IMG/VR virus record: IMGVR_UViG_3300045988_105524 | Source of the DNA: a virus | Direction: 5' to 3' (one strand) | Length of the DNA stretch: 64,000 nt | In this document: in pieces, positions 1-64,000 of the stretch | How positions within the stretch are numbered: position 1 is the first letter of the stretch | How the letters are laid out: each line of letters opens with the position of its first letter | Notes under the pieces: generated by a model | What the model was told of the DNA's origin: nothing | Database searches by the model: none | The model's input: only the letters and a program-made list of their open reading frames with translations | Program-made: the position numbers and the translations under genes

Positions 1-148
1 GATATTATAACTATATTTGTTACTCTATAAAAATATATAATAACTTAACCCGCGTTTCGCGCGCAATTTTCAACACCTGCAGCGTCGTTGTAAACCATAA
101 CAATTAGCTAGTTTACATATACACTGTTTCTTTGCGCGTACGAAATTC

Positions 149-511
149 TTAATCGATACATACTTTTAGCATAGCGCCATTCATTTCATTGGAGTCGTAG
201 TATTTTTCAAGAATAGAGTACACTTTATAGTTTACAAGCTTATGAAAATTACATTTGTATATTCTACTTGACTTTACAATCTTTTTGTCTAAATCGATAA
301 GTACGTCTAACTCTACTTCAGCAATGTCGTCCTCTTCTAAGTATAGCGAATCATTGTCTTTTTCTTCACTGTAGTAACTATACATGACATTAGAGCATTT
401 GAATATCCCATGTAATGTACTATTATTTATATTTATAATATCTTTTAAATAAAATATTTCTCCAAATGTTGCTTCATCTTCGAGTAAGATGTTAAAATCT
501 TTGCTAATCAT
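149..511 (-). CDS. small acidic protein, member of tandem paralog family (x-L-x-G-I/F-F-x-C motif)
   Basis: Track ORF 149..613 trimmed to internal Met preceded by GAAGGAG RBS; shares the ..TLHGIFKCS.. motif with ORFs at 3815, 4591, 4905, 5709, 6266, 6690. Confidence 0.5.
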   Translation of the reverse strand: MISKDFNILLEDEATFGEIFYLKDIININNSTLHGIFKCSNVMYSYYSEEKDNDSLYLEEDDIAEVELDVLIDLDKKIVKSSRIYKCNFHKLVNYKVYSILEKYYDSNEMNGAMLKVCID

Positions 512-521
512 TTTTACTCCT

Positions 522-746
522 TCAGTTGTACTTCTTACCATCAATCTCAGTGATGAATCTAACAGGCACAACATTATAATTGTCATAATCTTCAAGACAA
601 ACACATAGCTCATTATTGTGATATGTGAAACTATCTACTTTGAGACTTTCTTTACAGGGAATTAGATAATCTACACCTGCATATTTAATTTCAGCATAAC
701 CTTTATCTGCGTATGCGTTTAATATTTCTTGTAATTTTTCAAACAT
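522..746 (-). CDS. hypothetical protein (74 aa)
   Basis: ORF track; start codon lies immediately downstream of A-repeat copy 1. Confidence 0.4.
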   Translation of the reverse strand: MFEKLQEILNAYADKGYAEIKYAGVDYLIPCKESLKVDSFTYHNNELCVCLEDYDNYNVVPVRFITEIDGKKYN

Positions 747-755
747 TGCATTTCT

Positions 756-780
756 CTCTTTTTATTTAGTTGTACTTCTT
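756..780. repeat. A-repeat (CTCTTTTTATTTAGTTGTACTTCTT) copy 1
   Basis: Exact 25-27 nt sequence recurring 7 times in window. Confidence 0.9.
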
Positions 781-844
781 AATCAGATTTAATCTCTGAC
801 CATAAGTTTTAAATTTAACGGTAAAATATATTACGTAAACATAA

Positions 845-895
845 AAAGCTCTCAGAAGTCAATCTCGTACGTCTGAGATATATCTGAGAGCTATG
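845..895. repeat. B-repeat (palindromic AGCTCTCAGA...TCTGAGAGCT element, T-run after) copy
   Basis: 10-bp outer inverted repeat with conserved internal sequence; family recurs ~10x. Confidence 0.8.
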
Positions 896-917
896 TTTAT
901 CGTAAATTCTTATGTAC

Positions 918-943
918 ACTCTTTTTATTTAGTTGTACTTCTT
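918..943. repeat. A-repeat copy 2
   Basis: Exact match to the 25-nt core. Confidence 0.9.
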
Positions 944-960
944 TACAAAAAAAAAGACGC

Positions 961-1000
961 TCTCTTAAGCTGAGCGCCTTCTTAACTGCGATATGTAAAT
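961..1000 (-). terminator. intrinsic terminator (GGCGCTCAGCTTAAGAGAGCGTC hairpin + T9 on minus strand)
   Basis: GC-rich hairpin followed by T-run read on minus strand. Confidence 0.6.
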
Positions 1001-1161
1001 CTTTAATCAAAATATTTTAGTAAAAGGAACATATTTTTGCAGCGTATAAATTCTACGATACGTAAATCTTGATTCAAAACTTATAGAGAAAAGGAACGTA
1101 TTTTTGTAGAATATAGTTGTATTGTAACACAAAACATCGCGTTTGTAAACAACTTTTAAAA

Positions 1162-1296
1162 TTAAAATTCAGCGTAAGTAAAATCTGACGTCCTTAACAT
1201 AAAGCCAAAAATACCAAATGCATATAATAGTGCAAAACTAACAAGTAGTCTAACACTCAGCGGTACTTTAGACATAAACTCTGTAATCTTTTTCAC
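1162..1296 (-). CDS. small hydrophobic peptide (~45 aa, GTG start)
   Basis: AAGGAG RBS 6 nt upstream of GTG; single predicted TM helix; not in ORF track (<60 aa). Confidence 0.25.
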   Translation of the reverse strand: MKKITEFMSKVPLSVRLLVSFALLYAFGIFGFMLRTSDFTYAEF

Positions 1297-1374
1297 CAAG
1301 TTCTCCTTTAACTTCTGAGAATAATTTTCGTCTTAAGCGGTAATTATTATTAAAAGAGCATAAAAGTTTACGAG

Positions 1375-1420
1375 AGACGATTCTGGTTCGTCTGGAGTAT
1401 ATCTCAGAGCACTTCTGTAA
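1375..1420. repeat. B-repeat copy (GATTCTGG/CCAGAATC variant)
   Basis: Sequence identity to other B copies. Confidence 0.8.
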
Positions 1421-1460
1421 TACTACTCACTGGAATAACATTATACGGATTCTTCTCACA

Positions 1461-1486
1461 CTCTTTTTATTTAGTTGTACTTCTTT
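1461..1486. repeat. A-repeat copy 3
   Basis: Exact match. Confidence 0.9.
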
Positions 1487-1724
1487 AGTCAAAATACACT
1501 TCAATAGGCGTATCAGTTGTAAATGATAAAACTAACTCACCATTTATAATAATTGCAGGCGCGCCAAACATCTGTTCATTAGGCACTTCAAATTTAGTGC
1601 CTGCTTTAATGTAGACAATATCGCCTTTAAGAAATAAACCATTCTCTTCTAGTACTTTTTCTGTGATGCTCTCATCTAAATCATTGATGCTGCAATACAC
1701 CACATCTCTTGCAAATCTAAGCAT
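1485..1724 (-). CDS. hypothetical protein (79 aa)
   Basis: ORF track; AAAGAGAGG RBS; preceded by A-repeat 4 and a B-repeat. Confidence 0.45.
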   Translation of the reverse strand: MLRFARDVVYCSINDLDESITEKVLEENGLFLKGDIVYIKAGTKFEVPNEQMFGAPAIIINGELVLSFTTDTPIEVYFD

Positions 1725-1811
1725 TATATTACCTCTCTTTAATCTTCTGCGTCAGATGCTACTTCTGACAATAAATTTTTAATTAGTGATAGTTTTTACG
1801 ATAAATATATG

Positions 1812-1866
1812 AAAAGCTCTCAGAAGTCAATCTCGTTCGTCTGGAGTATATCTCAGAGCTATATTT
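1812..1866. repeat. B-repeat copy
   Basis: Sequence identity to 845..895 copy. Confidence 0.8.
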
Positions 1867-1877
1867 AGCATCCTTTT

Positions 1878-1903
1878 CTCTTTTTATTTAGTTGTACTTC
1901 TTT
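1878..1903. repeat. A-repeat copy 4
   Basis: Exact match. Confidence 0.9.
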
Positions 1904-1989
1904 TTATATCTCTATTAGTTGAATAAGCCTCTACACCACGTCAAGGTTGAGATAATTAGTAGAGGTAGAGAGCGCAAAGCTCTCTTATT

Positions 1990-2973
1990 TTAAGCCCAAT
2001 CTTTCTTATACTCCTCTGTGTATATATAAGGCCAAGTACGCTTAGAGTATTCAAGCAATTCTGTAAGTCTATTCTCACACTCTTTCTGAATCTTTCTTAA
2101 AATACTACTGTCGTCTGAGCCTGCAAGTTCATCTTTGCTCTTCTGTAGATAATCGTCTGGTGTAGTCCAGTCGAGCACTTCCTTGTTTTCTTCATTAGGC
2201 TGGAATAGAGCGCTACCAAAGTTAGTCTTTGTTTCGTGAATGTAAAAATTACTCTTATTCTTGATATTGAATTTATCAGCCATAAAAGGATAAATCTCAC
2301 AAAGAGCTACATAAGTTCTTAGAGCAAGAATATACTCTTCATTAGGCTGTACTTGTAAGTCAAGTCTCTGGCCTAGGAATCTCATTAGCTCATTAAAATT
2401 CATTGTAGGGTATACAAAATGAAGAACTGTCTTTGGTGTGACTAACCTACAATCCTGATTAGAGATTTCGTGCGTATTCATCATATCACAATAGAGATTC
2501 ATTGCGTCGTCTACTAGCTTTAGGTATCTGTCTTTAAAACCAAGCTTTTCATAACTCTCAGGCATAGCAATATCGCATACATTCTGAGGATTGTCACCTG
2601 TGCACATAGCGCTTGCACTCCACTTATGGCGATACAAGTGAGTAGTTTCCTGATGGTGTATTCCATCAATACAGAGTACGAAGTTAATCATATCTCTAAA
2701 GCCAGGTAAGAAACCGTTATTATGCATAGCTCTATACAGAATCTTCATTTTATCTTCATCTGTTAGATTATAAACATCATATCTTCTATTTTCTACATCT
2801 CCTGTTCTTGACCAAGTTGCAAGCAGCGGTCCTACGCACATTTCAGCAAGTTGCTCTACAGTAGGGTAAGACTTAAATTCTACAGAGATAGGCTCAAGGT
2901 CGTTAGTAATTCTATACTCAGGTACTAGCTTATCCCATTTCTTAACTCTTTTATCTCTTACGTTAAATTCCAT
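1990..2973 (-). CDS. ThyX-like flavin-dependent thymidylate synthase family protein (tentative)
   Basis: 327 aa; ..YRHKWSAS.. resembles the ThyX RHR-x7-S signature; size fits the family. Confidence 0.4.
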   Translation of the reverse strand: MEFNVRDKRVKKWDKLVPEYRITNDLEPISVEFKSYPTVEQLAEMCVGPLLATWSRTGDVENRRYDVYNLTDEDKMKILYRAMHNNGFLPGFRDMINFVLCIDGIHHQETTHLYRHKWSASAMCTGDNPQNVCDIAMPESYEKLGFKDRYLKLVDDAMNLYCDMMNTHEISNQDCRLVTPKTVLHFVYPTMNFNELMRFLGQRLDLQVQPNEEYILALRTYVALCEIYPFMADKFNIKNKSNFYIHETKTNFGSALFQPNEENKEVLDWTTPDDYLQKSKDELAGSDDSSILRKIQKECENRLTELLEYSKRTWPYIYTEEYKKDWA

Positions 2974-2989
2974 TTAAACTTCCTTTCTT

Positions 2990-3157
2990 CTAATTTAAAT
3001 ATGCTTTGCATTGCATAACAATATTTTCTAGCGGTAAATGCTTATAGCAAATCATTTCTCTACTTAGAGAATCTTGCACTACAAAAATATTATCTTTTTC
3101 TATTATTATTGTATCATCTGGCAGTATGCCTATTAGCTCAATTAATTTTTCTAGCAT
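2990..3157 (-). CDS. small hypothetical protein (55 aa)
   Basis: AAGGAAG RBS; immediately downstream of A-repeat copy 5; not in ORF track. Confidence 0.25.
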   Translation of the reverse strand: MLEKLIELIGILPDDTIIIEKDNIFVVQDSLSREMICYKHLPLENIVMQCKAYLN

Positions 3158-3173
3158 TGTTTATGCGCTTCCT

Positions 3174-3199
3174 TTCTTTTTATTTAGTTGTACTTCTTT
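3174..3199. repeat. A-repeat copy 5 (one mismatch)
   Basis: TTCTTTTTATTTAGTTGTACTTCTTT. Confidence 0.85.
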
Positions 3200-3798
3200 C
3201 ACATCAATTTTGTAATCTCGCTTACCTGCGTATGCAGGCTTTCTGCTAAATCATCGATTAAGATTAAGAAGTTAAACCCTAATGAACTAACTAACAGAAT
3301 GTTAGAATCTTCAGTAGATTGCCAACATCTACGACATTCTTCTAACTGAGAATTTTCATTGATAAATTTTACTAGCTTAACGCTACATTGCGTAAAAATG
3401 TCAGAGTATTTAAAATTACTACTATACGACATCTTTTTACGCCAGCCAATAACGTTAAACCCATTTACAGAATCTTTACCAAACTCCATGTCTGTTTTGA
3501 GTAATAAATCTTTGTATTCACTGTTTAACAAATCAATCTTAGCAGTGTAAAAATTAATCAACTCATCTAGTGGATAACCTCTTTTGTCTTTGTCTATGTA
3601 AATTTTATTTAATGTTGCATCATATCTATTTGATGGTATATTTCCACAGAATATTTCTTCATTCCCATTAAATTCAAAAGCTGCGTACATATAGCAATCT
3701 TCGTTAATAAAGCTTCTATCGTCAGCAATTTGTACTCCGCCAATTGCATTTAGAAATGTGTTAAGTTGTTTAGTAAATTTGTCATTATCGTAAATCAT
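3199..3798 (-). CDS. hypothetical protein (~200 aa)
   Basis: Track ORF 3199..3897 trimmed to internal Met to avoid overlap with 3815..4219. Confidence 0.4.
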   Translation of the reverse strand: MIYDNDKFTKQLNTFLNAIGGVQIADDRSFINEDCYMYAAFEFNGNEEIFCGNIPSNRYDATLNKIYIDKDKRGYPLDELINFYTAKIDLLNSEYKDLLLKTDMEFGKDSVNGFNVIGWRKKMSYSSNFKYSDIFTQCSVKLVKFINENSQLEECRRCWQSTEDSNILLVSSLGFNFLILIDDLAESLHTQVSEITKLM

Positions 3799-3814
3799 AT
3801 TATTTATCTCTCTC

Positions 3815-4219
3815 TTATTTTGCACAAAAATCTTTAAGCACGTATGAAGCCTGTAGAGGCTCACTGAATTTTTCGTGTGAATCAAAGCGTCTTTCAATAT
3901 GCTTTACTATCTTTTCGTGCATTTCATCAATATTTAAGTTTAAGTTAATTATTCTGCAACTAACTAAGTTAAAATGTATTACAGACTTATAATCAAGTCC
4001 TACTTTAGCGCTTATTTTTATGTCTAATATACCTGAAAGCTGCTTTTCTCTACCGTTATCGTCTCTATAAGTACCCTTGTAATGATAACCGCTACATCTA
4101 AATATGCCATTTAACAAATTGTCTTGCACGTCATTTACAGCGATTAATCTAAAATCATTTTCTGGTATATGATTATAGTCACAATATAGCTTAACATCAT
4201 ATTCTCTATATACTTTCAT
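3815..4219 (-). CDS. small acidic protein, tandem paralog family
   Basis: LLNGIFRCSG motif shared with family. Confidence 0.5.
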   Translation of the reverse strand: MKVYREYDVKLYCDYNHIPENDFRLIAVNDVQDNLLNGIFRCSGYHYKGTYRDDNGREKQLSGILDIKISAKVGLDYKSVIHFNLVSCRIINLNLNIDEMHEKIVKHIERRFDSHEKFSEPLQASYVLKDFCAK

Positions 4220-4234
4220 AATTTCTCTTTCTCT

Positions 4235-4600
4235 CTACCAAATTTCAAAATCATACTTAAGTTTAATCTTCTGTTTCTTTTCTTTGAATTTATCTACGTT
4301 TTCTTCGCAATAAGCATTCCAGTTATCGCGCAGTGCGTCTTTAAACTCGCTCATATAATCAAATTTCTCGTTGTCAAGCGCGAACTTATTCTCATTTCTC
4401 GTAATAAACGAAAGAGTAGACTCTGCTCGTACTGCGTTTTCACAACCACATCTTGCGTATCTACCGTTGTCAAATTCCCATACAAGTGGTTTAACTTTAC
4501 AAACAGGACAAACTTTCCATTCTTCAGGTTTTTCTACGGGCTTGTAAAAATCATCACAGTTATAAAATTTTGTACCTTGCTCATATACTTCTATAAGCAT
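4235..4600 (-). CDS. small Zn-ribbon protein (CxxC...CxC)
   Basis: 121 aa with CPVCK...CGCEN cysteine pairs. Confidence 0.45.
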   Translation of the reverse strand: MLIEVYEQGTKFYNCDDFYKPVEKPEEWKVCPVCKVKPLVWEFDNGRYARCGCENAVRAESTLSFITRNENKFALDNEKFDYMSEFKDALRDNWNAYCEENVDKFKEKKQKIKLKYDFEIW

Positions 4601-4914
4601 TCATTGCTCTCCTTTGTTTTAATTTCAACTTTAAACTCTAGATGTTGATAAGTGTCTGAGTTATATCTATCTTCAATACTTTCAAAAAGCTCTTCATCGC
4701 TTGCTTCTAAAAAATGATAGTGTATTAATCTTTTATCTTTTAGATTTAGCACTGCAAACATTTTTACAGTTACTAAGCTATTAGATATTTTAACGCTGTC
4801 ACATACAAAAGTGGCATATATCACATCATTTCTGACGTAATCGACATTGTCAAGATAGTACTTCTCGTCAGGCGCTTCTGTCTGATACAAATAAATATTT
4901 TTCTTCACATACAT
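4591..4914 (-). CDS. small acidic protein, tandem paralog family
   Basis: ATFVCDS motif; same size and charge pattern. Confidence 0.45.
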   Translation of the reverse strand: MYVKKNIYLYQTEAPDEKYYLDNVDYVRNDVIYATFVCDSVKISNSLVTVKMFAVLNLKDKRLIHYHFLEASDEELFESIEDRYNSDTYQHLEFKVEIKTKESNECL

Positions 4915-5303
4915 AGTCTATCCTTAAACTCAACTTCGAGTACTGTAAAATCGCCAGAACGTGAGTAATCTTCTTCAATTACAGAAGCTAGTTCATCGAA
5001 TACTTCGTCACTATCGACAGCAGCTGATATGTCGCTAATGTTTAGCTTATAAACAGAATAATCAACAAGTTCAGGAGTGTCTTCAAAATCAATTTCTGCT
5101 TTAAGGGTTATGTCTACACCATAACCTGCTACTTCTATGTCGCACTCTTCAAGATAATACTCTTGTGTTCGTAAGTTTTCACATCTAAATAACGCTGTGA
5201 GTATTTTGTTGCTGGTGTCATAATCACAAATTTCTATTAATTTAAACGTGTCTTCAGTGTCACAATCAATGATGTAAATTTCTCTTTCAATGTTTAATTT
5301 CAC
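4905..5303 (-). CDS. small acidic protein, tandem paralog family
   Basis: ILTALFRCEN motif. Confidence 0.5.
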   Translation of the reverse strand: MKLNIEREIYIIDCDTEDTFKLIEICDYDTSNKILTALFRCENLRTQEYYLEECDIEVAGYGVDITLKAEIDFEDTPELVDYSVYKLNISDISAAVDSDEVFDELASVIEEDYSRSGDFTVLEVEFKDRLCM

Positions 5304-5367
5304 TTATTCGACCTCTCTACTTAGAATCTAACAACTCTTAAAGGAGTTTTATATTTCTGCGCTAACT

Positions 5368-5688
5368 TTATGCCGTTTGCAGTACCTCTAGATTTCCCAT
5401 CCCAGAAAACAACACAACCGTTATTTTCTGTAATTTTGAGATGTACTCAAACATCTCAATATTTCTTAGAATTCCTGCTTTTTTACCGTATCTATTCCAA
5501 TCAGGAAGAAATACTTTTGTTTTATAATTTCTATCTTTTGCATACTTATTTGCAAGAGAATCAGCACCTCTAGCGCCGCCGTGAATGATTAGAACTTCTT
5601 TACGTCCTTGTAAGTAAAAGTCTAGTTTATCATAAAGCAGTGAAGCATCGTTAAAAGTTCTCGAACCTACAACTAAAAGTATAAACAA
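5368..5688 (-). CDS. SLOG/DUF2493-like Rossmann-fold protein
   Basis: 106 aa with GGARGADSLA motif typical of the phage SLOG (YspA-like) family. Confidence 0.4.
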   Translation of the reverse strand: MFILLVVGSRTFNDASLLYDKLDFYLQGRKEVLIIHGGARGADSLANKYAKDRNYKTKVFLPDWNRYGKKAGILRNIEMFEYISKLQKITVVLFSGMGNLEVLQTA

Positions 5689-5708
5689 AATATTCTACTC
5701 CTTAACTA

Positions 5709-6110
5709 TTACTTTTCAATTACTTTAACATCACCATAACTAGCGGTATCATCATAAGAGTCAATATCACTTGTGTCATAATAATCTCTATTGCTTTCTT
5801 CTATCATATCATACACGTCTTGTTCTAGCATATCTGTATTTGCACAGCTCATATCACGTATTCTGAATTTAATTAACTTTACTTGTAATATCTTTTGTTT
5901 TGTAAGGTCAATTTTTGCTTGTATATCTACAACAATACTTACCTTAATCTCGACTTCGTCATCTTTGTAATCAGTAAAATACTCAGAATAAAGCTTCTTT
6001 AACTCAAATATTCCAGTTAGTGTGTCATTTTCTACATTTAGTACTTCTACTAAATTAAATTTATCACCGTAGTTTATGTCGCTAAAACTAATATCAAATT
6101 TTCTTGCCAT
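5709..6110 (-). CDS. small acidic protein, tandem paralog family
   Basis: TLTGIFELK motif. Confidence 0.5.
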   Translation of the reverse strand: MARKFDISFSDINYGDKFNLVEVLNVENDTLTGIFELKKLYSEYFTDYKDDEVEIKVSIVVDIQAKIDLTKQKILQVKLIKFRIRDMSCANTDMLEQDVYDMIEESNRDYYDTSDIDSYDDTASYGDVKVIEK

Positions 6111-6140
6111 TGTTTATCTTTCTCCATTTTTATTTATATA

Positions 6141-6260
6141 CGTTTCTCAGATGTATCTCAGACGAACCAGAATCGTCTCTCGTAAACTTTAGCATACTTG
6201 TCGTATAAACTATTATAAAATATAAAAGTCTCTTAGAAATGATTCTGGTATCTCTGGTTA
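6141..6260. repeat. B-repeat copy plus partial inverted copy
   Basis: CTCAGATGTATCTCAGACGAACCAGAATCGTCTCTCGTAAAC and GATTCTGGTATCTCTGG. Confidence 0.7.
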
Positions 6261-6265
6261 ATACT

Positions 6266-6658
6266 TTAAATACAGAAGTCTTTTTCTGTTAAGACTACGT
6301 CAAACACAACACTATTGATTTCACCATATTCATAATATATCTCTAAAGTGTCAGCAATATATTCTTCTGTTTCAGGTGTATCAATGTTTATGTTACGAAT
6401 ATTATAGCTAGCTAACTGATTATTTTTTACATTATTCTTATCAAGCTCAACAGTTGCAAGAACTCTGATTGTTACTGCGCCGATTAAATCAGTTGAATCT
6501 AAATCATCTTCGTAGTACATAGAAAAATCATCAAGTTTGCATTCGAAAACTCCTCTTAGTTCATTATCTTGCAAACTAATAATTTCGACGAGTTCAAAGC
6601 TATTTTCAACGTCTTCTCTGTCAATAAGTTCTAATTCAAACTTTCTCTTTATTTCCAT
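6266..6658 (-). CDS. small acidic protein, tandem paralog family
   Basis: ELRGVFECK motif. Confidence 0.5.
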   Translation of the reverse strand: MEIKRKFELELIDREDVENSFELVEIISLQDNELRGVFECKLDDFSMYYEDDLDSTDLIGAVTIRVLATVELDKNNVKNNQLASYNIRNINIDTPETEEYIADTLEIYYEYGEINSVVFDVVLTEKDFCI

Positions 6659-6689
6659 TTTTATACTCCTTGTAATGTATAATTATACA

Positions 6690-7058
6690 TTACATAAATT
6701 TAAAATCTTTAGTTTCGATTATGACATCAAAGTCAATCTCATCCTTATTAAAATAATCGTTGAATAGATTAAATACTGCATCATAATCTGGTACATTCAA
6801 CTCACTACTACCGATAAAAGCTAGATTGTATTTTATTACTTTTCTTTTCTCTAAATCAATATCGCACTCAAAAATCATTTTAGTAATTCCAGTTAAATAA
6901 GTACCTTCATATTTAAGCATATAATTGTCTACTTTAACATCTTTACAACCAAACGCAGCTTTTAGTATGTTATCTGAATAATCATGTATACCAATAATGT
7001 TATATATTTCATCAGGCTTACTTATTAGCTTGATGTCAACTTCACTATATAATTTCAT
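6690..7058 (-). CDS. small acidic protein, tandem paralog family
   Basis: ILKAAFGCKD motif. Confidence 0.5.
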   Translation of the reverse strand: MKLYSEVDIKLISKPDEIYNIIGIHDYSDNILKAAFGCKDVKVDNYMLKYEGTYLTGITKMIFECDIDLEKRKVIKYNLAFIGSSELNVPDYDAVFNLFNDYFNKDEIDFDVIIETKDFKFM

Positions 7059-7093
7059 TTACACTCCTTAAAAATAAGAGTAGAGCTTTAACT

Positions 7094-7732
7094 CTACCCT
7101 ACCAAATTACAATAGTATTTAACTTTTGCAAATACATCGCGGTGTTCGTATAAATCTACTGAGCATCGAACTCCTGGAAGAGCTCTACAACGAAAACTTA
7201 ACTTTTTATTTAAGTAGTCATACATAATACTATTCATATTTTCAGTGTCTTTAAATTCTATATAGTCTATGTTTGAACCTAAGTAGCGTATCTTGTAAAC
7301 CAAATCAGTAGGTACAGATACGCGGTCATACAGTTCGTATAAAGCACGCTCTCTTTTAATAAGCATTACATCTTCTTTAGTGATGAATCTTAAAAAATGA
7401 TTAGCTCGATTAAATAGCTTTCTACTACCTAAATCAGAATTAAACTGCTTAAGCAGATTACGTGTATGCTTGAGTCTAAACTCATACTGCGTCTTTTTAC
7501 CAATCTGTCTTGATACTACTCTTACTACATCATCAAAGCCGTATGCGTTTAAAAGACTTTCAAGCTGATACTTGATGTCTACGTCTTTATGATATACGAA
7601 CTTGTTTTCTTTTGCTTTAATCTCGTTCTCTAGTTCTTTTAGCTCATTCTGTAGTTGTTGCTGTCTCTCAATAAGCTCATAGATGTTATCATTATTCATA
7701 TTTATCACCTCTTTATGTAAATATTGTAACAT
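7094..7732 (-). CDS. hypothetical protein with N-terminal coiled coil (212 aa)
   Basis: ORF track; promoter and RBS upstream. Confidence 0.5.
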   Translation of the reverse strand: MLQYLHKEVINMNNDNIYELIERQQQLQNELKELENEIKAKENKFVYHKDVDIKYQLESLLNAYGFDDVVRVVSRQIGKKTQYEFRLKHTRNLLKQFNSDLGSRKLFNRANHFLRFITKEDVMLIKRERALYELYDRVSVPTDLVYKIRYLGSNIDYIEFKDTENMNSIMYDYLNKKLSFRCRALPGVRCSVDLYEHRDVFAKVKYYCNLVG

Positions 7733-7753
7733 AGCTTAAAGTAAATGTAAACA
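7723..7753 (-). promoter_or_regulatory. sigma70-like promoter TTTACA-N17-TACAAT
   Basis: Read on minus strand; preceded by hairpin+T-run terminator at ~7755..7790. Confidence 0.6.
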
Positions 7754-7774
7754 ACAAAAAGCAAGTCTCAGATT

Positions 7775-9742
7775 TTACTCTGAGACAAACTTTCTAATAT
7801 TAACGCCTTGTGTTAGTCGATTTTTAGTTATGCTATACTGACTAGTATTAAACATCTGACCGTTTACTTCAAATATTTCATCGTCGTCTACAAGGCGTAC
7901 ATCAACCGCGTCAGGTCTAATTCCTTTTGACATTAATCTTCTTGAATTATCAAAACCATCAAGAGGAATTCTTGCAACTTTCTTATCGTAAACAATAAAT
8001 AATGTTTTTGACTTAGTTTCTTTAGTTAGAGGAATCTTAGCAATAATCTGCTCACCCATTTCTAATTCCTTGAATTTAACTAAACCACCTTCAAATTCGT
8101 GCGCGATATTAGGTTTAATCTTATGCACAAATATTTTAAAACATCTTCCTTTATTAGTGAATAGAAGAATACTATCTCTATTGTCAACAACAAGCTTTTC
8201 ATAGTGGTCTGGCGTTTTAGCTCTACTCTCACCATTTACTCTTCTAATATCCTTGCCAATGAATAGAGTAGATGTACCATCTATCTTAACTTCTTTCTTT
8301 TCTTTCGCTAAAGGCTTAACTTCTTCCCATTCAGTCAAAATCTCTGTTTTTCTTGGGATGCTGTATGTATCTCTAACTCTGTTTAAGTCATCAATCATTA
8401 CGTCAATAGACTTTGTTTTCTTAAGCTTTTTGATAGATTTTTCAAGCTCTGTAATTTCTTTTGTACGATTAAGCACATACTCTTCATTAAAGTTTCTTAG
8501 CTTAATATTAGCGACATACTCAGCTTGAATATCATCAATAGAGAATTCATTCATTAAGCCAGAGATTACTTCATCATCACTCTTACTACTTTTAACAATC
8601 TCTACAGCTTTATCAATATTCAGTAGAATCTGAGCTAAGCCTTTAAGTAAATGTAGCTTATCTTCTTTTTCAGCAATTTCAAAATTTATTTCATCTTGTA
8701 CCCAAGCTTTTCTATGCTCTATCCACTTATCTATAATTTCATACACACCCATTTTAGCAGGTCTGTTGTTATAAACTAGCGTCATATTACAAGAGAATGT
8801 ACTCTGAAGAGGAGTTAGTAAATAAAGCTTATTTATAAGAGCTTTTACGTCTGCACTTCTCTTATGCTCAATAGACACTCTGAAGCCATCAATACCAATT
8901 TCGTCTTTTACGTCAAGAATCTCAGGAAACTGTCCTTTATCATAACATTTTTGAATAGAGTCAATTATACTCTCAGCAGTTGTATTATAAGGAATTTCGT
9001 CTACATTAATAACGTTATTCTCTTTATCGATACTAAGCTTTGCTCTAAGAGTTACTTTACCTGAACCATTCTCAAATATATCTGCAACGTCTTCATCTTT
9101 ATATAGAACATAAGCTCCAGTAGAAAAATCTGGTACAGGCATAATTTCACGAATATTCTTATTTCCATTCAGCACTGCTATACAAGCATCGCATAACTCA
9201 GCTAGATTAAAAGAAGGAAAATCGCAAGCAAAACCAATACCAATACCTGACTGAGGGTTTGCAAGTATATTAGGAAAAGGCATAGAGAGTAAAACAGGTT
9301 CTTTCATCGTACCGTCGTAATTGTCAACCATATTTTCTGGGTGCATATACAGCTTGTCCATCATTTCGTGACAAATTGGTGCAAGTGACATTTCAGTATA
9401 TCTTTCAGCAGCAGGTTCCATTGAAGAAGAGTAAACCTTACCAAAAGAACCTTTACCATTTATAAAAGGTGTTAGTAGTGTTTCATTCTCTCTTGTCATT
9501 CTTACAAGTGAACCATAAAGCGTACTATGAGGGTGTATCTTCATTACCTGACCTGTAATATTAGCGCTTTTTGCTAGCTTATTAAAAAGGTTCATAGTTT
9601 TCATAGTATACAACCCTTTTCTCTGAGATGGCTTAAAACCATCTTCAAGAATAGGCAATGCTCTGTTAGTAATTACTTCTAAGCTCATTATCATCATATT
9701 ATCTCTGATGCTTGAACCTACTTCAGTATTTGTAATTTGCAT
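7775..9742 (-). CDS. type II DNA topoisomerase, GyrA/ParC-like breakage-reunion subunit
   Basis: 655 aa; GyrA N-terminal domain-like sequence; adjacent to GyrB-like gene. Confidence 0.7.
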   Translation of the reverse strand: MQITNTEVGSSIRDNMMIMSLEVITNRALPILEDGFKPSQRKGLYTMKTMNLFNKLAKSANITGQVMKIHPHSTLYGSLVRMTRENETLLTPFINGKGSFGKVYSSSMEPAAERYTEMSLAPICHEMMDKLYMHPENMVDNYDGTMKEPVLLSMPFPNILANPQSGIGIGFACDFPSFNLAELCDACIAVLNGNKNIREIMPVPDFSTGAYVLYKDEDVADIFENGSGKVTLRAKLSIDKENNVINVDEIPYNTTAESIIDSIQKCYDKGQFPEILDVKDEIGIDGFRVSIEHKRSADVKALINKLYLLTPLQSTFSCNMTLVYNNRPAKMGVYEIIDKWIEHRKAWVQDEINFEIAEKEDKLHLLKGLAQILLNIDKAVEIVKSSKSDDEVISGLMNEFSIDDIQAEYVANIKLRNFNEEYVLNRTKEITELEKSIKKLKKTKSIDVMIDDLNRVRDTYSIPRKTEILTEWEEVKPLAKEKKEVKIDGTSTLFIGKDIRRVNGESRAKTPDHYEKLVVDNRDSILLFTNKGRCFKIFVHKIKPNIAHEFEGGLVKFKELEMGEQIIAKIPLTKETKSKTLFIVYDKKVARIPLDGFDNSRRLMSKGIRPDAVDVRLVDDDEIFEVNGQMFNTSQYSITKNRLTQGVNIRKFVSE

Positions 9743-9754
9743 TATTCTCCTCCT

Positions 9755-11800
9755 TTACTCAATATCAATTTCGTATTCATTTGCGTGCTCAGTGATATAA
9801 TCTTTTCTAACGCTTGAGTCATTACCCATAAATAACTCCATAAACATAGATGCAAGCTCTGCGTCTTCCATTGTATATCTTATCAATCTTTGTGAATCTT
9901 CATTTAAGAAAATAGCCATGTCTTTTGCTGAAACTTCACCAAGACCTTTATTACGCATTATCTTTTTAACTTCTTTTTCTTTTATTAATTTCTCTTTTTC
10001 TTCTTTATCAAATGCATATACTTTTGTACCGTCTTTATAGATTATTTCAAACAACGGCGTCTGTAATGCATACACGTGTCCTTCTTCTATAATTTCAGGC
10101 ATAAATGTGTAGAATAAAGTTAGTAAAAGTGAACGTATGTGCATCGCATCTTCGTCAGCATCTGTCGCGAAGATAATCTTATCAAACCTTAGCTTACTTA
10201 AATCACACTTTGTTGTTTTTGTATTTACACCAGTGCCTACTAGCTGAATAATATTTTTAATTAGTTGGCTACTCAACGCGTCAGACGCTTTTGCTTTATA
10301 CACAGACTTAATCTTACCTCTGATAGGCATAAGTGCTTGATATTCAGGGTTTCTTGCTTGCTTTAAACTTGACATTGCAGACAAACCTTCTGCAATATAC
10401 AATTCTCTTTTGCTTGAGTCTTTACTTCTACAGTCAACGTAATTTTCTATTCTATTGCGCATACCGTTAATATCAGACTTAAGCTTTTCTTTCGCTACTT
10501 TCTTGCTATCGGCAATTGATTTTCTAGCTTGCATCATTGTAACAGCTCTTGATGTAATCTTTTCTACGATAGAAGAATTTTCTTTTGTAGAAATAAATTT
10601 CATTAGCTCTGCTTTTACTGCGTCATAGATAGCGTTCTTTACTTCTTTACCTGCAAGCTCTTCTTTTGTCTGTCCAGAGAACAGAGGGTCTGGAATAAAT
10701 ACAGATAACTGTAGATTTAAACCTTCTCTATAATCTTCAGCATTGGGCTTATCTTTACCTTTAATCTCTGAGTTAAATGAATCTGCAAGAGCGTCTTCAA
10801 AAGCTTGTAAATGTACACCCTTGAGACGTGTTTTTATTGTATTTACGTATGTATCTACGTTACTCTCATCAGCATAGCAAAATGCAAGTTCTATATCAAC
10901 AGTACGAATTAAATCTTTGTGTTGAATAGCACCATCAGTCATTACTGCTACATTTTTCTCAAGATATTCATTTGAGGTAGTGAACTCTACAACATCTGCG
11001 CCTTCAGGTAGAGCGTCTCTTAAACCATTTTCAGAGTAATACTCGTACTCAGCATTATTCTTAAAATTATCAATTACTTTAATATGAGACTTAGGTAAAA
11101 GATAACTAACACCTTTAAGTCTATCATTTAAATCATCTACATCTACAGGATAAGGGCTTGAGAAAATATTATCATCAAGCTTAATTCTTATCTTAGTACC
11201 TGTAGGAAAATTAGTCTTATAGTACTCTGCTCTATCGTCTTTTCTTGATTTTAGAGTAGCTTTATTCTTTAAAGGCTTAAACTCATCTTCTTCATTAAAA
11301 TAACCTGGTACAAAATCTTTAAATGACATGTAGTAGATTTTATTGTTTCTATAAACTTCAATATCTACTCTTTCAGATAACGCACAAGCTGCGGATGCTC
11401 CTAAACCATTTTGAGATGTACTCTTACCACCAGATGAATTACTACCTAAATTCTCACCAGAACGAAGAGTTCCAAGAGTAATAATAAAACCATTTACTTC
11501 ATTTCCTAACGCGTCAGTAGCAGTGTCAATAGGTAAACCTCTACCGTTATCAAGCACTGTTACAAAACCATCATTATCGAATGTTACTTCAATTCTATCT
11601 GCAAAATTTCTTATGATTTCGCCAACGCTGTTATCAATAATTTCTCTGATTGACACTGTTTTCTGCAGAGAGTATGGATGCTCAGCATCGCCTGTTTCTC
11701 TACCAAATGTTAAGTTAATCTTTTTCTTAAGATGTTCTACATCTGTTAGAGACGTGATGTTTTCAGCAGAATAATGTTCAGTGACTTTCTTTCTTGCCAT
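9755..11800 (-). CDS. type II DNA topoisomerase, GyrB/ParE-like ATPase-Toprim subunit
   Basis: 681 aa; GHKL ATPase (..ILDNGRGLP..) and Toprim (..YIAEG.., ..IIFATDADEDAMHI..) motifs. Confidence 0.8.
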   Translation of the reverse strand: MARKKVTEHYSAENITSLTDVEHLKKKINLTFGRETGDAEHPYSLQKTVSIREIIDNSVGEIIRNFADRIEVTFDNDGFVTVLDNGRGLPIDTATDALGNEVNGFIITLGTLRSGENLGSNSSGGKSTSQNGLGASAACALSERVDIEVYRNNKIYYMSFKDFVPGYFNEEDEFKPLKNKATLKSRKDDRAEYYKTNFPTGTKIRIKLDDNIFSSPYPVDVDDLNDRLKGVSYLLPKSHIKVIDNFKNNAEYEYYSENGLRDALPEGADVVEFTTSNEYLEKNVAVMTDGAIQHKDLIRTVDIELAFCYADESNVDTYVNTIKTRLKGVHLQAFEDALADSFNSEIKGKDKPNAEDYREGLNLQLSVFIPDPLFSGQTKEELAGKEVKNAIYDAVKAELMKFISTKENSSIVEKITSRAVTMMQARKSIADSKKVAKEKLKSDINGMRNRIENYVDCRSKDSSKRELYIAEGLSAMSSLKQARNPEYQALMPIRGKIKSVYKAKASDALSSQLIKNIIQLVGTGVNTKTTKCDLSKLRFDKIIFATDADEDAMHIRSLLLTLFYTFMPEIIEEGHVYALQTPLFEIIYKDGTKVYAFDKEEKEKLIKEKEVKKIMRNKGLGEVSAKDMAIFLNEDSQRLIRYTMEDAELASMFMELFMGNDSSVRKDYITEHANEYEIDIE

Positions 11801-12945
11801 ATTTTATTTACAATCCTTTCGTTTATTAAATGTGATAGCTTGTTCTTAAAGCTATTGTTCTCTATTTCATCTTCCCATAATTCTATTAGAGTTATACCTA
11901 ATTCTTCTGCAGCTTTTTGTTTCTTCTTAAAATCAGCTGGAGTAGATTTAAGCGCACCTCCATAGAGTATCATTGGGAATTCACCTTCGACTTTGCTATG
12001 AGTAGCATTGCCTTGTACTTCAATACCTAATTGTATATCAGGCAATAGTATATCGATTTCTTGCTTATATTTTGTAACAGGCAGAATTTTTCTATTTGTT
12101 TCTACTGCTAGTTCAAAATTATCTATTATATAATTCAAGACTTTTTGCTCTAATCTTGACTTAGTTGTATTCTTAGCAAAATTAGAATAATCAACCCATT
12201 CAGGTAGATTTACTCCAAAATAATCTTTAAAATCTACTGCATTAGGTTTACGCTTTCTCTTATTCTCGAATTCACTAGCCCAATCATTGGCGTTTTTATA
12301 CTCATCTAATAATTTTAAATTTAAAGACGATTTATGTTGATATAATGTTTGACACACTCTATCGCAGAAATGCTTATTCTTAGGGATAGTGCCTTGCAAC
12401 TTTATTTCTTTACTGCAATATTTGCATTCTATTGTATGAAAATCAGTACAAACTTTCTGAGATGAAGAGGTAGGAGTAAATATATTCCCACAGTAAATAC
12501 ATTCTCTAGGTTTATACGTCATATTTTTACGTGTATGAGTATTTCTACAAGAAGAGGAACAGAACTTAGCATCTCCATAAGATTGAAAACGCTGTCCGCA
12601 TTCTATACAATAATGAATCTTTTTTGTTTTAGCGTGCTTATTCATAGCTCTTTGACACTGTTCAGAACAAAAATCACTTGTTTCTGAAGAGGTTTTGCGT
12701 ACTTTACAATTTAAGCAAAAATTATTCCAATTCTTTTCAGCGTTAAAACATTCTATACATAAATCTTGTTTTTCATAATTATAGCGTTTAAACTCTTTGT
12801 TACATCTACTACAGTTAAATACTTTTTCTTTAGTACTTAATTTACCTGCACAACTTCTTGAGCAAGTTTTACTTAAATATGAAGATAGTCCACGTTTTGC
12901 ATTAAACTCTTTATTACAAACTGGGCAGTTGCGTATTACTTCCAT
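11746..12945 (-). CDS. putative homing endonuclease: multi-Zn-ribbon N-terminus plus PD-(D/E)xK-like C-terminal domain
   Basis: Many CxxC pairs; C-terminal ..LPDIQLGIEVQG..; paralogs at 39161 and 54465. Confidence 0.45.
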   Translation of the reverse strand: MEVIRNCPVCNKEFNAKRGLSSYLSKTCSRSCAGKLSTKEKVFNCSRCNKEFKRYNYEKQDLCIECFNAEKNWNNFCLNCKVRKTSSETSDFCSEQCQRAMNKHAKTKKIHYCIECGQRFQSYGDAKFCSSSCRNTHTRKNMTYKPRECIYCGNIFTPTSSSQKVCTDFHTIECKYCSKEIKLQGTIPKNKHFCDRVCQTLYQHKSSLNLKLLDEYKNANDWASEFENKRKRKPNAVDFKDYFGVNLPEWVDYSNFAKNTTKSRLEQKVLNYIIDNFELAVETNRKILPVTKYKQEIDILLPDIQLGIEVQGNATHSKVEGEFPMILYGGALKSTPADFKKKQKAAEELGITLIELWEDEIENNSFKNKLSHLINERIVNKIWQERKSLNIILLKTSRL

Positions 12946-13011
12946 AGTCTCTCTTTTAATCTCTCTACGTTATTTCTAGCTTATGTATATAAACTATCAT
13001 TAAGAGCATAA

Positions 13012-13068
13012 AAAGCTCTCAGAAATGATTCTCGTACGTCTGAGATATATCTGAGAGCTATATTTTAC
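13012..13068. repeat. B-repeat copy
   Basis: AAAGCTCTCAGAAATGATTCTCGTACGTCTGAGATATATCTGAGAGCTAT. Confidence 0.8.
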
Positions 13069-13844
13069 TTAACGTTCAATTTAGCGTACAACTCTTCTTC
13101 AGTTATAATCTTTATGCCTAATTGCACTGCTTTCTTATACTTACTACTTGAGCTAGGTTCATTACAAACAAGAAAATCAGCTTTGTTTATAGCAACTTCT
13201 TCAGCATTATGCTCTTCTAAAAATTTAACTATATCTTTTCTTGCTTTGCTCATTTTGCCTGTTAGACAAACTTTTATACCTGCACTCTTTTTATTTAGTT
13301 GTACTTCTTTGACGTAGTTAAGCGCATCATCTAACTCAGAATAATCAAAGTTTAGTAGTGTATTAGAAATACCTGAACTGATACCAGGTATCTGAGAAAA
13401 ATCAAATCTTTCATCGATAGCTTTTCTAAAAGAAGAGTAGTTATTAAAATAATCAACTAGCTTTATCGCTGTTTGCTTAGAGATATTTTCTAAACCGCAA
13501 TTAGCAATTAATTTCCATAGCTCTATTTCTTTAGGGATGTTATTTAGAATCTTATCTACTGAAATATCAGAAAAACCGTCAAGCTGCAACCACTCTTCTC
13601 TATGAGCGTAGAGTTTAAAATAATCTGATAAGCAAGTTAACCAACCTAACTTAATCAACTTCTCAATAGTGGAGTTAGAGATGCCTTCAATATCAAGCGC
13701 TTGTTTACCTGCAAATCTTATTAGCTTATTCTTTATCTTAGCAGGACAGTGTTTATTTTCGCATACAAGCTGCTTTACTCCTGTTACGTCAATCTTTAAT
13801 TCAGAACCGCAGTCAGGGCATATTGTTGGAATTTCAATTCTCAT
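13065..13844 (-). CDS. ligA: NAD-dependent DNA ligase, C-terminal half (Zn-finger, HhH, BRCT)
   Basis: Starts with a Cys4 Zn-finger (ICPDCGSEL...CENKHC), HhH segment, C-terminal BRCT-like ..VCLTGKM..; own RBS GAGGTGA. Confidence 0.75.
   Translation of the reverse strand: MRIEIPTICPDCGSELKIDVTGVKQLVCENKHCPAKIKNKLIRFAGKQALDIEGISNSTIEKLIKLGWLTCLSDYFKLYAHREEWLQLDGFSDISVDKILNNIPKEIELWKLIANCGLENISKQTAIKLVDYFNNYSSFRKAIDERFDFSQIPGISSGISNTLLNFDYSELDDALNYVKEVQLNKKSAGIKVCLTGKMSKARKDIVKFLEEHNAEEVAINKADFLVCNEPSSSSKYKKAVQLGIKIITEEELYAKLNVK
13285..13310. repeat. A-repeat copy 6, inside the ligA C-half coding sequence
   Basis: Exact 26-nt match; encodes KEVQLNKKS in frame. Confidence 0.9.
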
Positions 13845-13853
13845 ATTATCACC

Positions 13854-14576
13854 TCAAATTTCTACAGAATTATCATAATATTTCCAATGCAAATTATTTG
13901 TTTTCTTACGCTTACCTGAACAGCATTCGCTTATTTTTGAATTGCGACTATTAGTTTCTTTTGAGGCTTGCGTTATAGAGTCGTATACTATTCCAGTCTC
14001 TACGCATACAACTTTACGCCGTTTTTTGGCGGCTGCAGCTTCAATTCTTTTTTTATGGATAATCTTCATTTCTTCTGGGTGTTCTTTTTGCCATTTTAAG
14101 CAGTCTTTAACTTTTTCTCTCGACCATTCTATATCATTTTTCATTTTAATCACCATAGCTTTGTTAGCATTCGGAGAAATGATTTTTATTCCACATATTC
14201 GTTTATTATACTCAGGTTTTAGACTCCTGATATAATTTTCTTCTATATTTTTAGCTTCGCTAATAGTACAAGTAGCTCTAGATAATTCTGTATGCGTAAA
14301 ACACCCGTTTCCATATTTCTCAATGTCTTGATTAAACTCTTTATTAAACTTATACCCCTTGCCATTTCCCCATCTAGCTTTAATAGATTTTTGTGTTGTA
14401 GCTCCAACATATCGTTTATTGTTTACTGTGCAAGTGTGCATATAAAATATAACATTATATTTATTAGTGTCTTCATCAGATTTTAATATAGGTTTTTCAT
14501 TGTGCATGTCCTTTAAATGCCGATTTAACGAAGAGCGACAAGAAAAACACTTATTGCATATTAAACATCTTTCCAT
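13854..14576 (-). CDS. GIY-YIG homing endonuclease inserted within the DNA ligase gene
   Basis: N-terminal C2H2-like finger, ..YVGATTQ..R..GNG.. GIY-YIG-like core, basic C-terminus; ATG overlaps the ligase N-half stop (TAATG). Confidence 0.6.
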   Translation of the reverse strand: MERCLICNKCFSCRSSLNRHLKDMHNEKPILKSDEDTNKYNVIFYMHTCTVNNKRYVGATTQKSIKARWGNGKGYKFNKEFNQDIEKYGNGCFTHTELSRATCTISEAKNIEENYIRSLKPEYNKRICGIKIISPNANKAMVIKMKNDIEWSREKVKDCLKWQKEHPEEMKIIHKKRIEAAAAKKRRKVVCVETGIVYDSITQASKETNSRNSKISECCSGKRKKTNNLHWKYYDNSVEI

Positions 14577-15607
14577 TAGTTATTCCTTTCTGCTTTTACT
14601 ACTTGCGGTATTATACAATTTGATTTTCTTATCCAAATCTTTTGCCCAACGTACGGTTCGCCAAGAATTTTTTCTACTATATCAAGATTATGCATACTAG
14701 CTCTCTGAACATTTGTACCATCAATAACAACAGGCTTAAACTTCGCTACAGGAGTAAGATTACCTGTCTTACCTTGTGTCCATATAATGTCTAGCAACTC
14801 TGTTTCATATAGCTCATCATAAAATTTAAAAGCTAAAGCAGCGTTAGGACTATGCTCTGTTTTACCTAAGCTTTCATATTCTTCTATATTGTTAATCTTG
14901 TAAACTAGACCGTCAATAGGTAAATCAACACATTGTTCTCTTAGTGCCTCTGTATCAAAATCAAATCTATAAGGCACTACTTCAAAATCTCTACCTAAAT
15001 CATAAAGCTTTTCTGATAGTAGAGAATAAGACTTATCTGAAGAGATTAAATCAAAAGCAATAAATGATAAATTTCTCTGCTCTGCAACTTTAAGTCTCAT
15101 ACTACCCGCAGCATAATTTCTTACATTGGAAGAACCTACGTAATCAGAATATTTACAGATAACTTCACCTTCGACTGTAATATCATAAGGTAGAGACTTA
15201 GGAATATTGTCAATCATCATAGCGTTATGCGTAACATCTTCACCTATTCTGCCATTTCCTCTAGTCTCTGCTCTGAATAGCTTACCATTTTTATAAGTTA
15301 ATCTACAAGTTAAACCATCAAGCTTAGCCATAGCGATAATATCTTTATTCTTAAAAAATTTCTTTACTTCTTCAATATCTTTTGTTTTATTTAAAGATAG
15401 CATAGGAGTAGAATGCTCTACTTTATTCAATGTATTAGAGTGAATATTCTGAGTAGGAGAATCTTTATCAGGAGTATGCGTCTTTTCATATTCTACTACT
15501 TGAAAATATAAATCATCCCATTCTTTATCTGAAAGTGCAGGTGCTCCAGAATCATATAACTCTGTGTGCTTATTTAATTCTTTTATTGCTTCTTTATAAT
15601 TGAACAT
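14576..15607 (-). CDS. ligA: NAD-dependent DNA ligase, N-terminal half (Ia, adenylation KxDG, OB fold)
   Basis: ..AMAKLDGLT.. KxDG motif, ..ALAFKF.. motif V, complete OB-fold-like C-terminus; ends exactly at the OB/Zn boundary. Confidence 0.8.
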   Translation of the reverse strand: MFNYKEAIKELNKHTELYDSGAPALSDKEWDDLYFQVVEYEKTHTPDKDSPTQNIHSNTLNKVEHSTPMLSLNKTKDIEEVKKFFKNKDIIAMAKLDGLTCRLTYKNGKLFRAETRGNGRIGEDVTHNAMMIDNIPKSLPYDITVEGEVICKYSDYVGSSNVRNYAAGSMRLKVAEQRNLSFIAFDLISSDKSYSLLSEKLYDLGRDFEVVPYRFDFDTEALREQCVDLPIDGLVYKINNIEEYESLGKTEHSPNAALAFKFYDELYETELLDIIWTQGKTGNLTPVAKFKPVVIDGTNVQRASMHNLDIVEKILGEPYVGQKIWIRKSNCIIPQVVKAERNN

Positions 15608-15618
15608 ACTATACCTCT

Positions 15619-16188
15619 TTACAAATATCTCTGAGTATTACTTACGTAAACAAAACAACCTGTTAACGGTTTACAATTTGTCAATAGCTTAACGCATTTA
15701 AAATACTTTCGTACGTGCTCTATCTCTTCTTTAGGAATGTAAAGTAATGCGTCATTAAAATCTTTTGATAAGCATTCATACTGATGATTTCTCTGTTCTC
15801 TGTTTGCGTAGCAATTCCAACCTAAAGATAAAATAGCCACAGCGAGTGAATCTTTATCAACATTTACTGAATTTACACCATAATGTGCTTGTTGATAAGA
15901 GGTGAATTTTACAAACAAATCTTGCATATAACGACTTGAATCATTAATTGCATTATACTCAATGTCAAATTTATTAAATAGATTACCTTGAACTGAACAA
16001 GCAGTGCCGATGTTAGTAACGCTTTTAATGTCATTCTTCAAACAAAAGTCTATGACAAATTCATAATTACATAGACCTTCAAGAAGATTAAGATAACAAT
16101 ATTCAAGCTGAGTAAAGTAATCTTCATCGAATTTATCTTCAACAGCGCGTAAATTATTTAAGTTTTCGTGTAGTATATTTTCTAACAT
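15619..16188 (-). CDS. hypothetical protein (189 aa)
   Basis: ORF track; AAGGAG RBS and consensus promoter upstream. Confidence 0.5.
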   Translation of the reverse strand: MLENILHENLNNLRAVEDKFDEDYFTQLEYCYLNLLEGLCNYEFVIDFCLKNDIKSVTNIGTACSVQGNLFNKFDIEYNAINDSSRYMQDLFVKFTSYQQAHYGVNSVNVDKDSLAVAILSLGWNCYANREQRNHQYECLSKDFNDALLYIPKEEIEHVRKYFKCVKLLTNCKPLTGCFVYVSNTQRYL

Positions 16189-16212
16189 ATCAAATCTCCT
16201 TATAATAGAGAT

Positions 16213-16243
16213 ATTTTAACACATCATACAAAATATGTAAACA
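16213..16243 (-). promoter_or_regulatory. sigma70-like promoter TTTACA-N17-TAAAAT
   Basis: Minus-strand read; follows the T9 run that ends the ncRNA. Confidence 0.55.
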
Positions 16244-16261
16244 TAAAAAAAAATGCTACAC

Positions 16262-16518
16262 ATGAGATGGCCAGTCTCACCGTAACATTCCTTTGTTTCT
16301 AGCATTCCGCCGAACAGGTTAATTTATCTTGTTTCCCTAACGCCTAGGTACTGCTTTGCTTTTGATAGAGGAGGGAGTCGAACCCTCAAGTGGTAATTTT
16401 GCAACCGTACGGCTTGCGGGCCGTACACCTTTTCTCTCCGCAATGGCAAGCTCCATCTACTTGCAAAGTTTACTTGAGAGTCTCACTCAAGAACGTGGCG
16501 GGCACTGTACCGCGTGTA
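16262..16518 (-). ncRNA. structured ~255-nt ncRNA with tRNA-like T-arm (GAGGG-TTCGACT-CCCTC); candidate Y-RNA-like / tRNA-like RNA
   Basis: Non-coding, GC-enriched; perfect 7-bp hairpin GTACGGC/GCCGTAC; T-arm consensus; own TTTACA-N17-TATAAT promoter; ends in hairpin + T9. Confidence 0.55.
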
Positions 16519-16523
16519 ATTGT

Positions 16524-16554
16524 ATTATATCAAAAGACTCATAATTTGTAAACA
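16524..16554 (-). promoter_or_regulatory. sigma70-like promoter TTTACA-N17-TATAAT driving the ncRNA
   Basis: Perfect -35/-10 with 17-nt spacer on minus strand. Confidence 0.65.
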
Positions 16555-16565
16555 CTTTTTATAAA

Positions 16566-18755
16566 TTAAATGCAAACATAATATGTATTTACTTTTATGC
16601 CATTAAGCTTAGCAAATTCTAGAATTGTTTTCATCTCTTCAGAGTCAGATTTTAATCTTCTGTTATACATACCCGATGCTTGTAGAATCTCGTTGTCTCT
16701 AACTTCAATAGTAATCAAAGGTGTATCTAAATCGTCATTAGCTCTTAAGAAGAAAATAAATGTTTCTTTTCTAAGTACTCTGTTAATATATGATGATACA
16801 CAGTGTTTCAAAGCTTCACCTTCTTGAACAATGGCTATAAGAGTAGGAGGTGCAATAATACTAAAGTTCTCGCCTACATAACTTTTGTATGTATATGTTT
16901 TTAGTACTTTTGCATACTCTTCTTCTGCTAATTCTTGTTTAATTGCGTTGTATGTTTCTGCTAGTGTATCGTGGAATGCTTTGATACTATTTTCTTCAAT
17001 ACTATGCTTGATGTCATTTGTAAAATCTTTTATCTTTCTATCTTTGTATACAGAGAAATACATATTTAGCATATCACATAAATACCAGTCTTTAACATCA
17101 TTTTCGTATACGCTGTAGTAAACATCTCTTGTATCATTATTACGGAAAAGAATAAGATTGAACAATTCAATGTATCTCTTTAATTCACTTTCAACTGACT
17201 TGAATGTTGTGTTAAAGCTGAGCAATTCAATTATTCTATTATCAACAATTTTAATTTGCTTTATAAACTCGTCTAGAGCTTTCTCGCGATTTTCAATGTA
17301 GTCTAACTGCGCGTTAATATCTCCAAAAGCACGCGTTAGTAAGAAATAAAATTCCAAAAATAACTCACCGACAATCTTAAGCTCTTCTGTAGAAAATCTC
17401 GAAATAATATTGAAAACGCCTGTGCCTGTGTCGCACATATGCATTAGACGAATTCCTGTTACTGCTTTAAGAGAGTCTATTTCAAAAAGCATATTTACTC
17501 TTGGCACTGTATCAAAGAATGATGATTTTAACTCTCTAACAAGTGAATTATTTTTGTATATGTCGAATATCTTTATTAGATAATTTGCTCTATCTACATC
17601 AGACCAATCATTGAGTCGCTTTAGAGCTGGAATCTTACCGTAAACTGAGAATAAACCCTCAAGCTTATCACTGTACAGCAAATCTATTAAATCATTAACA
17701 ATAATCTGTCTAGGTCTACGAATATTATAATCATAGTAACTTGTATTTCTCTGATAAAACGACTTAAAATCATTGAGATTACGCAGCAAGTACTCAAAAT
17801 TCTTTATTCTATTAGAGAAACCGCTGCAGTCAGGAATATCTTCAAAGTGAGTAGGTATACAAGCTTGCATACTCTTCATACCAGCTTTTGTAGTTTTAAC
17901 GCCATTTACGAAAAACTTAAAATAACCAGTTTTAGGAATAATTATCTTTATACGGTTTTCTCTCTTTGTATCTACAAGATGTAGTGTAGCCTCTTCAGAC
18001 TTTTCATTATAAGTAACAGTATTATACTCATACTCTACTGAGTTATCAATTTGTATATTAGCATACTTATATATAAAGCTGAAAATATTCTTTTCACGAT
18101 TTGAGTCAGAGATACTGTTAAATAATTCAATCTGCTCTTTACTCATATCCAGCAGCTTATACATTTCATCATTATTAATGAATTTATCATACGTTTGCGT
18201 ACTTAACTGTACTGCAGGCTTGACTACATCAATAAAAGGTCTCTCTATAAGCATAGAATTCTTTGCGTCTAAATCAGTAATTATGATAGCATCAAATTCT
18301 TCTTCGCCTTTAGTATGATATGCTGTAAGATTATTTGAAACGTAGCAATTAGGCAAAATAGTATAAACATAATTATCTATTTTTACAGAATAATACTGCA
18401 CTTTCTCAACAGCGTCACTGATTAAATAAAACTTATCATTAAATCTTACACGAATACTGTCATAATATTCACGATGAATATATAAATCGTACATTAAAGC
18501 AACTTTATCTTCTTTTAAAAGATTATCTTTAATGTAAGACTTAGCAACCTCTTGTATTGCGTCACTTAAGAAACTTACTGGATAAGTTAACTTAGTCGTG
18601 TATTCTTCATTTGTAGAGTGATTTATAATTTTAACTAATTCTCTATTTTTAACATACTGAGGTTCGAATACGTCTACTTTTTCGTATAGCTTATTCAAAA
18701 GCTCTTCAGCATTCTGAGACTTTAGCCAAGTTTTAGTGCCTATCTGTACTTTCAT
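16566..18755 (-). CDS. large hypothetical protein (729 aa), possibly with PcfJ-like C-terminal domain
   Basis: ORF track; C-terminal ..LKHCVSSY..FIFFLR.. reminiscent of PcfJ-like proteins (weak). Confidence 0.4.
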   Translation of the reverse strand: MKVQIGTKTWLKSQNAEELLNKLYEKVDVFEPQYVKNRELVKIINHSTNEEYTTKLTYPVSFLSDAIQEVAKSYIKDNLLKEDKVALMYDLYIHREYYDSIRVRFNDKFYLISDAVEKVQYYSVKIDNYVYTILPNCYVSNNLTAYHTKGEEEFDAIIITDLDAKNSMLIERPFIDVVKPAVQLSTQTYDKFINNDEMYKLLDMSKEQIELFNSISDSNREKNIFSFIYKYANIQIDNSVEYEYNTVTYNEKSEEATLHLVDTKRENRIKIIIPKTGYFKFFVNGVKTTKAGMKSMQACIPTHFEDIPDCSGFSNRIKNFEYLLRNLNDFKSFYQRNTSYYDYNIRRPRQIIVNDLIDLLYSDKLEGLFSVYGKIPALKRLNDWSDVDRANYLIKIFDIYKNNSLVRELKSSFFDTVPRVNMLFEIDSLKAVTGIRLMHMCDTGTGVFNIISRFSTEELKIVGELFLEFYFLLTRAFGDINAQLDYIENREKALDEFIKQIKIVDNRIIELLSFNTTFKSVESELKRYIELFNLILFRNNDTRDVYYSVYENDVKDWYLCDMLNMYFSVYKDRKIKDFTNDIKHSIEENSIKAFHDTLAETYNAIKQELAEEEYAKVLKTYTYKSYVGENFSIIAPPTLIAIVQEGEALKHCVSSYINRVLRKETFIFFLRANDDLDTPLITIEVRDNEILQASGMYNRRLKSDSEEMKTILEFAKLNGIKVNTYYVCI

Positions 18756-19306
18756 ATATCTCTCCTCTTATACAATTCTGCTTTAATATCATTTATTATA
18801 TCAGGCAAAGCTACTGGTGTAAGATTATGTGCGTCTAAGCCTATGTGATAAACATACGGATAATCATTATAAAACTTCACATCCTGATGAATATGACCGA
18901 ATAGACATATTGCGCTATGCTTTAGTTTAAAACGCGAAATATCGTCTCGTATTATTGAAGGATAATGACTAAGGTAAAATTGCTGTTTATCAATCTTTAT
19001 TAAATGAGCATATCCTAGCACTGTAGTGTTTGGCGCTTTAGCGTATATCTTTGCTCTATCTGAAGTGTCGTGATTACCTAGCACAATAAACTTCTGTCCT
19101 TTAAGCTTATTGAATAATTCAATACTCTCTTTATTATCGCCAAGCATAACATCGCCAAGAATATAGACTGTATCAGAATCGTTCACTGTCTTATTCCAGT
19201 TTTTGATTATAGCTTCATTCATCTCACCGATAGACTTAAAACCTCTTGCGCCGTATATAAAGTCTTTATCGTGATTAAAATGTAAATCGCTTGTAAAGTA
19301 AATCAA
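18752..19306 (-). CDS. calcineurin-like metallophosphoesterase (YfcE/MJ0936-like)
   Basis: DLHFNH, GDVMLGD, GNHD, GHIH motifs; TTG start with GGAG RBS. Confidence 0.7.
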   Translation of the reverse strand: MIYFTSDLHFNHDKDFIYGARGFKSIGEMNEAIIKNWNKTVNDSDTVYILGDVMLGDNKESIELFNKLKGQKFIVLGNHDTSDRAKIYAKAPNTTVLGYAHLIKIDKQQFYLSHYPSIIRDDISRFKLKHSAICLFGHIHQDVKFYNDYPYVYHIGLDAHNLTPVALPDIINDIKAELYKRRDI

Positions 19307-19309
19307 TCG

Positions 19310-19648
19310 TTATACTCCATATTTGTTAAAATCTGTTTCGAATACAAACTGCTTGTCACCCCAAGAAATATCTACGAGTGCGTACTTACTTATTTCTTTA
19401 CCGTTTAATTCGAATACCACTTCATCAACATCTTTAAATAAGTCAGCACTATCAAAAATAAAATCTGAGATAAATACATGGTTTTCGTTTGTATGAAGAA
19501 TTAGTTTTCTACCAGACTTACTTATATCATATACTGTTGCATATCTAGTTTTATCCCAGTGCTCACAATGAGCTAATTCAATAGTAGCATTTATTTTATC
19601 TTTGCTGAGATAATCTACAAAGTTTTCTTTAAAATAATTAATATTCAT
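19310..19648 (-). CDS. hypothetical protein, paralog of 55920..56234
   Basis: Shares ..LILH..FSD..LF.DV..VVFE.NGK.I..L.D..W.. with 55920..56234; both adjacent to phosphoesterases. Confidence 0.5.
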   Translation of the reverse strand: MNINYFKENFVDYLSKDKINATIELAHCEHWDKTRYATVYDISKSGRKLILHTNENHVFISDFIFDSADLFKDVDEVVFELNGKEISKYALVDISWGDKQFVFETDFNKYGV

Positions 19649-19659
19649 AGATTCTCCTT

Positions 19660-19887
19660 TTAAATAGGTAATGGCAGACTACACTCAATGTAGTCATGTA
19701 AACTCTTACATTTTTTAAAAGAGTATTCGTCACCGTCTACAGCAACATACTCATAGACATCTGTTAATTTCTTATCTATAAGAAGATTTAGTAGTACTGC
19801 TGGGTCTAAGCACTCACCTTCAAATACCTTTTCGTCATCGAGGAAAAGGATTGTATAGTCTTCATCATAAAATATTCTTGCTACCAT
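19660..19887 (-). CDS. hypothetical protein (75 aa)
   Basis: ORF track. Confidence 0.4.
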   Translation of the reverse strand: MVARIFYDEDYTILFLDDEKVFEGECLDPAVLLNLLIDKKLTDVYEYVAVDGDEYSFKKCKSLHDYIECSLPLPI

Positions 19888-19897
19888 TTAATCTCCT

Positions 19898-20098
19898 TTA
19901 AATCTCTTCGTCTTTAGTATACATAACGTGTCTTATATTCACTGTATATAAGCAATTGCCTTCGTTTCTTACAAGAATCATTGGCATATTCTTAAAACCT
20001 ACACTGCTATTAACTGCTGAATAGTAGAGCGCAATATCATTTTCGTTATTTGTTCTAACTATTTTACCATCTGTCATATAAAAACTTAATACTCTCAT
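19898..20098 (-). CDS. hypothetical protein (66 aa)
   Basis: ORF track; consensus promoter at ~20130..20162. Confidence 0.4.
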   Translation of the reverse strand: MRVLSFYMTDGKIVRTNNENDIALYYSAVNSSVGFKNMPMILVRNEGNCLYTVNIRHVMYTKDEEI

Positions 20099-20162
20099 AA
20101 AAATACCTCTCTATGCTTTTTGATATAAATATCTTAACATAAAGAGGCAAAATTGTAAACAA

Positions 20163-20708
20163 TTACTTATAGCAGTGCTCTATTTCTATAATAAAAGCAT
20201 ATTCTTTTTTACTTAAATCTAAGTATACATTTTCAAATAGCTTTACTTTGTCTAGAGTGTCAAAGTCAACAGCGTCTTTCATTACAAAACAAATGCTAGA
20301 CTTATAATCACTGATGTAAAGAATTCCATTATACTTACAAAAATCTTTAAACGAAATATCAGATATAAAATCGTTTAGACTATCATTCAAAGCTTCTCGT
20401 TGTGCATATGTAAAAAGTGTATTATTAGTAATATTATTACAATGAATTTCAAAGAGTAAATAGTCATCTATCTTCTTAGATTTTTCTAGTTTTCTTGGGC
20501 TTTTGAAGTATATTTTAACTTGCTGTTTAAGAAAATTAAAGTAATCTTCTAAAGAGTGTATACCAGCTGCGTTCAATTCATCTTTTGTTAAAGGCAGTTT
20601 TCTGATTTTCTCTTTTGCAGAGTAGATATTCTTTATGTTACGCAGATATTCGCATGTAGCAGTAAATGTATTACATAGTGCGTTTTTTTGATATGCGTAA
20701 AAAATCAT
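20163..20708 (-). CDS. hypothetical protein, paralog of 21317..22000 C-terminal region
   Basis: Shares ..KLPLT.DEL...I.SLE.YF.. with 21317..22000. Confidence 0.4.
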   Translation of the reverse strand: MIFYAYQKNALCNTFTATCEYLRNIKNIYSAKEKIRKLPLTKDELNAAGIHSLEDYFNFLKQQVKIYFKSPRKLEKSKKIDDYLLFEIHCNNITNNTLFTYAQREALNDSLNDFISDISFKDFCKYNGILYISDYKSSICFVMKDAVDFDTLDKVKLFENVYLDLSKKEYAFIIEIEHCYK

Positions 20709-20925
20709 ACAGCATAAATGGCGTCGCACACAAAAATATCATAGTAACTATACCTGTTACGCAAGTACATATAATATCGAGTATCATAACATCTGGTATA
20801 TCTTTTATATACACAAACTTACAAATAAACGAACCTAGAGGATATGATACAAGCAAAGTAAATATAAAAATAGCAGTAAATATCTCACCATCGTAAGCGT
20901 CTTTAAAACTTATCTTATTCTTCAT
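20671..20925 (-). CDS. small membrane protein (84 aa)
   Basis: Two hydrophobic helices. Confidence 0.35.
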   Translation of the reverse strand: MKNKISFKDAYDGEIFTAIFIFTLLVSYPLGSFICKFVYIKDIPDVMILDIICTCVTGIVTMIFLCATPFMLYDFLRISKKRTM

Positions 20926-21142
20926 CTCTAACTCCTCTTAACATAATATCATCATACGGAATATTACAAACTATATTGTAAGTGATGTTTCCATTCATTT
21001 CTTTGAATGTTGCAATGACTTCTGACTCTTTAAATTCAATTTCTGCTATGAAACCACTTTTTGAATATGTTGAAGCAATTTGTTCAAGTCTTTTTAATAC
21101 AGCGTCTTTCTGCTTTTGGCTAATCATTATTAACTCCTCCAT
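20915..21142 (-). CDS. hypothetical protein (75 aa)
   Basis: ORF track. Confidence 0.4.
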   Translation of the reverse strand: MEELIMISQKQKDAVLKRLEQIASTYSKSGFIAEIEFKESEVIATFKEMNGNITYNIVCNIPYDDIMLRGVRDEE

Positions 21143-21326
21143 AAAGAGACTTTAGTGCTGCTACAAGCTCTTCGTCTTCTATTTGATATAAAGGCAATCT
21201 ATACTCTAGATTTAAGATAAGCTGTCCAAGTCTTAAATCTGGATATTGCTGCCATATTTTCTCTATTTCATTTAAAATCTTTGGAATTCTCTCTGGGTTT
21301 CTCATAATGTTCCTCTTTAGATGCAT
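21120..21326 (-). CDS. hypothetical protein (68 aa)
   Basis: ORF track. Confidence 0.4.
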   Translation of the reverse strand: MHLKRNIMRNPERIPKILNEIEKIWQQYPDLRLGQLILNLEYRLPLYQIEDEELVAALKSLYGGVNND

Positions 21327-22000
21327 ATATTTACTATAACATCAATTTGGTCGTAGTAACTAGCGTATACACCTTCAAATATTTCTTTATCTGGTGAACT
21401 TTCAAATAATGTCCTATGGGCTAAGCGTATCTCTGCGCCTTTAAATAAATATAGTTTTACAGGGCTATCTTTAAATCTTGAATCGTCTTTCCACTGATTG
21501 AGCTTACCTTCACATACATCAAGAATTAGCTGACGAGTAAATTCTGAAAATTGCCTTGATTGCTCTTTTGTAAAAAATACTTTATCGTTTAATTCAAACG
21601 TATAGTTGACACTGTCATCATCAAAAATGTCGTGCGACGTTTTAATGTTTTTACGAACATAATCAAAGTATTCTTCTAGTGAGTTGATGTTTAGCTTTTC
21701 TAGCTCATCATAAGTTAAAGGCATTTTACTTATATTATTTTTCGCTCTTATGACACGCGGTAAAGCGCTAAGATACCTGACGATAACCATAAGCGCATAC
21801 ACGAAAACTGCTAATGCAACAAACAGTATAAAACCCCAGAGAGTGTAAATGAAGAATGAGGCTAGATTGAATGCATCAATCGCGTCATGAATTCTAGCTA
21901 ACTGTCCGAGTGCTATCGACATCACTACGGTTATAAGTACTTGTAACTCAGTATCAAACACTTTCGTGAGTTTAACTTTTCTTTTGATTTTATTATCCAT
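21317..22000 (-). CDS. membrane-anchored hypothetical protein (227 aa)
   Basis: Two TM helices then soluble domain; paralogous to 20163..20729. Confidence 0.45.
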   Translation of the reverse strand: MDNKIKRKVKLTKVFDTELQVLITVVMSIALGQLARIHDAIDAFNLASFFIYTLWGFILFVALAVFVYALMVIVRYLSALPRVIRAKNNISKMPLTYDELEKLNINSLEEYFDYVRKNIKTSHDIFDDDSVNYTFELNDKVFFTKEQSRQFSEFTRQLILDVCEGKLNQWKDDSRFKDSPVKLYLFKGAEIRLAHRTLFESSPDKEIFEGVYASYYDQIDVIVNICI

Positions 22001-22020
22001 TGACGTCCTTTCATGTTGGC

Positions 22021-22140
22021 AGCCAGATTTAACTTCTGACTGCTGTTTTTATCATAGGTGATAGTTTATATTAAATTAGCATAAAAGTTTACGAGAGACG
22101 ATTCTGGAGTTTCTGAGATATATCTGAGAGCTATATTTCG
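22021..22140. repeat. composite C+B intergenic repeat (inverted orientation relative to 32281..32395)
   Basis: Reverse complement of GATAAAAACAGCAGTCAGAAGTTAAATCT (C) and of the B consensus. Confidence 0.8.
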
Positions 22141-22925
22141 TTAAGCTTATTAGAGATGTCGATATTAGCTTCAGTGATAAAATCTACGTACTTCAGTTTC
22201 TCTTCAGTAGTTATGTTCCTTACATTTCTTTTTAAATCAAGTACATCGTGTCTATCAGACTTACGCGCAATTGAGACTAATTCAAAACGTAAATACATTT
22301 GTTCACTATCTACAACCGCTTTATCTGCAACTAACTCAGCAGTGATAAAGAAGTTTTCAAAACCAATAATTGCTTCTGATTTTGCGCAGATAGCAAAATA
22401 ATCACCTCTTATAAGATGACGTAAGCTTCGTACTTTACTCTCACTAAGAATATTATTCAAAGCGTCTTCAGCAAGCTTAGAATTTTTTATTGTCTGTATA
22501 TTTTCTTTCAACTTGTCGTACTGAGTATTAAACTCGTCAATCTTTGTCTTAAGATTCTGAAATGCTTTACTGCGCTTCTCTTCTATATTCTCGCCAAACT
22601 TATTCACACGATTCTTGTCAATCATATCAGCTTTAATAAATCTTGTTTTTACTGTAACGATTGTGTAATCAGATATAAAACAATCTACTTTAACAACATC
22701 TTCAAGCTCTTTTGTAGACGCACATTTTACAATACTCTTATTAAATGCGTCTCGAATAAATGCGCATTCAGCAGATATATCACAGTTAAACGCCACTTCT
22801 TTACTAACTCTAATGCCTTTTAGCTGGCGTCTAATCTCATTAGCATTACCTGAAATAGTATATGTTGAGTCAGAACCAAATGTCTTGATTATAACTTCGT
22901 ACTTTTTAAAAATCTTTGATAACAT
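22131..22925 (-). CDS. hypothetical protein, 'GENIxEKR' paralog family
   Basis: ..NKFGENIEEKRSKA.. motif shared with 23289, 42047, 45788, 46653, 47578. Confidence 0.5.
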   Translation of the reverse strand: MLSKIFKKYEVIIKTFGSDSTYTISGNANEIRRQLKGIRVSKEVAFNCDISAECAFIRDAFNKSIVKCASTKELEDVVKVDCFISDYTIVTVKTRFIKADMIDKNRVNKFGENIEEKRSKAFQNLKTKIDEFNTQYDKLKENIQTIKNSKLAEDALNNILSESKVRSLRHLIRGDYFAICAKSEAIIGFENFFITAELVADKAVVDSEQMYLRFELVSIARKSDRHDVLDLKRNVRNITTEEKLKYVDFITEANIDISNKLNEI

Positions 22926-22953
22926 AACGTAAACCTCTCTTTCGATATTTTCT

Positions 22954-22984
22954 ATTATATCAAAAGATATTTAGTATGTAAACA
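22954..22984 (-). promoter_or_regulatory. sigma70-like promoter TTTACA-N17-TATAAT
   Basis: Perfect consensus on minus strand, directly after hairpin+T10 terminator (22985..23012). Confidence 0.65.
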
Positions 22985-23012
22985 AAAAAAAAATACAGCT
23001 TAATGCTGTATT

Positions 23013-23285
23013 TTATAGCCCATCATAAATATCAAAGAATGATTCGCAAGCTCTTAAGAATCTAGACTCTTCTTCGCTTAACTCTCCAGCTTTCTCATAA
23101 GACGGGCTGCCGTGTCTTGATACATCGACGTATATGTCATACTTTTTTGTTTCGTCGTTGTATTCAATATAGTCGCCTCTATACATAACTGAACGTTGTT
23201 TATGTTTCAATATTTGTACAGTTTCATCAATAGTACAACTTAGAGAACCAGGTTCTACATCAATATGATTAAATGGAATTCGCAT
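23013..23285 (-). CDS. hypothetical protein (90 aa)
   Basis: ORF track. Confidence 0.4.
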   Translation of the reverse strand: MRIPFNHIDVEPGSLSCTIDETVQILKHKQRSVMYRGDYIEYNDETKKYDIYVDVSRHGSPSYEKAGELSEEESRFLRACESFFDIYDGL

Positions 23286-23288
23286 AAT

Positions 23289-24200
23289 TTACTCCTTGCT
23301 ATTTATTGCATCGACTACAGCTTTGTATATAACGCAAGCATTTTTGATAAATTCGATATGCTCATCAGTAATCTCAACATCTAGATAATTAAGTTTTTTT
23401 AATACATCAGTGATGTTATCATAGCAGATTAAGTGCCTGAAGGCATTTCCTGATACGAACCTGCTGTATAAGTCAATTCTTTCGTTTTTATATGTTATGG
23501 CTTCCGTTTTATAGTCAAAATCAAAGTTATTGAACACTATATCGTCTACTACGTCTGACGCACGTCTTTCTGTGTATTCATACTCATCATACACATCAAT
23601 ATCTTTACCAATCTTCGCTTCTACTTCGATAGATGCATCATTGTCAATCTCTATTTTAAAGTTATTGTCAAGAACAAGCTCATTAAAGTCATTGAAATGA
23701 ATATGAGATTTAATGTAATCTGTTCTAACATACTTTTCTACATAATTAGATATATCAGATAAATCAATCTTACAAGCAAGTTCTGCGAATTTATAAGCGT
23801 TTGTACCCTCACTGTTCGCAACAAGTCTTTTATCAGCAATATTCTCGCCTCTATCATTTGCACGCTTACATTTAACGTCTAAGTACGTGTTGTATACGTT
23901 AAACTTTACTTTATAAAGAATGTTATCACGCACGAATTCAACTGAATCGCTGTATTCTTCATCAGTGCAGTACTTACTTACTTCATTAAGTAAGTTAACA
24001 AAATATACTCTAGTGTCTTTAGGGCAAGATAGTTTCTTTAATTTGCTTACAGTTCTCTTAACTGTATCATTTTTAGAATCAAAGAACAAATAGAACACAC
24101 TACCATCTTCAAATGTATTTAAGTTGCGTGTTTCTATCTCTACTCTGTAGTTTTTAACTACTCTCTTTATTACATCATATTCGTATACAAACTGTTTCAT
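23289..24200 (-). CDS. hypothetical protein, 'GENIxEKR' paralog family
   Basis: ..NDRGENIADKRLV.. motif. Confidence 0.5.
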   Translation of the reverse strand: MKQFVYEYDVIKRVVKNYRVEIETRNLNTFEDGSVFYLFFDSKNDTVKRTVSKLKKLSCPKDTRVYFVNLLNEVSKYCTDEEYSDSVEFVRDNILYKVKFNVYNTYLDVKCKRANDRGENIADKRLVANSEGTNAYKFAELACKIDLSDISNYVEKYVRTDYIKSHIHFNDFNELVLDNNFKIEIDNDASIEVEAKIGKDIDVYDEYEYTERRASDVVDDIVFNNFDFDYKTEAITYKNERIDLYSRFVSGNAFRHLICYDNITDVLKKLNYLDVEITDEHIEFIKNACVIYKAVVDAINSKE

Positions 24201-24240
24201 GATTTATACTCCATTTCATATAAGATAATCAATTTATTAC

Positions 24241-24271
24241 ATTATATACTATATGATAACAATTGTAAACA
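24241..24271 (-). promoter_or_regulatory. sigma70-like promoter TTTACA-N17-TATAAT
   Basis: Perfect consensus; preceded by AGAGCTAATTAATTTTAGCTCT hairpin + T9. Confidence 0.65.
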
Positions 24272-24310
24272 AAAAAAAAGAGCTAAAATTAATTAGCTCT
24301 TTAAAAAAGA

Positions 24311-25720
24311 TTAATTCTTTTTGTCTACGTCTTGAATTTCATCATCAAGAACTACCTTAACAGGAGTATGTTTTTCTACTGACTCTTCATCAATCGCAGA
24401 CTGAACTCCAAGCTTAGTGCCTAAAAAACTACCGAGCATTGACTTAATATCAATACCTAGAGCGTCTTTCAAACCACTATCAAGCTGAGTTAGAGACTTA
24501 GTAGTATCTTCGACTAACTTAGCTTGATTACCCTCACCGTAGAGAGTAATAGAGTCAATGTTCTCAAGAGGCTTAACAATATTCGCAGACATCTCTACGT
24601 AAGCCTTTAGTACAGACTCAAGTATAGCAGCCTCTCCGTACTGCTTCATCGCTTCAGCTTTTCTTAATAGCGCATCAGCTTCAGCCTGACCAACCATCTC
24701 AACCTTTGCTGCCTCAGCCTCAGCCTCAAGTTTCTTAGCTTTGGCATTTGCTTCTGCGACAGCTTTAATCGCTTCAGCCTCTTTCTGAGCAGCGTATAGC
24801 TTAGCATCTTCTTCGTTATTTCTTTCTGAAATAAGAACATTTCTACGAATATCGATTTCTCTCTGTGCTTTTACTGCGTTAGCGTCTGCAGTCACACTTT
24901 CTTTTGTTTTTCTCTGCTCTTCTTGTGCTATAGAGTATGCTGCCTCAGCTTCAGCATTCTTCTGATTTTCAAGCTTAAGCAGCTCTGCTTTCTTGATTGC
25001 GAGCTGATTCTGTCTTTCAGCAATAGTTGTTTCTGATTTAACCTGTGCTTCATTTGCTTCAAGATTAGCATTTGCCTGCGCTACGGCAATTTCTTTTTCA
25101 GCGTTTGCTCTTGAGATTTCAGCAGATTTCTGAATAGCTACTGTATTCGCAATACCAAGATTGTCAATAACTCCAATGCCTGCGTCATCAATATTCTGTA
25201 TATTAAATGATACAATCTCTAGACCCATTCTAGCCATATCAGTGATTGCGTTCTCTTGAACCATTTGCGCAAAAGCTTTTCTATCATTCATTATGTTTAC
25301 AAGAGGCATACCACCGATAATCTCTCTTAGATTACCTTCAAGTACGCTAACAATCATTTCGTTAATATATTCTGAACTTCTATTCAAAAAGTTTTCAGCT
25401 GCTTTCTTAATTGACTCTTCGTCATTTGGTATCTTAACTACAGCAACTGAATCAACCATAATATTAATATAATCGGCAGTAGGTATAGTCTTAGATGTTT
25501 TAACATCAACAGACAACATTGCTAGTGAGAGCTTATCAACTCTCTGTAGAAAGGGTATCTTGATTGTAGACTTACCTGAAATATACTTAGGTTTTCGTTT
25601 AAGACCTGAAATGATGTAAACCATATTAGGTGGTGCTTTTACATAACCCATAAGTAGTATAATACCTACAAAAAGTATAATACCGACAAAAATTAACAGC
25701 GCATAAGTAAAATCTTCCAT
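24311..25720 (-). CDS. SPFH/band-7 (flotillin-like) membrane protein
   Basis: N-terminal TM helix, SPFH-like region, long Ala/Glu-rich coiled coil (AEAEAA repeats) as in flotillin/YqiK. Confidence 0.7.
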   Translation of the reverse strand: MEDFTYALLIFVGIILFVGIILLMGYVKAPPNMVYIISGLKRKPKYISGKSTIKIPFLQRVDKLSLAMLSVDVKTSKTIPTADYINIMVDSVAVVKIPNDEESIKKAAENFLNRSSEYINEMIVSVLEGNLREIIGGMPLVNIMNDRKAFAQMVQENAITDMARMGLEIVSFNIQNIDDAGIGVIDNLGIANTVAIQKSAEISRANAEKEIAVAQANANLEANEAQVKSETTIAERQNQLAIKKAELLKLENQKNAEAEAAYSIAQEEQRKTKESVTADANAVKAQREIDIRRNVLISERNNEEDAKLYAAQKEAEAIKAVAEANAKAKKLEAEAEAAKVEMVGQAEADALLRKAEAMKQYGEAAILESVLKAYVEMSANIVKPLENIDSITLYGEGNQAKLVEDTTKSLTQLDSGLKDALGIDIKSMLGSFLGTKLGVQSAIDEESVEKHTPVKVVLDDEIQDVDKKN

Positions 25721-25927
25721 ATTATTCTCCTTTATTCTTCATCTTCTCTAATGTATACGCGTTCAACATATCTTAGATTTATGATAACATTGCTTAGTAC
25801 TGCGAATTTGCTCTCTGCTTGTACACATTGATAAAAATATTTAATGTCTTCTTCGTTGTTGACATGAATAACATCACCAGAGTTATACATCCAAATTGAT
25901 AGTGTCGTCACTGATTACCTCCTTCGA

Positions 25928-26374
25928 CTATAAATGTTGCAGTGTTATTTCTACGACAACATCATTTAATGTGTATATGCTTAATAAGCTAAATAACTTT
26001 TTGTTAATATAGACTTTCATACCATTTCCAATATCATACTTATCGAAATAAGGAATATCTGTTACTATACTACCTACTTCAATATTAGCAATATTTGAGT
26101 CAATAGCAGTATTCAAGCATTTCTTTCTAAGACGCGCAGTATTACTCATATACTTTAATACTTTAATATGCTCTTTTATTGTTGCGTCTTTTGTCGTTTC
26201 TAGTAATTCATCAAAAACTTCATTACAACAGCGTTCATTTAGTTCGCAGTACTTTTCTTCAAGCTCTGCAAGTTTTTTAGATTGAGAATCTATGTTATCT
26301 TGAATAACTTGCATTTCAGCTACTAGTAAATTATTTGCGCATTCTACTTCTTCTAATTTCTTTTTAATATCCAA
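25928..26374 (-). CDS. coiled-coil hypothetical protein (148 aa)
   Basis: ORF track. Confidence 0.45.
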   Translation of the reverse strand: MDIKKKLEEVECANNLLVAEMQVIQDNIDSQSKKLAELEEKYCELNERCCNEVFDELLETTKDATIKEHIKVLKYMSNTARLRKKCLNTAIDSNIANIEVGSIVTDIPYFDKYDIGNGMKVYINKKLFSLLSIYTLNDVVVEITLQHL

Positions 26375-26400
26375 TAGAATCTCCTACTTTCTACTTAACG

Positions 26401-26796
26401 TCATTTATAATTATCATAGTGAATACTGAAGATTACGTTATTCTCGTCTGTTTTTACTATAAGTGCGTGCATGTCATCATCAAAATTAAATGAATATTCA
26501 TAAGTTATACACTCGTCGTCATCGTGTCTATACATTCTATAGAAATATGAGCCTGTGAATAAGTCACCTTCTTTAAGCTCAGTCATGTCGGTATCAATTA
26601 TAATGTCAATGAATTCAAACTGATAGTCAGTAGTTATTGACTCATTATATGCATATCTTACAGCCTTTAAAAACTTCTGCACTTCAGTCGATTTAGCGTT
26701 TAATTCAAGAGTATCAATAATTATATTATAACATTCATCTGGAATTCTGTACGCATACTCTTTAAGTTTCTCAATTCTTTCTTTATACTCTACCAT
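26401..26796 (-). CDS. hypothetical protein (131 aa)
   Basis: ORF track; consensus promoter at 26866..26896. Confidence 0.45.
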   Translation of the reverse strand: MVEYKERIEKLKEYAYRIPDECYNIIIDTLELNAKSTEVQKFLKAVRYAYNESITTDYQFEFIDIIIDTDMTELKEGDLFTGSYFYRMYRHDDDECITYEYSFNFDDDMHALIVKTDENNVIFSIHYDNYK

Positions 26797-26906
26797 AAAA
26801 ACTCCTTAGAAATAATTAAGCTCAATATCAGTAACAGTATTGTTTTCAGTTTTTTCTTTTATTATTATTATATACTACGCTATGTAATATGTAAACAAAA
26901 AAAATG

Positions 26907-27218
26907 CTATAAGTTAGGCGATGCAAAAGTTATAGACGCAACTATACCATCTTCAACTTTAACATCAATAAAAGCGATAAAGTCTTCAACATCGAAAAAT
27001 ATTTCTCTAAACGACTGGTTGCCATATCTATTTTGCAGCATAAAAGGTAAAGGCTTATTTATTTCTATGTCAGTGAAATGATAGTCTCTACAGAGAAAAA
27101 CACTACGTAGTATTTCATCAAGATTATCGTCGTTACCTTCAATATTTTCAAGTACGTACATAAGCATATCACGCACAGCATCATTCTTAGAATTTTCAGC
27201 CATTTCTTTAATTATCAT
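26907..27218 (-). CDS. hypothetical protein (103 aa)
   Basis: ORF track. Confidence 0.4.
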   Translation of the reverse strand: MIIKEMAENSKNDAVRDMLMYVLENIEGNDDNLDEILRSVFLCRDYHFTDIEINKPLPFMLQNRYGNQSFREIFFDVEDFIAFIDVKVEDGIVASITFASPNL

Positions 27219-27253
27219 ATAATTACCTCTTTAATTATGAACTAAGGTATTAA

Positions 27254-27451
27254 TTATTCTTCTTCATAAGAATATACAACGTATCTTGGATTGATTGTGC
27301 AGTACGTGCTATTGTATTGCTTATATACAAATGGCTTTTCGTAAGATTCGCTCTGTATGTGTATATAGTATTCGTGAATGTCTTCTTCGTTTGTAATTCT
27401 AATTGTTTTATATTCAGGCAAGCGGTTTAAGCATAGTACAAGTGTTTTCAT
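27254..27451 (-). CDS. hypothetical protein (65 aa)
   Basis: ORF track. Confidence 0.35.
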   Translation of the reverse strand: MKTLVLCLNRLPEYKTIRITNEEDIHEYYIHIQSESYEKPFVYKQYNSTYCTINPRYVVYSYEEE

Positions 27452-27469
27452 AATTTTTACTCCTTGTTA

Positions 27470-27808
27470 TTACATCAAATTGTATTCATATATTACACGT
27501 GTAACAAAATCATCAATATTGATTTTTGAATAAGTGTAACCTTTATTCCATTTAAAAGGCTTGCCATCATAAAGACGTGGTGTAACTTCAATACAGCCAT
27601 CACAATACTCAAGCACTTCAATTATCTTACGCTTTTCTTTATCAACTTTAGCGAACATACTATATTCTTCATATAAATCGCCAAAACCACTACCAAGCAT
27701 ATATCTTTCATCGTTTATCATAAAATAAACTCTATAGGGATAAGGAATATACTTTGTTATTTTTACTTTGTTGTTTTTCAGTAAATCAATGATTTCTTTA
27801 TTTGTCAT
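27470..27808 (-). CDS. hypothetical protein (112 aa)
   Basis: ORF track; consensus promoter 27836..27866. Confidence 0.45.
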   Translation of the reverse strand: MTNKEIIDLLKNNKVKITKYIPYPYRVYFMINDERYMLGSGFGDLYEEYSMFAKVDKEKRKIIEVLEYCDGCIEVTPRLYDGKPFKWNKGYTYSKINIDDFVTRVIYEYNLM

Positions 27809-27891
27809 AATAATTTCCTCTCTTTATATATTTATTATAACAAATATATAAAGAGATGTAAACAAAAAAAAAATGTACCTCGTGCGGTACA

Positions 27892-28257
27892 TTAATCATT
27901 CATACAACTTCGTATTAACATCTTGAATGTTCTTTCATCTATTATATAAAAATTCTCTTCATCTGGGCCAAAATTAAATACTACAGCAGAATTATCTTTA
28001 TTCATAAACATCTGCTCTTCTCTATTCTTTAATATCCAGTCTTTCTTGATACTAAATGAATTTTGTTTCTTAGTGCAAGTCTTACATTCAAGTAACCAAT
28101 CATCGAGTAAAACGTCACCTTTTACAAAAGGAGTAGCACCAGAGTTAGGCGTACGCTTGCCATTCAGATTTTTTGCTACTGCGTCTTCTTGCTTTTTACT
28201 ATAATAGCGTGTGGGCTGTATTTCATCTTTTTTCTTTACTCTTGCTCCTACTGCCAT
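27892..28257 (-). CDS. hypothetical protein (121 aa)
   Basis: ORF track. Confidence 0.4.
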   Translation of the reverse strand: MAVGARVKKKDEIQPTRYYSKKQEDAVAKNLNGKRTPNSGATPFVKGDVLLDDWLLECKTCTKKQNSFSIKKDWILKNREEQMFMNKDNSAVVFNFGPDEENFYIIDERTFKMLIRSCMND

Positions 28258-28518
28258 TTACTCATCCTCTATTGAAATAAGCATATCAACTAAATATCTC
28301 TGTAAGCTACTACATCTTATTCTACATCGCTGAATATTATCTAGAATTCTATTTCTTGAAATATCACTACGTCTTATACTCTCGAGATAAGAATTATTTC
28401 CTGCTAAAAAATTAGTCAAAGCTGCATAAATACCCCAGTCAAGAGAGGTTATCTCATTTTCAGGATAATATTTATGTAGATAATAAGCAACATCGTGCAC
28501 TAAATTTTTCTTATTCAA
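28258..28518 (-). CDS. hypothetical protein (86 aa)
   Basis: ORF track. Confidence 0.4.
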   Translation of the reverse strand: MNKKNLVHDVAYYLHKYYPENEITSLDWGIYAALTNFLAGNNSYLESIRRSDISRNRILDNIQRCRIRCSSLQRYLVDMLISIEDE

Positions 28519-28885
28519 CGATTATCTCCACTTCAACTCTTGGGTTTTCTTTGTCAGTTTCTACTGTATCTGAAAAACTCTTTACAAACTTGCGGCTGTC
28601 ATCTTCTAAGATGCCTGCAGTAACAAGCGCGTCTTGAATAAATTTCTTAGCAAAAGACACGTTATCAGCATCGCGTCTATTGTTAGGCTCATACCACTTA
28701 TAATTGATATGTACGGGATAGTTGTCTATTCTCGCTAGCGTACCCTCTTCAACAGCCTTATGTATACACTCTAGTATCTGCTGCTCTGTATTCTTTTTCA
28801 TACTACCACCAACAAAACGATTATGTCTGTTAGCACGTGTGTATTCATTGAGATTAGGTAATCTACCGTCGATTGTGAAATGCAT
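28511..28885 (-). CDS. rusA: RusA-family Holliday junction resolvase
   Basis: ..LPNLNEYTRANRHNR.. and ..RRDADN..F.DAL..AGIL.DD.. align with RusA conserved blocks. Confidence 0.7.
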   Translation of the reverse strand: MHFTIDGRLPNLNEYTRANRHNRFVGGSMKKNTEQQILECIHKAVEEGTLARIDNYPVHINYKWYEPNNRRDADNVSFAKKFIQDALVTAGILEDDSRKFVKSFSDTVETDKENPRVEVEIIVE

Positions 28886-28887
28886 AA

Positions 28888-29418
28888 TTATCCCTCACAT
28901 AGCTTTCTCAATAACTCTTCTGCACGCTCTGATGCTTCTCTTTCAATCTGATTCCACTCATCGTCGTTTTTATTATGACGTATTTCTCTACGAGTATAGA
29001 GTAGTGCATCAAGCGCATCAGCTAGTTTTACGAGAGTCATTGCATCTTCAACTTTTTCGCAATTCTCCATAGCTCTATAAAAAGCAGGTACTGTCTGCAT
29101 AGCGTCTCGTTCTAATTTCTTTACAAGAGTCTTTAGCTCAGGGTTCTTTTCTTTAATCATGTAATTAACATCACCTAAGCTAGTTTCTACGCTTTCTACA
29201 TAGTCGTGTACACAAGCATACTTCAATGCTGCAAAAGTAATTTCATCGGGAATGCAAAGTAAATCAGCAAGATAAACTACAATCTGACTTACAAACAACT
29301 GATGCTCTGCATCATTCTGAGTAAACATAAAATCTCTCAACTGCCAGCGGTTTACTCTACTCTGACGGTATAGCTTTAAATCTTCAAGCTTATGTATTAG
29401 TTCTGTAAAGTTATTCAC
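28888..29418 (-). CDS. cca: HD-domain phosphohydrolase segment of CCA-adding enzyme (C-terminal part)
   Basis: ..AEHQL..H..HD.. HD motif; ATGA-overlap coupling with upstream ORF. Confidence 0.55.
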   Translation of the reverse strand: MNNFTELIHKLEDLKLYRQSRVNRWQLRDFMFTQNDAEHQLFVSQIVVYLADLLCIPDEITFAALKYACVHDYVESVETSLGDVNYMIKEKNPELKTLVKKLERDAMQTVPAFYRAMENCEKVEDAMTLVKLADALDALLYTRREIRHNKNDDEWNQIEREASERAEELLRKLCEG

Positions 29419-29726
29419 TTTCTTTCTCCTTTTAATAGCTCTTTATATTCTTTTTCAAGCAGCATGCCAACTTCTGCTGATGGCTTATCAATACTATACT
29501 TTTTCATAATATCTGAGCCTGTAGGCGCTTTTATTTTACTAAATTTATCTGTAAAATCTACGCCTCTAAGAATTGCGTACTGCTTTGTAACTTTTTTGTC
29601 TTTTAGAAACGCTTTGAAAAGCTGCACTTCATCGGTAATTCTTGACAGCTCAATCAACTTTCTCTGCTTAGTAGACTTAATCATCTCAGGAATCACTTCA
29701 GCGTCTTTGTACAAAAATGCGTACAT
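29415..29726 (-). CDS. cca: middle (neck/body) segment of CCA-adding enzyme
   Basis: Lies between the nucleotidyltransferase head and HD ORFs; different frame from the head ORF (14-nt gap). Confidence 0.4.
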   Translation of the reverse strand: MYAFLYKDAEVIPEMIKSTKQRKLIELSRITDEVQLFKAFLKDKKVTKQYAILRGVDFTDKFSKIKAPTGSDIMKKYSIDKPSAEVGMLLEKEYKELLKGERK

Positions 29727-29740
29727 TAAGTCAATGTCTT

Positions 29741-30235
29741 TTACTGGAAAACTCTCAATGAATCTTCGATGAATGTTTTATCATCAATATGCTTAATAAT
29801 CTTTTTCTTAATATCTGATACGCCACCAAAAGAATCAATAATCTCATCAGTAAAGATATTCTTGTAAATAGCATTTACAGTAAAGTCTCTTCTTCTCTGA
29901 GCATCTATAATAGGAAGATAAGGTACAAGCTCACAATCGAAATCAGTATGCTTATCACCAGTCTTAGTTTCTACTCTAGGAATAGATATATCAAGCTCAC
30001 CAAGCTTGTAGATGCCGTACTGCTTGCCAATAAGCTCTACTTCTTTAAAACCAAGCTTTTCAGCGCAGATATTCAGAATATTCTCAAGAGTTTCTTGCTC
30101 GACATCAAATACTTCAATGTCGATATCTTTACAAGCTCTGTTTAAGAATTCGTCTCTTACGCAACCGCCTACGAAATATGCTCTATCAGTATAAGGTTGT
30201 AGTTCTTTCTTAAAAATCTCTAATTCTGTGAACAT
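29741..30235 (-). CDS. cca: tRNA nucleotidyltransferase (CCA-adding) head domain
   Basis: ..GGCVRD...DIDI.. class II nucleotidyltransferase signature, ..RRDFTVNA.. Confidence 0.7.
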   Translation of the reverse strand: MFTELEIFKKELQPYTDRAYFVGGCVRDEFLNRACKDIDIEVFDVEQETLENILNICAEKLGFKEVELIGKQYGIYKLGELDISIPRVETKTGDKHTDFDCELVPYLPIIDAQRRRDFTVNAIYKNIFTDEIIDSFGGVSDIKKKIIKHIDDKTFIEDSLRVFQ

Positions 30236-30237
30236 CT

Positions 30238-30699
30238 TTACTTCTTTCTGTAATCTACAAGTCTCATTCCATCTGTACGCTTGTTTTCAATATGCGGTCT
30301 ATCTTTTAGTAGTTCACGAGTATCGCAGCCGTGCGCTGTTACAATATGATAGCCATTTGGAGTTTTGTATACTTCAATCTCTACAGGCTTAAAAATCTTG
30401 TATAAGTCTTTAAAGAATTCTACAAGCAGACTTTCATCAGTAGAGTCAAAATCGAACAACCACTTTTTAGTTAGTAGCTTACTTGTCATACTAAGAGAAA
30501 TAAGTGTGTTGTTGATGTTCTTCAGTTTTACGTTTTCGTCTGTTAGTAGCTTAACTACTAGAGCTTTCTTTAAAACTTCTTCATCGATAGTGTTGAATGC
30601 TGCATAAAATCTACAAGTCTCACCTTCGACACCTTGCTGTACGAATTCTTCAAATTCTTCTTTTAGTTTTTCAATATCGTCGAACTCTTCATCTGTCAC
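30238..30699 (-). CDS. acidic hypothetical protein (153 aa)
   Basis: ORF track; promoter 30814..30844. Confidence 0.45.
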   Translation of the reverse strand: MTDEEFDDIEKLKEEFEEFVQQGVEGETCRFYAAFNTIDEEVLKKALVVKLLTDENVKLKNINNTLISLSMTSKLLTKKWLFDFDSTDESLLVEFFKDLYKIFKPVEIEVYKTPNGYHIVTAHGCDTRELLKDRPHIENKRTDGMRLVDYRKK

Positions 30700-30813
30700 T
30701 AGCTTAAACTTTTTCTAATCTTGAAGTTCTCTACGTCTTTGTTGTCTTTAGCTCTTGACTGAAAAGATATTTGTCTTAGTGCTGTCATAAGTATACCTCC
30801 ATAATATAAATTC

Positions 30814-30844
30814 ATTATATCATTAGAGTATATAAATGTAAACA
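30814..30844 (-). promoter_or_regulatory. sigma70-like promoter TTTACA-N17-TATAAT
   Basis: Perfect consensus; preceded by TGCACTGCAGTA...TACTGCAGTGCA hairpin + T9. Confidence 0.65.
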
Positions 30845-30887
30845 AAAAAAAAATGCACTGCAGTAAAAATACTACAGTGCACTATAA

Positions 30888-32033
30888 TCACTCATTGTCT
30901 TTAACGTTGTTATTCTCTACGCTATTCTCTTCAGCACGCAATTCATCAAGTACATCTTTATCAAGCAATTCAAGATTTACTTCTTTGTTACCTGCAAGAG
31001 CGTTGTTTATCTTTTTTACGTACTCTTGTGTAAACTCAGGATGAGTATTAAAGAATTCTACAAGCGCAGGCTTACCTCTGAAACTACATTCAGTACCGTC
31101 AACAGTAAGAATCTCTCCTGTTTCTAAATCAACAATCTGGTATGTTACATTAGTCGGTCTATTAATATAACCAGCTTTAATAGCAATATCAATAGCGTCA
31201 GAAGAGGTGTCAATGCCTGTATCATATTTATATGTAATATAACCACCGCCTCTTGAAATATTACTTACTTTATTTTTAAAGATATTGAATACAATCTTAA
31301 AACCGATAGCATCTTCACCGTTAGTTGTCTCAGCGCCACTCTTATTAATAAACTTTCTTGTACCACATCTTATACTCAAAGAAGGATAAAAGCCCATTGC
31401 TGTACCACCAGGTTCACTGAACGAAAGAGCGCCATTAGGAAGAGGTGTAGTTCTTGTCTGATTAATAAGTACAAGAATGTTTTTCTTATAATACACTAAA
31501 TCTTGTACCTGTCTACAGAAGTTATGTAAAGACTTAGCGATATTACCTGCCTGACCTAAATCTTTTTCTATATCAGCATTAAGCTGTCTTGTTGACGCTA
31601 GCGCTGCTACACTATCAATAACAATCATTCCGATGTCTTCAGCTTCTTGCATTTCAAGAACCATATCAAAGATAGCCTCTGCGCCCATTCTTGTAGGACT
31701 TACGTAGATAAGCTTTTCTCTATCAACGTGAGTCATAGCGCACTGAAAATCAATATCAATCGCGTGCTCTACGTCTATGTATACACACATCGAATCTGGG
31801 TTCTCGCGCTGATAAGCTGCGATAGCAGTAAAAGTAAAAGTTGTCTTACCTGCGTGAGGTCTACCTGAGATTTGAATTATACGTCCCTTTGGAAAACCTC
31901 CACCAAGAGAGTAATCTGCAGCTAATGCGCCTGTAGGCATAAAATTAACCTTAGGTATTACGTCGCCTCTGATGCATATCTCTTCGTCATACATCTTGTT
32001 TAGCTTTTTTGCAATAGATAAAATACTTGCCAT
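30888..32033 (-). CDS. RecA/UvsX-like recombinase
   Basis: Walker A ..GRPHAGKTTF.., Walker B ..MIVIDSVAAL.., RecA-fold length (381 aa). Confidence 0.7.
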   Translation of the reverse strand: MASILSIAKKLNKMYDEEICIRGDVIPKVNFMPTGALAADYSLGGGFPKGRIIQISGRPHAGKTTFTFTAIAAYQRENPDSMCVYIDVEHAIDIDFQCAMTHVDREKLIYVSPTRMGAEAIFDMVLEMQEAEDIGMIVIDSVAALASTRQLNADIEKDLGQAGNIAKSLHNFCRQVQDLVYYKKNILVLINQTRTTPLPNGALSFSEPGGTAMGFYPSLSIRCGTRKFINKSGAETTNGEDAIGFKIVFNIFKNKVSNISRGGGYITYKYDTGIDTSSDAIDIAIKAGYINRPTNVTYQIVDLETGEILTVDGTECSFRGKPALVEFFNTHPEFTQEYVKKINNALAGNKEVNLELLDKDVLDELRAEENSVENNNVKDNE

Positions 32034-32068
32034 TAAAAATTCCTTTCTGTTAATGAGAACTCTTGCGC

Positions 32069-32094
32069 TCTCTTTTTATTTAGTTGTACTTCTT
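32069..32094. repeat. A-repeat copy 7 (about 45 nt upstream of the recombinase start)
   Basis: Exact match. Confidence 0.9.
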
Positions 32095-32209
32095 TTTGAC
32101 AGAAAAAAGATAAACTTACTAGCAGTGCAGAAAATTCGACTAACAAGGAAAAATGCAAAAATCGTTAGTTCAGTTTTCTATACACATTTAATAAGTTTAT
32201 CTTAAGTGT

Positions 32210-32240
32210 ATTGTATCATTTAACTGTAAAACTGTAAACA
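32210..32240 (-). promoter_or_regulatory. sigma70-like promoter TTTACA-N17-TACAAT
   Basis: Minus-strand consensus upstream of the recombinase leader. Confidence 0.55.
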
Positions 32241-32280
32241 ATTTGATGTTAAATATTTCATTTTGTATATACGGTAAAAT

Positions 32281-32395
32281 ATAGCTCTGAGATATACTCC
32301 AGACGTACCAGAATCGTCTCTCGTAAACTTTTATGCTCTTTTAATAGTAATTACCGCCTACGATAAAAACAGCAGTCAGAAGTTAAATCTCGATT
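32281..32395. repeat. composite B+C intergenic repeat
   Basis: ATAGCTCTGAGATATACTCCAGACGTACCAGAATCGTCTCTCGTAAAC ... GATAAAAACAGCAGTCAGAAGTTAAATCT. Confidence 0.8.
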
Positions 32396-33066
32396 AATCT
32401 CAAGTACAAGCATTCTGCATTATACAACGAGCTAATTCTATTCAAATGATAATGAGCAAAGTACCATCTTCTGTAGCTTAAGTCACAGAGAATACTATCA
32501 AAGAAATTTGTTAGTTTATTCTTATCGTACATATAAGCTGAAATGTCATTCAATATATAAGATGAAGTACAGTGAGAAATAACATAATCAAAAGTAAAGT
32601 TATTCTCATCTAAAGTCTTAAACGCTCTTTCATACTCTTCGTTACTAGGCAATTCTTCAGACCACCAGTCAACATTAGCAATTCTTCTATGCTTATCAAT
32701 AGAATCAGCACCGCCCATTGCAAAGAATGTCTTATTTTCAATAGTGTACTTATACCCTCTCATTAAATGATAGATTTTATCTTTTAGTACTTCGTGAGTA
32801 GGGTTTCCGTACATCTCAACAATAGGCATTTTATTTAATCTATCGAAATTTTCGTGATTGCCATCTATGAATAGAATATGCTTGTAAGAAACAGAATCAG
32901 CAAAGTGATTAAGGAATTCATTGTCGTCTTTTTCATTATGCCACACGCCACCAAAATCACCAAGAATGATTAAAATGTCTTTATCTGTAACTCTTTTTTC
33001 TTTTGATAATTCTACTAATGGCTCTAAATCAATTGTTCTATGTAAGTCTCCGTATAGATAAATACT
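32383..33066 (-). CDS. PPP-family-like metallophosphoesterase (Ser/Thr phosphatase-like)
   Basis: ..YGDLH.., ..LGDFGG.., ..DGNHE.. motifs; track ORF 32383..33156 trimmed to Met preceding the motifs. Confidence 0.6.
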   Translation of the reverse strand, partial: SIYLYGDLHRTIDLEPLVELSKEKRVTDKDILIILGDFGGVWHNEKDDNEFLNHFADSVSYKHILFIDGNHENFDRLNKMPIVEMYGNPTHEVLKDKIYHLMRGYKYTIENKTFFAMGGADSIDKHRRIANVDWWSEELPSNEEYERAFKTLDENNFTFDYVISHCTSSYILNDISAYMYDKNKLTNFFDSILCDLSYRRWYFAHYHLNRISSLYNAECLYLRLIEI

Positions 33067-33070
33067 CATA

Positions 33071-33439
33071 CTACTTACACATCTCTTCAATCTCTTCAGT
33101 AATGTCGTCAGGGTGTAAGAATGCAAATAGTGGTAAATCATCGAAGCATTCTTCACTTACTTCAAAATAAACCCAGTCAGCATTTTCAAATGAGAATAAA
33201 CCACCTTTGTAACCTTCATACTTAGAGCCGTCAGTTAGCTTATCAATAATTACTAGTAAATCAGCAAGAGTCATATATTTATCACTATCTTTAAAGAAAA
33301 TAGCAGGCTGAAAATAATCACCTCTCCAGCTACCAAACCCTCTGTAATAATTATCATCAAGCTTAGTTGTATCTACATAATTTATTCTTACGTCAGGATA
33401 TTCTCTGCATAATCTCTCTAGAGTTGCAATGTTCATCAT
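33071..33439 (-). CDS. hypothetical protein (122 aa)
   Basis: ORF track. Confidence 0.4.
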   Translation of the reverse strand: MMNIATLERLCREYPDVRINYVDTTKLDDNYYRGFGSWRGDYFQPAIFFKDSDKYMTLADLLVIIDKLTDGSKYEGYKGGLFSFENADWVYFEVSEECFDDLPLFAFLHPDDITEEIEEMCK

Positions 33440-33450
33440 ATTTTCCCTTT

Positions 33451-34188
33451 CTATACGAGCTTAAACTTAAATTCTCTTTTTGCGTCTTTAAAGAATATCA
33501 AAATATCGTTAGCGTACTTCTTATCAGATTTTATTTCAATCTCTTCTGTTTTATACTCACTCATAAAATACGTTGGTAAGTGATTTGATATTCTAATTCT
33601 TACTTCGTCTTTTTCAAATATCATTGCGTTATTGACTGTATACTCAAAACCTGCAAGCGCATTGAATAATTCTGCTTTATTCTTATTAGTCGACGTATCG
33701 ATGTATAAATATACAGAGTCGTTATGTTCAGAAATACATACTTTATTTATCATGTCGGCAGAGAAAGCGTTGATTATTGAAAATACAAACTCTTCTCTTT
33801 CAGTAAGGTTATTATAAATATTCTCGTATGTACTAATTGCTGCGTCAACGTTTGAGATAGTTCTGTCATTCGCAAATAAATCACATTCTTTTTTAATATG
33901 TAATGCTGTATTAGAATTATAATCTGATATAATCTCTTTTGCAGCCAACTGCGCTTGTACATAAACATCAGCGATTTTACGCTTTAGCTCTTTACTGTCT
34001 TGCAGCGCAGTGAATTTTACTGTCTTTAAATCAAAGAATGGGTTTAAAACAAGCGCATACTTATTATTTGAATCTTTCTTAGCGAAGAGTAGTTCTCTGC
34101 CTACTAGCTTATCGAGATTATCATAAACATAAGATGTGCTTTTATTCAGATTATTAGCAAATTCTTTAGTTGATATTTTAAGTTCCAT
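33451..34188 (-). CDS. hypothetical protein (245 aa)
   Basis: ORF track. Confidence 0.45.
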   Translation of the reverse strand: MELKISTKEFANNLNKSTSYVYDNLDKLVGRELLFAKKDSNNKYALVLNPFFDLKTVKFTALQDSKELKRKIADVYVQAQLAAKEIISDYNSNTALHIKKECDLFANDRTISNVDAAISTYENIYNNLTEREEFVFSIINAFSADMINKVCISEHNDSVYLYIDTSTNKNKAELFNALAGFEYTVNNAMIFEKDEVRIRISNHLPTYFMSEYKTEEIEIKSDKKYANDILIFFKDAKREFKFKLV

Positions 34189-34242
34189 ACGTTAAATCTC
34201 CTTTAATAAGAAGATTTTAACACAATAAGGCGCAAAAGTAAA

Positions 34243-35181
34243 CTATTGAGCAAGCTTTTCTTTTACTAGCTTTACTATAAGACTTGGCATTGCTTTATTA
34301 AGAATTCTCTGATTAAAATATGAATCAGGGTTATCTTTAATATAATCATTCTTTACATCTTCTAAGTATGCAGGAATGATAGTGCCAAGGTTTCTTACTG
34401 ATAATTCGACATCTCCTTTAGAGAGCAGATTATCTAGTCTCTGCATAGTGAAATATCTCTCAATGTTATCTTTAAAGTTAATCTCATCACCAGTTAGTAC
34501 AGGCGCTTCTTTCTTTCTGCTCTTAATCTCAGCAAACTGCTCTGTCTTATGCTTTACTCCTAGATAATTGCACACTACTCCATTATCAAAAGCTAGTATT
34601 TGCCCATCAAAAGGTTTATATACTAGACCCTCAATAGGACCACCAAGCCTTGATGTCTCAGGCAGTTCAGTTGTAAGCCACTCTCTAAGAGGTTTAACTT
34701 CTGTAAAGAATGGTACGGTTAATTGACCAAAAATGTGAAGCAGCTCTTCAGCAGTTAGAGTATAAGCTCTGTTATCTTCAAATACGAAAACATCAAACAC
34801 TCTGAATTCTTTTATACCTGCTTTATTTTCAGCGTATTCCATATTCTGAATACCACTACCATATAACTCACCAAAGATGATTACTTTAGTTATGTCGTTT
34901 TCTTTCTTGCTTAGATTTACTGAACCTTCAAGAATTGATTTTGCAATACTCTCAATGTCTTTAAGGTTGTTAGTAGTTGCGAGATAACTACCAAGAGCTT
35001 TATCATCAAGCGTTACTTCTCTATTTCTACTGAAATATCTAGTAGAGTCTTTAGTAAACTCTATCGACATATTACTACCGTGAATCTTCTCAGTAGCATA
35101 AAACTCTTCGTCAAGAACAGCCATGAGTTTTCTCGAACTTGTAATATTACAATGATTTTCGAGTGATGGATATTTTAACAT
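34243..35181 (-). CDS. Rnl2-family ATP-dependent RNA ligase
   Basis: N-terminus MLKYPSLENHCN...EKIHGSNMSI matches T4 Rnl2 (KKYSSLENHYN...EKIHGTNFSL); ..FGELYGSGIQ.. matches motif III region. Confidence 0.75.
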   Translation of the reverse strand: MLKYPSLENHCNITSSRKLMAVLDEEFYATEKIHGSNMSIEFTKDSTRYFSRNREVTLDDKALGSYLATTNNLKDIESIAKSILEGSVNLSKKENDITKVIIFGELYGSGIQNMEYAENKAGIKEFRVFDVFVFEDNRAYTLTAEELLHIFGQLTVPFFTEVKPLREWLTTELPETSRLGGPIEGLVYKPFDGQILAFDNGVVCNYLGVKHKTEQFAEIKSRKKEAPVLTGDEINFKDNIERYFTMQRLDNLLSKGDVELSVRNLGTIIPAYLEDVKNDYIKDNPDSYFNQRILNKAMPSLIVKLVKEKLAQ

Positions 35182-35193
35182 CTTAATCTCTCC

Positions 35194-36063
35194 TTATCTC
35201 CACTTTGAAATATATACGTCTTCTACGTCAAACTCTTGACCGAGTTTATTTTGCAGCGCAGCATGAGTTTCTGGCACTATACGCTTTAAACAGTCTTCTA
35301 TAATCTCATAGTTTCTATTGAATACATTAGCGCTTGCGCCAAATGAAACATTATAGAATATACTAACATTTTCGCCATCTGTACAGTCAAACGGAGTAAA
35401 CATAAACTCATCACTATTTGCGAAATAAGTCAAATAGTACGGAATGATAATATCAGTTAGTCCTGAACTAAATCTGACTACGTATTCAGTAAATGAGCAT
35501 TTATGCTCAGTAGTGTCTAAATAGAATCTCGTGTCATTCGCTGTTATTCTCTTTAAACGCTCAACAATAGCATCAATTCTTTTTCTGTTTAAGCTTTCCA
35601 TTTCATTGAGCTTACGCACAAAATCGTAGAATAGCGGTTTTTCGCAATATTCAAGACTATTGCCGTATACACAAATGCAAGTTTCATCGATATACTTCAA
35701 TAGCTCTACAGTCCAAACGTTAAGAATATAATTACTTAAATCACGCACTTTCTGCTCTAAACTTTTTGCAAACGTATGATTAAACACAACACCATATATA
35801 ATACTGATTTTATTTTCATCTGTAACGTCATTCTGTGTAAAATAAATCTCTTCAGTAGACTTATCAATCGTCAAATAAAACTCTTTCGCATAAGTTGTAT
35901 GACTGATTCTCGTACTGCCTTTATACTCAAACTCAAGTACAGAATTATCAAAAGTTAAATAATAATTCTTTTTACTTAGTACGCGCGCAAACTCATCTGC
36001 ATTTTCTCTGATTAGCTTATCAGTGCGCTTCAATTTTCTAATAAATCTAAAACGATTAAACAT
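35194..36063 (-). CDS. hypothetical protein with internal repeats (DCTD-ENVSI-Y motif x2), paralog of 36063..36737
   Basis: Repeated ..CTDGENVSIFYNV.. / ..VTDENKISIIYGV.. segments. Confidence 0.45.
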   Translation of the reverse strand: MFNRFRFIRKLKRTDKLIRENADEFARVLSKKNYYLTFDNSVLEFEYKGSTRISHTTYAKEFYLTIDKSTEEIYFTQNDVTDENKISIIYGVVFNHTFAKSLEQKVRDLSNYILNVWTVELLKYIDETCICVYGNSLEYCEKPLFYDFVRKLNEMESLNRKRIDAIVERLKRITANDTRFYLDTTEHKCSFTEYVVRFSSGLTDIIIPYYLTYFANSDEFMFTPFDCTDGENVSIFYNVSFGASANVFNRNYEIIEDCLKRIVPETHAALQNKLGQEFDVEDVYISKWR

Positions 36064-36737
36064 TATTTTTCCTTTCCGAGTATACGGTCTTCATAAATAA
36101 AAAACTTGCTGCTTAAATTACTACTCAGTGTGTCTAAGTTAGACTCAATAATTTTTCCAATCTTACTTTCTATCAGTTTGCGATTTATGCTATCTCTGTT
36201 TGCTTTATAGTCATAGAGGACAGTGTATAAAATACTCACATTTTCATTATCTGTACAATCATACGCTGTAAATTCAAGCGTATTTTCTGCAGAATAATAA
36301 GTTAAATACACTGGTGAAACATTATCATATTTTAAACCATAGCATATTTTGTTTTCATCATACTGCTCATTATAAGCAGAAAGCACTAATGAAAAACCGT
36401 TATCAAGATTGTTTATATCTTGTATCAATCTTTCAATACGAGATTGATTTTCTTTATCTGCATTATCAAGCAATTCAATAAATTCTTCGAATTCATCTTT
36501 ACTCTTGTAATATATTGACGAGCCTGCAAAATTAAACTTATAAAGCTTAAACGTTATATCACGTATAGCTTGTCTTAATCGTGTTACTTTTGCGTTTATT
36601 TCTTTTCTTCTTTTATGCTCTCTATCACTATTATAACTATAAATAACAGTATATAGAATGCTTACGTCTTCTGAGTTAGTTTCATCTTTATTCGTAAAAC
36701 AAAATGTACCGTTTTTATAAGTTAAAAACACGGGCAT
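36063..36737 (-). CDS. hypothetical protein with internal repeats, paralog of 35194..36063
   Basis: ..SEDVSILYTVIY.. and ..CTDNENVSILYTVLY.. repeats. Confidence 0.45.
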   Translation of the reverse strand: MPVFLTYKNGTFCFTNKDETNSEDVSILYTVIYSYNSDREHKRRKEINAKVTRLRQAIRDITFKLYKFNFAGSSIYYKSKDEFEEFIELLDNADKENQSRIERLIQDINNLDNGFSLVLSAYNEQYDENKICYGLKYDNVSPVYLTYYSAENTLEFTAYDCTDNENVSILYTVLYDYKANRDSINRKLIESKIGKIIESNLDTLSSNLSSKFFIYEDRILGKEK

Positions 36738-36947
36738 AACGAAACTTCCATAGCAATATTCGACTGCTGTATCTTCAAAACATTCGTCATTCTCGTTTAA
36801 GTCTAAACGCTACTCTTCTTTATCAGTAACAGTTTTGTTTAATGCTGCTATTGTCTTATCAGCTCTTTGTACAACTAGTTCAGGCGCGGTGTCTAACATT
36901 TTTATAAAGTTTCTATATTCAAACATAATTCATACCTCTCAATATTA

Positions 36948-36978
36948 TTATAAATTATATGCATGTATTTGTAAACAA
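36948..36978 (-). promoter_or_regulatory. sigma70-like promoter TTTACA-N17-TATAAT
   Basis: Consensus after hairpin ATGCTGTAATATTTTACTACAGCAT + T9. Confidence 0.6.
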
Positions 36979-37014
36979 AAAAAAATGCTGTAGTAAAATA
37001 TTACAGCATATAAA

Positions 37015-38766
37015 TCACTTAAGCAGACAGCCACAATCAAAATTATCTAAATCAATAACTTCTTCAACGCTGTCGTCTGTGAACTGCTTGATATATGTCT
37101 GATTTCTTACTACGCTCTTATAAATATCAATGTCTTGTATATCTTCGCATACATCGCAAGATACAATATCAGATGTCGTAACGCCCGATAGTAGATAAAT
37201 GTATATTTCATCTTCAGATGAATAAGTGTCTACTAGCACGTTACAGATGTTACGAGACGTATTTACGTCGACTAGCATATCATATATTACGTTATTAGCG
37301 AAGTAATCGACATTCTTAGACAAATCTGAAATCATTAACTTCATATCTTCTGGACAACCACCGCCATAAAACAGTCTAACATCAAATAAGATGTAATCTC
37401 TTACTGATTCGTCTATTGAGATATACTCAGCAGCATAACCGTTTTTATTAGTGTTAGTCATATCACCAGAGTACGCTAAGCTGTATTGATGAGTATAACC
37501 ATTCCAACCAATGTGGCAAGAACGTGTCTTTGCATGTAAGTCTATATCAACGTGCTCCGTATCCCAGTAGACACCAACGCTGTAGCTCTTTCTAGGTAGA
37601 GTAATCTTTGTACAAGCAGGTAAATGACCAAGCATACGCTTTAAAGATGTAGGCATAGCGATATCTACATTCTCTGGTAGCTTGATATTCAAAGACTGAA
37701 TATGCTTACGGATAACATCTTCAAGAGCGTTTACTACTTTTCCTGTTAGTCTCTTAGAGCTTACCTTATCTGTTATAAACTTCTTGCCATTTCTAATAGT
37801 ATAGATAGTAAAATCGTCATTTGTTCTCTGCTTATTCGCATTGAGAATCTGAGTAGCCTTAACTACGTTGATATTATCAACCATATCCAGCTGCTCTTTT
37901 TCTGATAGCTCAAAAAATCTCTCAATCTTAGTGAACTTCTTTGGAACAGCCTTTGTCTTACTCTGTCTAAGGGCTCTATTTATAAGAGTAATTGTTTCTT
38001 TGCTGCAATGTCTCTTGCAAAGCATAAGAATATCTCTGTATCTGTTAGCGTCTCTTACAACATTTTCGAAGTTAGTTGTTAGCTCTCTGTACAAAAGCGC
38101 GTTTACAACATAGCCATTCATAAGATAGTACTTCTTATCAAGCTCTCTTACAAGATTACGATTAATGAAAAGAGTATTACCTGTAACAGTATAATTAATC
38201 ACACGCACAAGAGTATCAAGACCTACAGCATCTGCGCCGATATTAGCGATATACATTACTTCAAGCTCTCTGTTGTTGATGTTTTCAAGCGCAATACCAT
38301 TTGTTTCAATAAACTCGTAAATGCTGATTACGTCATCAGAGTCAAGAGCGATGTTTGTCTGTACTAGTGTCTTAATCTTTTCAATTGCTTCGTCAAGAGT
38401 GATAGTATTAATAAAGTTAATCTTTGCCTTAACTATGCCCTCTATTTCTCCATTGTTCATAGAGAAAACGTTGCCGTCATTACGTAACTCTTCAATATTA
38501 CTGTATGTTGATAGGTAGTGTATAATCTGCAATACTTTTGCTGTAACTTCGTCTAGTGACTCAACGAATTCCTTGCTATCATAAAAAGTAGCAGTAAGCG
38601 CAGCAGCTGGTGTGCCATATTTCTTTGCAAGTTCTGTAGCTATACAGAAATCTATTGACTTAGGTATGACAATAGAAAACTCTTTTAAAAGCTCTGGGTA
38701 GAACTTATCAGTCTTATTATCTACTATTACTGCATTAAACAACTTCATTTGTGTTCTTATATCCAT
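37015..38766 (-). CDS. large hypothetical protein (583 aa)
   Basis: ORF track; no motif recognised. Confidence 0.45.
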   Translation of the reverse strand: MDIRTQMKLFNAVIVDNKTDKFYPELLKEFSIVIPKSIDFCIATELAKKYGTPAAALTATFYDSKEFVESLDEVTAKVLQIIHYLSTYSNIEELRNDGNVFSMNNGEIEGIVKAKINFINTITLDEAIEKIKTLVQTNIALDSDDVISIYEFIETNGIALENINNRELEVMYIANIGADAVGLDTLVRVINYTVTGNTLFINRNLVRELDKKYYLMNGYVVNALLYRELTTNFENVVRDANRYRDILMLCKRHCSKETITLINRALRQSKTKAVPKKFTKIERFFELSEKEQLDMVDNINVVKATQILNANKQRTNDDFTIYTIRNGKKFITDKVSSKRLTGKVVNALEDVIRKHIQSLNIKLPENVDIAMPTSLKRMLGHLPACTKITLPRKSYSVGVYWDTEHVDIDLHAKTRSCHIGWNGYTHQYSLAYSGDMTNTNKNGYAAEYISIDESVRDYILFDVRLFYGGGCPEDMKLMISDLSKNVDYFANNVIYDMLVDVNTSRNICNVLVDTYSSEDEIYIYLLSGVTTSDIVSCDVCEDIQDIDIYKSVVRNQTYIKQFTDDSVEEVIDLDNFDCGCLLK

Positions 38767-38770
38767 TTAT

Positions 38771-38895
38771 TCCTCCGTATAGCTCTCAGATATATCTCAG
38801 ACGTATGAGATTAACTTCTCGTAAACTTTTACGTACTTATAGTATAATTTATCATTAAAGTAAAAACTAACGCTCAGAAGTTAAATCTGAGCTTC
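38771..38895. repeat. composite B+C intergenic repeat
   Basis: ATAGCTCTCAGATATATCTCAGACGTATGAGATTAACTTCTCGTAAAC ... CTCAGAAGTTAAATCTGAG. Confidence 0.8.
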
Positions 38896-38902
38896 TTTTA
38901 AA

Positions 38903-39160
38903 CTAACTAATCTCTCTAATCTTCTTCTGAATCTTAAGACCGCAATAAATAGTAAAGCAAGACGCGCATAGATTAGCAACAATCTTTAGAAAAGAAGGAG
39001 TAGGTAATTCAATCTCATTAACAATACCAGTTAGAGTAATAACTCCAACTACAACCAATATTTTACTGATAATATCACAAATCTTAATATTCATACGTAA
39101 AATCTCCTTTTTAAATGGTAGATTAATTATAACATACGTGTACGACAATGTAAACAACAA
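38903..39160 (-). CDS. small membrane protein (85 aa)
   Basis: Two hydrophobic segments; AAGGAG RBS; promoter 39125..39155. Confidence 0.45.
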   Translation of the reverse strand: MLFTLSYTYVIINLPFKKEILRMNIKICDIISKILVVVGVITLTGIVNEIELPTPSFLKIVANLCASCFTIYCGLKIQKKIREIS

Positions 39161-40027
39161 TTAAAAGCAATATCTCTTTTTAAATCTTTCAAACTCTTTT
39201 TCTACTTTATCTTTCTCACGCTTTACATCTTCTATAATGTACGGTCTATATCCGCAGTTAATTATTTCTCTTAGCTTTATTCTATCTCTATTCTGAACTT
39301 GCTTTAGTTTCTGTGTTTTAGATATTTCAATGTAATGCCAAGGGCCATTCCATAAAATCGCTACTTTTAAATCAGGAATTATTATGTCTGCATCCCAGCC
39401 ATTGAACATACTCACATTGTGTAAAACATTCTCTTTTCCAAAATACTGCTCGCATAATTGACAAAAAGCTATCTCATTCTTACTTCTTAAATTCTGTAAT
39501 GCTACAAGCTTTTTACCTAATTCACTTCTAAGAGTATGTAAACATTCATCTGAGCAAGTTTTTCTAAAGCGCATATTATAAGATAAAGCTTTACCGCACT
39601 GAGTACATCTATTAGTGTTACGTTCATAAGAAATAATATTCTTAGAAATATCGCGTTTATACACTCTATTCAAACCACTTTTACCTATCTTAGCTTTAGT
39701 CTCTTCAGAATGTTGACGAGTATTAGCACAACTACGCGAACAAAATCTTCCTGAACCGTAGAAAACTGTCATAACTCTACCGCACTTTTCACACCGATGC
39801 TTCTCATCAATCCATTTCTGCGCAAGTGTCTTACGTTTTTCTTTTGCTTTTTCTGATTGACGTTTTCTACTTATCGACGCGCCACTAGAAAAAGCAGATT
39901 TTACTTTATTATAAACATCTAGATTACCATACTTATCTAACTGATATGTTTTACAATGCGATTTATGACCGTTGAATTGTTGCGCGTTCATAAATTCTCT
40001 GCCACATACGCATTTATACATTTCCAT
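39161..40027 (-). CDS. putative homing endonuclease: Zn-ribbons plus PD-(D/E)xK-like C-terminal domain
   Basis: ..CEKCGRVMTVFYGSGRFCSRSCANTRQHSEETKAKIG.. homologous to the region upstream of 54465..55202; C-terminal ..WDADIIIPDLKVAILWNG.. Confidence 0.5.
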   Translation of the reverse strand: MEMYKCVCGREFMNAQQFNGHKSHCKTYQLDKYGNLDVYNKVKSAFSSGASISRKRQSEKAKEKRKTLAQKWIDEKHRCEKCGRVMTVFYGSGRFCSRSCANTRQHSEETKAKIGKSGLNRVYKRDISKNIISYERNTNRCTQCGKALSYNMRFRKTCSDECLHTLRSELGKKLVALQNLRSKNEIAFCQLCEQYFGKENVLHNVSMFNGWDADIIIPDLKVAILWNGPWHYIEISKTQKLKQVQNRDRIKLREIINCGYRPYIIEDVKREKDKVEKEFERFKKRYCF

Positions 40028-40083
40028 TAAACTAAATCTCCTTTAATAAAAAAAATAGTAGCCGTAAGCACGACTACTACTCT

Positions 40084-40159
40084 TGGTGCACCATCTTTGA
40101 TTTGAACAAAGGACCTTGCGGTTATGAGCCGCCTGCTCTAACCTACTGAGCTAATGGTA
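40084..40159 (-). tRNA. tRNA-Met (anticodon CAT)
   Basis: Hand-folded cloverleaf; AC loop CTCATAA; CCA encoded. Confidence 0.65.
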
Positions 40160-40163
40160 CAAA

Positions 40164-40251
40164 TGGCGGGAAGAGTGAGACTCGAACTCACGCGACTATT
40201 ACATCCTAGCAGTGTAGCAAACTGCCCTCTTCACCAACTTGAGTATCTTCC
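40164..40251 (-). tRNA. tRNA-Ser (GCT), long variable arm
   Basis: AC loop TTGCTAC; 88 nt; T-arm GTGAG-TTCGAGT-CTCAC. Confidence 0.65.
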
Positions 40252-40256
40252 CGTAT

Positions 40257-40333
40257 CTGGCGCGTCACGAAGGACTTGAACCCTCATCCTACTAATTCGT
40301 AGTTAGGCACTCTATCCAATTGAGCTAGTGACG
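40257..40333 (-). tRNA. tRNA-Arg (ACG)
   Basis: AC loop CTACGAA identical to E. coli tRNA-Arg(ACG) loop. Confidence 0.65.
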
Positions 40334-40342
40334 CAAAAAGTA

Positions 40343-40418
40343 TTGGATGCAGAGGCCGGATTCGAACCGGCGATTTTCAGGTTATGAGCCTAACGAGATG
40401 ACCTCTTCTCTACTCTGC
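40343..40418 (-). tRNA. tRNA with CAT anticodon (Met or Ile2)
   Basis: AC loop CTCATAA; perfect acceptor TGCAGAG/CTCTGCA. Confidence 0.6.
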
Positions 40419-40426
40419 AATGTATC

Positions 40427-40509
40427 TGGCAGCGGGGGTGGGACTTGAACCCACAAGCACTAGGCGCAGGAGTCAAATTCCTGTATGTCTGCCAATTTCA
40501 TCACCCCGC
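40427..40509 (-). tRNA. atypical tRNA: type-II body (12-nt variable arm, Leu-like D-loop) carrying anticodon TTG
   Basis: Acceptor AGCGGGG/CCCCGCT, D-loop AAATTGGCAGA, AC stem CAGGA/TCCTG loop ATTTGAC, G73. Confidence 0.5.
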
Positions 40510-40512
40510 TAA

Positions 40513-40589
40513 GTGGTGAGTCCACAAGGAGTCGAACCTTGGACAAGTAATTTAGAAGGTTATTGCTCTATCCAGCTGAGCTATGAGCC
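40513..40589 (-). pseudogene. degenerate tRNA-like sequence (TCT-type loop, mismatched acceptor and anticodon stems)
   Basis: Good D- and T-arms but acceptor AGGCTCA vs TGGACTC and AC stem do not pair. Confidence 0.4.
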
Positions 40590-40592
40590 TGT

Positions 40593-40670
40593 ATGGAGCA
40601 GAAGACGAGAATTGAACTCGCAGCCTTTACCTTGGCAAGGTAACGTTCTAACCAATATGAACTACTTCTG
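40593..40670 (-). tRNA. tRNA-Gly (GCC)
   Basis: AC stem TTACC/GGTAA loop TTGCCAA; CCA encoded. Confidence 0.7.
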
Positions 40671-40711
40671 CAAATGAAAAGAGAATAGGTAAATTCTCTT
40701 TAATAAATAAT

Positions 40712-40742
40712 ATTATATCACAAAATGTTTAATATGTAAACA
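40712..40742 (-). promoter_or_regulatory. sigma70-like promoter TTTACA-N17-TATAAT driving tRNA cluster A
   Basis: Perfect consensus on minus strand upstream of tRNA-Gly. Confidence 0.6.
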
Positions 40743-40892
40743 TTACTCATAATATTTCTTCAAGCCTTTGTAGTTTTTCTTTATATTGTCTAGTAGCTTT
40801 ATCTTCAATAGCTGCGATATGTTCTTGCGTAGTTAGTGTTAAAATGTTTCCAAAGATTACGCAAACGCAGAGTAACGATGTGATTACAATAT

Positions 40893-40924
40893 GCAGATAT
40901 AATAAACTGTTTTCAGTAGCATGT
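40893..40924 (-). promoter_or_regulatory. promoter-like TTTACA-N17-TATTAT following tRNA-Thr terminator-like hairpin
   Basis: TGCAACTTATGTTGCA hairpin + T10 then near-consensus promoter. Confidence 0.4.
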
Positions 40925-40964
40925 AAACTAAAATAAAAAAAAAATGCAACATAAGTTGCATAAA

Positions 40965-41040
40965 CTGGAGCTGATAGAGGGAATCGAACCCCCAACCTAT
41001 TGACTACAAAACAATTGCTCTGCCAGTTGAGCTATATCAG
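40965..41040 (-). tRNA. tRNA-Thr (TGT)
   Basis: Perfect acceptor GCTGATA/TATCAGC; AC loop TTTGTAG (T31-T39 mismatch). Confidence 0.55.
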
Positions 41041-41087
41041 CATAGAATCGGCTACTCAGAGCTCTAAGTAGCCATAAAGAGAATCTG

Positions 41088-41165
41088 TGCACCCGCTGAA
41101 GACGGGACTTGAACCCGCAATCTTCTGCTATTGCAGACGTTTAACCAATTAAACTGTAATCAGCG
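41088..41165 (-). pseudogene. aberrant tRNA-like element (intact T-arm and acceptor, 4-nt or 8-nt anticodon loop)
   Basis: T-arm GCGGG-TTCAAGT-CCCGT present but the anticodon region folds as TCTGC-AATA-GCAGA. Confidence 0.35.
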
Positions 41166-41176
41166 AAATTCTCTTA

Positions 41177-41253
41177 TTGGTAGGCTATTTAAGATTCGAA
41201 CTTAAGACCTTTCGCGTATCAGACGAATGCTCTAACCACCTGAGCTAATAGCC
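41177..41253 (-). tRNA. tRNA-Ile (GAT)
   Basis: Perfect acceptor AGGCTAT/ATAGCCT; AC loop CTGATAC; CCA encoded. Confidence 0.7.
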
Positions 41254-41259
41254 TATATT

Positions 41260-41336
41260 TTGGTCACAGTGGCAGGATTCAAACCTGCGGCTGCACGAAC
41301 CCAAATCGCGCGCTCTATCAAACTGAGCTACACTGT
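41260..41336 (-). tRNA. tRNA-Pro (TGG)
   Basis: Acceptor CACAGTG/CACTGTG; AC loop TTTGGGT. Confidence 0.65.
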
Positions 41337-41455
41337 GATAAGTTAGCGCTTAGAGGTTTCTGCCTGTCCTCAGTACAGCGAAGTTGATTAAGCTAGCTGA
41401 CTTCCTGTCGATTAAGCGCTGGGAATTCATCGAATTAATCACTTTCGATAAATTT
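41337..41455 (-). other. structured ~115-nt leader between promoter and tRNA cluster B (inverted repeats around AGCGCT cores)
   Basis: TTAGCGCTTAG ... GATTAAGCGCTGG inverted repeat; no ORF. Confidence 0.3.
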
Positions 41456-41461
41456 AAATAA

Positions 41462-41492
41462 ATTATAACATATTACAACCTAATTGTAAACA
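41462..41492 (-). promoter_or_regulatory. sigma70-like promoter TTTACA-N17-TATAAT driving tRNA cluster B
   Basis: Perfect consensus. Confidence 0.6.
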
Positions 41493-41497
41493 TCTTT

Positions 41498-42034
41498 TTA
41501 CAACAAATTAATATCTGAATTTGTAGTAAGAATAGCATCTACTAGCTGTTTATCTCCAAGTAGTCTTTTCATGCATAAAATGCCAGATTTATGAGATTCT
41601 TCTCCACCATTAGAGTAACAGTACTCTGTAAGTACAACAGGTCTAATATTACTCTCAAACAAATCAGTCGCTATCTTTAGCACACAACAGTCTGTATCAA
41701 CTCCAGCAATAAAAATCTTTGTTGGGTATAAACCGTCATTTAACTGACAAAGTCTCTGAATAAAGTTTGGTGAAATGCAAGTATAAAGACTCTTAGGAAA
41801 AACTTCAGTTATATATGGCTGTAGTTCAGATCTAATCGCAATCTCGTCGTTACTTTTTAACTGACACCAACGCATTAGATTTTCGTAAACGCTATTGTCA
41901 TAGTTTATATATTGAGTTGCTATAACTTCATCAAATAAACAAAGTATGCTCTCAATCTTTTTTGTTAAATCATTTGTTCGTTGATGCTCAGTAAAACCAT
42001 TCTGCATATCAACAAGAATTAAAATATTTTTCAT
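41498..42034 (-). CDS. isochorismatase-family cysteine hydrolase (nicotinamidase/PncA-like)
   Basis: ..ILILVDMQNGF.. and ..IAGVDTDCCV.. motifs (Asp-Lys-Cys triad context). Confidence 0.65.
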   Translation of the reverse strand: MKNILILVDMQNGFTEHQRTNDLTKKIESILCLFDEVIATQYINYDNSVYENLMRWCQLKSNDEIAIRSELQPYITEVFPKSLYTCISPNFIQRLCQLNDGLYPTKIFIAGVDTDCCVLKIATDLFESNIRPVVLTEYCYSNGGEESHKSGILCMKRLLGDKQLVDAILTTNSDINLL

Positions 42035-42046
42035 TTATAGTACCTT

Positions 42047-42838
42047 TTAAGCATTCTTTTTCAAAAGAGAAATAATTTCTTCATAAATCTTGACTGTCTC
42101 TTCTGCACGCTCAACTATTTCTTCGTCTATGCCATCATTAATAGGAGGTAATTCTTGTATAGCATTACCATAATATATAATATTTAATACCTTAAATTTA
42201 ACGTCTAACGCTGTCTTATCGAATTTATACTCAGCTTTAAAATCTAGACGCACAAACTTTGAAAGCTCAATAGTAATCTTTTTAGTGTGATTAAAGTCTA
42301 TACGCAATGCTGTATCTCTAAATGGCTCGACTGCAGTATTTTTAAGCAGTTCTTCTTTTAAATGATTACGTGCTGCAACTACAATACTAGAATTATTTGC
42401 TACCTCTCTCGCTTTGCTATATCTATAAAGCAGCAAATCTCCATAAGCTTGACGTAGTCTCTTTTCAAGAATATTTTCGCCCTTATTGTTTACTCTATCT
42501 TTAGGTGGCATACAACTTACTCTTGATGTAATACATTTGAATGTGACTCTATAAAGTGAGTTGTCTGAAATAAAATGAGCTGTATTGTCAACTTGTCTGT
42601 AGTGTACATGCGTGTATATTGTCGAAGCACGATTCATAACATTCATTATGTTTGCAATATTTTCTATATTACGCTCTTTCAAAAATTTCTTTAATTCTTT
42701 CATCAAGATATTTCTATTTTCAGCGTAAAAAGATATTGCAAAAATTGGAGTTTCACTATAATCTTGAGTAACACATTCAAACATTTCAATCTTAACGTCA
42801 AACTGCTTAAATCTTTTCTTCTTGTAATTGAATTCCAT
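42047..42838 (-). CDS. hypothetical protein, 'GENIxEKR' paralog family
   Basis: ..NNKGENILEKRLRQ..; track ORF trimmed at 5' end because its N-terminus overlaps tRNA-Trp; GAAAGGAAG RBS before the trimmed start. Confidence 0.5.
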   Translation of the reverse strand: MEFNYKKKRFKQFDVKIEMFECVTQDYSETPIFAISFYAENRNILMKELKKFLKERNIENIANIMNVMNRASTIYTHVHYRQVDNTAHFISDNSLYRVTFKCITSRVSCMPPKDRVNNKGENILEKRLRQAYGDLLLYRYSKAREVANNSSIVVAARNHLKEELLKNTAVEPFRDTALRIDFNHTKKITIELSKFVRLDFKAEYKFDKTALDVKFKVLNIIYYGNAIQELPPINDGIDEEIVERAEETVKIYEEIISLLKKNA

Positions 42839-42856
42839 TTTACTTCCTTTCAAAAT

Positions 42857-42933
42857 TGGCAGGAGTAGTAGGACTCGAACCCACATCGTACGGTTTTGGA
42901 GACCGACATCATAAGCCATTAGAACATACCCCT
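42857..42933 (-). tRNA. tRNA-Trp (CCA)
   Basis: Acceptor AGGGGTA/TACTCCT; AC loop CTCCAAA; CCA encoded. Confidence 0.55.
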
Positions 42934-42936
42934 ATA

Positions 42937-43012
42937 TGGAGACGGCACTCAGAATCGAACTGAGATAAGCAGATTTGCAGTCTGCCGTCTTGAGCCACTG
43001 GACTATGCCGCC
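42937..43012 (-). tRNA. tRNA-Cys (GCA)
   Basis: AC stem GCAGA/TCTGC loop CTGCAAA; T-arm CTCAG-TTCGATT-CTGAG. Confidence 0.65.
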
Positions 43013-43330
43013 TTATTGTAATAAAATTGAGTCTAAAGATGTATGAAAAATCTTTCTATCTTTATCTATGAAAATGCTCAATGTACTACTAGATATATCG
43101 TCTCTAATCTGACATAGAATATTTTCTTCATCAACTGCATAATACTTTACAGAGTAAGCGTAGCAAGAACATTCAACAAGACGTTCAGATAGAGTATCAC
43201 CAATGTTTAATTCATCTAGTTTAACTCTATCAAGAATATCGATAAAACATTCAAACGCATAAATGTCAAAGGCTTTAGTAAATGCTACGTCTTGCATAAA
43301 CTTATAGAAGAATTTGATGTCGTTATTCAT
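43013..43330 (-). CDS. hypothetical protein (105 aa)
   Basis: ORF track. Confidence 0.4.
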   Translation of the reverse strand: MNNDIKFFYKFMQDVAFTKAFDIYAFECFIDILDRVKLDELNIGDTLSERLVECSCYAYSVKYYAVDEENILCQIRDDISSSTLSIFIDKDRKIFHTSLDSILLQ

Positions 43331-43342
43331 TTGCTTATCTTC

Positions 43343-43858
43343 TTAATATCTTAAATCAATAAAATCAATATCTATTAACTTTTTCGTGTCTTTTTCTGTA
43401 TAAAGTGCTAATTGTGCATTTTTCGTGTCGATTACGTAATTAATTCTGTCTATTCCTTTAATACAGCGTATATTAAAGTTGTCGTTTGAGCAAACTTCAA
43501 TACCACCAAAAGTACTACCAATTCGCATAAAGCCAAATAATTCAGCTTCATGCATCGCACTGAATAACTCAATCAATGCTTTTATATCACATCCCCACTG
43601 AGCTGTTATAAACTTCTGTATGTCTGCATTACGTGCTTTTATTCTTTTGAATAACTGAAACTCAACATCATTATACAGCTTATCGCGAAAACGTACTGCG
43701 TTTACAGCATCTAGCTCAAGTCTAGTTCTTTCTCTTAGCAAGTCTGCATACTCAGTTTCAAACGCGTCAAGACTTGATATAGCGTTTTGTGCTCTATCAT
43801 CTGCTCTTTCGCAATCCGCTTTACAATTTATTAGTAAATCTTTTATTTCATCTGTCAT
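43343..43858 (-). CDS. hypothetical protein (171 aa)
   Basis: ORF track. Confidence 0.45.
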   Translation of the reverse strand: MTDEIKDLLINCKADCERADDRAQNAISSLDAFETEYADLLRERTRLELDAVNAVRFRDKLYNDVEFQLFKRIKARNADIQKFITAQWGCDIKALIELFSAMHEAELFGFMRIGSTFGGIEVCSNDNFNIRCIKGIDRINYVIDTKNAQLALYTEKDTKKLIDIDFIDLRY

Positions 43859-43871
43859 ACTTTACCTCACC

Positions 43872-45065
43872 TTAATTAGCTTTAAAATTATAAATTGGCT
43901 TAATTATACGCTCAATATCTACTGTATCAGCGATTGCAGCCTTAATCTCATCAAGAGGCTTATATGCCATAGGAGATTCATCAAGAGTGCTTCTACCTAC
44001 ACAAGTTGTATATATGCCTTTCATTGATTCTTCAAACTCTTCTACAGTTAGAGTAGCTTTTGCAGCACTTCTAGAAAGAACTCTACCTGCACCGTGAGGA
44101 GCAGAACAGTTCCAATCAGCGTTACCTTTACCGATACCAATAATTGAACCATCTTTCATAGAGATAGGAATGATTACTCTCTCACCCTTTTGAGCAGAGA
44201 TTGCACCTTTACGAATAATCTTATTTTCTACGTCAATGTAATTATGAATAGAGCAGAAATGCTCTAGTATATCCCAATTCATATATGAGATAATCTCATC
44301 AGCCATAGCTTGTCTTGATAAAGAAGCGTACTCAGTAGCTATCTTCATATCGTGTAGATAATCTTCTAAGTCTGTACCCATAACACATCTTAAATCTTTA
44401 GGTATTGTTGGGTATTCTTCTTTTATTCTCTTTATTTCGTCTTGTATTTCATTGTATTTACTAGCTTTTTTCAAATCTTCAATAACTGTATTTATATCTA
44501 CATTATTTTCATTCTTTTCAGCAATGTCTTGATAGTGCTTACAAATCTCTATGCCTAGATGTCTTGAACCTGAGTGTATGACTAAGTAGTTATACCCTTC
44601 TTCATCAATATTTATTTCTATAAAATGATTACCGCCGCCTAAAGAACCTAGAGATAACATAGCGCCATTATAGTCAATAGTATCAAAACACTTTAACTCT
44701 TTTAGTCTTGCGTCATTTGCAAATCTGTGAGCTGTATTTCTCTTACTGAAACCATAAGGAACTTTAGTATTTGATTGTAGCATTTCGTCTAGCTTAGCGA
44801 AATCTATTTTGTCTGTCTTAAACTTATAAACCTCTACACCGCAACCAATATCAACACCTACAAGATTAGGACAAGCTCTGTCAGTAATATGCATAGTAGT
44901 ACCCACAGTACAACCTTTACCTGCGTGAACATCGGGCATAAAGCGAGCATTACTATCTTTAGCAAAAGGCTGATTTAGAAGATTAACTATCTGTGTCTGC
45001 GCTTCTACTTCGCAGTTGTCTGTAAATATTTTTGCTGTACCATACTTTCCGTTTAATTCGAGCAT
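43872..45065 (-). CDS. rtcB: RtcB-family RNA 3'-phosphate ligase
   Basis: ..DVHAGKGC.., ..GGGNHFIE.., ..APHGAGR.. conserved RtcB metal-binding/GMP-histidine motifs; 397 aa. Confidence 0.8.
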   Translation of the reverse strand: MLELNGKYGTAKIFTDNCEVEAQTQIVNLLNQPFAKDSNARFMPDVHAGKGCTVGTTMHITDRACPNLVGVDIGCGVEVYKFKTDKIDFAKLDEMLQSNTKVPYGFSKRNTAHRFANDARLKELKCFDTIDYNGAMLSLGSLGGGNHFIEINIDEEGYNYLVIHSGSRHLGIEICKHYQDIAEKNENNVDINTVIEDLKKASKYNEIQDEIKRIKEEYPTIPKDLRCVMGTDLEDYLHDMKIATEYASLSRQAMADEIISYMNWDILEHFCSIHNYIDVENKIIRKGAISAQKGERVIIPISMKDGSIIGIGKGNADWNCSAPHGAGRVLSRSAAKATLTVEEFEESMKGIYTTCVGRSTLDESPMAYKPLDEIKAAIADTVDIERIIKPIYNFKAN

Positions 45066-45098
45066 AAATGAACTTCTCCTTAAGTAGTTGATATATTT

Positions 45099-45129
45099 AT
45101 TATATCACTTATTCAGAATGATGTAAACA
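45099..45129 (-). promoter_or_regulatory. sigma70-like promoter TTTACA-N17-TATAAT for rtcB
   Basis: Consensus, AAGGAG RBS downstream. Confidence 0.6.
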
Positions 45130-45158
45130 TAAAAAAAAATCAAGCGTAATGCTTGATT

Positions 45159-45743
45159 TTAATCTTCATTGTATATCTTTTTAAATTGCTTTAGTAACTC
45201 TTTATCTTTAATAAGAGTTTGATTATGTTTCTCTTCATTCTCTTTATGTATTTCAGCGCTTCGTTCGTCTATTTGATGAATGAACTTATCAATTTCTTTT
45301 TCTACTATTTCATTTAAAAATTCTTGTTTAGCTTCGTCAGTGTCAAAATACTTTGACATTTTAAATAGCTTACGCAAGCGTTTTAATTCCTCTCTTGCAA
45401 CTTTATTATTGCATCTATCAAGATTAACAAAATCATTAACTAATTCTTTTAAATCAATATCAAAATATGCTTTAATTTTTTGGCATAGTTTGCAATCTTT
45501 CTTAAATCTATATGTGTATATATGGAAAACAACAAACGATAACACATACACTGAGATTATAATAAATTGGATATATTTCAGTAGTAGTCCATCTTTGTCG
45601 CTTAAATCGTTGTATATACCAAAACTCAAAGTAATGCTTAGTATAATTGCTACTTTAATCAAGAATACTGAAAATGCATACATTAAATAATCGTCAGTAT
45701 CAGATATATCAACACAGCTTTGTACGATTGCATATTGCACCAA
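45159..45743 (-). CDS. membrane protein (194 aa, 2-3 TM helices, charged C-terminal tail)
   Basis: ORF track; hydrophobic N-terminal half. Confidence 0.45.
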   Translation of the reverse strand: MVQYAIVQSCVDISDTDDYLMYAFSVFLIKVAIILSITLSFGIYNDLSDKDGLLLKYIQFIIISVYVLSFVVFHIYTYRFKKDCKLCQKIKAYFDIDLKELVNDFVNLDRCNNKVAREELKRLRKLFKMSKYFDTDEAKQEFLNEIVEKEIDKFIHQIDERSAEIHKENEEKHNQTLIKDKELLKQFKKIYNED

Positions 45744-45787
45744 ATACAGTAAAATTATTAAAACACTAATGGCGATGTTACCAACTA

Positions 45788-46660
45788 TTACACTGCACGT
45801 TGCTTCAACTCCTTTGCTACTCTCAGTACTTCTCTAAGTACTTTGCCGTTTCTTTCAGCTATAGCTATTTCCTCTTTAGTAGGTGTAAAATTATTATAGA
45901 TTGCTTCTTCAACACATCTATGAACATAAAGACCAGCATTCGCCGGTTTATACTCTTCTGCTGCATGTAGAATCTTTTCTATTTCTTTGCCCATACTTCT
46001 TGCGTATACTACTTCTTTACCAAATTTAATGTGACTAAATGTTACTTCAACACAATTATTTTCAGTATCAAATAATTCATCGAAGTTAAAGTAAATTTCA
46101 ATATCATCATTTAACTTAATACATTGCTCACTGTATGGGACATCTATTACAAATACATTGTTATACATATAAAAGCTTACTTCTTTACGAAGTAACTCTT
46201 CAAGCTGAGGTTGAATTAGTTCTATAAGACGACGTTCATATTGTCTATGGAATAAGTTTCTAAAGAATCTATAAAGCGTAGCTTGTGTCTGCTTACGTCT
46301 CTTTTCGTAGATATTCTCACCTTTTTCATTCACGCTAAACTCATATGCTTCTTTTTTAAGTCTAGTGCATATCTGCTGGATATTTATAATAAACATCATA
46401 TCTTCAAAAAAATGTATGATGCTCTCATATTTTTCATCATTTACGTCGTTGAGAGCTTGCGTAACCTCGCGCATTATCTCTGGTAATACAGGTCTTGTTA
46501 CACCTTTTGCCTTAAGAGCTTGCTTTAGGCTCTTCATTGCAGTATTTCTATTCTTGTATTTAACAATATTTTCAATGCTACGTTCATTAGTTGATATTCT
46601 GACAGTCTGCAAATCAATCGTGTAGTCTTTTACTCTCTTCTTCCAGTAACCTTTACGCAT
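45788..46660 (-). CDS. hypothetical protein, 'GENIxEKR' paralog family
   Basis: ..NEKGENIYEKRRKQ.. Confidence 0.5.
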   Translation of the reverse strand: MRKGYWKKRVKDYTIDLQTVRISTNERSIENIVKYKNRNTAMKSLKQALKAKGVTRPVLPEIMREVTQALNDVNDEKYESIIHFFEDMMFIINIQQICTRLKKEAYEFSVNEKGENIYEKRRKQTQATLYRFFRNLFHRQYERRLIELIQPQLEELLRKEVSFYMYNNVFVIDVPYSEQCIKLNDDIEIYFNFDELFDTENNCVEVTFSHIKFGKEVVYARSMGKEIEKILHAAEEYKPANAGLYVHRCVEEAIYNNFTPTKEEIAIAERNGKVLREVLRVAKELKQRAV

Positions 46661-47360
46661 TATTTACACTCTCCTTTTCTACTGCGATTCTAACTCTCTT
46701 ACTTATATCTTCTAAGTCGCGCATTAGTTTTGAAAGCTCTTTGAAGCTCTTTTTGTAGCAAGTGCATCTAAAATCGTTGTCGTTTTCTGTATCAACAACT
46801 TTTTCTAAGAATGTGTCAATATCGCCGTTTTTCGACATTACATTAAACATAAAGCTAATTCCTGCTTTTTCAACAAAGACATAAGAAGGTGTAACAATTC
46901 TATTCTGCCCATTAATTCTAATGCCTGATACAATTTTATAAATTATATCTTTTCTCAATAGCTCTGTAATAATTGTTGAGTAAAAGTCTACTTCATTACG
47001 TAGTCTTGTTAATGAATTTTTCTGTGCAAGAACTTGACTCTTTCTCTTCTCTTCAACATCTTCACCTTGCTCGTTAAACTGCGGCTTTTCAACCGATGTT
47101 ACACTGTAACCTGAGATGAATATATAGTAACTATTTTCATCGTGATACTCAGGTACTACAAATGACTTAGCTTTACTGCTGCAGTTAGCAGTAAGTGCTT
47201 TCATAACGTATGTTCTATTACATTTTGAATAACGCAAAAACTGCTTTACGCTCTTGATTACATCATTTTTATTGCCTGTTTCATAAAAATCAGTACTTGG
47301 CGCACAACACTCACCACAGCCCATTATCTCTACGTAAAATTCTCTTTTCAATACGTTCAT
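46653..47360 (-). CDS. hypothetical protein, 'GENIxEKR' paralog family
   Basis: ..NEQGEDVEEKRKSQ..; start trimmed to MNVLKRE.. with AAGGAGA RBS. Confidence 0.5.
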   Translation of the reverse strand: MNVLKREFYVEIMGCGECCAPSTDFYETGNKNDVIKSVKQFLRYSKCNRTYVMKALTANCSSKAKSFVVPEYHDENSYYIFISGYSVTSVEKPQFNEQGEDVEEKRKSQVLAQKNSLTRLRNEVDFYSTIITELLRKDIIYKIVSGIRINGQNRIVTPSYVFVEKAGISFMFNVMSKNGDIDTFLEKVVDTENDNDFRCTCYKKSFKELSKLMRDLEDISKRVRIAVEKESVNNA

Positions 47361-47434
47361 AATATTTATCTCCTTTGTATAGTTAATAATAACATATGCA
47401 AGAGTAAATGTAAACAAAAAAAAAGATGTAATTG

Positions 47435-47567
47435 CTTACATCTTTAAAGTATTTTTGTATAAAAGATATAAAGGGGCTACAATGAGTAAAAGTATTAAGC
47501 AAAACTTAAAGACGAATATGATTATAAGTATAACTAACAACAAAGCTGATGTAGCTATGAGTTCCAT
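47435..47567 (-). CDS. small hydrophobic peptide (43 aa)
   Basis: GGAGAT RBS; MELIATSALLLVILIIIFVFKFCLILLLIVAPLYLLYKNTLKM; between a promoter/terminator pair. Confidence 0.3.
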
Positions 47568-47577
47568 ATTTATCTCC

Positions 47578-48525
47578 TTAATATCTTAGACTGCGACGTA
47601 CTAACAAACCAATAGTAGCTGCATTATATATCTTTAAATTATCTTTTATTATAGCAATTAATTCTTCTGGAGGTTCGTAGTCATTTTCCAATGCGCATTC
47701 TACACAAAGGTCAATAATTTCTGCAATATTACAATCTTCATATTTACTGTCTATCTTTTCTACGACATCAGCGATAGCTTCTAATAACTCACGCTCATCG
47801 CTAAAGAAAATATTATCTCTGTTATTTATTAAGTCATACACATCTTCATTCACTACAGAGATAAAACGGAAGTAATCAGCAAAATCATTATCAATTTTCT
47901 TACCTTTATATGTAATGCTATCAACTTCAACGATGTACTTGCCAATAGCAATTGTCTTTTTTAAATTAACTTTCACATTTACATCTTCATTTATGTTAAA
48001 TACTCTGTTGTCGAAATCGAATGTACCTTCATTTATTGCAAGATGAATCTCTTCGTCTAAAAGCTGAGCAAGTACGTCATAGTCAACTTCAAACAAGTCA
48101 TTGAAAAAGTCTTTCAGTATAACTTTCAACTGCTGCTTTCTGCGCTTATCATAAATATACTCGCCTCTTTCATTACGTCGCTTATCTAGTGATGTTTCTT
48201 TTTTAAGTCTCTTGCATGTCTGCTCTACGTCTACAACGTATGTGCAACCAGTTTCTGGACAGAAAATATTGACAAATTCATAAATTCTGTCTTTCTTGTT
48301 ATTATCTAAGATATAAGCAACTTTACTCATAATCTTGTTATACAACTCTCCTGTAACTTCTTTTTGCTTAAGTGTTTTCTTAAGACTCTGCATAGCAATA
48401 TTCTTGTTACAGTTAGTAGCTACTTCTTCAAACCAGACATCTTCGACTGGCGCAAACATATTAAACATACGAGCTTTTATTGTGCAGTTTTTTACTTGTT
48501 TCTTTCTATACTTTTTATCTAACAT
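47578..48525 (-). CDS. hypothetical protein, 'GENIxEKR' paralog family
   Basis: ..NERGEYIYDKRRKQ.. Confidence 0.5.
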   Translation of the reverse strand: MLDKKYRKKQVKNCTIKARMFNMFAPVEDVWFEEVATNCNKNIAMQSLKKTLKQKEVTGELYNKIMSKVAYILDNNKKDRIYEFVNIFCPETGCTYVVDVEQTCKRLKKETSLDKRRNERGEYIYDKRRKQQLKVILKDFFNDLFEVDYDVLAQLLDEEIHLAINEGTFDFDNRVFNINEDVNVKVNLKKTIAIGKYIVEVDSITYKGKKIDNDFADYFRFISVVNEDVYDLINNRDNIFFSDERELLEAIADVVEKIDSKYEDCNIAEIIDLCVECALENDYEPPEELIAIIKDNLKIYNAATIGLLVRRSLRY

Positions 48526-48632
48526 AATTACCTCTGTTTTACGCTTGATTTAATTTATATAAGTATAGTATCATAAAATTACGTATGTGTAAACATAAAA
48601 AAAAACGTAAAATAAATTTACGTCAAACTATC

Positions 48633-48717
48633 TGGTGCGCCCGACAGGACTTGAACCTGCACGAATTGCTTCAGCGGATTTTAAGTCCGCTACGTCTGCC
48701 GCTTCCGTCACGAGCAC
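48633..48717 (-). tRNA. tRNA-Leu (TAA), type II
   Basis: AC stem GCGGA/TCCGC loop CTTAAAA; D-loop GAAGCGGCAGA; variable arm stem-loop. Confidence 0.6.
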
Positions 48718-48857
48718 TTATTCATACTGCCAATGATTATTAATACTATAGCTAGTACTACTAATAATTTTATTATAAATGTTAAGGATAAAACTACACT
48801 AACTGTAATTAGTAGCATTAGCATAAATGCAAGAAATGCTTTTAAATATTCTGTCAT
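48712..48857 (-). CDS. small hydrophobic peptide (48 aa) embedded between tRNA-Ser and tRNA-Leu
   Basis: AAGAGG RBS 7 nt before ATG; MTEYLKAFLAFMLMLLITVSVVLSLTFIIKLLVVLAIVLIIIGSMNKCS; stop overlaps tRNA-Leu 5' end. Confidence 0.3.
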
Positions 48858-48875
48858 TTAAAACCTCTTTAGATA

Positions 48876-48965
48876 TGGAGGAGAGTGTGAGATTCGAACT
48901 CACGGAGCTTTTACACTCAATTGCTTTCAAGGCAATCATAATAAACCGGACTCTATCAACTCTCC
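48876..48965 (-). tRNA. tRNA-Ser (TGA), type II
   Basis: Perfect acceptor GGAGAGT/ACTCTCC; AC stem ATTGC/GCAAT loop CTTGAAA; 90 nt. Confidence 0.7.
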
Positions 48966-48972
48966 ATAAATG

Positions 48973-49045
48973 TGTCCCGAATAGGACTCGAACCTATCAC
49001 CTCTGGTACTTCACACCAGCACTCTACCAAATGAGTTATCGAGAC
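48973..49045 (-). tRNA. tRNA-Phe (GAA), CCA not encoded
   Basis: AC stem CTGGT/ACCAG loop GTGAAGT. Confidence 0.6.
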
Positions 49046-49291
49046 ATAAAATTTTAGAATAGCAAGGGAGCGTGCTATATTTGTCGTCAACGCTTCTACT
49101 TTAAACTACTTATAGTTCAAACCTGACTACAAGAGAGATTTCCACTCTATCTTAATACTTTCAGTACTTAGTGCCTACAGTATCATATTCTATGCTTGCT
49201 ATTCTAAGGTCTTAGACAAAATCGACCTTTAAAAACCAGTCAACTGAGTAAGTCGTCTGGTGGGCGCTAGCTACACGGTGGTAGTAGCGTT

Positions 49292-49366
49292 TGGTACTCG
49301 CTGTAGGACTTGAACCTACGACCTCTTCCTTGTAAGGGAATTGTTCTCCCAGCTGAACTAAGCGAG
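49292..49366 (-). tRNA. tRNA-Val (TAC)
   Basis: AC loop CTTACAA identical to E. coli tRNA-Val(UAC) loop; CCA encoded. Confidence 0.6.
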
Positions 49367-49372
49367 CGTATT

Positions 49373-49448
49373 TGGGGTGAGTAATGAGAATTGAACTCAA
49401 TTCCTACAGAGTCACAATCTGTCGTGCTGCCATTACACTATACTCACC
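49373..49448 (-). tRNA. tRNA-His (GTG) with encoded G-1
   Basis: AC stem ACAGA/TCTGT loop TTGTGAC; extra 5' G pairs with C73; CCA encoded. Confidence 0.65.
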
Positions 49449-49469
49449 ATAGCAATAAACTATATTGCC

Positions 49470-49500
49470 ATTATATCATAATCTAGACAAAATGTAAACA
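49470..49500 (-). promoter_or_regulatory. sigma70-like promoter TTTACA-N17-TATAAT driving tRNA cluster D
   Basis: Perfect consensus. Confidence 0.6.
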
Positions 49501-49501
49501 T

Positions 49502-50611
49502 CTAACCGGTTATTAGTTTTCTATCTTTTTCTTCTAGCACAAGAGTTTTATGTAATTCTTTTTCTAGCTCTGCAAGTTGCTCTTTGTCTCTTTCTCTTTC
49601 ACGTCTACATTCGTCCTGTATTGCAAGCGCTTCTTTTAATGCCTCTACTGTATCAAGATGCACTGTCTTGATTCTTGAAATATCAATAATGCCTTTCTCG
49701 TTCTCTCTTACTGCTTTTATAATATTACCCTTGAATAGTTTTGCATTATCTTCGAGAGCTTTATTTACAGCATTGTTGATGTCGTTTACCTGCTCTAGTA
49801 GCTTTTCTTGTCTTAAGAGAACAAGCTGATTCGTGATTAAATCAGTCCATACAGGAATAGCTAAATCAATAGCGTTTCTGATTCTATCTTTAAGCATATT
49901 ATTAGCTTCAGCAATTATTCTAATCTTAGGTAGCTGCTGAATAACTGTCATCTTAGACGCGTTCAAGTCAAATACTCTTTTGTCGAGTCTATTGTAAAAA
50001 TTATTTTCATCATTATACTCTTCAAGAAGCATATAATCGTCTAGATTACTATCAACCTTAGTCTGACGAGCATTAAGATTTTCTCTGCTATCAATAAGCT
50101 TTAGCTCACCAGCTTTGATAAAATTATCTACTTCAAGAATATAATTCATTGAGTTTGTATACTGCTCTTCTAGGAGCTTATTATCTGCATCGATGATTTT
50201 TATGCCGTCTTCAAGTCTATTCTTAATCATATTGACTTGTTTCTGCACGTTTTCGTGCTCTCTTATTCTTAGCTCTATGTTATTCTTAACTTTACCAAAC
50301 AGCTTCTTGAAGAAACCTTTGTTGTCAGAGAACATCTTTTCAGGGTTATTCTTATCAAGCACATTGATTAGCTCGATTAAATCTTCACCAATCTCACCGC
50401 TCTCATTATTCTTAACCGATTCTAGCAAGCTTGAACTAACGCTTCCTAGCTTATTCTGCACTGCTACTCCAAAATCACTTACTGTCTCTTTATTAAGACT
50501 ATTACTCATGTCTTGTATCTTAGCTAAATCGAGATTCTTATTCTCAATATCTTGCATTATACTCTCTTTAGTAACAAGCTCAGTTGAATGTTTGTCTAGA
50601 AAATTACTCAT
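49502..50611 (-). CDS. TelA-like toxic anion resistance family protein
   Basis: 369 aa mostly coiled-coil; size and composition match TelA/KlaA family; weak sequence-level call. Confidence 0.45.
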   Translation of the reverse strand: MSNFLDKHSTELVTKESIMQDIENKNLDLAKIQDMSNSLNKETVSDFGVAVQNKLGSVSSSLLESVKNNESGEIGEDLIELINVLDKNNPEKMFSDNKGFFKKLFGKVKNNIELRIREHENVQKQVNMIKNRLEDGIKIIDADNKLLEEQYTNSMNYILEVDNFIKAGELKLIDSRENLNARQTKVDSNLDDYMLLEEYNDENNFYNRLDKRVFDLNASKMTVIQQLPKIRIIAEANNMLKDRIRNAIDLAIPVWTDLITNQLVLLRQEKLLEQVNDINNAVNKALEDNAKLFKGNIIKAVRENEKGIIDISRIKTVHLDTVEALKEALAIQDECRRERERDKEQLAELEKELHKTLVLEEKDRKLITG

Positions 50612-50629
50612 TTTTCTTCTTCCTTTTCT

Positions 50630-51094
50630 TTATGTTAAATTTTTATAACTTTTTAACAATTCTTCATCGAATAATTCTTCTGCTTCTTTATTCTTGTAAT
50701 ACATATTAATTAGCTTTAATTCAAATTTATTGAACAACGCTTTTGTTTCACTGTTTCTAAAATCATTCGTTGCTTTTAGTGTTTTAAATGAATACGAAAA
50801 ATCTAAAGAATATTTAAGAGGTTCAACATATTCTTTGCATATGTACTCATAATCTGCTTGACTTAAACTTGGTAGATATATGTCACTAATAGCGTATAAA
50901 CTGTCATATGAAAGCTTGATTTTGTCTTCATAAATGCAATCCCAGAGGTCACGCATTAAATCATCAGTTATTTTACTTTTACTTTCTTGCTCATCTACTA
51001 CAGCTTCTGCAATTGCAAGAGGAATTCTAATAATTCCAACTATAATCAATGCGACAATCGCGAATGATGTTGCTGCTCCCATTTCTGCTGGCAT
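50630..51094 (-). CDS. single-pass membrane protein, paralog of 51110..51610
   Basis: N-terminal TM helix; shared ..YVEP...S.DFS.SF.T..AT.DF...ETK.LFN.FE..LI.MY.. and C-terminal DEELLKS. Confidence 0.5.
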   Translation of the reverse strand: MPAEMGAATSFAIVALIIVGIIRIPLAIAEAVVDEQESKSKITDDLMRDLWDCIYEDKIKLSYDSLYAISDIYLPSLSQADYEYICKEYVEPLKYSLDFSYSFKTLKATNDFRNSETKALFNKFELKLINMYYKNKEAEELFDEELLKSYKNLT

Positions 51095-51109
51095 AAATTC
51101 TCTCCTATA

Positions 51110-51610
51110 TTAAACTCTTATACTTTTTAGTAATTCTTCATCGTATGCTTTATCGATTGCTTTTTTGTGAGCTTCTTCTGTTTTCTCTAATTCAATATTG
51201 CGATTGTACATTTCAATTAATTCAGTTTCGAATGCATTGAATAGTGGCTTCGTTTCATTAGTTAAAAAATCTATAGTTGCCTCTTTTGTTCTGAATGACT
51301 TTGAAAAATCTATAGAACGTTGTATCGGTTCGACATATTTTCCGTATAAATACTCTTGCTCTATTCGATATAACTCTGGTAAATATGTTTTACGGATAGT
51401 ATATAGACGATTTTTTAATATTATGATTTTGTATTTAACACTCAAATAATACTCTAAATCATCAAGTACTCTTCCTATCTTGCTGTAGGGCGTATATTGT
51501 GCACGCTTTTCCTTGCGCGTCTCATTTAACGCAATTGCTGAAGGAATTACTATTAAAAATATAAATGCAGCTATTAACAAAACTATCGCAAAAACATTCT
51601 TTGCATTCAT
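51110..51610 (-). CDS. single-pass membrane protein, paralog of 50630..51094
   Basis: See paralog. Confidence 0.5.
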   Translation of the reverse strand: MNAKNVFAIVLLIAAFIFLIVIPSAIALNETRKEKRAQYTPYSKIGRVLDDLEYYLSVKYKIIILKNRLYTIRKTYLPELYRIEQEYLYGKYVEPIQRSIDFSKSFRTKEATIDFLTNETKPLFNAFETELIEMYNRNIELEKTEEAHKKAIDKAYDEELLKSIRV

Positions 51611-51621
51611 TTAAATCTCCT

Positions 51622-52254
51622 TTACATACATTTCTTAAATGCATCAATTATATTTTCATCTTGTAGTTTAAGCTCGTTATATTTATCATTCATTACATTT
51701 ACAAATTCTTCGATTTTAACGTATACAACTTCTTCATAGAACTTCATCTTCTTTTCTTGTGTATTAAAGCTCCTCGCTGTAAGTATTAGTTTATTCAAAG
51801 GTTCAATAAATGTTTTAATAAGCATTAAACGCGTATTCTTATCATTGAATAGTGCTAAAACAACTTGACTATTAAACTTATCTGTATTTAATTTGATAAA
51901 TGAAAATACTCTACATATTTTATCAGTATAACTTTTACGCAGATTGAGGCAAGTATATAATATGGCGAATATGGCTGCGTATACTAGCATGAATTTACAC
52001 AACACAACAAGCGCAACGTATAAATGCATAGTCACGTTTATAATTGATAGTAAACTATTAATTATAGTTGTAATCAGCGCAGATGATATGATTGATTTTT
52101 CGTAACCCCAATAACTTATATACATGCCGCCGTGAGACACGGCATCATCGATGTTTTTAGGTATATTGCATTTAAGCACCAGTATGCATAGTGTCATTAA
52201 TATGGAAGTTGTAATATTTGATATTACGAGTATTATTTCAAAAAATGTAGTCAT
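51622..52254 (-). CDS. polytopic membrane protein (210 aa)
   Basis: Multiple hydrophobic helices. Confidence 0.45.
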   Translation of the reverse strand: MTTFFEIILVISNITTSILMTLCILVLKCNIPKNIDDAVSHGGMYISYWGYEKSIISSALITTIINSLLSIINVTMHLYVALVVLCKFMLVYAAIFAILYTCLNLRKSYTDKICRVFSFIKLNTDKFNSQVVLALFNDKNTRLMLIKTFIEPLNKLILTARSFNTQEKKMKFYEEVVYVKIEEFVNVMNDKYNELKLQDENIIDAFKKCM

Positions 52255-52257
52255 TTC

Positions 52258-53085
52258 TTATACTCCTTTGACCATCCTAGATTGACATAGAGCACAATAT
52301 TTCATTTCAATGCTGAGTATAAGCTTCTTAGCTTCTTCATATACAAAGTCGTTTGTAAGTTCTCTAACTATGTGTGAGTCAAATGTGCTGTTTATCCATA
52401 TTGCAAGCTCGCACATAGCGCGATAGTCGTCAACAGGTTCTATATTGAACTCTTTTAGATACGCAAGCTTATTGCATAGTGAAGTAAACATATCATTTGA
52501 AATTATGTGGTAATGAGCAAGACTCTGCAAAAGACTAACAATTTCAAAAGTGTAGTCTAAATTCTGCTCAATGACTGATACAAGCTCATCATACCCTGCT
52601 TCATTTCCTTTGCAATCAATGTATCTAACCTTATTAGCGTCTAGAAAATCTGTAATCTCTGCGCATAGCTCATCTGACTCTTCTTCAGACTGGAATCTGC
52701 CATTTGGATTGTATGGCTTATCTCTCTGTACGAATACGTTTAAGGCGCGCTGCTCTGAACTTACTTTCTTAACTAATGCCTTTAACTCTTCAGCATAGTT
52801 GAAATTATTCTTTTCTGCGTAGAATGCAGAGAGCATCAGAGGGCAGTCAGTAATAATCACATCTACATCACTAATTCTTGACATTCTGAAAAACTGTTTA
52901 CCGAAGATATAAGCCTGATTTTCAAATACTGCTTTTGAACCTTCGTACACCTTATCTTTAGCGAATTCTGTAACTAACTCTACGTTGTAACCCTTTAGCT
53001 TTAGTTTTGAAAATACATAAGCTGCGCCCGTAGACTTACCAGCACCAGGCGCACCGTAGAGATTTAATACTATAGGATGTTTCAT
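52258..53085 (-). CDS. P-loop NTPase / kinase (possible polynucleotide or nucleotide kinase)
   Basis: Walker A ..YGAPGAGKST.., ..VIITD.. Walker-B-like; N-terminal 170 aa kinase-like, C-terminal domain unknown. Confidence 0.45.
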   Translation of the reverse strand: MKHPIVLNLYGAPGAGKSTGAAYVFSKLKLKGYNVELVTEFAKDKVYEGSKAVFENQAYIFGKQFFRMSRISDVDVIITDCPLMLSAFYAEKNNFNYAEELKALVKKVSSEQRALNVFVQRDKPYNPNGRFQSEEESDELCAEITDFLDANKVRYIDCKGNEAGYDELVSVIEQNLDYTFEIVSLLQSLAHYHIISNDMFTSLCNKLAYLKEFNIEPVDDYRAMCELAIWINSTFDSHIVRELTNDFVYEEAKKLILSIEMKYCALCQSRMVKGV

Positions 53086-53114
53086 TATATCTCTCCTTTA
53101 TGTTTTTATTTAAT

Positions 53115-53150
53115 CTTAACATAAAATCAAAACAATGTAAACAAAAACAA
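53115..53150 (-). promoter_or_regulatory. sigma70-like promoter (TGTAAACA motif + A-run) for 52258..53085
   Basis: Same architecture as other promoters; -10 not verified base by base. Confidence 0.4.
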
Positions 53151-53187
53151 AAAAAAATAGATAGAAGATTAGTTCTATCTGTATTAG

Positions 53188-53263
53188 TGGTACGCCCAGC
53201 GGGACTTGAACCCGCAAAAAGTAGTTTCTAAGACTACCGTGTATGCCATTCCACCACAGGCGT
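53188..53263 (-). tRNA. type-I (76-nt, 5-nt variable loop) tRNA with anticodon TAG (reads CUA Leu codons)
   Basis: AC stem GTAGT/ACTAC loop CTTAGAA; T-arm GCGGG-TTCAAGT-CCCGC; A73. Confidence 0.55.
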
Positions 53264-53290
53264 ATATTATATTAAAATGTATATAAAAAT

Positions 53291-53315
53291 GTCTCAGAAG
53301 TTAAATCAGAATCTC
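53291..53315. repeat. C-repeat fragment (CTCAGAAGTTAAATCAGAATCTC)
   Basis: Matches core of C-repeat. Confidence 0.5.
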
Positions 53316-53566
53316 TGAAGAGCATTCAAGAGATAAAATTCTTCAAAATCAGTTAGAGACATATTATACTTGCCATCTGACATACAGATATATTCAACAT
53401 TGATTGAAGCATTAAGCTCAGGAAAAGTAAGATTAGTGTAAACTCTCTTAAAACGTCCTGACATATACTTAAATCTACCTAAGCCGTCACGTTCTATTTC
53501 TACAATAGCTCTATGACTGACGTTAGAATCAAGATATTCTGTTATCTGTTTTACTTCTACTAACAT
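53306..53566 (-). CDS. hypothetical protein (86 aa)
   Basis: ORF track. Confidence 0.4.
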   Translation of the reverse strand: MLVEVKQITEYLDSNVSHRAIVEIERDGLGRFKYMSGRFKRVYTNLTFPELNASINVEYICMSDGKYNMSLTDFEEFYLLNALQRF

Positions 53567-53587
53567 TTTAATATCTCCTTAAAATTT

Positions 53588-53671
53588 TGGTCGGAGGAGT
53601 AGGACTCGAACCTACAAGCCATAAAGCGCCGGATTTACAGTCCGGTGTCTTACCAGTTAGACTATCCCCCG
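53588..53671 (-). tRNA. tRNA-Tyr (GTA), type II
   Basis: AC stem CCGGA/TCCGG loop CTGTAAA; 13-nt variable arm. Confidence 0.7.
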
Positions 53672-53675
53672 TAAA

Positions 53676-53749
53676 TGGTGGACTGAGAGAGAATCGAACT
53701 CTCATTATACGGATGCAAGCCGTACGTTCTCCCGTTGAACTATCAGCCC
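53676..53749 (-). tRNA. tRNA-Ala (TGC)
   Basis: AC stem TACGG/CCGTA loop CTTGCAT; G3-T70 wobble in acceptor as expected for Ala. Confidence 0.7.
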
Positions 53750-53995
53750 ATAAAAATATAAGCGTAAGATATGGCATCGACTAAGTTATCTTCACAATTA
53801 CTAGTTTATGCAACTATCGCTTGATAAGAGCGATAATTCTAATTTTATTAAATCAGCCTCTTTCGAATCTTTTTAGACTTTGAGTTTTATTAGCAAAACC
53901 AAATAGACAAAGTCTGGTATCTATGTTGTTCTACATACAAGTTTATCACGTTCGTATGCAGCATAGGTATTTAATTCTCAACGCTTATATTTATT
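53750..53995. other. ~240-nt tRNA-free spacer inside tRNA cluster E with long inverted repeat (AGACTTTG...CAAAGTCT) and CGCTTGATAAGAGCG hairpin
   Basis: No tRNA fold, no credible ORF; strong secondary-structure potential. Confidence 0.3.
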
Positions 53996-54069
53996 TGGAG
54001 CCAGTGGAGAGAATCGAACTCCCAACCGATGATTACAAAACACCTGTTTTACCATTAAACTACACTGGC
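53996..54069 (-). tRNA. tRNA-Thr (TGT), second copy
   Basis: Perfect acceptor GCCAGTG/CACTGGC; AC loop TTTGTAA. Confidence 0.55.
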
Positions 54070-54076
54070 ATATTTT

Positions 54077-54152
54077 TGGAGCAGGCAAGGGGACTTGAAC
54101 CCCTAATGCTTGTTTGGAAGACAAGCGTGTTAACCAATTACACTATGCCTAC
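54077..54152 (-). tRNA. tRNA-Gly (TCC)
   Basis: AC stem CTTGT/ACAAG loop CTTCCAA. Confidence 0.7.
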
Positions 54153-54157
54153 ATATT

Positions 54158-54235
54158 TGGTGACCCATCGGAGATTCGAACTCACGGACAACCTCGATTA
54201 AAAGTCGAGTGCTCTACCAACTGAGCTAATGGGCC
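54158..54235 (-). tRNA. tRNA-Lys (TTT), T-stem with bulged T
   Basis: D-arm and AC loop CTTTTAA identical to E. coli tRNA-Lys; AC stem CTCGA/TCGAG. Confidence 0.6.
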
Positions 54236-54240
54236 ATATT

Positions 54241-54315
54241 TGGCAGTCCGTAAGGGAATCGAACCCTCAACATCCGGTCGACAGCCGGGTATTTTAACCA
54301 TTAAACTAACGGACT
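54241..54315 (-). tRNA. tRNA-Asp (GTC)
   Basis: Perfect acceptor AGTCCGT/ACGGACT; AC loop CTGTCGA; G73. Confidence 0.65.
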
Positions 54316-54318
54316 ATA

Positions 54319-54393
54319 TGGTGACGCCACTGGGACTCGAACCCAGACTTCAAGGATGAAAACCTTGTGTACTAACCTTTCTACAATGGCGCC
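54319..54393 (-). tRNA. tRNA-Glu (TTC)
   Basis: AC stem CAAGG/CCTTG loop TTTTCAT. Confidence 0.65.
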
Positions 54394-54397
54394 ATAT

Positions 54398-54474
54398 TGG
54401 CGGGTCAGGTAAGACTCGAACTTACGACCTTCCGATTAACAGTCGGATGCTCTAACCAACTGAGCTACTGACCC
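54398..54474 (-). tRNA. tRNA-Asn (GTT)
   Basis: Perfect acceptor GGGTCAG/CTGACCC; AC loop CTGTTAA; G73. Confidence 0.7.
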
Positions 54475-55202
54475 AAATCTTTGAAGCTTAATCGTTTACC
54501 ATCAAGCATTAATGAAAATTTATAACCCTCATTGATATACTCTTTTGCTTTGTCAATCATATTTTGTTTATCTAGTGTAAACTTACTTTTTATTTCTATT
54601 ATTTCATTAGAATCTGGAATATAGAAATCAGGTATCGCTATTCTAACCTTTTGTTTCTGTGTATCAAAATATTTTATTCTTAGATATTCTACTTCATAAT
54701 CTATTTTGTTATTATCAAGATATTCAGCAAAATCAAATTCGTATGAACTTCTTAAAAATACTTTCTTTTGATTCCAAGCTGTATGCCAACCTGATTTATA
54801 CTGTGTGTGCTTTTCTATCTGCTTATGTGAATGCAGTATGTGATTTGAACTAGCTTCACTGTACGTTCTTTTAGGTATATTTAAGTAGTTAAATATTTTC
54901 CCTGTTAAATTGTATGAGTTTGCATAATTAAACATCTTACTAATGTCGTTAGCTGATTTTCCTTTATTCCAATATAAATCATACAATGTATTCCGTACTC
55001 TGTCCCACTCTTCAAAAGCAAGTTCACTACCTAAACATTCTTTGTTAAATGTAAAATATTTAATCAAACTTTGCGATTGATAAAATTTAGACTTACAAGC
55101 TTTTGAACACCAACTTTTACTGTTATTCTCTACGATTTCTTTTCCACAAAATTTACAGGTAGATAATTTTTTATTACATCTCTTCGAAAGAGTGTTTTTC
55201 AA
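54465..55202 (-). CDS. putative homing endonuclease (Zn-ribbon + PD-(D/E)xK-like), expressed part from TTG start; conserved Zn-ribbon continues upstream behind in-frame TAA/TGA stops
   Basis: C-terminal ..IPDFYIPDSNEIIEIK..; upstream in-frame region encodes CICERCGKITVNRYSSGRFCSRSCANARQHSKETKAKIG homologous to 39161..40027 but is separated from any ATG by TAA (at ~55341) and TGA (at ~55432). Confidence 0.45.
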   Translation of the reverse strand: MKNTLSKRCNKKLSTCKFCGKEIVENNSKSWCSKACKSKFYQSQSLIKYFTFNKECLGSELAFEEWDRVRNTLYDLYWNKGKSANDISKMFNYANSYNLTGKIFNYLNIPKRTYSEASSNHILHSHKQIEKHTQYKSGWHTAWNQKKVFLRSSYEFDFAEYLDNNKIDYEVEYLRIKYFDTQKQKVRIAIPDFYIPDSNEIIEIKSKFTLDKQNMIDKAKEYINEGYKFSLMLDGKRLSFKDLGQ

Positions 55203-55767
55203 AGATTCACCTATTTTAGCTTTAGTCTCTTTAGAGTGTTGACGTGCATTAGCGCAACTACGTGAACAGAATCTACCAGAGCTATAGCGGTTAACTGTAA
55301 TTTTTCCGCATCTTTCGCAAATACAAATAATAATACTCCATAAACTATGAGTTAAGTATAAACTTTACCAATCATAGTAGTCATCATACGATAATTCTTC
55401 AAGCAATCTTTCGTCTTCTTCCATTTCGTCGTAGCAGCTTCTACATACTCAGCCTCGACCTTTATATTTGATGCTGTAAGTATAGCAAGAACTACCTTCA
55501 CGAATAGTTCTACTGCACATTGCGCATTTTCTATCAGCTTTTACTCTGACTTGTTTTAAAATGTCAAGCATTGTTTACACCTTTTTTTTTGATAAAAGCA
55601 TAGACGTAAATATAGTTTCAAGCAGAATGTATTTGATGAAGATACGTTCTGACTTGAGCGTATGTTATTCGAATAAGCGATGTTGTTCTACGTGCAAGTT
55701 CATCAAATTCACACGCAGTATCTTGATTCTCAGACGCCTATGCTTAATGTAATTACCATTATGACGT

Positions 55768-55890
55768 TGCGCTAAGCTCATTCCTGGGTAAGCTTAGGTC
55801 ACTCTCGTCAGTTTAAAAACTGACTACCCTCCAGAGCAAATTTACCAGGCAATTACACGGTCGTCAACCGCATTTTGTATATACCATTAT
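55768..55890 (-). ncRNA. solo copy of the IS605/TnpB right-end (omegaRNA-scaffold-like) ~115-nt repeat, directly downstream of a consensus promoter
   Basis: ~90% identical to 58846..58962 which overlaps the 3' end of tnpB; TTTACA-N17-TATAAT at 55886..55916 positions the TSS at the start of the repeat. Confidence 0.45.
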
Positions 55891-55916
55891 ATCACAATTT
55901 TTATTTACTGTAAACC
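55886..55916 (-). promoter_or_regulatory. sigma70-like promoter TTTACA-N17-TATAAT
   Basis: Perfect consensus read on minus strand. Confidence 0.6.
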
Positions 55917-55919
55917 TTA

Positions 55920-56234
55920 TTAAGCGCAAAAGTAAAAAATATTTTCGTCCCAGTCAACATCGATTAATTCAAAATCATTTATCTGTTTACCGTTATGCTC
56001 AAATACTACTTGCTCTACATCATCGAATAATTCAATATCTGAAAATACATACGGCTCTACTTCCTCTTCAGCGCCTGCATGTAGAATTAATGTGTCACCC
56101 TTGACTTCAACTGCGAAAACATTGGCTACTAAACCCTCTTGCCATATCTCTTCATCAGTAAGCGCCATAGTAGGCTCAATCTCTTTTTCTTTTATGTGAT
56201 TCAAGAAATTTTCGTCAAAATAACTGATATGCAT
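55920..56234 (-). CDS. hypothetical protein, paralog of 19310..19648
   Basis: Shared motif pattern; follows the SbcD-like gene. Confidence 0.5.
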   Translation of the reverse strand: MHISYFDENFLNHIKEKEIEPTMALTDEEIWQEGLVANVFAVEVKGDTLILHAGAEEEVEPYVFSDIELFDDVEQVVFEHNGKQINDFELIDVDWDENIFYFCA

Positions 56235-56254
56235 ATTTAGTCCTCCTTTCTTGA

Positions 56255-57238
56255 TTATTCGCTTATTTTCTTAAATAAGTCTACTTTGTCACTGTAGTTG
56301 TCTTGCAACCAAGTCATAAAGTCACTTTCAAATTTTTCATCTGATTCTTCTATATCTTCATTAGGTAATTCTAATGATACAGCAAGCGCCTTTTTCTTTA
56401 ACTCACTGAATTTTTCATCATCTATTTTATTTACATCACCCGTGTATGTTATTTTATAGATGTTGTTTTTTACTTCAATATCACTTATATCATCAGTAGT
56501 GATTTTCTCTGTATACGGAGTATCTATATGCTGACGAGTAATCTTTTTTGTTAGTGTATCAAACCATATAATTCCAGTATCGCATTTCGTTGCTGTAGGG
56601 TTTATAATTGAACCTACAGAGAATGTCTTAGTCTTACCTACTTTATATTCTTTAAACTCATGTACGTGCCCGATAAACGCTAAGTCAAAATGTTTTATAA
56701 ACTCATCAGAAATATCAAAAGCAATATTAACATTAAACTGATTCATATATGTTTCAGTAGTACCGTGCGCTATGAGTACGTTATATTTCTTTTTATCCAG
56801 TCTCTTTAGTACTTGCTCTTCAAATTCTTTTTTCTGCTCAGTGCTAAAAGTCCAAGGCACAAAATGAAATACTACATCATCATACTGAATGTAGTTTGTA
56901 TCAAAATCAATACAAAAATCAGTTAAAGCTGAAACAGAACTAGTGTTATGCTTAGCTTGTTGTAGATTAAAGTCGTGATTACCTAGAATAATTGAAACAT
57001 CACTACAGTTATCAACTAACGTATCGTACATCTCATTAAATTTATTAATCGCGATTATACTTGGGTTAGGTACGTGAAATACATCACCACAGATAATCAC
57101 TACGTCAGCTTTTTTACACTCTTCTACATACTCATCTAGCTTATCATAAAGAATAGCTTCGTATTTATTTAAGCCATCATCAGTATTTCTGTATAACGTT
57201 TGCCCTATATGTAAATCTGATATAACTGCTACTTTCAA
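56255..57238 (-). CDS. SbcD/Mre11-like DNA repair exonuclease (metallophosphoesterase)
   Basis: ..SDLHIG.., ..CGDVFH.., ..GNHD.., ..GHVH.. motifs; 327 aa. Confidence 0.65.
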   Translation of the reverse strand: MKVAVISDLHIGQTLYRNTDDGLNKYEAILYDKLDEYVEECKKADVVIICGDVFHVPNPSIIAINKFNEMYDTLVDNCSDVSIILGNHDFNLQQAKHNTSSVSALTDFCIDFDTNYIQYDDVVFHFVPWTFSTEQKKEFEEQVLKRLDKKKYNVLIAHGTTETYMNQFNVNIAFDISDEFIKHFDLAFIGHVHEFKEYKVGKTKTFSVGSIINPTATKCDTGIIWFDTLTKKITRQHIDTPYTEKITTDDISDIEVKNNIYKITYTGDVNKIDDEKFSELKKKALAVSLELPNEDIEESDEKFESDFMTWLQDNYSDKVDLFKKISE

Positions 57239-58035
57239 TCTTGTTCTCCTCTTATAATGTTATGCTCACGTAATGCTTTCAGCCATTTTATTTTATGACT
57301 TGCTGTCGCGTTATGCCAGAGAGGTTTCTTTATCTTATACTTGCTGAAATCTACTTTTTCAGGTTTACGTACTTCAATCTGAGTATACTTTGATAAATCA
57401 TTGTTTAGAATGCCTGATTCGTATAAGAAACAGCTTTCAAACCTTTCATCTAAAAAGCCTGAACGATGGCTGCGCTTCTTACTCCAGAAATCTCTTAGAA
57501 ATTCAGAATTGTAGAAATCACATAATCTCTTTTCATATAAATCAAAATCAAAGTCTTTATATAAACGTTGTCCACTCATCGTGTGTGTATATTTCCACTC
57601 TTCATCTGAGAACGGCATAAAAATCTTTTCTAACTCAGGTCTTACAGCGTTAGAGCTTTTATAACTCAAAGTAGATGTAACAAAAGCAGAGTTAGGCAGA
57701 TTAAATACATCTTCTATACCTTCAGATAAAATTACATCTTCTTCAGTAAATAAACCCTCTTTATAATACCAAGGTAATAAGATATTCAAACCCATATGAT
57801 ATGAGTCAACAAAATCATTATCAATAACATCTTTCTTAAACTTATCAACTATAATCTGCCCATCTACTATTTCTGCTGGTATGTTTAATTCTTCTGCTAG
57901 TCTTTTCATCTCATCGACTTTATTGCCAATACGAGATTCATTAACTATTGTATACTTACATTTTAACTCAGGTAGATTTTCAAATTGAGCTTCAAGCTGA
58001 ATAACGTCGTTTGCTAAAATAATAATATTATTCAT
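57235..58035 (-). CDS. hypothetical protein (266 aa)
   Basis: ORF track. Confidence 0.45.
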   Translation of the reverse strand: MNNIIILANDVIQLEAQFENLPELKCKYTIVNESRIGNKVDEMKRLAEELNIPAEIVDGQIIVDKFKKDVIDNDFVDSYHMGLNILLPWYYKEGLFTEEDVILSEGIEDVFNLPNSAFVTSTLSYKSSNAVRPELEKIFMPFSDEEWKYTHTMSGQRLYKDFDFDLYEKRLCDFYNSEFLRDFWSKKRSHRSGFLDERFESCFLYESGILNNDLSKYTQIEVRKPEKVDFSKYKIKKPLWHNATASHKIKWLKALREHNIIRGEQD

Positions 58036-58046
58036 ATACTAAACCT

Positions 58047-58481
58047 CTACTGGAATTCTACATCTTCGCCTAAGTTAAATACATCTTCACCATTAGCGAA
58101 TGCAATTACGTCGTCAAATGTTCTTAGACAATTCTTAGCACTACCTGCTAGCATTACATTCATTACTTTTCTTGGTGAATTATCGAAGAGTATAACTGGA
58201 ATATTATTCGCTAGCGCTACGCCAATCTCAACTAAAACTCCTTTATCAGAAAAGCTAATATCAGCGAATAGCGCTTTACATTGAGTTATACCGTCAATAT
58301 CGCCTTTAAAAATCTCTCTAGCTTTTTCTAGTGTGAGTGGACCACCTGAACCTGTGCCTACGTCATATTTCGGCTCAAACAAAGTAAAGCCTTTGTCTTT
58401 AAGTATTTTTGTAATCGTTTCGTAGTTTTCAATCTCTTTGGAACTCCACCATCCACTTCCAAAGTAAAAATCTTTCTTCAT
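58047..58481 (-). CDS. nucleoside 2-deoxyribosyltransferase-like protein
   Basis: 144 aa; N-terminal ..FYFGSGWWS.. and ..LVEIGVA.. resemble the NDT family fold motifs. Confidence 0.45.
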   Translation of the reverse strand: MKKDFYFGSGWWSSKEIENYETITKILKDKGFTLFEPKYDVGTGSGGPLTLEKAREIFKGDIDGITQCKALFADISFSDKGVLVEIGVALANNIPVILFDNSPRKVMNVMLAGSAKNCLRTFDDVIAFANGEDVFNLGEDVEFQ

Positions 58482-58496
58482 AATTAATCTTCCTCT

Positions 58497-58679
58497 CTAT
58501 TCAAAAACAAGCAAATACTGCTCACTACTGCCAAAATCAATGTAGTAAGCATCATTGCCACATTTATATGTTTTCACTTTTCCTATCTGCTTTGAGATTA
58601 AATAGTCTTTAAACTCTTCAAACGAGTTAAATACTTCTGTACGCAGAACTTCCCTATCTGTGACTAGCTGTACTGTCAT
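58497..58679 (-). CDS. hypothetical protein (60 aa)
   Basis: ORF track; ATGA-coupled to upstream small ORF. Confidence 0.4.
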   Translation of the reverse strand: MTVQLVTDREVLRTEVFNSFEEFKDYLISKQIGKVKTYKCGNDAYYIDFGSSEQYLLVFE

Positions 58680-58831
58680 CGTGATAATATCCTATCTATA
58701 AAAGGTTTAAATACTCCAGCAGGTTGCTTTGTGTCTATTCCTATAAGCGTATCACTAACTCTCATATCAGCTAGATAGAAGAATGTTAGGATAATAGCAC
58801 AACCTACTATGATTGCAATTATTTTCTTCAT
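58678..58831 (-). CDS. small secreted/lipoprotein-like peptide (51 aa)
   Basis: AGGAGAG RBS; MKKIIAIIVGCAII signal-like N-terminus; lies immediately after the IS right-end repeat. Confidence 0.35.
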
Positions 58832-58845
58832 GACTCTCCTTATGA

Positions 58846-58962
58846 CGCTGCGCTAAGCGCATTCCTGGGTAAGCTTAGGTCACTCTCGTCAGTTTAAAAA
58901 CTGGCTACCCTCCAGAGCAAATTTACCAGGCGAGAATACGGTCGTCAACCGCATCTTGTATT
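58846..58962 (-). ncRNA. IS605-family right end / putative omegaRNA scaffold region overlapping the 3' end of tnpB
   Basis: Begins inside the last codons of tnpB (…NTRCG*) as is typical for TnpB omegaRNAs; duplicated at 55768..55890. Confidence 0.4.
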
Positions 58963-60051
58963 AACTAATTCATTTATGCCAACAGTCAAAATATTCACTG
59001 CAGCATTTACGTCTCTATCGTGATGCGTACCACAATCAGGACAAACCCATTCTCTAACATCGAGTGAGTTAACAATCTCCTTGTGCTTAGTACCGCATGA
59101 TGAACATAATGTGCTTGTTGGCTTAAATCTGTTTATTTTATGAAATACTTTTCCATACCACTTACATTTATACTCTAACATGCTTGTAAACATTTACCAG
59201 CTAGCGTCTTGAATAGCATAAGCAAGTCTATGATTTTTACTCATACCTTTTACGTTCAAATCTTCAACAGCAATAAAATCATATTTCGTTACAAGTTGCG
59301 TAGTGAGCTTGTTTAGAGCGTCTTTACGTTTATTCGCAATATGAGTCTTATATTTAGCAACTTTCTTCTTATATGCTTGATAATTACTCGCATTCTCATA
59401 ATCAATACTAACTTTCTTCAACTTGTCTCTCATTTTAGAAAGCTTTCTATCCATAGATGCAATCTTATTACGATTACTCTTAGCATAATTAAAGGGAGGA
59501 ATCTTGATTCCGTTACTTAGCGTGATGAACGACTCTAAACCTAAGTCTATACCAGCATTCTCTCCAGTTTGAGTCTTTTGCGTTACGTATTTTTCAACTG
59601 TCAAAGAAGCGTAAACTTTTCCCGATGGCTCGATGATGACTGTAGCAGACGTAAGCTTTAAAAATTCAGGCATATGTCGAGTTTTAATTTTAACTAGTCC
59701 AATTTTTGGTATTTTTAAGTTTTTATCTTGAATAGCGACTTTCCCATTATTAGATGGCACTCTAAAGCTAATCTGACTATGTCTAGACTTGAATTTCGGA
59801 TAACCATACTTTTGCTTATACTTACCTTTACAACCTTTAAAGAAGTTAGTAAATGCGCGTTGTAAGTCTATTCTAGATTGTTGCAGCGCTACTGCGCTAG
59901 AATCATTTAACCAATCAAATTCTTCTTTCAGAGTTTTTATCTCAGCTTCCATTTCTTTAGTATTCATTAATTTTGAGCTCGACTTGTACAACTCATTTTG
60001 AATAGAAAGAAGATGATTATAAACAAAACGCGAGCAACCAGCGAATTGCAT
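58945..60051 (-). pseudogene. tnpB: IS605-family tnpB (OrfB) interrupted by a single in-frame TAA (59194..59196)
   Basis: Track ORFs 59194..60051 and 58945..59193 are in the same frame separated by one TAA; the C-terminal piece carries CxxC...CxxC Zn-finger and RuvC-III ..DRDVNAAVNI.. Confidence 0.6.
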
Positions 60052-60124
60052 AATTTGTTGTAGTTGTCTTTTATTCGGCTTAATTCTTATTCTGTATTTA
60101 GCTTTTACTAGTTGCGGCGCGGTA

Positions 60125-60243
60125 TCACCTCCTTATATAGTTTTAAATACTGAGTAGTTAGCATCACATAATATGCTTTTAGCAATCGATGTTTCTGCTC
60201 TATTCGCAGCATAAATATTGAAAATCACTCTGTTATTTCTCGC
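60125..60243 (-). pseudogene. duplicated C-terminal gene fragment (…RNNRVIFNIYAANRAETSIAKSILCDANYSVFKTI) in frame after the TAA stop of 60244..60501
   Basis: ~85% nt identity to 60500..60615 (C-terminus of 60511..60966); the TAA aligns with a CAA (Gln) codon in the paralog. Confidence 0.5.
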
Positions 60244-60501
60244 TTATACTGCAGTGCCTAATGTATCTGCAACATGTTTTATAAAATCGAATATCTGTAT
60301 TACTGTAGGCATATTATATCCTAGCGTTGCAAAAATAAAGCAAACTAAGAAATATGCTAACATAATATTCAAGCTGTCTTTGAATGTCCAGCCAAATAAC
60401 TTAAGTACTAATGAAATGCAAAGCATAATCATTAGATTAACTGGAGCAGCTAGAATAAATTGTATAAAATTCTGTACAAATGTAAGTAAGTACTCTGTCA
60501 T
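60244..60501 (-). CDS. small membrane protein (85 aa)
   Basis: Two TM helices. Confidence 0.45.
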   Translation of the reverse strand: MTEYLLTFVQNFIQFILAAPVNLMIMLCISLVLKLFGWTFKDSLNIMLAYFLVCFIFATLGYNMPTVIQIFDFIKHVADTLGTAV

Positions 60502-60510
60502 TGTCTCTCC

Positions 60511-60966
60511 TTAAATTGTTTCAAATACTGAGTAGTTAGCGTCGCCTAGAATAGACTTAGCTATTGATGTTTCAGCTCTATTTGCAGCGTATATATTAAA
60601 AATCACTCTATCATTCTTTGCTTGTACTGCTGTGTATGTTAATTCAGCATTTCTTAATGCTATTTCAGTTTCATCAGCTAGCGTACCTTTAATGATTGCG
60701 TGAATGTTCCATAGTCTATCTTTCTTTTTCTTTTCAATGAGATATTTAGCTAAGTATACTCCAGTAAAATTCGTAATGATTGTTACTATAATTACTACTG
60801 GAAAACTATAATCATTAAGTAGCTTTACTACAACTACATTTACTGTAAAAGATAACGTATTCATAAATGCTGCTTGTAGTTTACTGCCTGATACAGTAGA
60901 AATACTTTTCAATGTAGCTACGATTACGTTAATAAATTGCAATGTAATAAATAATACTATACCCAT
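60511..60966 (-). CDS. membrane protein (151 aa) with soluble C-terminal domain
   Basis: N-terminal hydrophobic segments; C-terminal region duplicated at 60125..60243. Confidence 0.45.
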   Translation of the reverse strand: MGIVLFITLQFINVIVATLKSISTVSGSKLQAAFMNTLSFTVNVVVVKLLNDYSFPVVIIVTIITNFTGVYLAKYLIEKKKKDRLWNIHAIIKGTLADETEIALRNAELTYTAVQAKNDRVIFNIYAANRAETSIAKSILGDANYSVFETI

Positions 60967-60990
60967 ATATGCATCTCCTTTCTATACATA

Positions 60991-61050
60991 CAGAGTATAG
61001 CTCTCAGATATATCTCAGAGACTCCAGAATCGTCTCTCGTAAACTTTTAT
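60991..61050. repeat. B-repeat copy
   Basis: TATAGCTCTCAGATATATCTCAGAGACTCCAGAATCGTCTCTCGTAAAC. Confidence 0.8.
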
Positions 61051-61085
61051 GCTACTTTAATATAATATATCATTTAGCAGTAAAA

Positions 61086-61574
61086 TTAATACTGGAGAGT
61101 AAATCTGAGCATAATTTCAAAAGCAATATCTTCTACAGAAACATCTGTAGTATCAATTATAATATTGCATAATTCTTTATAACCTCTGAATTCTTCTTTA
61201 TCGTGCTCTATTCTCTGTATTCTGTCTGGTATTCTTCTTCTTAATTCTTCTTCTGCGCAAGTTAGTCCTACGACAAAACAATCTTCTCTATACTTGCCTA
61301 GATTTTCTACACCAGCTTTATCAAGAGTTAGCATATCACCCTTTTCAAATTGCTGTAGAGTTATCCAGTAATAATTACCATTGAAATAAGTTTCTGTAAT
61401 TATGTTATTATCTTTTACAAACTCATCTACAAATGTATGACCTGTTTCATTCTCAAATCTCTTAGGTCTAGTAGTATAAGATTGTATAAGAGTTAAGCCA
61501 TAGAGTTCAGTTAACTTATCTGCAACAGTTGATTTGCCTGTGCCGCTAGGACCAATCAATACAATTTTCTTCAT
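61086..61574 (-). CDS. gmk: guanylate kinase
   Basis: ..IGPSGTGKST.. P-loop and ..TTRPKR..E..G..Y.FV.. guanylate kinase signature. Confidence 0.75.
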   Translation of the reverse strand: MKKIVLIGPSGTGKSTVADKLTELYGLTLIQSYTTRPKRFENETGHTFVDEFVKDNNIITETYFNGNYYWITLQQFEKGDMLTLDKAGVENLGKYREDCFVVGLTCAEEELRRRIPDRIQRIEHDKEEFRGYKELCNIIIDTTDVSVEDIAFEIMLRFTLQY

Positions 61575-61580
61575 AGTGTT

Positions 61581-61745
61581 TTAGAAATATGCACTTATCT
61601 CTTTTCGTGCATTTTTCTTTGCTCTCTTTCTATCATATTTCTTGCTTTCGTGAAAACCACTCTTAGGCATCACGTAGTCAGTTGAACGTGCTTTATGCAT
61701 TTTTAAAATCTGTTCTTTTGTTATTGTCATCGTTTGCTTTTTCAT
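61581..61745 (-). CDS. small basic protein (54 aa)
   Basis: AAGAGGTG RBS; Lys/Arg-rich; not in ORF track. Confidence 0.3.
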   Translation of the reverse strand: MKKQTMTITKEQILKMHKARSTDYVMPKSGFHESKKYDRKRAKKNARKEISAYF

Positions 61746-61817
61746 ATTACACCTCTTTTATTTCATTATATCAAACAAAATTGTGTAAGTAAACAAGCAA
61801 TAGAAAAAGATGCTGCA

Positions 61818-62261
61818 TTAAGCAGCATCTTCTGATGAAACAGGTCCAGTGTACTTTGAATTATCACTGAAGGCTAATATAAACAAACCAATAACTGGTA
61901 GTAAAACACAACATAACGCTACAAGGCCTGATTTATGTAGAGTCTTAGAAAATAGATAAGTTGTTATAACTGACGATACGGTCGCTATCGTTCCGAAAAT
62001 GAAATATAAAGCTAGACTCTTGAATACAAAAGCTGAAAGCAATACGCCGATTGATGCAAATAATGGAATAAACATCGTATACCAATTATTAAAAGTATGC
62101 ATTGACATTATGTATGTATTATAAAGAGGCACTATGCTCTTCCATCCTGCAACGTTATACAACCTTGAAAATATGCGCCACATACAAATAATATTACATA
62201 TGCTGAATATACCTAGCATCGTGTAAAACGTGGCATCGTTTACTGTATAAGCATTATACAT
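61818..62261 (-). CDS. polytopic membrane protein (147 aa)
   Basis: Four hydrophobic helices. Confidence 0.45.
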   Translation of the reverse strand: MYNAYTVNDATFYTMLGIFSICNIICMWRIFSRLYNVAGWKSIVPLYNTYIMSMHTFNNWYTMFIPLFASIGVLLSAFVFKSLALYFIFGTIATVSSVITTYLFSKTLHKSGLVALCCVLLPVIGLFILAFSDNSKYTGPVSSEDAA

Positions 62262-62277
62262 TTTAAAGTCTCCTTTT

Positions 62278-62616
62278 TTAATGCAGCATCATAGGTAAAA
62301 TTGCTGCTAGTATAGTTGGCATCATTGGTATGTTCTTTTTATAATACACTGCGCTTGCAAAGAATATGATTAATGCTAGAATAATAGAATGTGTAGTAAA
62401 TAACGCATACGCTACAGGTAGTATGTAAACATATTCAACTTTGTAATTTTTTATACAGCATAAAATAAAAATACAAATACTGATGCTACTTATAGATAAA
62501 GGTAGTGTAAATAACATGCTAAGTAAATTAAATAACACTACTCTTACATCAACTTCCTTTTTAGTTAAATCTTCATATACAAGCAATAAAGCTGTTAGTA
62601 TAAATAAATAAATCAT
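62278..62616 (-). CDS. polytopic membrane protein (112 aa)
   Basis: Three hydrophobic helices. Confidence 0.45.
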   Translation of the reverse strand: MIYLFILTALLLVYEDLTKKEVDVRVVLFNLLSMLFTLPLSISSISICIFILCCIKNYKVEYVYILPVAYALFTTHSIILALIIFFASAVYYKKNIPMMPTILAAILPMMLH

Positions 62617-63578
62617 AGTTCAATCTCTACTGGAATCTTTGCCATATAAATGTTACTATCATTCATTACGTTCTTAAACTTAAGTGCGCGTGGGTTGTTA
62701 AAGAAACCTATGTTTGTAAAGTCATACACTCTCCTCTTTGCGTCTATTTTAGTTTTCTCATCAAATGCAGCTATTTTCTCAGCAAGAATCTTTTCATTTT
62801 CTGCGCTGAAATCTAGCTCTGCCCACTCACTATCCTTAGGAAAACATAACCAACCGCCATTAATCTCAGTCTCTAGATGCTGTTCAAATGCTAGCTTATA
62901 TAAAAGCATAGCAGATAAATAACCATCGAAAGTAACAGCGTTTGCTTTAAACTTACCTGTCTTATAGTCTATTACAAACTGTCCTTCTTTTCTTTTGTCT
63001 AATCTGTCAATTATACAACTTACATCAAATGGTAATGTATAATTTGCAGCAGGTATGATTATATTCTGTCTAATCTTTAACTCAGTTTCACATTCGAAAT
63101 CATCGCTGATTGGCGCTTCATATAAATAATCATTCATGTTTTTATAGTTATTACATAAAAGCTCTACGCCTTCTCTTTCTTTAGTGTCAGCTGGTATGAA
63201 ATCTGTATACTGCTTATGTCTCTCAGGTATTTCTAGCTTATAATAATCTTCCATTGTTTTATGGAAATCATTACCTATATCAATATACTTTGTTACTCCG
63301 CTCTGGTCGAATATAGGTCGTAAAACAGACCAAGCAGGGTTTTCAGTATAACTTGATAAAGTTGAAGGTGACAAATAGTTTCCTGAGAATCTATTCATCA
63401 TAAGCTGTAGAATAAAACCACAACTATCTTTTCTTAAATAACGCTCATTGCCTACTAACAACGATTGTCTTGCTTTCTCTACGTCTTCGAAAAAATCTGA
63501 CATATCGATAGTAGTGTTATTTATCTTTGCTACAAATGTCTTTAAGTATTTCTTTCCATTCTTTTCTATTAATTCCAT
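62613..63578 (-). CDS. PD-(D/E)xK family nuclease (RecB/Cas4/lambda-exonuclease-like)
   Basis: ..FVIDYKTGK.. motif III of RecB-like nucleases; 321 aa. Confidence 0.5.
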   Translation of the reverse strand: MELIEKNGKKYLKTFVAKINNTTIDMSDFFEDVEKARQSLLVGNERYLRKDSCGFILQLMMNRFSGNYLSPSTLSSYTENPAWSVLRPIFDQSGVTKYIDIGNDFHKTMEDYYKLEIPERHKQYTDFIPADTKEREGVELLCNNYKNMNDYLYEAPISDDFECETELKIRQNIIIPAANYTLPFDVSCIIDRLDKRKEGQFVIDYKTGKFKANAVTFDGYLSAMLLYKLAFEQHLETEINGGWLCFPKDSEWAELDFSAENEKILAEKIAAFDEKTKIDAKRRVYDFTNIGFFNNPRALKFKNVMNDSNIYMAKIPVEIEL

Positions 63579-63581
63579 GTA

Positions 63582-64000
63582 TTATCTCTTTTCTATGATG
63601 CCAACAAGTTTGCCATTACGTTTCACTGCGTACAACCCTGCGCATAAATCTCTTATTCTGTCATTCACGTCAACTGTCTGTAAATCTAAGCACTTTGTAA
63701 TCTTACGCTTACCGTAGTGCTTAATACAAGTCGTTGCGTCTACAATGCCTAAGTCTATTCTTGCGTATTTCTTCTTCTGAATTGCATTAACTACGTCTTG
63801 CATTTTATTCTGCGTTAAAGGCAACTTAGTGAAATAATTGCCTACAATATCTTTATCTTGAAGATAAATAATCTTCTGCTCTTCTAAGAACTTAATCTGC
63901 TCTTTTGTGCAAGTAACAAACTTCTTATCATTATGCGAAGCATAGTTTCTAATAATTCTACATACCTTGAGCTTTTCTTTATCTGCTTCTGATAAGCTGT
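63582..64000 (-). CDS. partial ORF continuing beyond window end; possible HEPN-like Rx4-6H motif (RIIRNYASH)
   Basis: Open frame from window edge; track ORF 63582..63824 is its C-terminal part (track start is a TTG). Confidence 0.35.
   Translation of the reverse strand, partial: SLSEADKEKLKVCRIIRNYASHNDKKFVTCTKEQIKFLEEQKIIYLQDKDIVGNYFTKLPLTQNKMQDVVNAIQKKKYARIDLGIVDATTCIKHYGKRKITKCLDLQTVDVNDRIRDLCAGLYAVKRNGKLVGIIEKR

Follow-up and report, generated by a model that had tools for sequence, protein, structure and literature searches.

A near-invariant 26-nt motif as a candidate expression signal in an uncultured large phage encoding a split RNA polymerase

Copies of the motif in the window

The 64,000-nt stretch of viral DNA analysed here (the window; IMG/VR record IMGVR_UViG_3300045988_105524) is 100% identical to a 191,708-bp metagenomic phage contig; the phage, with a genome of ~190 kb, is uncultured. 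The window contains seven copies of the sequence AAAGAAGTACAACTAAATAAAAAGAG, all on the minus (coding) strand, five of them perfect and two with a single terminal mismatch. A preliminary description had already reported seven copies in one orientation, and this count is confirmed, as the expected number of matches was zero in 100 dinucleotide-preserving shuffles of the window. Some of its details needed correction: the sequence that it gave as 27 nt long has 26 as written; two copies rather than one (3174) carry a mismatch, both at the motif ends (T at motif position 1 in the copy at 756, A at position 26 in that at 3174); and two starts were off by one (919 and 32070, for 918 and 32069), those at 756, 1461, 1878, 3174 and 13285 being right. 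Intermediate copies are absent from the window, where the next best match has eight mismatches, a half-copy at 524-537 excepted. The copies and the elements adjoining them are the following.

524..537, minus strand: half-copy of the motif (positions 1-14), TAAGAAGTACAACT joined to GAAGGAGTAAAAATG, running into a canonical GAAGGAG ribosome-binding site
756..781, minus strand: motif copy with T for A at position 1, 9 nt before the ATG of a 74-aa ORF (522-746)
919..944, minus strand: perfect motif copy, with a hairpin and U-run (945-978) directly upstream
945..978, minus strand: intrinsic-terminator-like hairpin, GGCGCTCAGCTTAAGAGAGCGTC plus T9, ending 2 nt before the motif copy at 919
1461..1486, minus strand: perfect motif copy, its first bases overlapping the TAA stop of ORF 1485-1724
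1878..1903, minus strand: perfect motif copy; next come a palindromic element (1809-1867) and ORF 1485-1724
3174..3199, minus strand: motif copy with A at position 26, abutting the TGA stop of ORF 3199-3897
13285..13310, minus strand: perfect motif copy inside the C-half of ligA (13065-13844), in the linker before the BRCT domain
32070..32095, minus strand: perfect motif copy, 36 nt upstream of a RecA/UvsX-like gene (30888-32033)
32210..32238, minus strand: sigmaA/sigma70-like promoter, TTTACA-17-TACAAT with TG, ~115 nt before the motif copy at recA

Start codons had been placed 10-70 nt downstream of each copy, which holds for the copy at 3174 (16 nt upstream of the ATG of a 55-aa ORF, 2990-3157) and for that before recA (36 nt), but not for the copy at 756, at 9 nt, nor for those at 919, 1461 and 1878, where a palindromic element comes next and a start codon only after 150-170 nt. 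These last three are also the copies for which the idea of a palindromic element after each copy in the 750-1900 region stands, the copy at 756 lacking one: the copy at 919 is followed by a palindromic hairpin element (~840-899) and then by the copy at 756, and the copy at 1461 by a long palindromic element (1307-1418) and a 45-aa ORF (1162-1299). No sigmaA-like promoter was found between the terminator-like hairpin at 945-978 and the 74-aa gene, and the order at 919/756 is that of terminator, motif and gene with no such promoter intervening. At recA, the sigmaA-like promoter and the motif copy form tandem host-type and motif signals. The copy within the C-half of ligA does lie in frame and encode KEVQLNKKS, as had been proposed, and no other frame of the motif is open; two further genomes of this lineage retain the copy while the neighbouring codons diverge.

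Conservation and placement in related genomes

The window and related contigs together contain 63-64 distinct instances of the motif. As to the strand check suggested at the outset, all of them lie on the coding strand with one exception, in a probably chimeric contig. Information content is ~2 bits at 20 of the 26 positions and falls to background immediately in the flanks. Positions 2-25 are essentially invariant, the most variable internal one being position 17 (A, C and T in 54, 8 and 2 instances, respectively), and across 14 orthologous groups variable columns make up 1.4% of the motif vs 7.5% of the flanks (p = 4e-6). In a lineage with a RecA only 62% identical, the motif is intact beside recA, with identical sequence and 14 nt upstream of the gene, and is also intact near the RNA polymerase (RNAP) cluster, where β′ is 75% identical. 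A third lineage has identical motif positions 2-25, next to a 74-aa gene 83% identical in nucleotides, its LigA being 30% identical. In 21-kb samples from relatives whose RNAP is 43-55% identical, a comparable repeat was absent.

Placement relative to genes is similarly regular. The motif ends 3-16 nt before a start codon in 43 of 63 copies, most commonly at 9-14 nt, and for the remaining ~20 the nearest start codon is 31-198 nt away or the copy is inside an ORF; ORFs contain only 2 of ~20 copies per genome. Approximately half of the copies overlap the upstream stop codon. On the downstream side, positions +27 to +32 are purine-rich and Shine-Dalgarno-like, and the AAGAG end of the motif merges into the ribosome-binding site. 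Hairpins, some with a U-run, directly follow several copies, such as that before the clamp-loader gene and, in relatives, the orthologue of copy 919, and at two loci a sigmaA-like -10 box ends 1-5 nt before the motif. Regions dense in sigmaA-like promoters are depleted of copies; in a 173.7-kb relative, a single one of 12 exact copies lies in the half with early, replication, tRNA and RNAP genes (4-85 kb; binomial p = 0.006). No other non-sigmaA motif was enriched upstream of genes. Judged by its sequence and position, the motif behaves like a phage-specific expression signal. The strong purifying selection on it, together with its coding-strand, intergenic placement, supports the earlier suggestion that it is a second expression signal distinct from the TTTACA-N17-TATAAT promoters.

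A phage RNA polymerase as candidate reader

Split β/β′-like RNAP genes are found on the 191,708-bp contig 8-10 kb past the end of the window. The β-like protein (717 aa, PF00562) carries the motif GDKITNLHGAKG and the β′-like protein (402 aa, PF00623) the motif SDCDGD, and both match jumbo-phage RNAP PHROG families (‘RNA polymerase beta subunit’), although the resemblance to known RNAPs is weak, with local matches of at most 48% identity over at most 30% of the β-like protein. The lineage that has the motif and a β′ of 75% identity carries the same RNAP genes. The neighbours of the RNAP genes are replication genes, the promoters in front of them are of the sigmaA-like TTTACA-N17-TATAAT kind, and no motif copy was found near them. 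The search for other transcription factors gave no T7-like single-subunit RNAP domain in the window or in selected ORFs of relatives (~60% of the genome seen), no sigma-like, gp55-like or gp33-like protein among window ORFs of at least 60 aa (Pfam), and no recognisable repressor, integrase or lysogeny module in the scanned parts; a clamp-loader gene and a ParA-like partition gene each occur in a relative.

The genome encodes its own multisubunit RNAP just past the window end, which makes this enzyme a more natural candidate for reading the motif than a modified host RNAP, and we consider it somewhat probable that the motif is a class-specific promoter with a short leader for this non-canonical polymerase. 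Host sigmaA-type RNAP would act first, transcribing from the TTTACA-N17-TATAAT promoters an early set made up of replication, tRNA and RNA-repair genes and of the phage RNAP genes themselves. The phage RNAP would next recognise the asymmetric motif, with the upstream, more G/C-containing AAAGAAGTACAAC (positions 1-13) as the binding determinant and the A/T-rich TAAATAAAAA as the segment that melts and in which synthesis starts. With initiation in the A-run or close to it, the conserved ...AAAAAGAG would become the mRNA 5′ end and supply part of the ribosome-binding site, with the start codon ~10 nt further on. We infer from the sequence the reading of the motif by this RNAP, the site of transcription start and a timing that would be middle or late. 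The more ambitious idea of a two-stage T7-like programme, in which host sigmaA RNAP gives way to a highly divergent multisubunit RNAP (msRNAP) reading a 26-bp promoter with built-in leader and ribosome-binding site, is plausible but falls short of probable, and we offer it tentatively.

In layout, the motif resembles the promoters of T7, T3 and SP6 (~23 bp, -17 to +6), which are also long, contiguous, asymmetric, near-invariant, multi-copy and located on the transcribed strand; the motif has the contiguous, asymmetric, near-invariant and repeated sequence of ~20 bp that characterises this class. T7-class promoters likewise often overlap the end of the upstream gene, with some copies inside ORFs, have a purine-rich conserved 3′ end corresponding to the would-be first transcribed bases and then a Shine-Dalgarno sequence, and coexist with early genes, including the polymerase gene, that are expressed from host-type promoters. 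However, the polymerase here is a split β/β′-like multisubunit enzyme, and the sequences are unrelated, except for an ACTAAA in common with T3 that may be due to chance. The promoters of T7 and T3 differ at 82% RNAP identity, whereas the motif is identical at 75-78%.

Promoters of jumbo-phage msRNAPs are short, consisting of an AT-rich ~10-nt block at -10 (early promoters, virion RNAPs) or, for non-virion RNAPs, of AACA-N6-TA (AR9) or TATG (phiKZ) (PMC7598289). As in the phiKZ and AR9 systems, the phage encodes β/β′ fragments with catalytic motifs and has a conserved AT-rich motif upstream of operons that can be found by sequence analysis. Yet the motif contains no known msRNAP consensus (no AACA-N6-T(A/G), no TATG, and 26 nt vs the ~10-nt AT-rich block), and known msRNAP phages are independent of host RNAP, whereas this one carries many sigmaA-type promoters. 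An invariant promoter of 26 bp would be unprecedented for the msRNAP class, which is a point against our reading, as is the absence of a comparable repeat from the 21-kb samples of relatives with 43-55% identical RNAP. Hairpins right after motif copies are also odd for a promoter, unless they act as 5′ stabilisers or are ignored by the phage RNAP, and at the two loci where a sigmaA-like -10 box lies 1-5 nt before it, the motif would be no more than an operator or a leader that is transcribed.

How non-canonical phage msRNAPs find their promoters is poorly understood; phiKZ late promoters share nothing but TATG, and what else sets their specificity is unclear (PMC7598289). If the two-stage programme is real, the motif would be the first long promoter defined by its sequence to be described for a non-canonical msRNAP and would imply a specificity subunit reading at least 20 bp. 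The combination of a long, invariant and readily spotted signal with identifiable RNAP genes would offer a tractable system in which to map specificity determinants, might yield an orthogonal transcription module, and would permit expression-class annotation in widespread, uncultured large phages, apparently of Gram-positive anaerobes.

Alternative readings and cassette exchange

Some of the regularities described above could also arise at the RNA level, if the motif were a conserved intercistronic or 5′ leader sequence working after transcription, perhaps as a translation-initiation module (an A-rich enhancer plus Shine-Dalgarno) or as a site bound or cut by a sequence-specific RNA-binding protein or nuclease, which would control the downstream cistron. 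Such an element would fit the tight spacing of most copies to the start codon, the merging of AAGAG with the Shine-Dalgarno sequence and the overlap with upstream stop codons, would explain strand specificity equally well, and finds support in the two loci at which a sigmaA-like promoter would initiate at the first bases of the motif and in the half-copy at 524-537, where a canonical Shine-Dalgarno sequence replaces exactly the 3′ half of the motif. We nevertheless regard it as unlikely: ~20 of 63 copies are distant from a start codon or lie within ORFs that offer no sensible internal start, the motif RNA is predicted to be unstructured, and it would be unusual for a linear RNA site of 26 nt to be read at each of its positions. 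It also leaves the terminator-motif-gene arrangement unexplained and the phage RNAP without a detectable promoter motif.

Less likely still is a roadblock or operator at which a phage DNA-binding regulator silences or times transcription at gene junctions and adjacent promoters. The model here is provided by the L5-type immunity repressor and the stoperators of Cluster A mycobacteriophages, more than 20 asymmetric sites per genome in short intergenic spaces with an orientation tied to transcription (PMC9283540, PMC6550527), and the motif shares this placement, with many near-identical asymmetric copies locked to the direction of transcription and few in ORFs (cf. PMC9283540). Two copies are at the operator spot just after a sigmaA-like -10 box, and a relative has a ParA-like gene, which may hint at a carrier state of the plasmid-like kind. 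Nonetheless, the motif, at 26 bp, is twice as long as the 13-bp stoperators, its Shine-Dalgarno-like end and fixed start-codon distance would be needless for a roadblock, and its copies are depleted in the regions with the most sigmaA-like promoters. The sequence of stoperators changes from one subcluster to the next together with the repressor, whereas the motif is invariant across distant lineages, and the scanned parts contain no repressor, integrase or lysogeny module that would go with such a regulator.

We give little credence to the initial analogy with T4 late promoters, in which host RNAP would be redirected by a phage factor or an alternative sigma. The motif is AT-rich, contains TAAATA and lies near start codons, as the T4 late promoter (TATAAATA, served by gp55/gp33/gp45) does, a clamp loader is present in a relative, and the strand and position rules are those of any promoter. 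However, conservation extends over 26 contiguous positions rather than over a -10 box or a -35/-10 pair: against the 8 bp of TATAAATA, the corresponding CTAAATAA is embedded in the longer conserved block, and the most variable internal position (17) falls inside TAAATA. With no sigma-like or gp55-like domain in the window ORFs and with the phage encoding its own RNAP, the idea of a phage-modified host enzyme is not supported.

The motif copies are also associated with gene gain and loss. Two relatives have, at the site of copy 3174, an extra gene of ~600 nt flanked by two motif copies, where the window has a single copy; motif copies mark the limits of indels between relatives, in a moron-like manner, and a unit consisting of motif, 74-aa gene and motif appears in different neighbourhoods in different lineages. 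Where the window has the half-copy at 524-537, the motif is complete in one close relative and in one distant lineage, and we read the half-copy as a recombination junction inside the motif. It is very improbable that the motif is primarily a recombination or mobility signal (a cassette boundary, or a stop-start signal for the phage polymerase at gene junctions), in spite of these indels, this junction and the moving unit, given that no recombinase is associated with the copies, that any identical 26-bp repeat would yield the same pattern as a by-product, and that, beside core genes (recA, RNAP cluster), orthologous copies have stayed in place from lineage to lineage. If the motif is, as we propose, a promoter for the phage RNAP joined to a ribosome-binding site, it would constitute a portable module, and identical copies could for that reason double as recombination points at which small gene cassettes are gained, lost or swapped, moron-style. 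Morons and the PeSL cassettes of T4 are likewise small genes flanked by a regulatory repeat and present or absent between close relatives, as observed here; PeSLs differ in combining host-type early promoters with a stem-loop, whereas the repeat described here is a linear 26-mer to which palindromic elements are not always attached.

The repeated motif and its position relative to genes

The 26-nt motif CTCTTTTTATTTAGTTGTACTTCTTT, which on the minus strand reads AAAGAAGTACAACTAAATAAAAAGAG, matches the window seven times in a single orientation, with none expected from shuffled sequences, so that the seven copies of the preliminary description stand, at a length of 26 rather than 27 nt. Five copies are perfect; two, and not one as had been described, carry a mismatch (T at position 1 in copy 756, A at position 26 in copy 3174). 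The next best match in the window has eight mismatches, with nothing intermediate except a half-copy at 524-537, which retains motif positions 1-14 and then runs on as GAAGGAGTAAAAATG. Because every window gene is encoded on the minus strand, each copy has the sense orientation.

Copies of the motif in the window, named by their start
756, minus strand: ends 9 nt before the start codon of the ORF at 522-746
919, 1461 and 1878, minus strand: palindromic element next, gene only after that
3174, minus strand: ends 16 nt before the start codon of the ORF at 2990-3157
13285, minus strand: in the C-terminal half of the split ligA, in the linker ahead of the BRCT domain
32070, minus strand: ends 36 nt before the start codon of the RecA/UvsX-like gene at 30888-32033

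A start codon 10-70 nt downstream of each copy, as first proposed, is found for copies 3174 and 32070; copy 756 lies slightly closer, and after copies 919, 1461 and 1878 the palindromic element separates motif and gene. Copy 756 is also the exception to the palindromic element reported after every copy between 750 and 1900. The ligA copy does encode KEVQLNKKS as had been read, and both in-ORF copies encode this peptide because frame 1 is the motif's only open frame.

Over all the related DNA gathered we count 63-64 distinct instances, about half of which overlap the stop codon of the preceding ORF or directly adjoin it; some preceding ORFs terminate within the motif (...KKYN-stop). The motif ends 3-16 nt before a start codon in 43 of 63 instances (mode 9-14 nt); in the remainder the distance is 31-198 nt or the copy falls within an ORF. 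A sigma70-like promoter or a terminator immediately upstream is uncommon: a hairpin followed by U9 precedes copy 919, with no sigmaA-like promoter between that copy and the 74-aa gene, and at two loci of the IMG/VR relative (IMGVR_UViG_3300045988_112802) a TATAAT box ends 1-5 nt upstream of the motif. A stable hairpin that follows several copies can take in the motif's last four bases.

The palindromic family is intergenic, about 60-110 nt long and found in both orientations. Some elements consist of a strong hairpin and then a U-run. The family may represent terminators or hairpin elements of the IS200/605 type; TnpB genes are present in the genome. A scan with the palindromic pattern matched mostly unrelated phages.

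Palindromic elements in the window
788-899
1307-1418
1809-1867
6145-6256
12947-13066
22025-22139
32280-32390
38778-38888
53283-53341
60996-61106

Conservation and distribution among relatives

The window is the first 64 kb of the ENA contig ERZ27263048 k119_111650 (191,708 bp), to which it is 100% identical across 11.4 kb. Samples that contain the phage include those of the studies behind ERZ27263048, ERZ27248734 and SRR15508330. Comparative data came from the IMG/VR relative (173,658 bp, about 93% identical) and several metagenomic contigs. Motif positions 2-8, 10, 12, 14-16 and 18-25 are invariant, while position 17 varies (A/C/T in 54/8/2 instances), as do positions 26 (G/A/T) and 1 (A/T); conservation in the flanks drops to background inside one base, and positions +27 to +32 are purine-rich and Shine-Dalgarno-like. 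Over 14 orthologous groups, 5 of 364 columns vary in the motif vs 63 of 840 in the flanks (p = 4e-6), a test biased by the many loci fetched by exact motif match. Loci fetched independently of the motif escape that bias. A Logan contig reached through a 62%-identical RecA starts with AAGTACAACTAAATAAAAAGAG, 14 nt ahead of recA, and a same-sample contig reached through a 75%-identical beta'-like protein has a perfect 26-mer at its end, overlapping a stop codon, close to where the copy just past the window lies. A third lineage, represented by ODLZ01001615 and others including contigs FLRT01007966.1 and OWNK01000012.1 (99.7 and 85 kb), has a LigA of only 30% identity, and yet the motif copies that flank a shared 74-aa gene (83% nt identity) are unchanged at positions 2-25. 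The in-ORF ligA copy is retained in three genomes, where the following nine bases differ at 5-6 positions. Neither the motif nor an analogous repeat was found in samples of farther relatives, namely L012, L044 and L045 (RecA 44-47% identical) and L171-L178 (beta' 43-48%), though at 12-21 kb these samples are small and the absence carries little weight.

The genome-wide count and strand comparison that had been proposed gave, for those portions of the IMG/VR relative that were retrieved, 20 copies at up to two mismatches, 20/20 on the coding strand. Elsewhere a single opposite-strand copy occurs, at 4850 of ERZ772979 NODE-3310 (L023), a low-coverage contig in which two far-apart genome regions are fused via a palindromic element and which is probably an assembly chimera. 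Two Logan contigs from the divergent lineage (SRR19906104) are cut off at the motif, L011 beginning with its position 5 and L166 stopping 1 nt past position 26; a 26-nt repeat alone should leave a k=31 assembly graph intact.

An unbiased scan of the whole 173.7-kb relative found 12 exact copies, just one of them (recA) in the 4-85 kb half that holds the tRNA, replication, RNA-repair and RNAP genes (binomial p = 0.006). TTTACA-N17-TATAAT promoters occur in the window 25 times on the coding strand vs 5 on the other; between 102 and 125 kb, a region that was sampled, few or none occur, and the motif is present. Strong sigmaA/sigma70-like promoters with an upstream T-tract have the form TTTTTTTTTGTTTACA-N17-TATAAT.

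Examples of such promoters in the window, coding strand
7721-7761
16211-16251
22952-22992
27832-27872
30812-30852
36945-36985
45097-45137
47384-47424
53111-53151

The motif also borders variable genes. At the single-copy site 3174, the IMG/VR relative and ERZ772979 NODE-3310 have two copies that enclose an additional gene (about 600 nt); in the 500-2000 region the genes between copies differ among close relatives; and where the window has the half-copy 524-537, ERZ772909 NODE-262 and the third lineage have a full one. A primarily recombinational role is very improbable.

A candidate reader of the motif

Two polymerase-like proteins are encoded on the parent contig shortly after the window ends: one of 717 aa with a match to PF00562 (RNA_pol_Rpb2_6) that contains GDKITNLHGAKG, and one of 402 aa with a match to PF00623 (RNA_pol_Rpb1_2) that contains SDCDGD, which corresponds to NADFDGD. 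Each has matches among the PHROG 'RNA polymerase beta subunit' families, as does, weakly, a nearby 321-aa protein. Candidate subunits of the enzyme are the 466-, 717-, 402-, 269-, 481- and 321-aa products from about 64-74 kb of that contig.

RNA polymerase genes outside the window
L163 (ERZ27263048 k119_111650), 1-1879: split genes for the 717-aa beta-like and 402-aa beta'-like proteins, some 8-10 kb beyond position 64000 of the window
L166, L167, L168 and L170: likewise

Similarity to known jumbo-phage RNAPs is limited to the catalytic region, and large metagenomic contigs, up to about 530 kb in length, commonly carry homologues. The genes adjoin DnaB, primase and DnaC-like genes; sigmaA-like promoters lie among them and also, in the 75%-identity lineage, directly upstream, and the motif is absent for about 18 kb upstream of the lone copy at the window border. 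In the window's lineage RNAP genes are separated by an inserted homing-endonuclease gene (336 aa), which is absent in the 75%-identity lineage. Searches found no T7-like RNAP in the window, no PDB sequence match for two large unknown proteins (898 and 1032 aa) examined as a possible hidden RNAP, and no second, virion-type set by tblastn in the fetched DNA.

With an RNA polymerase of its own, a phage requires promoters unlike those of its host, and besides the sigmaA type the motif is the sole over-represented, strand-specific motif associated with gene starts. On balance, we favour a T7-style promoter read by the phage's own multisubunit polymerase, of which we infer all of timing (middle or late), start site and reader. 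The motif resembles T7-class promoters in its length and invariance, in overlapping upstream gene ends with occasional in-ORF copies, in a conserved purine-rich 3' end leading into the ribosome-binding site, and in its ties to moron-like cassettes, whereas the enzyme encoded here is multisubunit. Since the promoters of known non-canonical multisubunit RNAPs are far shorter than 26 nt (PMC7598289), the motif would be a new variant.

An element acting at the mRNA level, which the tight start-codon spacing and the two promoter-adjacent copies favour, is an unlikely alternative. A stoperator-like roadblock has the same genomic pattern (PMC9283540); we regard it as somewhat less likely still. Recognition by host RNAP with a phage factor is decidedly improbable, and the resemblance to T4-type late promoters from which a phage-modified RNAP had been proposed is not supported, as position 17 varies and no sigma factor was found in the window. 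A host sigmaA promoter was rejected for its lack of -35/-10 geometry and of upstream conservation, and a homing-endonuclease target, KOPS-like translocase guide, Ter site or centromere because they do not fit the fixed position relative to stop and start codons.

Other features of the genome

Judged by sequence comparison, the window is without a close known phage: megablast against 50,697 phage records gave no match, and the topoisomerase subunit gene at 7775-9742, the sole gene tested by tblastn, has protein matches at most about 38% identical. No paper containing the motif string was found, and a 22-mer scan of 185,579 GTDB species genomes matched none, so the motif is not host sequence or prophage in those genomes. 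The window (33% GC) encodes topoisomerase II subunits, a split ligA, RecA, Rnl2, RtcB, a CCA-adding enzyme, ThyX-like and TelA proteins and TnpB fragments; an Rfam scan detected tRNAs only. The 26-27 tRNA genes form several clusters at 40084-54474 with HNH/zinc-finger genes among them, two of which have an 82-nt stretch in common (39680-39761 and 55206-55287, 83% identical).

A free-standing homing-endonuclease gene (13854-14576) splits ligA into 14576-15607 and 13065-13844, one half carrying the adenylation/OB domains and the other the Zn-finger, HhH and BRCT domains; in a more distant lineage LigA is unsplit (626 aa). Fragments of a TnpB gene (IS605 OrfB, Cas12f-like TNB) lie at 58945-60051 and a 122-nt repeat pair at 55759-55880 and 58840-58961 (93% identical), and the arrangement of the TnpB pieces differs between relatives.

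Genes atypical of phages, found in the IMG/VR relative (L006, contig 149-164 kb; L008, 164-174 kb; L007) and at window 16566-18755, encode an LPXTG-anchored adhesin with collagen-binding, SpaA and Big_8 domains, a VirB11/T2SSE-like ATPase, a weak VirB4-like match, and FtsK/SpoIIIE-like, ParA-like and PcfJ-like proteins. They raise the question of plasmid- or conjugation-like traits of the element. The relative also encodes a Hint-domain protein (L007, 1437-2420), and an intein lies in the GyrB-like topoisomerase gene of a distant relative (L012, 5225-7546; RecA 45% identical).

Follow-up and report, generated by a model that had tools for sequence, protein, structure and literature searches.

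The short non-coding repeats that lie between the genes of this large, uncultivated phage form a real family, and in their build they resemble BIME/BOX-type mosaic repeats more closely than ordinary terminators or classic miniature transposons: their modules are interchangeable, occur in several combinations and in both orientations, and are intergenic. The explanation favored here, at a probability of about 0.42, is that the units, composed of B and C elements, are lineage-specific mosaic intergenic repeats of the BIME/BOX/PeSL kind that arose by the mechanism proposed below. Constraint on the repeat at the level of the DNA is the best reading of the data, with function inferred.

Across the window (the whole 64,000-nt stretch of DNA analyzed), a B profile made from the nine sites listed in an earlier note returns exactly those nine full cores, with nhmmer E values of 1e-13 to 1e-19, plus one truncated and one degenerate copy, the latter matched over ~53282-53341 (Table 1). 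The units are non-coding, 60-115 bases in size, and present in ~10 copies in the window; they are AT-rich and align colinearly across ~110 nt. Every copy is intergenic, in a window of which ~14% is non-coding, and three B units are clustered within 1.1 kb. The motif AGCTCTCAGA, with at most one mismatch, occurs 14 times where 5.7 occurrences are expected, a count reached in none of 100 shuffles. The family is confined to one narrow phage lineage: no units were found in INPHARED, Rfam, or other oral phages carrying the same TnpB, and matches to the X pattern in metagenome and viral collections are limited to this lineage. Rfam covariance models reach their gathering score in the window at tRNAs only.

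Table 1. Positions and features of the B and C elements in the window (z, folding relative to shuffles; sense and antisense, relative to transcription)
Feature	Positions	Strand	Description	Surroundings
B core c845	839..896	(-) sense	Type 1: X-A, Y1a, right arm TCTGAGAGCT + T5; nhmmer 59 bits	
Fold of c845 core	839..896	(-)	Hairpin, -25.4 kcal/mol, z -5.6	
C-like hairpin of c845 unit	778..804	(-)	TCAGA-GATTAAA-TCTGA	Followed by D6 leader and gene 522..746
B core c1375	1358..1415	(-) sense	Type 2: X-B, Y2, TCGTAAAC; nhmmer 62.5 bits; fold z -1.55	Downstream, CAGAAGTTAAAGGAG forms the ribosome-binding site for a small ORF with a GTG start
B core c1812	1808..1864	(-) sense	Type 1, one stem mismatch: X-B, Y1a, TTTTC tail; nhmmer 54.4 bits; z -1.0	
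C-like hairpin of c1812 unit	1747..1773	(-)	GTCAGA-AGTAGCA-TCTGAC	Right ahead of ribosome-binding site of gene 1485..1724
B core c6141	6139..6193	(+) antisense	Type 2; nhmmer 54.1 bits	Left end ~15 nt from ribosome-binding site of gene 5709..6110
Truncated type-1 B	6221..6257	(-) sense	Y1b + right arm + TTTT; nhmmer 23.9 bits, E 4.5e-6	Converges on c6141; AT-rich spacer common to both
B core c13012	13006..13064	(-) sense	Type 1, perfect 10-bp inverted repeat + T5; nhmmer 62.3 bits	Between NAD-ligase gene 3' end and HNH endonuclease gene 11746..12945
Fold of c13012 core	13006..13064	(-)	-21.7 kcal/mol, z -4.1	
B core c22081	22079..22136	(-) sense	Type 2; nhmmer 61.4 bits; fold z +1.2	Left end contains stop codon of ORF 22131..22925
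C module of c22081	22018..22053	(-)	A-run + 9-bp hairpin GCAGTCAGA-AGTTAAA-TCTGGCTGC	10 nt ahead of ribosome-binding site of gene 21317..22000
B core c32281	32278..32336	(+) antisense	Type 2; nhmmer 66.1 bits	
C module of c32281	32362..32390	(+)	Right arm broken	Loop holds stop codon of gene 32383..33156
B core c38771	38777..38834	(+) antisense	Type 2, Y1-like middle; nhmmer 59.5 bits	Left end 4 nt from ribosome-binding site of gene 37015..38766
C hairpin of c38771	38869..38895	(+)	GCTCAGA-AGTTAAA-TCTGAGC; terminator-like on both strands	
Degenerate B-like copy	53266..53341	(-) sense	Right arm TTCTGAGACA + T5, then TATAAT	GAGACA-18-TATAAT ends 4 nt before tRNA-Leu 53188-53263
B core c60991	60994..61052	(+) antisense	Type 2; nhmmer 62.9 bits	
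Degenerate C of c60991	61087..61113	(+)		Overlaps last codons of kinase gene 61086..61574

A unit is assembled from an X block of two phased, near-palindromic heptads (TCTSAGA-N4-TCTSAGA, with 11-bp phasing), a Y module in three variants, a Z module in two, an AT-rich spacer, and the C hairpin; Z and C contain additional heptads. At least eight combinations of X(A/B), Y(1a/1b/2), and Z(1/2) are present, including all four pairings of X(A/B) with Y(1a/2), and modules differ by swaps even between orthologous copies, for example those of c1812 and c38771. Such shuffling of modules among copies indicates gene conversion. The core as first written merges two right-hand variants, TGAGAGC in three copies and TCGTAAAC in six, the six type-2 copies being those in which TCGTAAAC replaces the right arm. 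The 10-bp inverted repeat followed by T5, given earlier as a general feature, is exact only at 845 and 13012, is matched at 1812 with one mismatch and TTTTC, and is absent elsewhere. The term "palindromic" likewise fits only a minority of the family, as the six TCGTAAAC copies show no significant fold against shuffles on either strand (z between -1.6 and +1.2).

The C module folds as a hairpin whose stem pairs covary and whose loop is conserved. In its alignment 76.9% of cells are paired, versus 18-35% when the partners are slid, and five pairs have changed on both sides, giving a covariation score reached by none of 500 shuffles. Among the C sites proposed earlier, 22025-22053 (-) and 32362-32390 (+) hold an exact 29-mer and the c38771 unit has the hairpin, but 53291 is a degenerate B rather than a clean C; C-like hairpins also occur beside 845 and 1812. 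Upstream of C, every intact copy has an A-run, seen from the opposite strand as a T-run. Of the two B+C composites, that at 22018-22137 is inverted relative to that at 32278-32390, as had been reported.

Every long ORF of the window and each of its 26 tRNA genes is on the minus strand, in agreement with the earlier description of its genes as co-directional, and the expression signals are strictly sense: canonical promoters (19/19), D6 leaders (7/7, and 12/12 in a 174-kb relative), and tRNAs (26/26). The ratio of sense to antisense B cores, by contrast, is 5:4 in the window and 6:7 in that relative. A single orientation, which the earlier note had held would mark ordinary terminators, was looked for, and both orientations were found. 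The occurrence of B in both orientations while expression signals are strictly sense is a misfit with a purely directional transcriptional role, a role already thought unlikely. Nor are the units canonical promoters; a weight matrix from this phage's 19 canonical promoters, run in both directions, peaks at 4.6 over the B/C units, whereas none of the 19 training sites scores below 16.7. A -10-like stretch is deleted from the c38771 ortholog in IMG/VR, where the adjoining genes are intact.

It is highly improbable that the units are ordinary Rho-independent terminators, alike only through shared ancestry. Although c845 and c13012 each place a strong hairpin and T5 on the transcribed strand directly past a stop codon, six of the nine cores lack the right arm and fold no better than shuffles, four of the nine are antisense, and the phage's usual terminators are of another make, a unique hairpin and T-run fused to a canonical promoter. 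These PeSL-like cassettes (unique hairpin, T-run, GTTTACA-17-TATAAT; 19/19 sense) are distinct from B/C. A U-run directly 3' of the stem (T5 or TTTTC) occurs in three sense copies only, and the TTTT of type 2 lies 9 nt beyond a 6-bp stem; C read on the sense strand is terminator-like in only one of the four antisense copies. As a whole, then, the family is not one of intrinsic terminators. Terminator anatomy is found only in sense type-1 copies, namely c845 and c13012, which have the stem-loop, and weakly c1812 (z -1.0). For these two or three copies, with A-tract, hairpin, and T-tract, the earlier suggestion of a bidirectional terminator is plausible; it does not extend to type 2, where no significant fold is present.

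The B core is 96.3% and 95.4% identical to its counterparts in two relatives, compared with an identity of 87.3-87.7% at third codon positions and of 90-91% in the remainder of the unit. The ~60-bp core matches first and second codon positions in its slow rate of change, and does so in both orientations (95.4% identity for sense copies, 96.7% for antisense); 8 of 18 ortholog comparisons have no difference in 55-59 nt. Such conservation, independent of orientation, would imply that the X block has a further role at the level of the DNA.

In a rival explanation, the cores would serve primarily as dispersed sites for a DNA-binding protein, and the X block would be read as double-stranded DNA; the binder might be a transcription factor or insulator of the phage, a protein of replication or recombination, or the phage-encoded type II topoisomerase. 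This reading is unlikely. It would account for an orientation independent of transcription in a genome whose expression signals are all sense, for antisense copies conserved at least as well as sense copies, for a core whose conservation exceeds that of third codon positions and of the remainder of the unit, and for type-2 cores that have no RNA fold. It is also consistent with the excess of TCTSAGA (29 occurrences versus 11 expected, 19 of the 29 inside B copies) and with the presence of GyrB-like (9755-11800) and GyrA-like (7775-9742) genes. However, no candidate protein is tied to the sites, ~60 conserved bp with three interchangeable middles is long and plastic for a single operator, heptad 1 is missing from some copies (L008, L010, and 6221-6257), and gene conversion alone could explain the slowed divergence. 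The topoisomerase version is drawn by analogy: gyrase binds REP/BIME-2, and a topoisomerase case here would parallel that.

Another alternative, rather doubtful on present evidence, takes the units for a non-autonomous mobile element of MITE- or REPIN-like type, now dormant, that was spread by some transposase and has only incidental regulatory roles. Their small size, AT-richness, strictly intergenic placement in both orientations, clustering, restriction to one lineage, perfect 10-bp inverted repeat in type-1 cores, and BOX/BIME-like mosaic build would all suit such an element, and the pneumococcal BOX, RUP, and SPRITE elements themselves show little sign of recent mobility (PMC3049150). The MITE-like character proposed in the earlier note is not borne out, however. 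Target-site duplications are absent, since the flanks share words of 2-4 nt at most and these differ at every copy, and there is no significant terminal inverted repeat, X and reverse-complement C having 9-12 of 23 identities, equaled by 84, 285, and 1562 of 2000 shuffles. No empty site was found in a comparison with relatives: all nine loci are occupied in every covering relative, a small sample of 2-3 genomes at 90-97% identity. Moreover, the C-side boundary is not sharp, the core is conserved beyond a near-neutral rate, and the units are not the ends of nearby IS200/IS605 elements. In the part of the genome searched, no cognate transposase with matching ends was found, the transposon genes seen (TnpB with or without TnpA) having unrelated ends.

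Rearrangement is seen around the units. About one-third of the indels or rearrangements that distinguish the window from its relatives (6 of ~18) touch a B/C unit, several indel junctions falling at unit edges, although the enrichment is marginal when breakpoints are confined to non-coding DNA (~2.9 expected). Retrieval of the loci through B patterns introduces an ascertainment bias. The sole copy-to-copy crossover, rearrangement L022, lies on a contig covered 2.4x and may result from chimeric assembly. As for the suggestion that the units are homing sites flanking endonuclease genes, c13012 does adjoin an HNH gene (11746-12945; PHROG E 3e-14), and a GIY-YIG gene (13854-14576) splits the ligase gene, but the neighbors of c38771 have no endonuclease match. 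No endonuclease-linked presence or absence of units is seen among relatives, in which the inserts are two TnpB insertion sequences.

In two relatives, the orthologs of c38771 and c60991 have a tnpB gene placed between C and B, an arrangement that would be expected if an IS200/IS605 (TnpB) element had B as its right end and C as its left, the short units being its gene-less PATE derivatives. The chance of this is close to negligible. Homology with ~30 further copies of the insertion sequence, from other phages and from Streptococcus and Gemella genomes, stops at ...GTAGTTCAC, which falls within the B/C unit spacer, and no B core is present at those loci; a Streptococcus thermophilus phage copy with tnpA has ends unrelated to B/C. 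The two insertions adjoin TTTAA, that in the C of c60991 following a TTTAA where the window has TTTAC, and the window supplies the corresponding empty sites, ...TTTAA/TGATAAATT and ...TTTAC/TCTCCAG. The TnpB insertion sequences between B and C are therefore nested insertions and not the parent element, and membership of the units among IS200/IS605 ends is rejected on these copy boundaries and empty sites.

Among known systems, the REP/BIME elements of enterobacteria share with the B/C units a modular mosaic build of interchangeable modules, an intergenic location in both orientations, hairpin parts, little evidence of current mobility, and context-dependent effects on expression. IS1397 inserts into REP loops, and here the TnpB insertion sequences adjoin TTTAA. 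The same features recur in pneumococcal BOX (boxA-boxB-boxC) and SPRITE elements (PMC3049150). The B/C units differ in belonging to a phage genome and in numbering ~14 copies rather than hundreds, and the likeness is one of build by description; no sequence similarity was found, the X pattern matching only this lineage in metagenome and viral collections, and no RAYT or cognate transposase is known here. The PeSL (promoter-early stem-loop) cassettes of T4-type phages (PMC2839356, PMC4122927) are also short, composite, and repeated at the borders between genes of a large lytic-type phage, beside small variable genes; both families include a stem-loop that is a putative terminator, in B/C only in two or three sense copies, and both are proposed as homology for indels and gene shuffling. 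Yet PeSL cassettes have a strong sigma-70 promoter, whereas B/C units score far below the promoters of their own phage, are about half antisense, and mostly lack the stem-loop. Correia elements and MITEs are likewise small, AT-rich, intergenic, found in either orientation, and able to carry terminators or promoters, but the B/C units have no spanning inverted terminal repeats, no TA or other target duplication, and no presence/absence polymorphism. Dispersed repeat families in viral intergenic DNA are known from halovirus HF2, where the repeats were shown to carry promoters, of the archaeal type (PMC8707807), and from the mycobacteriophage MPME, which is ~440 bp with inverted repeats, a small ORF, and clear insertion polymorphism (PMC3029335); neither description fits B/C.

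In the mosaic-repeat explanation preferred here, the family would have originated from one terminator/weak-promoter/leader cassette. Copying would have carried it, in either orientation, to further gene boundaries, and its copies would be homogenized by gene conversion, probably through a phage RecA/UvsX-type recombinase. Sense type-1 copies would terminate upstream transcripts, and type-2 copies, having lost the right arm, would allow read-through. The C hairpin may form the 5' end of the leader in sense copies, right before the ribosome-binding site, and on the opposite strand would read as a hairpin with a T-run behind it. Homologies of 55-110 bp could serve as exchange points for the gain and loss of small accessory genes, while exposed TTTAA motifs would draw IS200/IS605 insertions. 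An additional DNA-level role of the X block, most likely protein binding, is the weakest step. Against the explanation as a whole, it offers no route by which a copy would reach a new site in inverted orientation.

If the ~60-bp B core were a double-strand DNA signal, present many times per genome and independent of gene direction, the phage type II topoisomerase, or else a factor of replication or recombination, could use it as a loading or cleavage site, a proposal that must be regarded as decidedly unlikely. Were it true, the signal would punctuate a 174-kb genome that is transcribed in one direction throughout and would correspond, in a phage, to the gyrase-binding REP/BIME elements or to the strong gyrase site of Mu; as topoisomerase sites, the cores would offer relief of supercoiling in a genome transcribed wholly one way.

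The repeat family described in the earlier note is real: a profile built from its nine listed sites recovers nine full copies of the ~60-bp B core, with E values of 1e-13 to 1e-19, plus one truncated and one degenerate copy. The B copies align over ~110 nt without rearrangement, both AGCTCTCAGA and the heptad TCTSAGA occur above shuffle frequency in the window, and every copy lies in the non-coding DNA that makes up 14% of it. Five cores are in the sense direction, on the strand that carries the genes, and four are antisense; the IMG/VR relative (IMGVR_UViG_3300045988_112802, 173,658 bp) holds 6 sense and 7 antisense. The minus strand carries the long ORFs of the window without exception, all 26 of its tRNA genes, and 19 of 19 promoters of the form tGTTTACAt-N-TGnTATAAT. 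The 25-mer leader D6 is likewise confined to the sense strand (7/7 copies in the window, 12/12 in the IMG/VR relative), and the genes of that relative lie on one strand throughout the ~100 kb examined. The G+C content of the window is 31-36%, with a steadily negative GC skew.

No near relative of the window at the DNA level was found in INPHARED, and the closest proteins, from large Bacillus and Geobacillus phages, are ~37% identical. Pattern scans recovered relatives at 90-97% identity, comprising the IMG/VR contig, two contigs of assembly ERZ772909, short contigs of assembly ERZ772979, and QWBZ01013205; five of the 16 metagenome matches (L017, L019, L021, L024, L027), in which only the left half matched, were discarded as unrelated chance hits. 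Single-protein searches for distant relatives that might show empty sites returned only the same IMG/VR contig. Gene content of the window includes GyrB-like and GyrA-like type II topoisomerase, an NAD-dependent ligase split by a GIY-YIG endonuclease gene, an HNH endonuclease, a RecA/UvsX-like recombinase, ThyX, a nucleotide kinase, RtcB, and TelA. Both relatives are without the GIY-YIG gene, having ~90 nt where the window has 823 nt. Two paralogous genes, one with weak matches to a TnsA-like endonuclease and to DUF7487, may be further free-standing endonuclease genes beside tRNA clusters, and one tRNA-like sequence has an irregular-looking anticodon loop.

Positions of features in the window and, where stated, in contigs of its relatives
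Feature	Position (strand)	Remark
Sense B cores	845, 1375, 1812, 13012, 22081 (-)	
Antisense B cores	6141, 32281, 38771, 60991 (+)	
Truncated B copy	6221-6257	
Degenerate B copy	53266-53341	profile match ~53282-53341
D6 leader, AAGAAGTACAACTAAATAAAAAGAG	756-780, 919-943, 1461-1485, 1878-1902, 3174-3198, 13285-13309, 32070-32094 (-)	
Extra DNA in relatives at D6 sites	3168-3199; 904-917	591 nt; 171 nt
Promoters, three of the 19	22954-22982, 27834-27862, 30814-30842 (-)	
Ligase region	13065-15607 (-)	adenylation/OB part 14576..15607; Zn-finger/BRCT part 13065..13844
GIY-YIG/NUMOD homing-endonuclease gene	13854-14576 (-)	separates the two ligase parts
Paralogous genes	39161-40027 (-); 54465-55287 (-)	82-nt stretch in common at 83% identity
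tRNA-like sequence	41094-41164 (-)	Rfam 34 bits; missed by ARAGORN
tnpB homologue	58945-60096 (-)	ORFs 59194..60051 and 58945..59193 (TGG TAA ATG)
Direct repeat	60129-60256 / 60507-60634	128 nt, 80% identity; copies 3' end of gene 60511..60966
Stand-alone scaffold-like stretch	55759-55880 (-)	122 nt, 93% identical to 58840-58961 (-)
Promoter TTTACA-17-TATAAT	55886-55914 (-)	
Small genes or blocks missing or replaced in one relative	5345-5672, 18553-19232, 28291-28526, 35194-37009, 19782-27479	
TnpB insertion sequence, ERZ772909	L012 7976-9262	
Different TnpB insertion sequence, ERZ772979	L013 ~303-1580	

The description of these elements as palindromic, or as inverted repeats followed by T5, fits only a minority of copies. 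In type 1 (845, 1812, 13012), the right arm TCTGAGAGCT is followed by T5 or TTTTC; the fold is much stronger than that of shuffles at 845 (z -5.6) and 13012 (z -4.1), and one stem position is mismatched at 1812 (z -1.0). In the six copies of type 2, TCGTAAAC replaces the right arm, leaving these copies without one, and their cores show no significant fold on either strand. The middle module (Y) occurs in three variants rather than two, and the left block (X) in two states. A structured RNA or ribozyme was rejected because there is no Rfam match and the type-2 cores lack a significant fold, and an invertible promoter switch because orthologs hold the same orientation in all genomes compared. 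An RNA anti-CRISPR was considered from the resemblance of the family to a streptococcal type II-A CRISPR repeat; the 8-mer AGAGCTAT is all that the two have in common, and this was judged chance.

The accompanying C module forms a genuine hairpin around the core CAGA-AGTTAAA-TCTG, its outer stem varying among copies while retaining its pairing: pairing holds in 76.9% of cells and falls to 18-35% once the partners are slid, five pairs are altered on both sides, and the covariation score was reached by none of 500 shuffles. As an A-run always precedes the hairpin, the opposite strand reads hairpin and then T-run.

In the units, a -10-like hexamer keeps a constant spacing to the core, and in sense copies a ribosome-binding site comes after C. 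A weight matrix trained on the phage's 19 own promoters scores the units at no more than 4.6 in either direction and the training sites at 16.7 or more, which rules out a canonical promoter in either direction. A second promoter class was also rejected, as the spacer profile matches nothing beyond the units, and so were CGTAAAC-N14-18-TAWWWT and AGATATAT-type motifs as general signals. The hexamer is deleted in the IMG/VR ortholog of 38771. The units may be weak or factor-dependent promoters, not of the phage's standard kind; the best case for promoter activity is the degenerate copy, in which GAGACA-18-TATAAT ends 4 nt ahead of tRNA-Leu. The phage's real PeSL-like terminator-promoter cassettes are the sites that combine a hairpin and T-run with tGTTTACAt-N-TGnTATAAT, the 19 promoters lying mostly behind a unique hairpin and a run of T8-10.

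The earlier note also likened the units to MITEs, a comparison that failed the tests for target duplication, terminal inverted repeats, and empty sites. Target duplication was not found around the units, the words shared between flanks being 2-4 nt long and inconsistent; the two ends of a unit show no significant inverted-repeat match; and no empty site was seen, each locus being occupied in every relative that covers it. Among published MITE characteristics (AT-richness, inverted terminal repeats, folded structure, and target duplication; PMC3049150), the units display AT-richness only, with folded structure in type 1 alone, and descent from a dormant non-autonomous transposon is in our judgment unlikely.

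A different connection with mobile DNA is seen in ERZ772909 and ERZ772979, where a gene separates C from B in the orthologs of 38771 and 60991. Both genes encode TnpB, with OrfB_IS605, Cas12f1-like TNB, and HTH_OrfB_IS605 domains, and the two proteins are 50% identical. This placement of tnpB prompted the idea, since rejected, that B and C are IS200/IS605 ends. In ~30 further copies of the ERZ772909 insertion sequence, from other large phage contigs and Streptococcus and Gemella assemblies, homology stops at a conserved ...GTAGTTCAC/, within the spacer of the unit, and the B core is absent from all of them; the copy in Streptococcus thermophilus phage P7574 is 80% identical, includes tnpA, and has unrelated ends. 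Comparison of the ERZ772979 relative, CAGATTTAA/insertion sequence/TCTCCAG, with the empty site in the window, CAGATTTAC/TCTCCAG, places this insertion in the C loop, after a TTTAA, and the empty site in the window for the ERZ772909 insertion reads TTTAA/TGATAAATT. TTTAA is a known target motif of some TnpB elements (ISAam1; PMC11224200). At 38771, the IMG/VR ortholog derives by deletion from the occupied allele. The TnpB elements are thus nested insertions into units that already existed. The ERZ772909 element has lost its left end and all but the last ~30 nt of tnpA. Its family, at 80-93% identity, is distributed among Streptococcus thermophilus phages, oral Streptococcus and Gemella assemblies, and many viral contigs of 170-250 kb, which hints at a Streptococcus- or Gemella-like host.

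The window has its own tnpB homologue, 35-38% identical to the TnpBs of the relatives and cut by an in-frame TAA, which makes it a pseudogene or else a split gene. Just upstream of it sits a 128-nt direct repeat that may be the footprint of insertion or recombination. The region just 3' of it is likely a guide-RNA (omega RNA) scaffold. A near copy of that region stands alone 3 kb off, right behind a canonical promoter, and continues into a differing "guide," AATGGTAATTACATTAAG; it may represent a phage TnpB guide RNA that is strongly expressed and stands on its own. The sequences compared contained no target, and IMG/VR no exact copy.

Approximately 18 indels or rearrangements separate the window from its relatives, and six touch a unit: the two TnpB insertions; the deletion derivative at 38771; a window-only terminator-promoter-gene block that meets the left edge of the unit at 22081 within 1 nt; a 171-nt small-ORF segment, in the relatives and missing from the window, between a D6 leader and the unit at 845; and contig L022, in which synteny ends inside the unit at 1812. 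Six is far above the expectation for random positions; with breakpoints restricted to non-coding DNA, the excess shrinks to only about 2x. Within contig L022, the thyX side of this unit is joined, inside B, to a block that in the IMG/VR genome sits at another place beside an antisense copy, and gene direction is reversed; this may be the expected product of recombination between inverted copies or, because coverage is only 2.4x, equally a chimera. D6 is exact in six of its seven copies in the window (that at 3174-3198 has one mismatch) and in 12 in the IMG/VR relative. It usually falls right after a stop codon or right before a ribosome-binding site, with one copy in frame within the ligase ORF, and extra DNA in relatives occurs exactly at D6 sites. 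Where D6 is followed directly by B (919/845, 1878/1812), the arrangement looks like a cassette whose gene was lost. Five other blocks are joined at gene boundaries that lie apart from B units and belong to the general cassette-like turnover of the lineage.

Throughout, the cores are well conserved. Identity is 96.3% with the IMG/VR relative (95.4% with ERZ772909), compared with 96.0% and 97.5% (95.0% and 96.3%) at codon positions 1 and 2, 87.3% (87.7%) at third positions, and 90.0% (90.7%) in the rest of the unit; sense cores are 95.4% identical and antisense cores 96.7%. Across 55-59 nt, the orthologs do not differ at all in eight of 18 comparisons. A few show 5-7 differences, which are clustered and match states present in other copies: the unit at 1812 has the Y1b variant in two relatives where the window has Y1a, the second heptad at 38771 alternates between its two states, and X states A and B are each seen with both Y1a and Y2. 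We read this pattern as purifying selection, or homogenisation, with occasional gene conversion between copies.

The account that we favor, with a probability of about 0.4 for the whole and with functions proposed from sequence, is that one ancestral cassette of terminator, weak promoter, and leader was copied to other gene boundaries, its copies being kept homogeneous by gene conversion. Sense type-1 copies would retain a terminator role, type-2 copies would be a "disarmed" version that was propagated, C would be a hairpin under selection, and the cores would supply homology for small-gene gain and loss. RNA-level roles leave unexplained why antisense and sense copies are equally conserved, which points to a signal in the X block that is recognised as double-stranded DNA. 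Such recognition, the main rival or complement to this account, seems to us somewhat unlikely; the phage topoisomerase is one speculative candidate for the binding protein.

The family fits best among mosaic interspersed repeats of the BIME or BOX style, to be compared with phage PeSLs, and not among ordinary terminators, MITEs, or insertion-sequence ends. Small dispersed repeats are well documented in bacterial chromosomes and, to our knowledge, seldom described in phages. The known phage cases, PeSLs and the HF2 repeats, are directional promoter/terminator cassettes, whereas the B/C family is orientation-independent and constrained. A phage with all its genes in one direction and a repeat indifferent to orientation offers a clean natural test of DNA-level versus RNA-level function. 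The family also marks sites of small-gene gain and loss and of TnpB insertion-sequence landing in this lineage, which is useful in annotating and comparing uncultivated large Firmicutes phages. If the core proves to bind a protein, it would point to a genome-organising function not previously known from phages.

Follow-up and report, generated by a model that had tools for sequence, protein, structure and literature searches.

The NAD-dependent DNA ligase of a large phage from human oral metagenomes is, as read from its genes, made as two separate proteins, with the gene of a mobile GIY-YIG homing endonuclease (HEG) between them. The locus lies in IMGVR_UViG_3300045988_105524, of which a stretch of 64,000 nucleotides (the window) was analysed, and consists of three ORFs on the minus strand, in the order LigN (N-terminal ligase subunit, 14576..15607, 343 aa), HEG (13854..14576, 240 aa), and LigC (C-terminal ligase subunit, 13065..13844, 259 aa). 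These positions agree exactly with those of an earlier note on this DNA. We consider it likely that the HEG homed into a contiguous ligase gene of the type found in the relative L004 and that the gene was thereby turned from a contiguous into a split one, whose two products presumably assemble into an active enzyme. The phage is known only through metagenome contigs and is absent from GenBank phage collections; none of 50,697 phage records was matched in a megablast of the ligase region.

Two halves of a complete ligase

The coding sequence does not correspond to a single-polypeptide LigA, as a stop codon follows N343 of LigN, the 723-nt HEG ORF lies in another frame, and LigC has a new ATG. 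Together, LigN and LigC comprise 602 aa, compared with 600 aa for the contiguous ligase of the closest relative, which has no HEG (P0001 in L004, 83% identical). The alignment of both halves to a contiguous LigA, proposed in the earlier note, runs end to end with P0001, and no residues are lost. In the 656-position PHROG profile for the full-length NAD ligase, LigN matches positions 8-381 and LigC positions 389-654, and each also matches a separate half-family (phrog_3359 for LigN, E = 6e-59; phrog_3498 for LigC, E = 3e-34).

LigN was described as a module comprising Ia, adenylation (K95-L-D-G98), and OB-fold domains, and this description holds, with the Ia domain as a putative assignment. The adenylation domain (PF01653, E = 3e-35) and the OB fold (PF03120, E = 3e-19) are matched in Pfam, while the match to Nlig-Ia is below the threshold (E = 0.006, 17.7 vs 27 bits). 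In the alignment with E. coli LigA (2OWO), K95, D97, and G98 correspond to K115, D117, and G118, R116 to R136, D232 to D285, K237 to K290, and K261 to K314; the KxDG and the residues of the nucleotidyltransferase motifs are invariant across a 10-sequence alignment. The Ia domain presumably binds the NMN moiety of NAD+, and we take Y22, H23, D32, Y35, and D36 of the E. coli enzyme to be the residues with a role in it. In the alignment with 2OWO, which starts at residue 15, the equivalents of Y22, D32, and D36 are kept, H23 is replaced by D, and Y35 by W. The C-terminus of LigN reads ...KSNCIIPQVVKAERNN-stop.

LigC begins, as claimed, with a Cys4 zinc finger, followed by the HhH and BRCT domains, so that the order OB, zinc finger, HhH, BRCT is present across the two proteins. 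Its cysteines C9, C12, C28, and C33 are placed on C408, C411, C426, and C432 of E. coli LigA, with C9 and C12 aligned to C408 and C411 in 2OWO and C28 and C33 completing the Cys4. The HhH region corresponds to residues 433-586 of 2OWO, and the BRCT domain is matched in Pfam (E = 3e-9). As the Pfam matches of the C4 zinc finger (E = 3.5e-4), of the Ia domain, and of the GIY-YIG domain discussed below are all below the threshold, membership in these families is based on family profiles and residue alignment. The claim that LigC has its own translation signals is borne out as well: a GAGGTGA Shine-Dalgarno sequence (SD; 13849..13855, minus strand) overlaps the stop codon of the HEG and is followed by TAAT (four bases) and then the ATG.

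Purifying selection acts on all three ORFs. With the split strain variant L016 and the contiguous, HEG-less L004 as comparators, dN/dS is 0.065 and 0.087 for LigN and 0.165 and 0.079 for LigC, respectively; for the HEG, it is 0.15-0.18 (0.148 vs L016). As an essential-type gene is interrupted here, the HEG could have inactivated the ligase, with the gene now decaying and the phage using the host LigA. This is very improbable, since neither half has frameshifts or internal stops, the catalytic residues and zinc ligands are all kept, dN/dS is 0.07-0.17 between the two split strains, and the identical LigN-HEG-LigC arrangement is present on contigs from several samples. The intact residues and the selection on both halves thus favour the earlier proposal of a probably functional two-piece LigA over a pseudogene.

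LigN might also act alone as a minimal adenylation-OB ligase, with LigC serving as an independent DNA-binding/BRCT scaffold that does not assemble with it. Such a division would suit the loci in which LigC is missing within 4-6 kb of LigN (L014, L019, L022/L037, and L077), as well as the relative P0024, whose ligase has no BRCT domain. We regard it as quite unlikely, however, because the Zn-HhH module of E. coli LigA is required for the binding of nicks, purifying selection acts on LigC, LigC adjoins LigN in most split loci, and the PDB entry 9HU3 contains both chains. In the preferred reading, LigN, HEG, and LigC would be co-transcribed, each having a translation start of its own, with that of the HEG coupled to the LigN stop and LigC using its own GAGGTGA; LigN and LigC would then associate non-covalently into a working ligase, by analogy with LigA and LigB of T5.

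A free-standing GIY-YIG endonuclease

The HEG starts, as noted before, on an ATG that overlaps the stop codon of LigN (TAATG). A C2H2 zinc finger at its N-terminus is followed by a GIY-YIG core and a C-terminal DNA-binding region similar to NUMOD/I-HmuI. Although the match of the single sequence to the Pfam GIY-YIG family is below the threshold (19.4 vs 22.6 bits), a profile of the 22-member HEG family matches the catalytic domain of I-TevI (1MK0, E = 1.5e-8, residues 5-93), and Y45, Y56, G58, R68, E112, and N124 are invariant in the 22 homologs, which confirms the assignment to the GIY-YIG endonucleases. The HEG shares with I-TevI and the Seg-type enzymes of T4 the core of Tyr, Tyr, Arg, Glu, and Asn, a modular structure with a C-terminal DNA-binding region, and the co-conversion of flanking markers. 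It differs from them in not being intron-encoded, in its N-terminal C2H2 zinc finger, and in its target, which lies in the ligase OB domain.

The copy in L005 is 85% identical to that of the window, and those in L014 and L022/L037 are 80% identical, while the LigN of the latter loci is only ~50% identical to that of the window. The HEG is intact and mobile, and it probably retains nuclease activity at present. The HEG copies in L024, L060, L042, and L027 were considered as decayed pseudogenes. As their in-frame stops are all TAG, and several occur at positions of Gln in the homologs, stop-codon recoding appears more likely than decay for these copies.

The possibility that the HEG resides in a group I intron, an intein, or a split intein, with the ligase being rejoined as RNA or protein, has a negligible probability here. 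HEGs are common in both kinds of element, and one fractured ligase gene known from metagenomes contains a split intein (PMC2677866). In the present locus, however, a permissive Rfam scan of 12800..15900 gave no family better than E = 1 and chance matches only, in agreement with the earlier statement that no intron-like structure is evident, and the HEG ORF takes up all but 9 nt of the insert, so that a group I intron was rejected. An intein or split intein was also rejected, as neither half shares the reading frame of the HEG, the summed length of the halves equals that of the contiguous relative with no room for extra Hint segments, and the Pfam search of the window proteins gave no Hint match. 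At both ends of the insert, the junctions fold no better than shuffles, with no structure that is intron-like or that would sequester a ribosome-binding site. Moreover, the halves are separated in relatives by unrelated genes or by kilobases (the latter in L020 and L023).

Insertion point and co-conversion tracts

L004 and the window share 83% identity over LigN and have the same order of genes, with the ligase followed by topoisomerase II. This identity is unevenly distributed. The first 270 aa of the window's LigN share 87% identity with L004 and 55% with L005; for the last 73 aa, these values are 66% and 86%, respectively. At the nucleotide level, the ~190 nt preceding the HEG and the ~155 nt following it match the L005-type ligase, which is otherwise 55% identical. 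Informative sites favour L004 over L005 by 374:139 outside the flanks, and the ratio within the flanks is 24:79 (Fisher p = 5e-21). The left tract covers the 3' end of LigN (14577..14767, minus strand; best breakpoint between 14769 and 14765), and its 60-nt windows show 77-92% nucleotide identity to L005 vs 55-70% to L004. The right tract covers the 5' end of LigC (13690..13844, minus strand; best breakpoint 13695-13688) and is likewise L005-like and not L004-like. We interpret the L005-like flanks, together with the HEG, as the co-conversion tract of a homing event.

The HEG is present or absent at a fixed site in two pairs of alleles, namely the window vs L004 and L037 (with HEG) vs L077 (without). 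L004 is a single 9.8-kb Logan contig and the only close HEG-less relative at hand, so the direction of change from contiguous to split is deduced by parsimony. The comparison of L077 with L037 places the cassette at AAT|ATG, where it separates the N codon from the M codon of N-M-I-I-P-Q within the last OB strand, and the native tail is kept after the HEG in L037 (33/36 nt vs L077). The element carries a replacement copy of this strand, C-I-I-P-Q-V-V-K-A-E-R-N-N. All seven loci with a window-type HEG exhibit N-C-I-I-P, always encoded with AAT TGT (N-C), whereas the HEG-less loci mostly exhibit N-M-I-I-P, encoded with AAT ATG (N-M). The mobile unit, as delimited by these comparisons, is therefore a replacement LigN tail with a stop codon plus the HEG.

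The native LigN tail of the recipient persists in the window as a degenerate remnant, ATGATAATTCTGTAGAAATTTGA, derived from M-I-I-P-Q..., at 13854..13876 (minus strand), where it is read out of frame as the end of the HEG. It supplies the last codons and the stop codon of the HEG, as well as the ribosome-binding site of LigC. By eye, 12/15 nt of it agree with the L004 target ATGATTATTCCGCAG, and intact counterparts are found in L019, L022, and L037. The candidate target region of the HEG in an L004-type gene lies around AACATGATTATTCCGCAG, and the target deduced for it, which is approximate, is AAYATGATTATTCCNCAG in the OB domain of the ligase. This makes the HEG a candidate site-specific nuclease.

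These observations modify two claims of the earlier note. The split exactly at the boundary of the OB fold and the zinc finger stands for the proteins but not for the DNA, where the insertion lies ~11 codons upstream, within the last OB strand, which is duplicated. That the HEG splits the ligase agrees with its position at the junction, the HEG-less allele, and the co-conversion; it does not simply cut the linker, however, but carries a copy of the OB strand and a stop codon. The mobile unit would have entered when a double-strand break was repaired from a donor with an otherwise distant ligase. Repair would have overwritten both flanks of the HEG, ~190 nt on the upstream side and ~155 nt on the downstream side, and imported the stop/SD/ATG junction, by which the contiguous L004-type gene would have become a two-piece gene.

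Comparison with known split ligases and genes in pieces

T5-like phages have long been annotated with ligA and ligB genes broken at the same residue (PMC3632103), and the same OB/zinc-finger break is found in PDB 9HU3. Among the IMG/VR relatives, 79 could be assessed, and 17 of these are broken there too, with varied inserts. The LigA (323 aa) and LigB (259 aa) of T5 and other Demerecviridae have the same domain content per half as the window proteins, and in both systems the break leaves the OB fold and the zinc finger on separate proteins, each with its own translation signals. T5 LigB starts with M-K-I-E-I-P-T-x-C-P-x-C-G and LigC of the window with M-R-I-E-I-P-T-I-C-P-D-C-G, and the N-terminal proteins both end a few residues past the (I/V)IP strand. 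In contrast, identity between the T5 and window ligases is only ~27-30%, the nearest relatives of the window ligase are not Demerecviridae, and the closest one is contiguous. Furthermore, the ligA/ligB spacer of T5 is 199 nt long and contains annotated promoters but no HEG, whereas the gap in the window is filled by an intact HEG. PDB 9HU3/9I5I is a two-chain NAD ligase (chain A, 339 aa; chain B, 248 aa) with the same break as the window; a search of the literature for the code 9HU3 turned up no publication.

Genes in pieces created by free-standing HEGs include nrdA of Aeromonas phage Aeh1 (mobE), the T4 topoisomerase gene (mobA), and gene 43 (seg43(25)) (PMC2988022; PMC1851037), and the split nrdA and gene 43 polypeptides have been shown to stay active (PMC2988022; Friedrich et al. 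2007, PMC1851037). As in the window, a free-standing endonuclease gene lies within an essential DNA-metabolism gene that yields two polypeptides, and the gene is uninterrupted in related phages. In the window, the alleles with and without the HEG, the co-conversion tract, and the duplicated exon tail are all seen in sequence data, and a working two-piece ligase is predicted. Fractured phage genes with split inteins and a free-standing HEG, one of them a ligase, have also been described (Dassa et al. 2009, PMC2677866). Like the locus in the window, these phage DNA-metabolism genes are arranged as N part, HEG, and C part, but the window has no intein halves, for which the lengths and the alignment leave no room. 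A literature search for a published HEG-split LigA returned only the T5 ligA/ligB annotations and the general literature on genes in pieces. The likeness to HEG-split phage genes claimed earlier is supported, but with less novelty than was implied, given T5 ligA/ligB, the PHROGs halves, and 9HU3/9I5I. Two-piece ligases and endonuclease-split phage genes are known, and the window is a clear new example.

Origin of the split

Since the HEG brings a copy of the OB strand and a stop codon, and since the junction signals look older than the insertion, the split was probably imported by homing and not made de novo in this phage. The stop/SD/ATG junction of the window resembles AAGTAAGGTGATTTTATG of the HEG-less split allele L077, so the HEG may, as far as these signals indicate, be a passenger in an older split and not its cause. 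A stronger form of this possibility is that the ligase was already split in the lineage, as it is in T5 and in many phages from gut and rumen, that the HEG came later, and that L004 was re-fused by recombination with a contiguous allele. The break at the same residue is indeed widespread and associated with unrelated cargo, which in other phages includes HNH endonucleases and a Polbeta-nucleotidyltransferase/HEPN pair. In addition, L077 has the stop/SD/ATG layout of the window, its comparison with L037 shows a HEG inserting into an already-split gene, and nearly all of the best 120 LigN matches are N-half-only proteins. We nevertheless find this history rather unlikely, because the recombinant tract of the window is continuous with the HEG and as L005-like as the HEG itself, as predicted by homing into the window lineage, and because the linker of L004 is of normal length (HHAGAPTDEE), with no fusion scar seen.

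With homing into an L004-type gene as the preferred reading, the known alleles form a natural before-and-after series, from the contiguous allele to the invaded allele, a HEG fused to LigC as in the L005 ORF, which would encode 502 aa, short-spacer loci, and finally T5-like ligA/ligB. The series suggests how a selfish endonuclease can divide an essential enzyme into subunits that still work, and it offers a possible origin for the two-subunit ligase of T5, which is otherwise unexplained. More tentatively, the GIY-YIG element could be a portable gene-splitting module, which brings its own version of the essential last OB strand with a stop codon and, by co-conversion, the SD/ATG junction downstream, so that one homing event could make any contiguous phage LigA a functional two-subunit enzyme; we see this as possible but doubtful. 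If it were true, repeated invasion, decay, and loss would explain why very distant phages share a break point, found in T5-like phages, in 100-500-kb gut, rumen, and oral phages, and in 9HU3, and why the site serves as a landing pad for other cargo. The linker between the OB fold and the zinc finger of LigA appears to be a permissive split site, which could be useful for split-ligase reporters and domain swaps.

Other elements around the locus

A candidate sigma-70-like promoter (16213..16241, minus strand; TTTACA, 17 nt, TAAAAT, with TG), which matches the consensus and whose function is putative, lies upstream of the 189-aa ORF before LigN. The family of promoter-like repeats of which it is part (repeat copy 16202-16252) has 11 copies. 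Downstream, a hairpin resembling an intrinsic terminator (13008..13059, minus strand) starts 6 nt past the stop codon of LigC; it exhibits a 10-bp stem, AGCUCUCAGA/UCUGAGAGCU, followed by UUUUUAU (dG -21.7 kcal/mol, z = -3.45), and is a member of a repeated terminator family. A neighbouring 399-aa endonuclease-like ORF is unrelated to the insert of L056 or to the L004 ORFs that it replaces. Finally, the repeat copy previously placed inside LigC as the sixth is present as an exact copy of the 25-nt core of a phage-wide motif, AAGAAGTACAACTAAATAAAAAGAG (13285..13309, minus strand); it is the sixth of seven in window order and encodes KEVQLNKKS in the HhH-BRCT linker.

The split ligase and its reading frames

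The minus strand of the window between 13065 and 15607 comprises three closely packed ORFs: the N-terminal ligase half LigN (15607..14576, 343 aa), a GIY-YIG homing endonuclease gene (HEG; 14576..13854, 240 aa), and the C-terminal ligase half LigC (13844..13065, 259 aa). In Pfam, LigN exhibits the LigA adenylation (E = 3e-35) and OB (E = 3e-19) domains and a weak Ia match, and LigC exhibits a BRCT domain and a sub-threshold C4 zinc finger. On the full-length PHROG NAD ligase profile (656 positions), LigN covers 8-381 and LigC 389-654. The LigN stop and the HEG start overlap in TAATG; the GAGGTGA Shine-Dalgarno sequence of LigC is overlapped by the HEG stop, and four bases (TAAT) precede the LigC ATG.

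In the alignment to E. coli LigA (2OWO), K95, D97, and G98 of LigN are equivalent to K115, D117, and G118, R116 to R136, D232 to D285, K237 to K290, K261 to K314, and the strand I332-I333 to V383-I384, and C9 and C12 of LigC are equivalent to C408 and C411. LigN ends about 5 residues past the I332-I333 strand, and LigC starts eight residues ahead of its first zinc ligand. The halves comprise 602 aa (343 + 259) versus 600 aa in P0001, the contiguous ligase of contig L004, and align to it end to end with no residues absent. The dN/dS values between the window and its split strain variant L016, 0.065 (LigN) and 0.165 (LigC), rule out a pseudogene. A group I intron is ruled out as well: a permissive Rfam scan of 12800..15900 returned just two chance matches, both with E = 1 or worse, the junction RNAs fold no better than shuffled sequences, and all but 9 nt of the insert belong to the HEG ORF. 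An intein is ruled out because neither half is in frame with the HEG and there is no space for Hint segments. The earlier note had proposed these ORF positions and domain contents, the TAATG overlap, the separate GAGGTGA site and ATG of LigC, and intact halves with neither intron-like structure nor pseudogene character, and all of this is borne out by ORF calling, the profiles, the junctions, the P0001 alignment, the intron search, and the dN/dS values.

The endonuclease and its co-converted flanks

The single HEG sequence matches Pfam GIY-YIG below threshold. A family profile built from 22 homologs hits 1MK0, the I-TevI catalytic domain, over its whole length (E = 1.5e-8), and the catalytic residues Y45, Y56, R68, E112, and N124 are invariant in this profile. 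The C-terminal region is NUMOD/I-HmuI-like. Residues 2-25 (14501-14573) correspond to a classical N-terminal C2H2 zinc finger, which is unusual among GIY-YIG homing endonucleases; the finger weakly matches eukaryotic zinc-finger proteins, and homologs P0130 and P0132 have a Pfam zf-C2H2 annotation. As the HEG shows a dN/dS of 0.15-0.18 against relatives, it is maintained and not decaying.

The best database match to LigN is P0001 (83% identity), whose contig L004 has no HEG and exhibits topoisomerase II genes downstream, as in the window. On contig L005, LigN is 55% identical to that of the window over the first 270 aa, yet the HEG, at the same position, is 85% identical. Judged by these identities, the window ligase is a mosaic of the L004 and L005 types: the first 270 aa of LigN are 87% identical to L004 and 55% to L005, whereas the last 73 aa are 66% and 86% identical, respectively, and the first ~45 residues of LigC share the affinity of these 73 aa. 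Outside the flanks, informative nucleotide sites support L004 over L005 by 374:139; inside, they support L005 by 79:24 (Fisher p = 5e-21). The best breakpoints of the recombinant tract lie near 14767 and 13690, with co-converted flanks of ~190 nt and ~155 nt around the HEG. Such flanks are a classical signature of homing via double-strand-break repair (PMC2988022).

Insertion point and duplicated tail

At each locus, the LigN tail recurs 3' of the conserved HEG C-terminus (HWKYY), where it lies in a different reading frame. This second copy is intact up to its stop in L019 (MIIPQITRAEK) and L022/L037 (MIIPQIAKAEKR), and degenerate in L014 and in the window (ATGATAATTCTGTAG...). The HEG-less split allele L077 and its HEG-plus counterpart L037, with flanks 84-89% identical, settle the insertion point at the sequence level: the block inserted in L037, a new tail (CIIPQVIKAERNN and stop) plus the HEG, lies between AAT and ATG of N-M-I-I-P-Q, and the native L077 tail is kept after the HEG (33/36 nt). 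N-C-I-I-P (TGT) occurs in 7/7 loci with a window-type HEG and N-M-I-I-P in most HEG-less loci; the TGT codon fits a target site altered in the carrier, which would guard it against its own nuclease. Mutational literature on E. coli LigA indicates that V383/I384, which align to the duplicated strand, are important for activity; if so, LigN would stay functional only after insertions that bring a new copy of the strand.

The tail remnant of the window, reduced to 23 nt, now provides the HEG ORF with its last codons and stop and contributes to the ribosome-binding site of LigC. The similarity of GGTGATAATATG in the window to TAAGGTGATTTTATG in L077 suggests that, in the donor lineage, this stop/SD/ATG junction is older than the HEG, and that it was brought into the window lineage with the flanks.

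Distribution of the split among phages

The same-residue break is found in T5 ligA/ligB, Klebsiella phage Kpn02, and Vibrio phage Thalassa, in which three ORFs separate the halves. PDB 9HU3/9I5I comprise two chains, one of 339 aa and one of 248 aa, the latter a 'DNA ligase subunit B' starting MKIQIPTHCP. The window product would be a two-subunit LigA of the T5 type. Among 80 IMG/VR relatives (46-52% identity), 62 ligases are contiguous, 17 are split at the OB/Zn-finger boundary, and one lies on a truncated contig. Between the halves are found GIY-YIG HEGs (38-80% identity to the window HEG), an HNH_3/NUMOD4 endonuclease (L011), a toxin-antitoxin-like Polbeta-nucleotidyltransferase and HEPN pair (L008:6111-6891 on a 324-kb contig; also L009, L010, and L028-L030), unknown ORFs, short spacers of 290-446 nt, or nothing, the halves being simply adjacent (L087). 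As LigC is >4 kb off or out of view in several large contigs (L014, L019, L020, L023, and L077), the two-gene state is long-lived.

In four loci (L024:3926-4600, L060:7078-7755, L042:7123-7800, and L027:3854-4610), the junction HEG ORF exhibits 5-6 in-frame stops, all TAG and several where homologs have Gln, and the flanking ligase halves are free of them; the pattern suggests TAG-to-Gln recoding, under which suppression would be required for the HEG and not for the ligase. In L005:2785-4293 (one contig, ~3x coverage), the HEG that is 85% identical is in frame with LigC (KYYDD-MRIEIP) in one 502-aa ORF, which may be translated whole as a fusion or give LigC from an internal start; it lacks the 24 nt in which the window has its stop and ribosome-binding site.

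The mechanism is that of genes-in-pieces created or carried by free-standing HEGs, to which the earlier note had rightly likened the locus; examples are nrdA of phage Aeh1 interrupted by mobE, the T4 topoisomerase gene by mobA, and gene 43 by a seg-like gene (PMC2988022). The split of the window LigA is clear and well supported, and the phenomenon is already known; the case contributes a host gene, LigA, that retains its HEG, HEG-plus and HEG-minus alleles to compare, a measurable co-conversion tract, and a cassette bringing a replacement exon tail. It is plausible but unproven that cassettes of this kind generally underlie the recurrent break in LigA, T5 included.

Transcription signals and repeats

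A promoter-like consensus match (TTTACA-17-TAAAAT, 16241..16213, minus strand) precedes a 189-aa ORF located before LigN, and a strong hairpin followed by a U-run starts 6 nt past the LigC stop on the same strand. With no comparable promoter match between the LigN, HEG, and LigC genes, the simplest model would be one transcript of ORF189, LigN, HEG, and LigC.

A 25-nt motif, AAGAAGTACAACTAAATAAAAAGAG, occurs seven times on the minus strand, six times exactly (756-780, 919-943, 1461-1485, 1878-1902, 3174-3198, 13285-13309, and 32070-32094). The copies are mostly intergenic, three lying 20-70 nt 5' of a terminator-like hairpin and two just 5' of start codons; L004 has two exact intergenic copies. 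The copy inside LigC, previously described as 27 nt long, is indeed present as an exact 25-nt copy, versus 4 mismatches at the orthologous L004 site. The motif contains TAAATA and is possibly a promoter-like element. The D1/D2 repeats (11 minus-strand copies, at 7712-7762, 16202-16252, 22952-22992, 27823-27873, and seven more sites), which comprise a T-run, TTTACA, 17 nt, and TATAAT, resemble strong sigma-70-type promoters that carry a T-rich element upstream. Family D4 (related to D5 and D7), a 59-nt hairpin with U-tract (AGCTCTCAGA...TCTGAGAGCT) repeated at gene ends (841-899, 1360-1418, 1809-1867, 13008-13066, 22081-22139, and 53283-53341), looks like a shared terminator module. The non-coding region 16189-16565 (GC 0.38 versus ~0.31) contains a GC-rich hairpin (16407-16426) as well as two promoter-like sites; it has no Rfam match and may encode a small RNA.

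Source of the window and neighbouring mobile elements

The exact window proteins are also encoded on several contigs obtained from human samples, among them one of 191.7 kb and one labelled human oral metagenome, and GenBank phages have no near match to the region. The window carries 26-27 tRNA genes in three minus-strand clusters (40084-54474), none with a stop-codon anticodon, and therefore derives from a large, uncultivated phage.

A 399-aa ORF (11746-12945, minus strand) with many CxxC zinc-ribbon repeats separates LigC from the gene of the topoisomerase II large subunit, whose start it overlaps by 55 nt. Its PHROG matches are to HNH and homing-endonuclease families, and it is probably a second mobile endonuclease; in its place, L004 has two small ORFs unrelated to it. 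The window topoisomerase II large subunit (681 aa, 9755-11800) is without a PT-HINT match; in the strain variant with ligase halves 96-98% identical (L016:4994-6940 and L017:3374-5320), its ortholog exceeds 826 aa and exhibits a Hint/intein match (PT-HINT).
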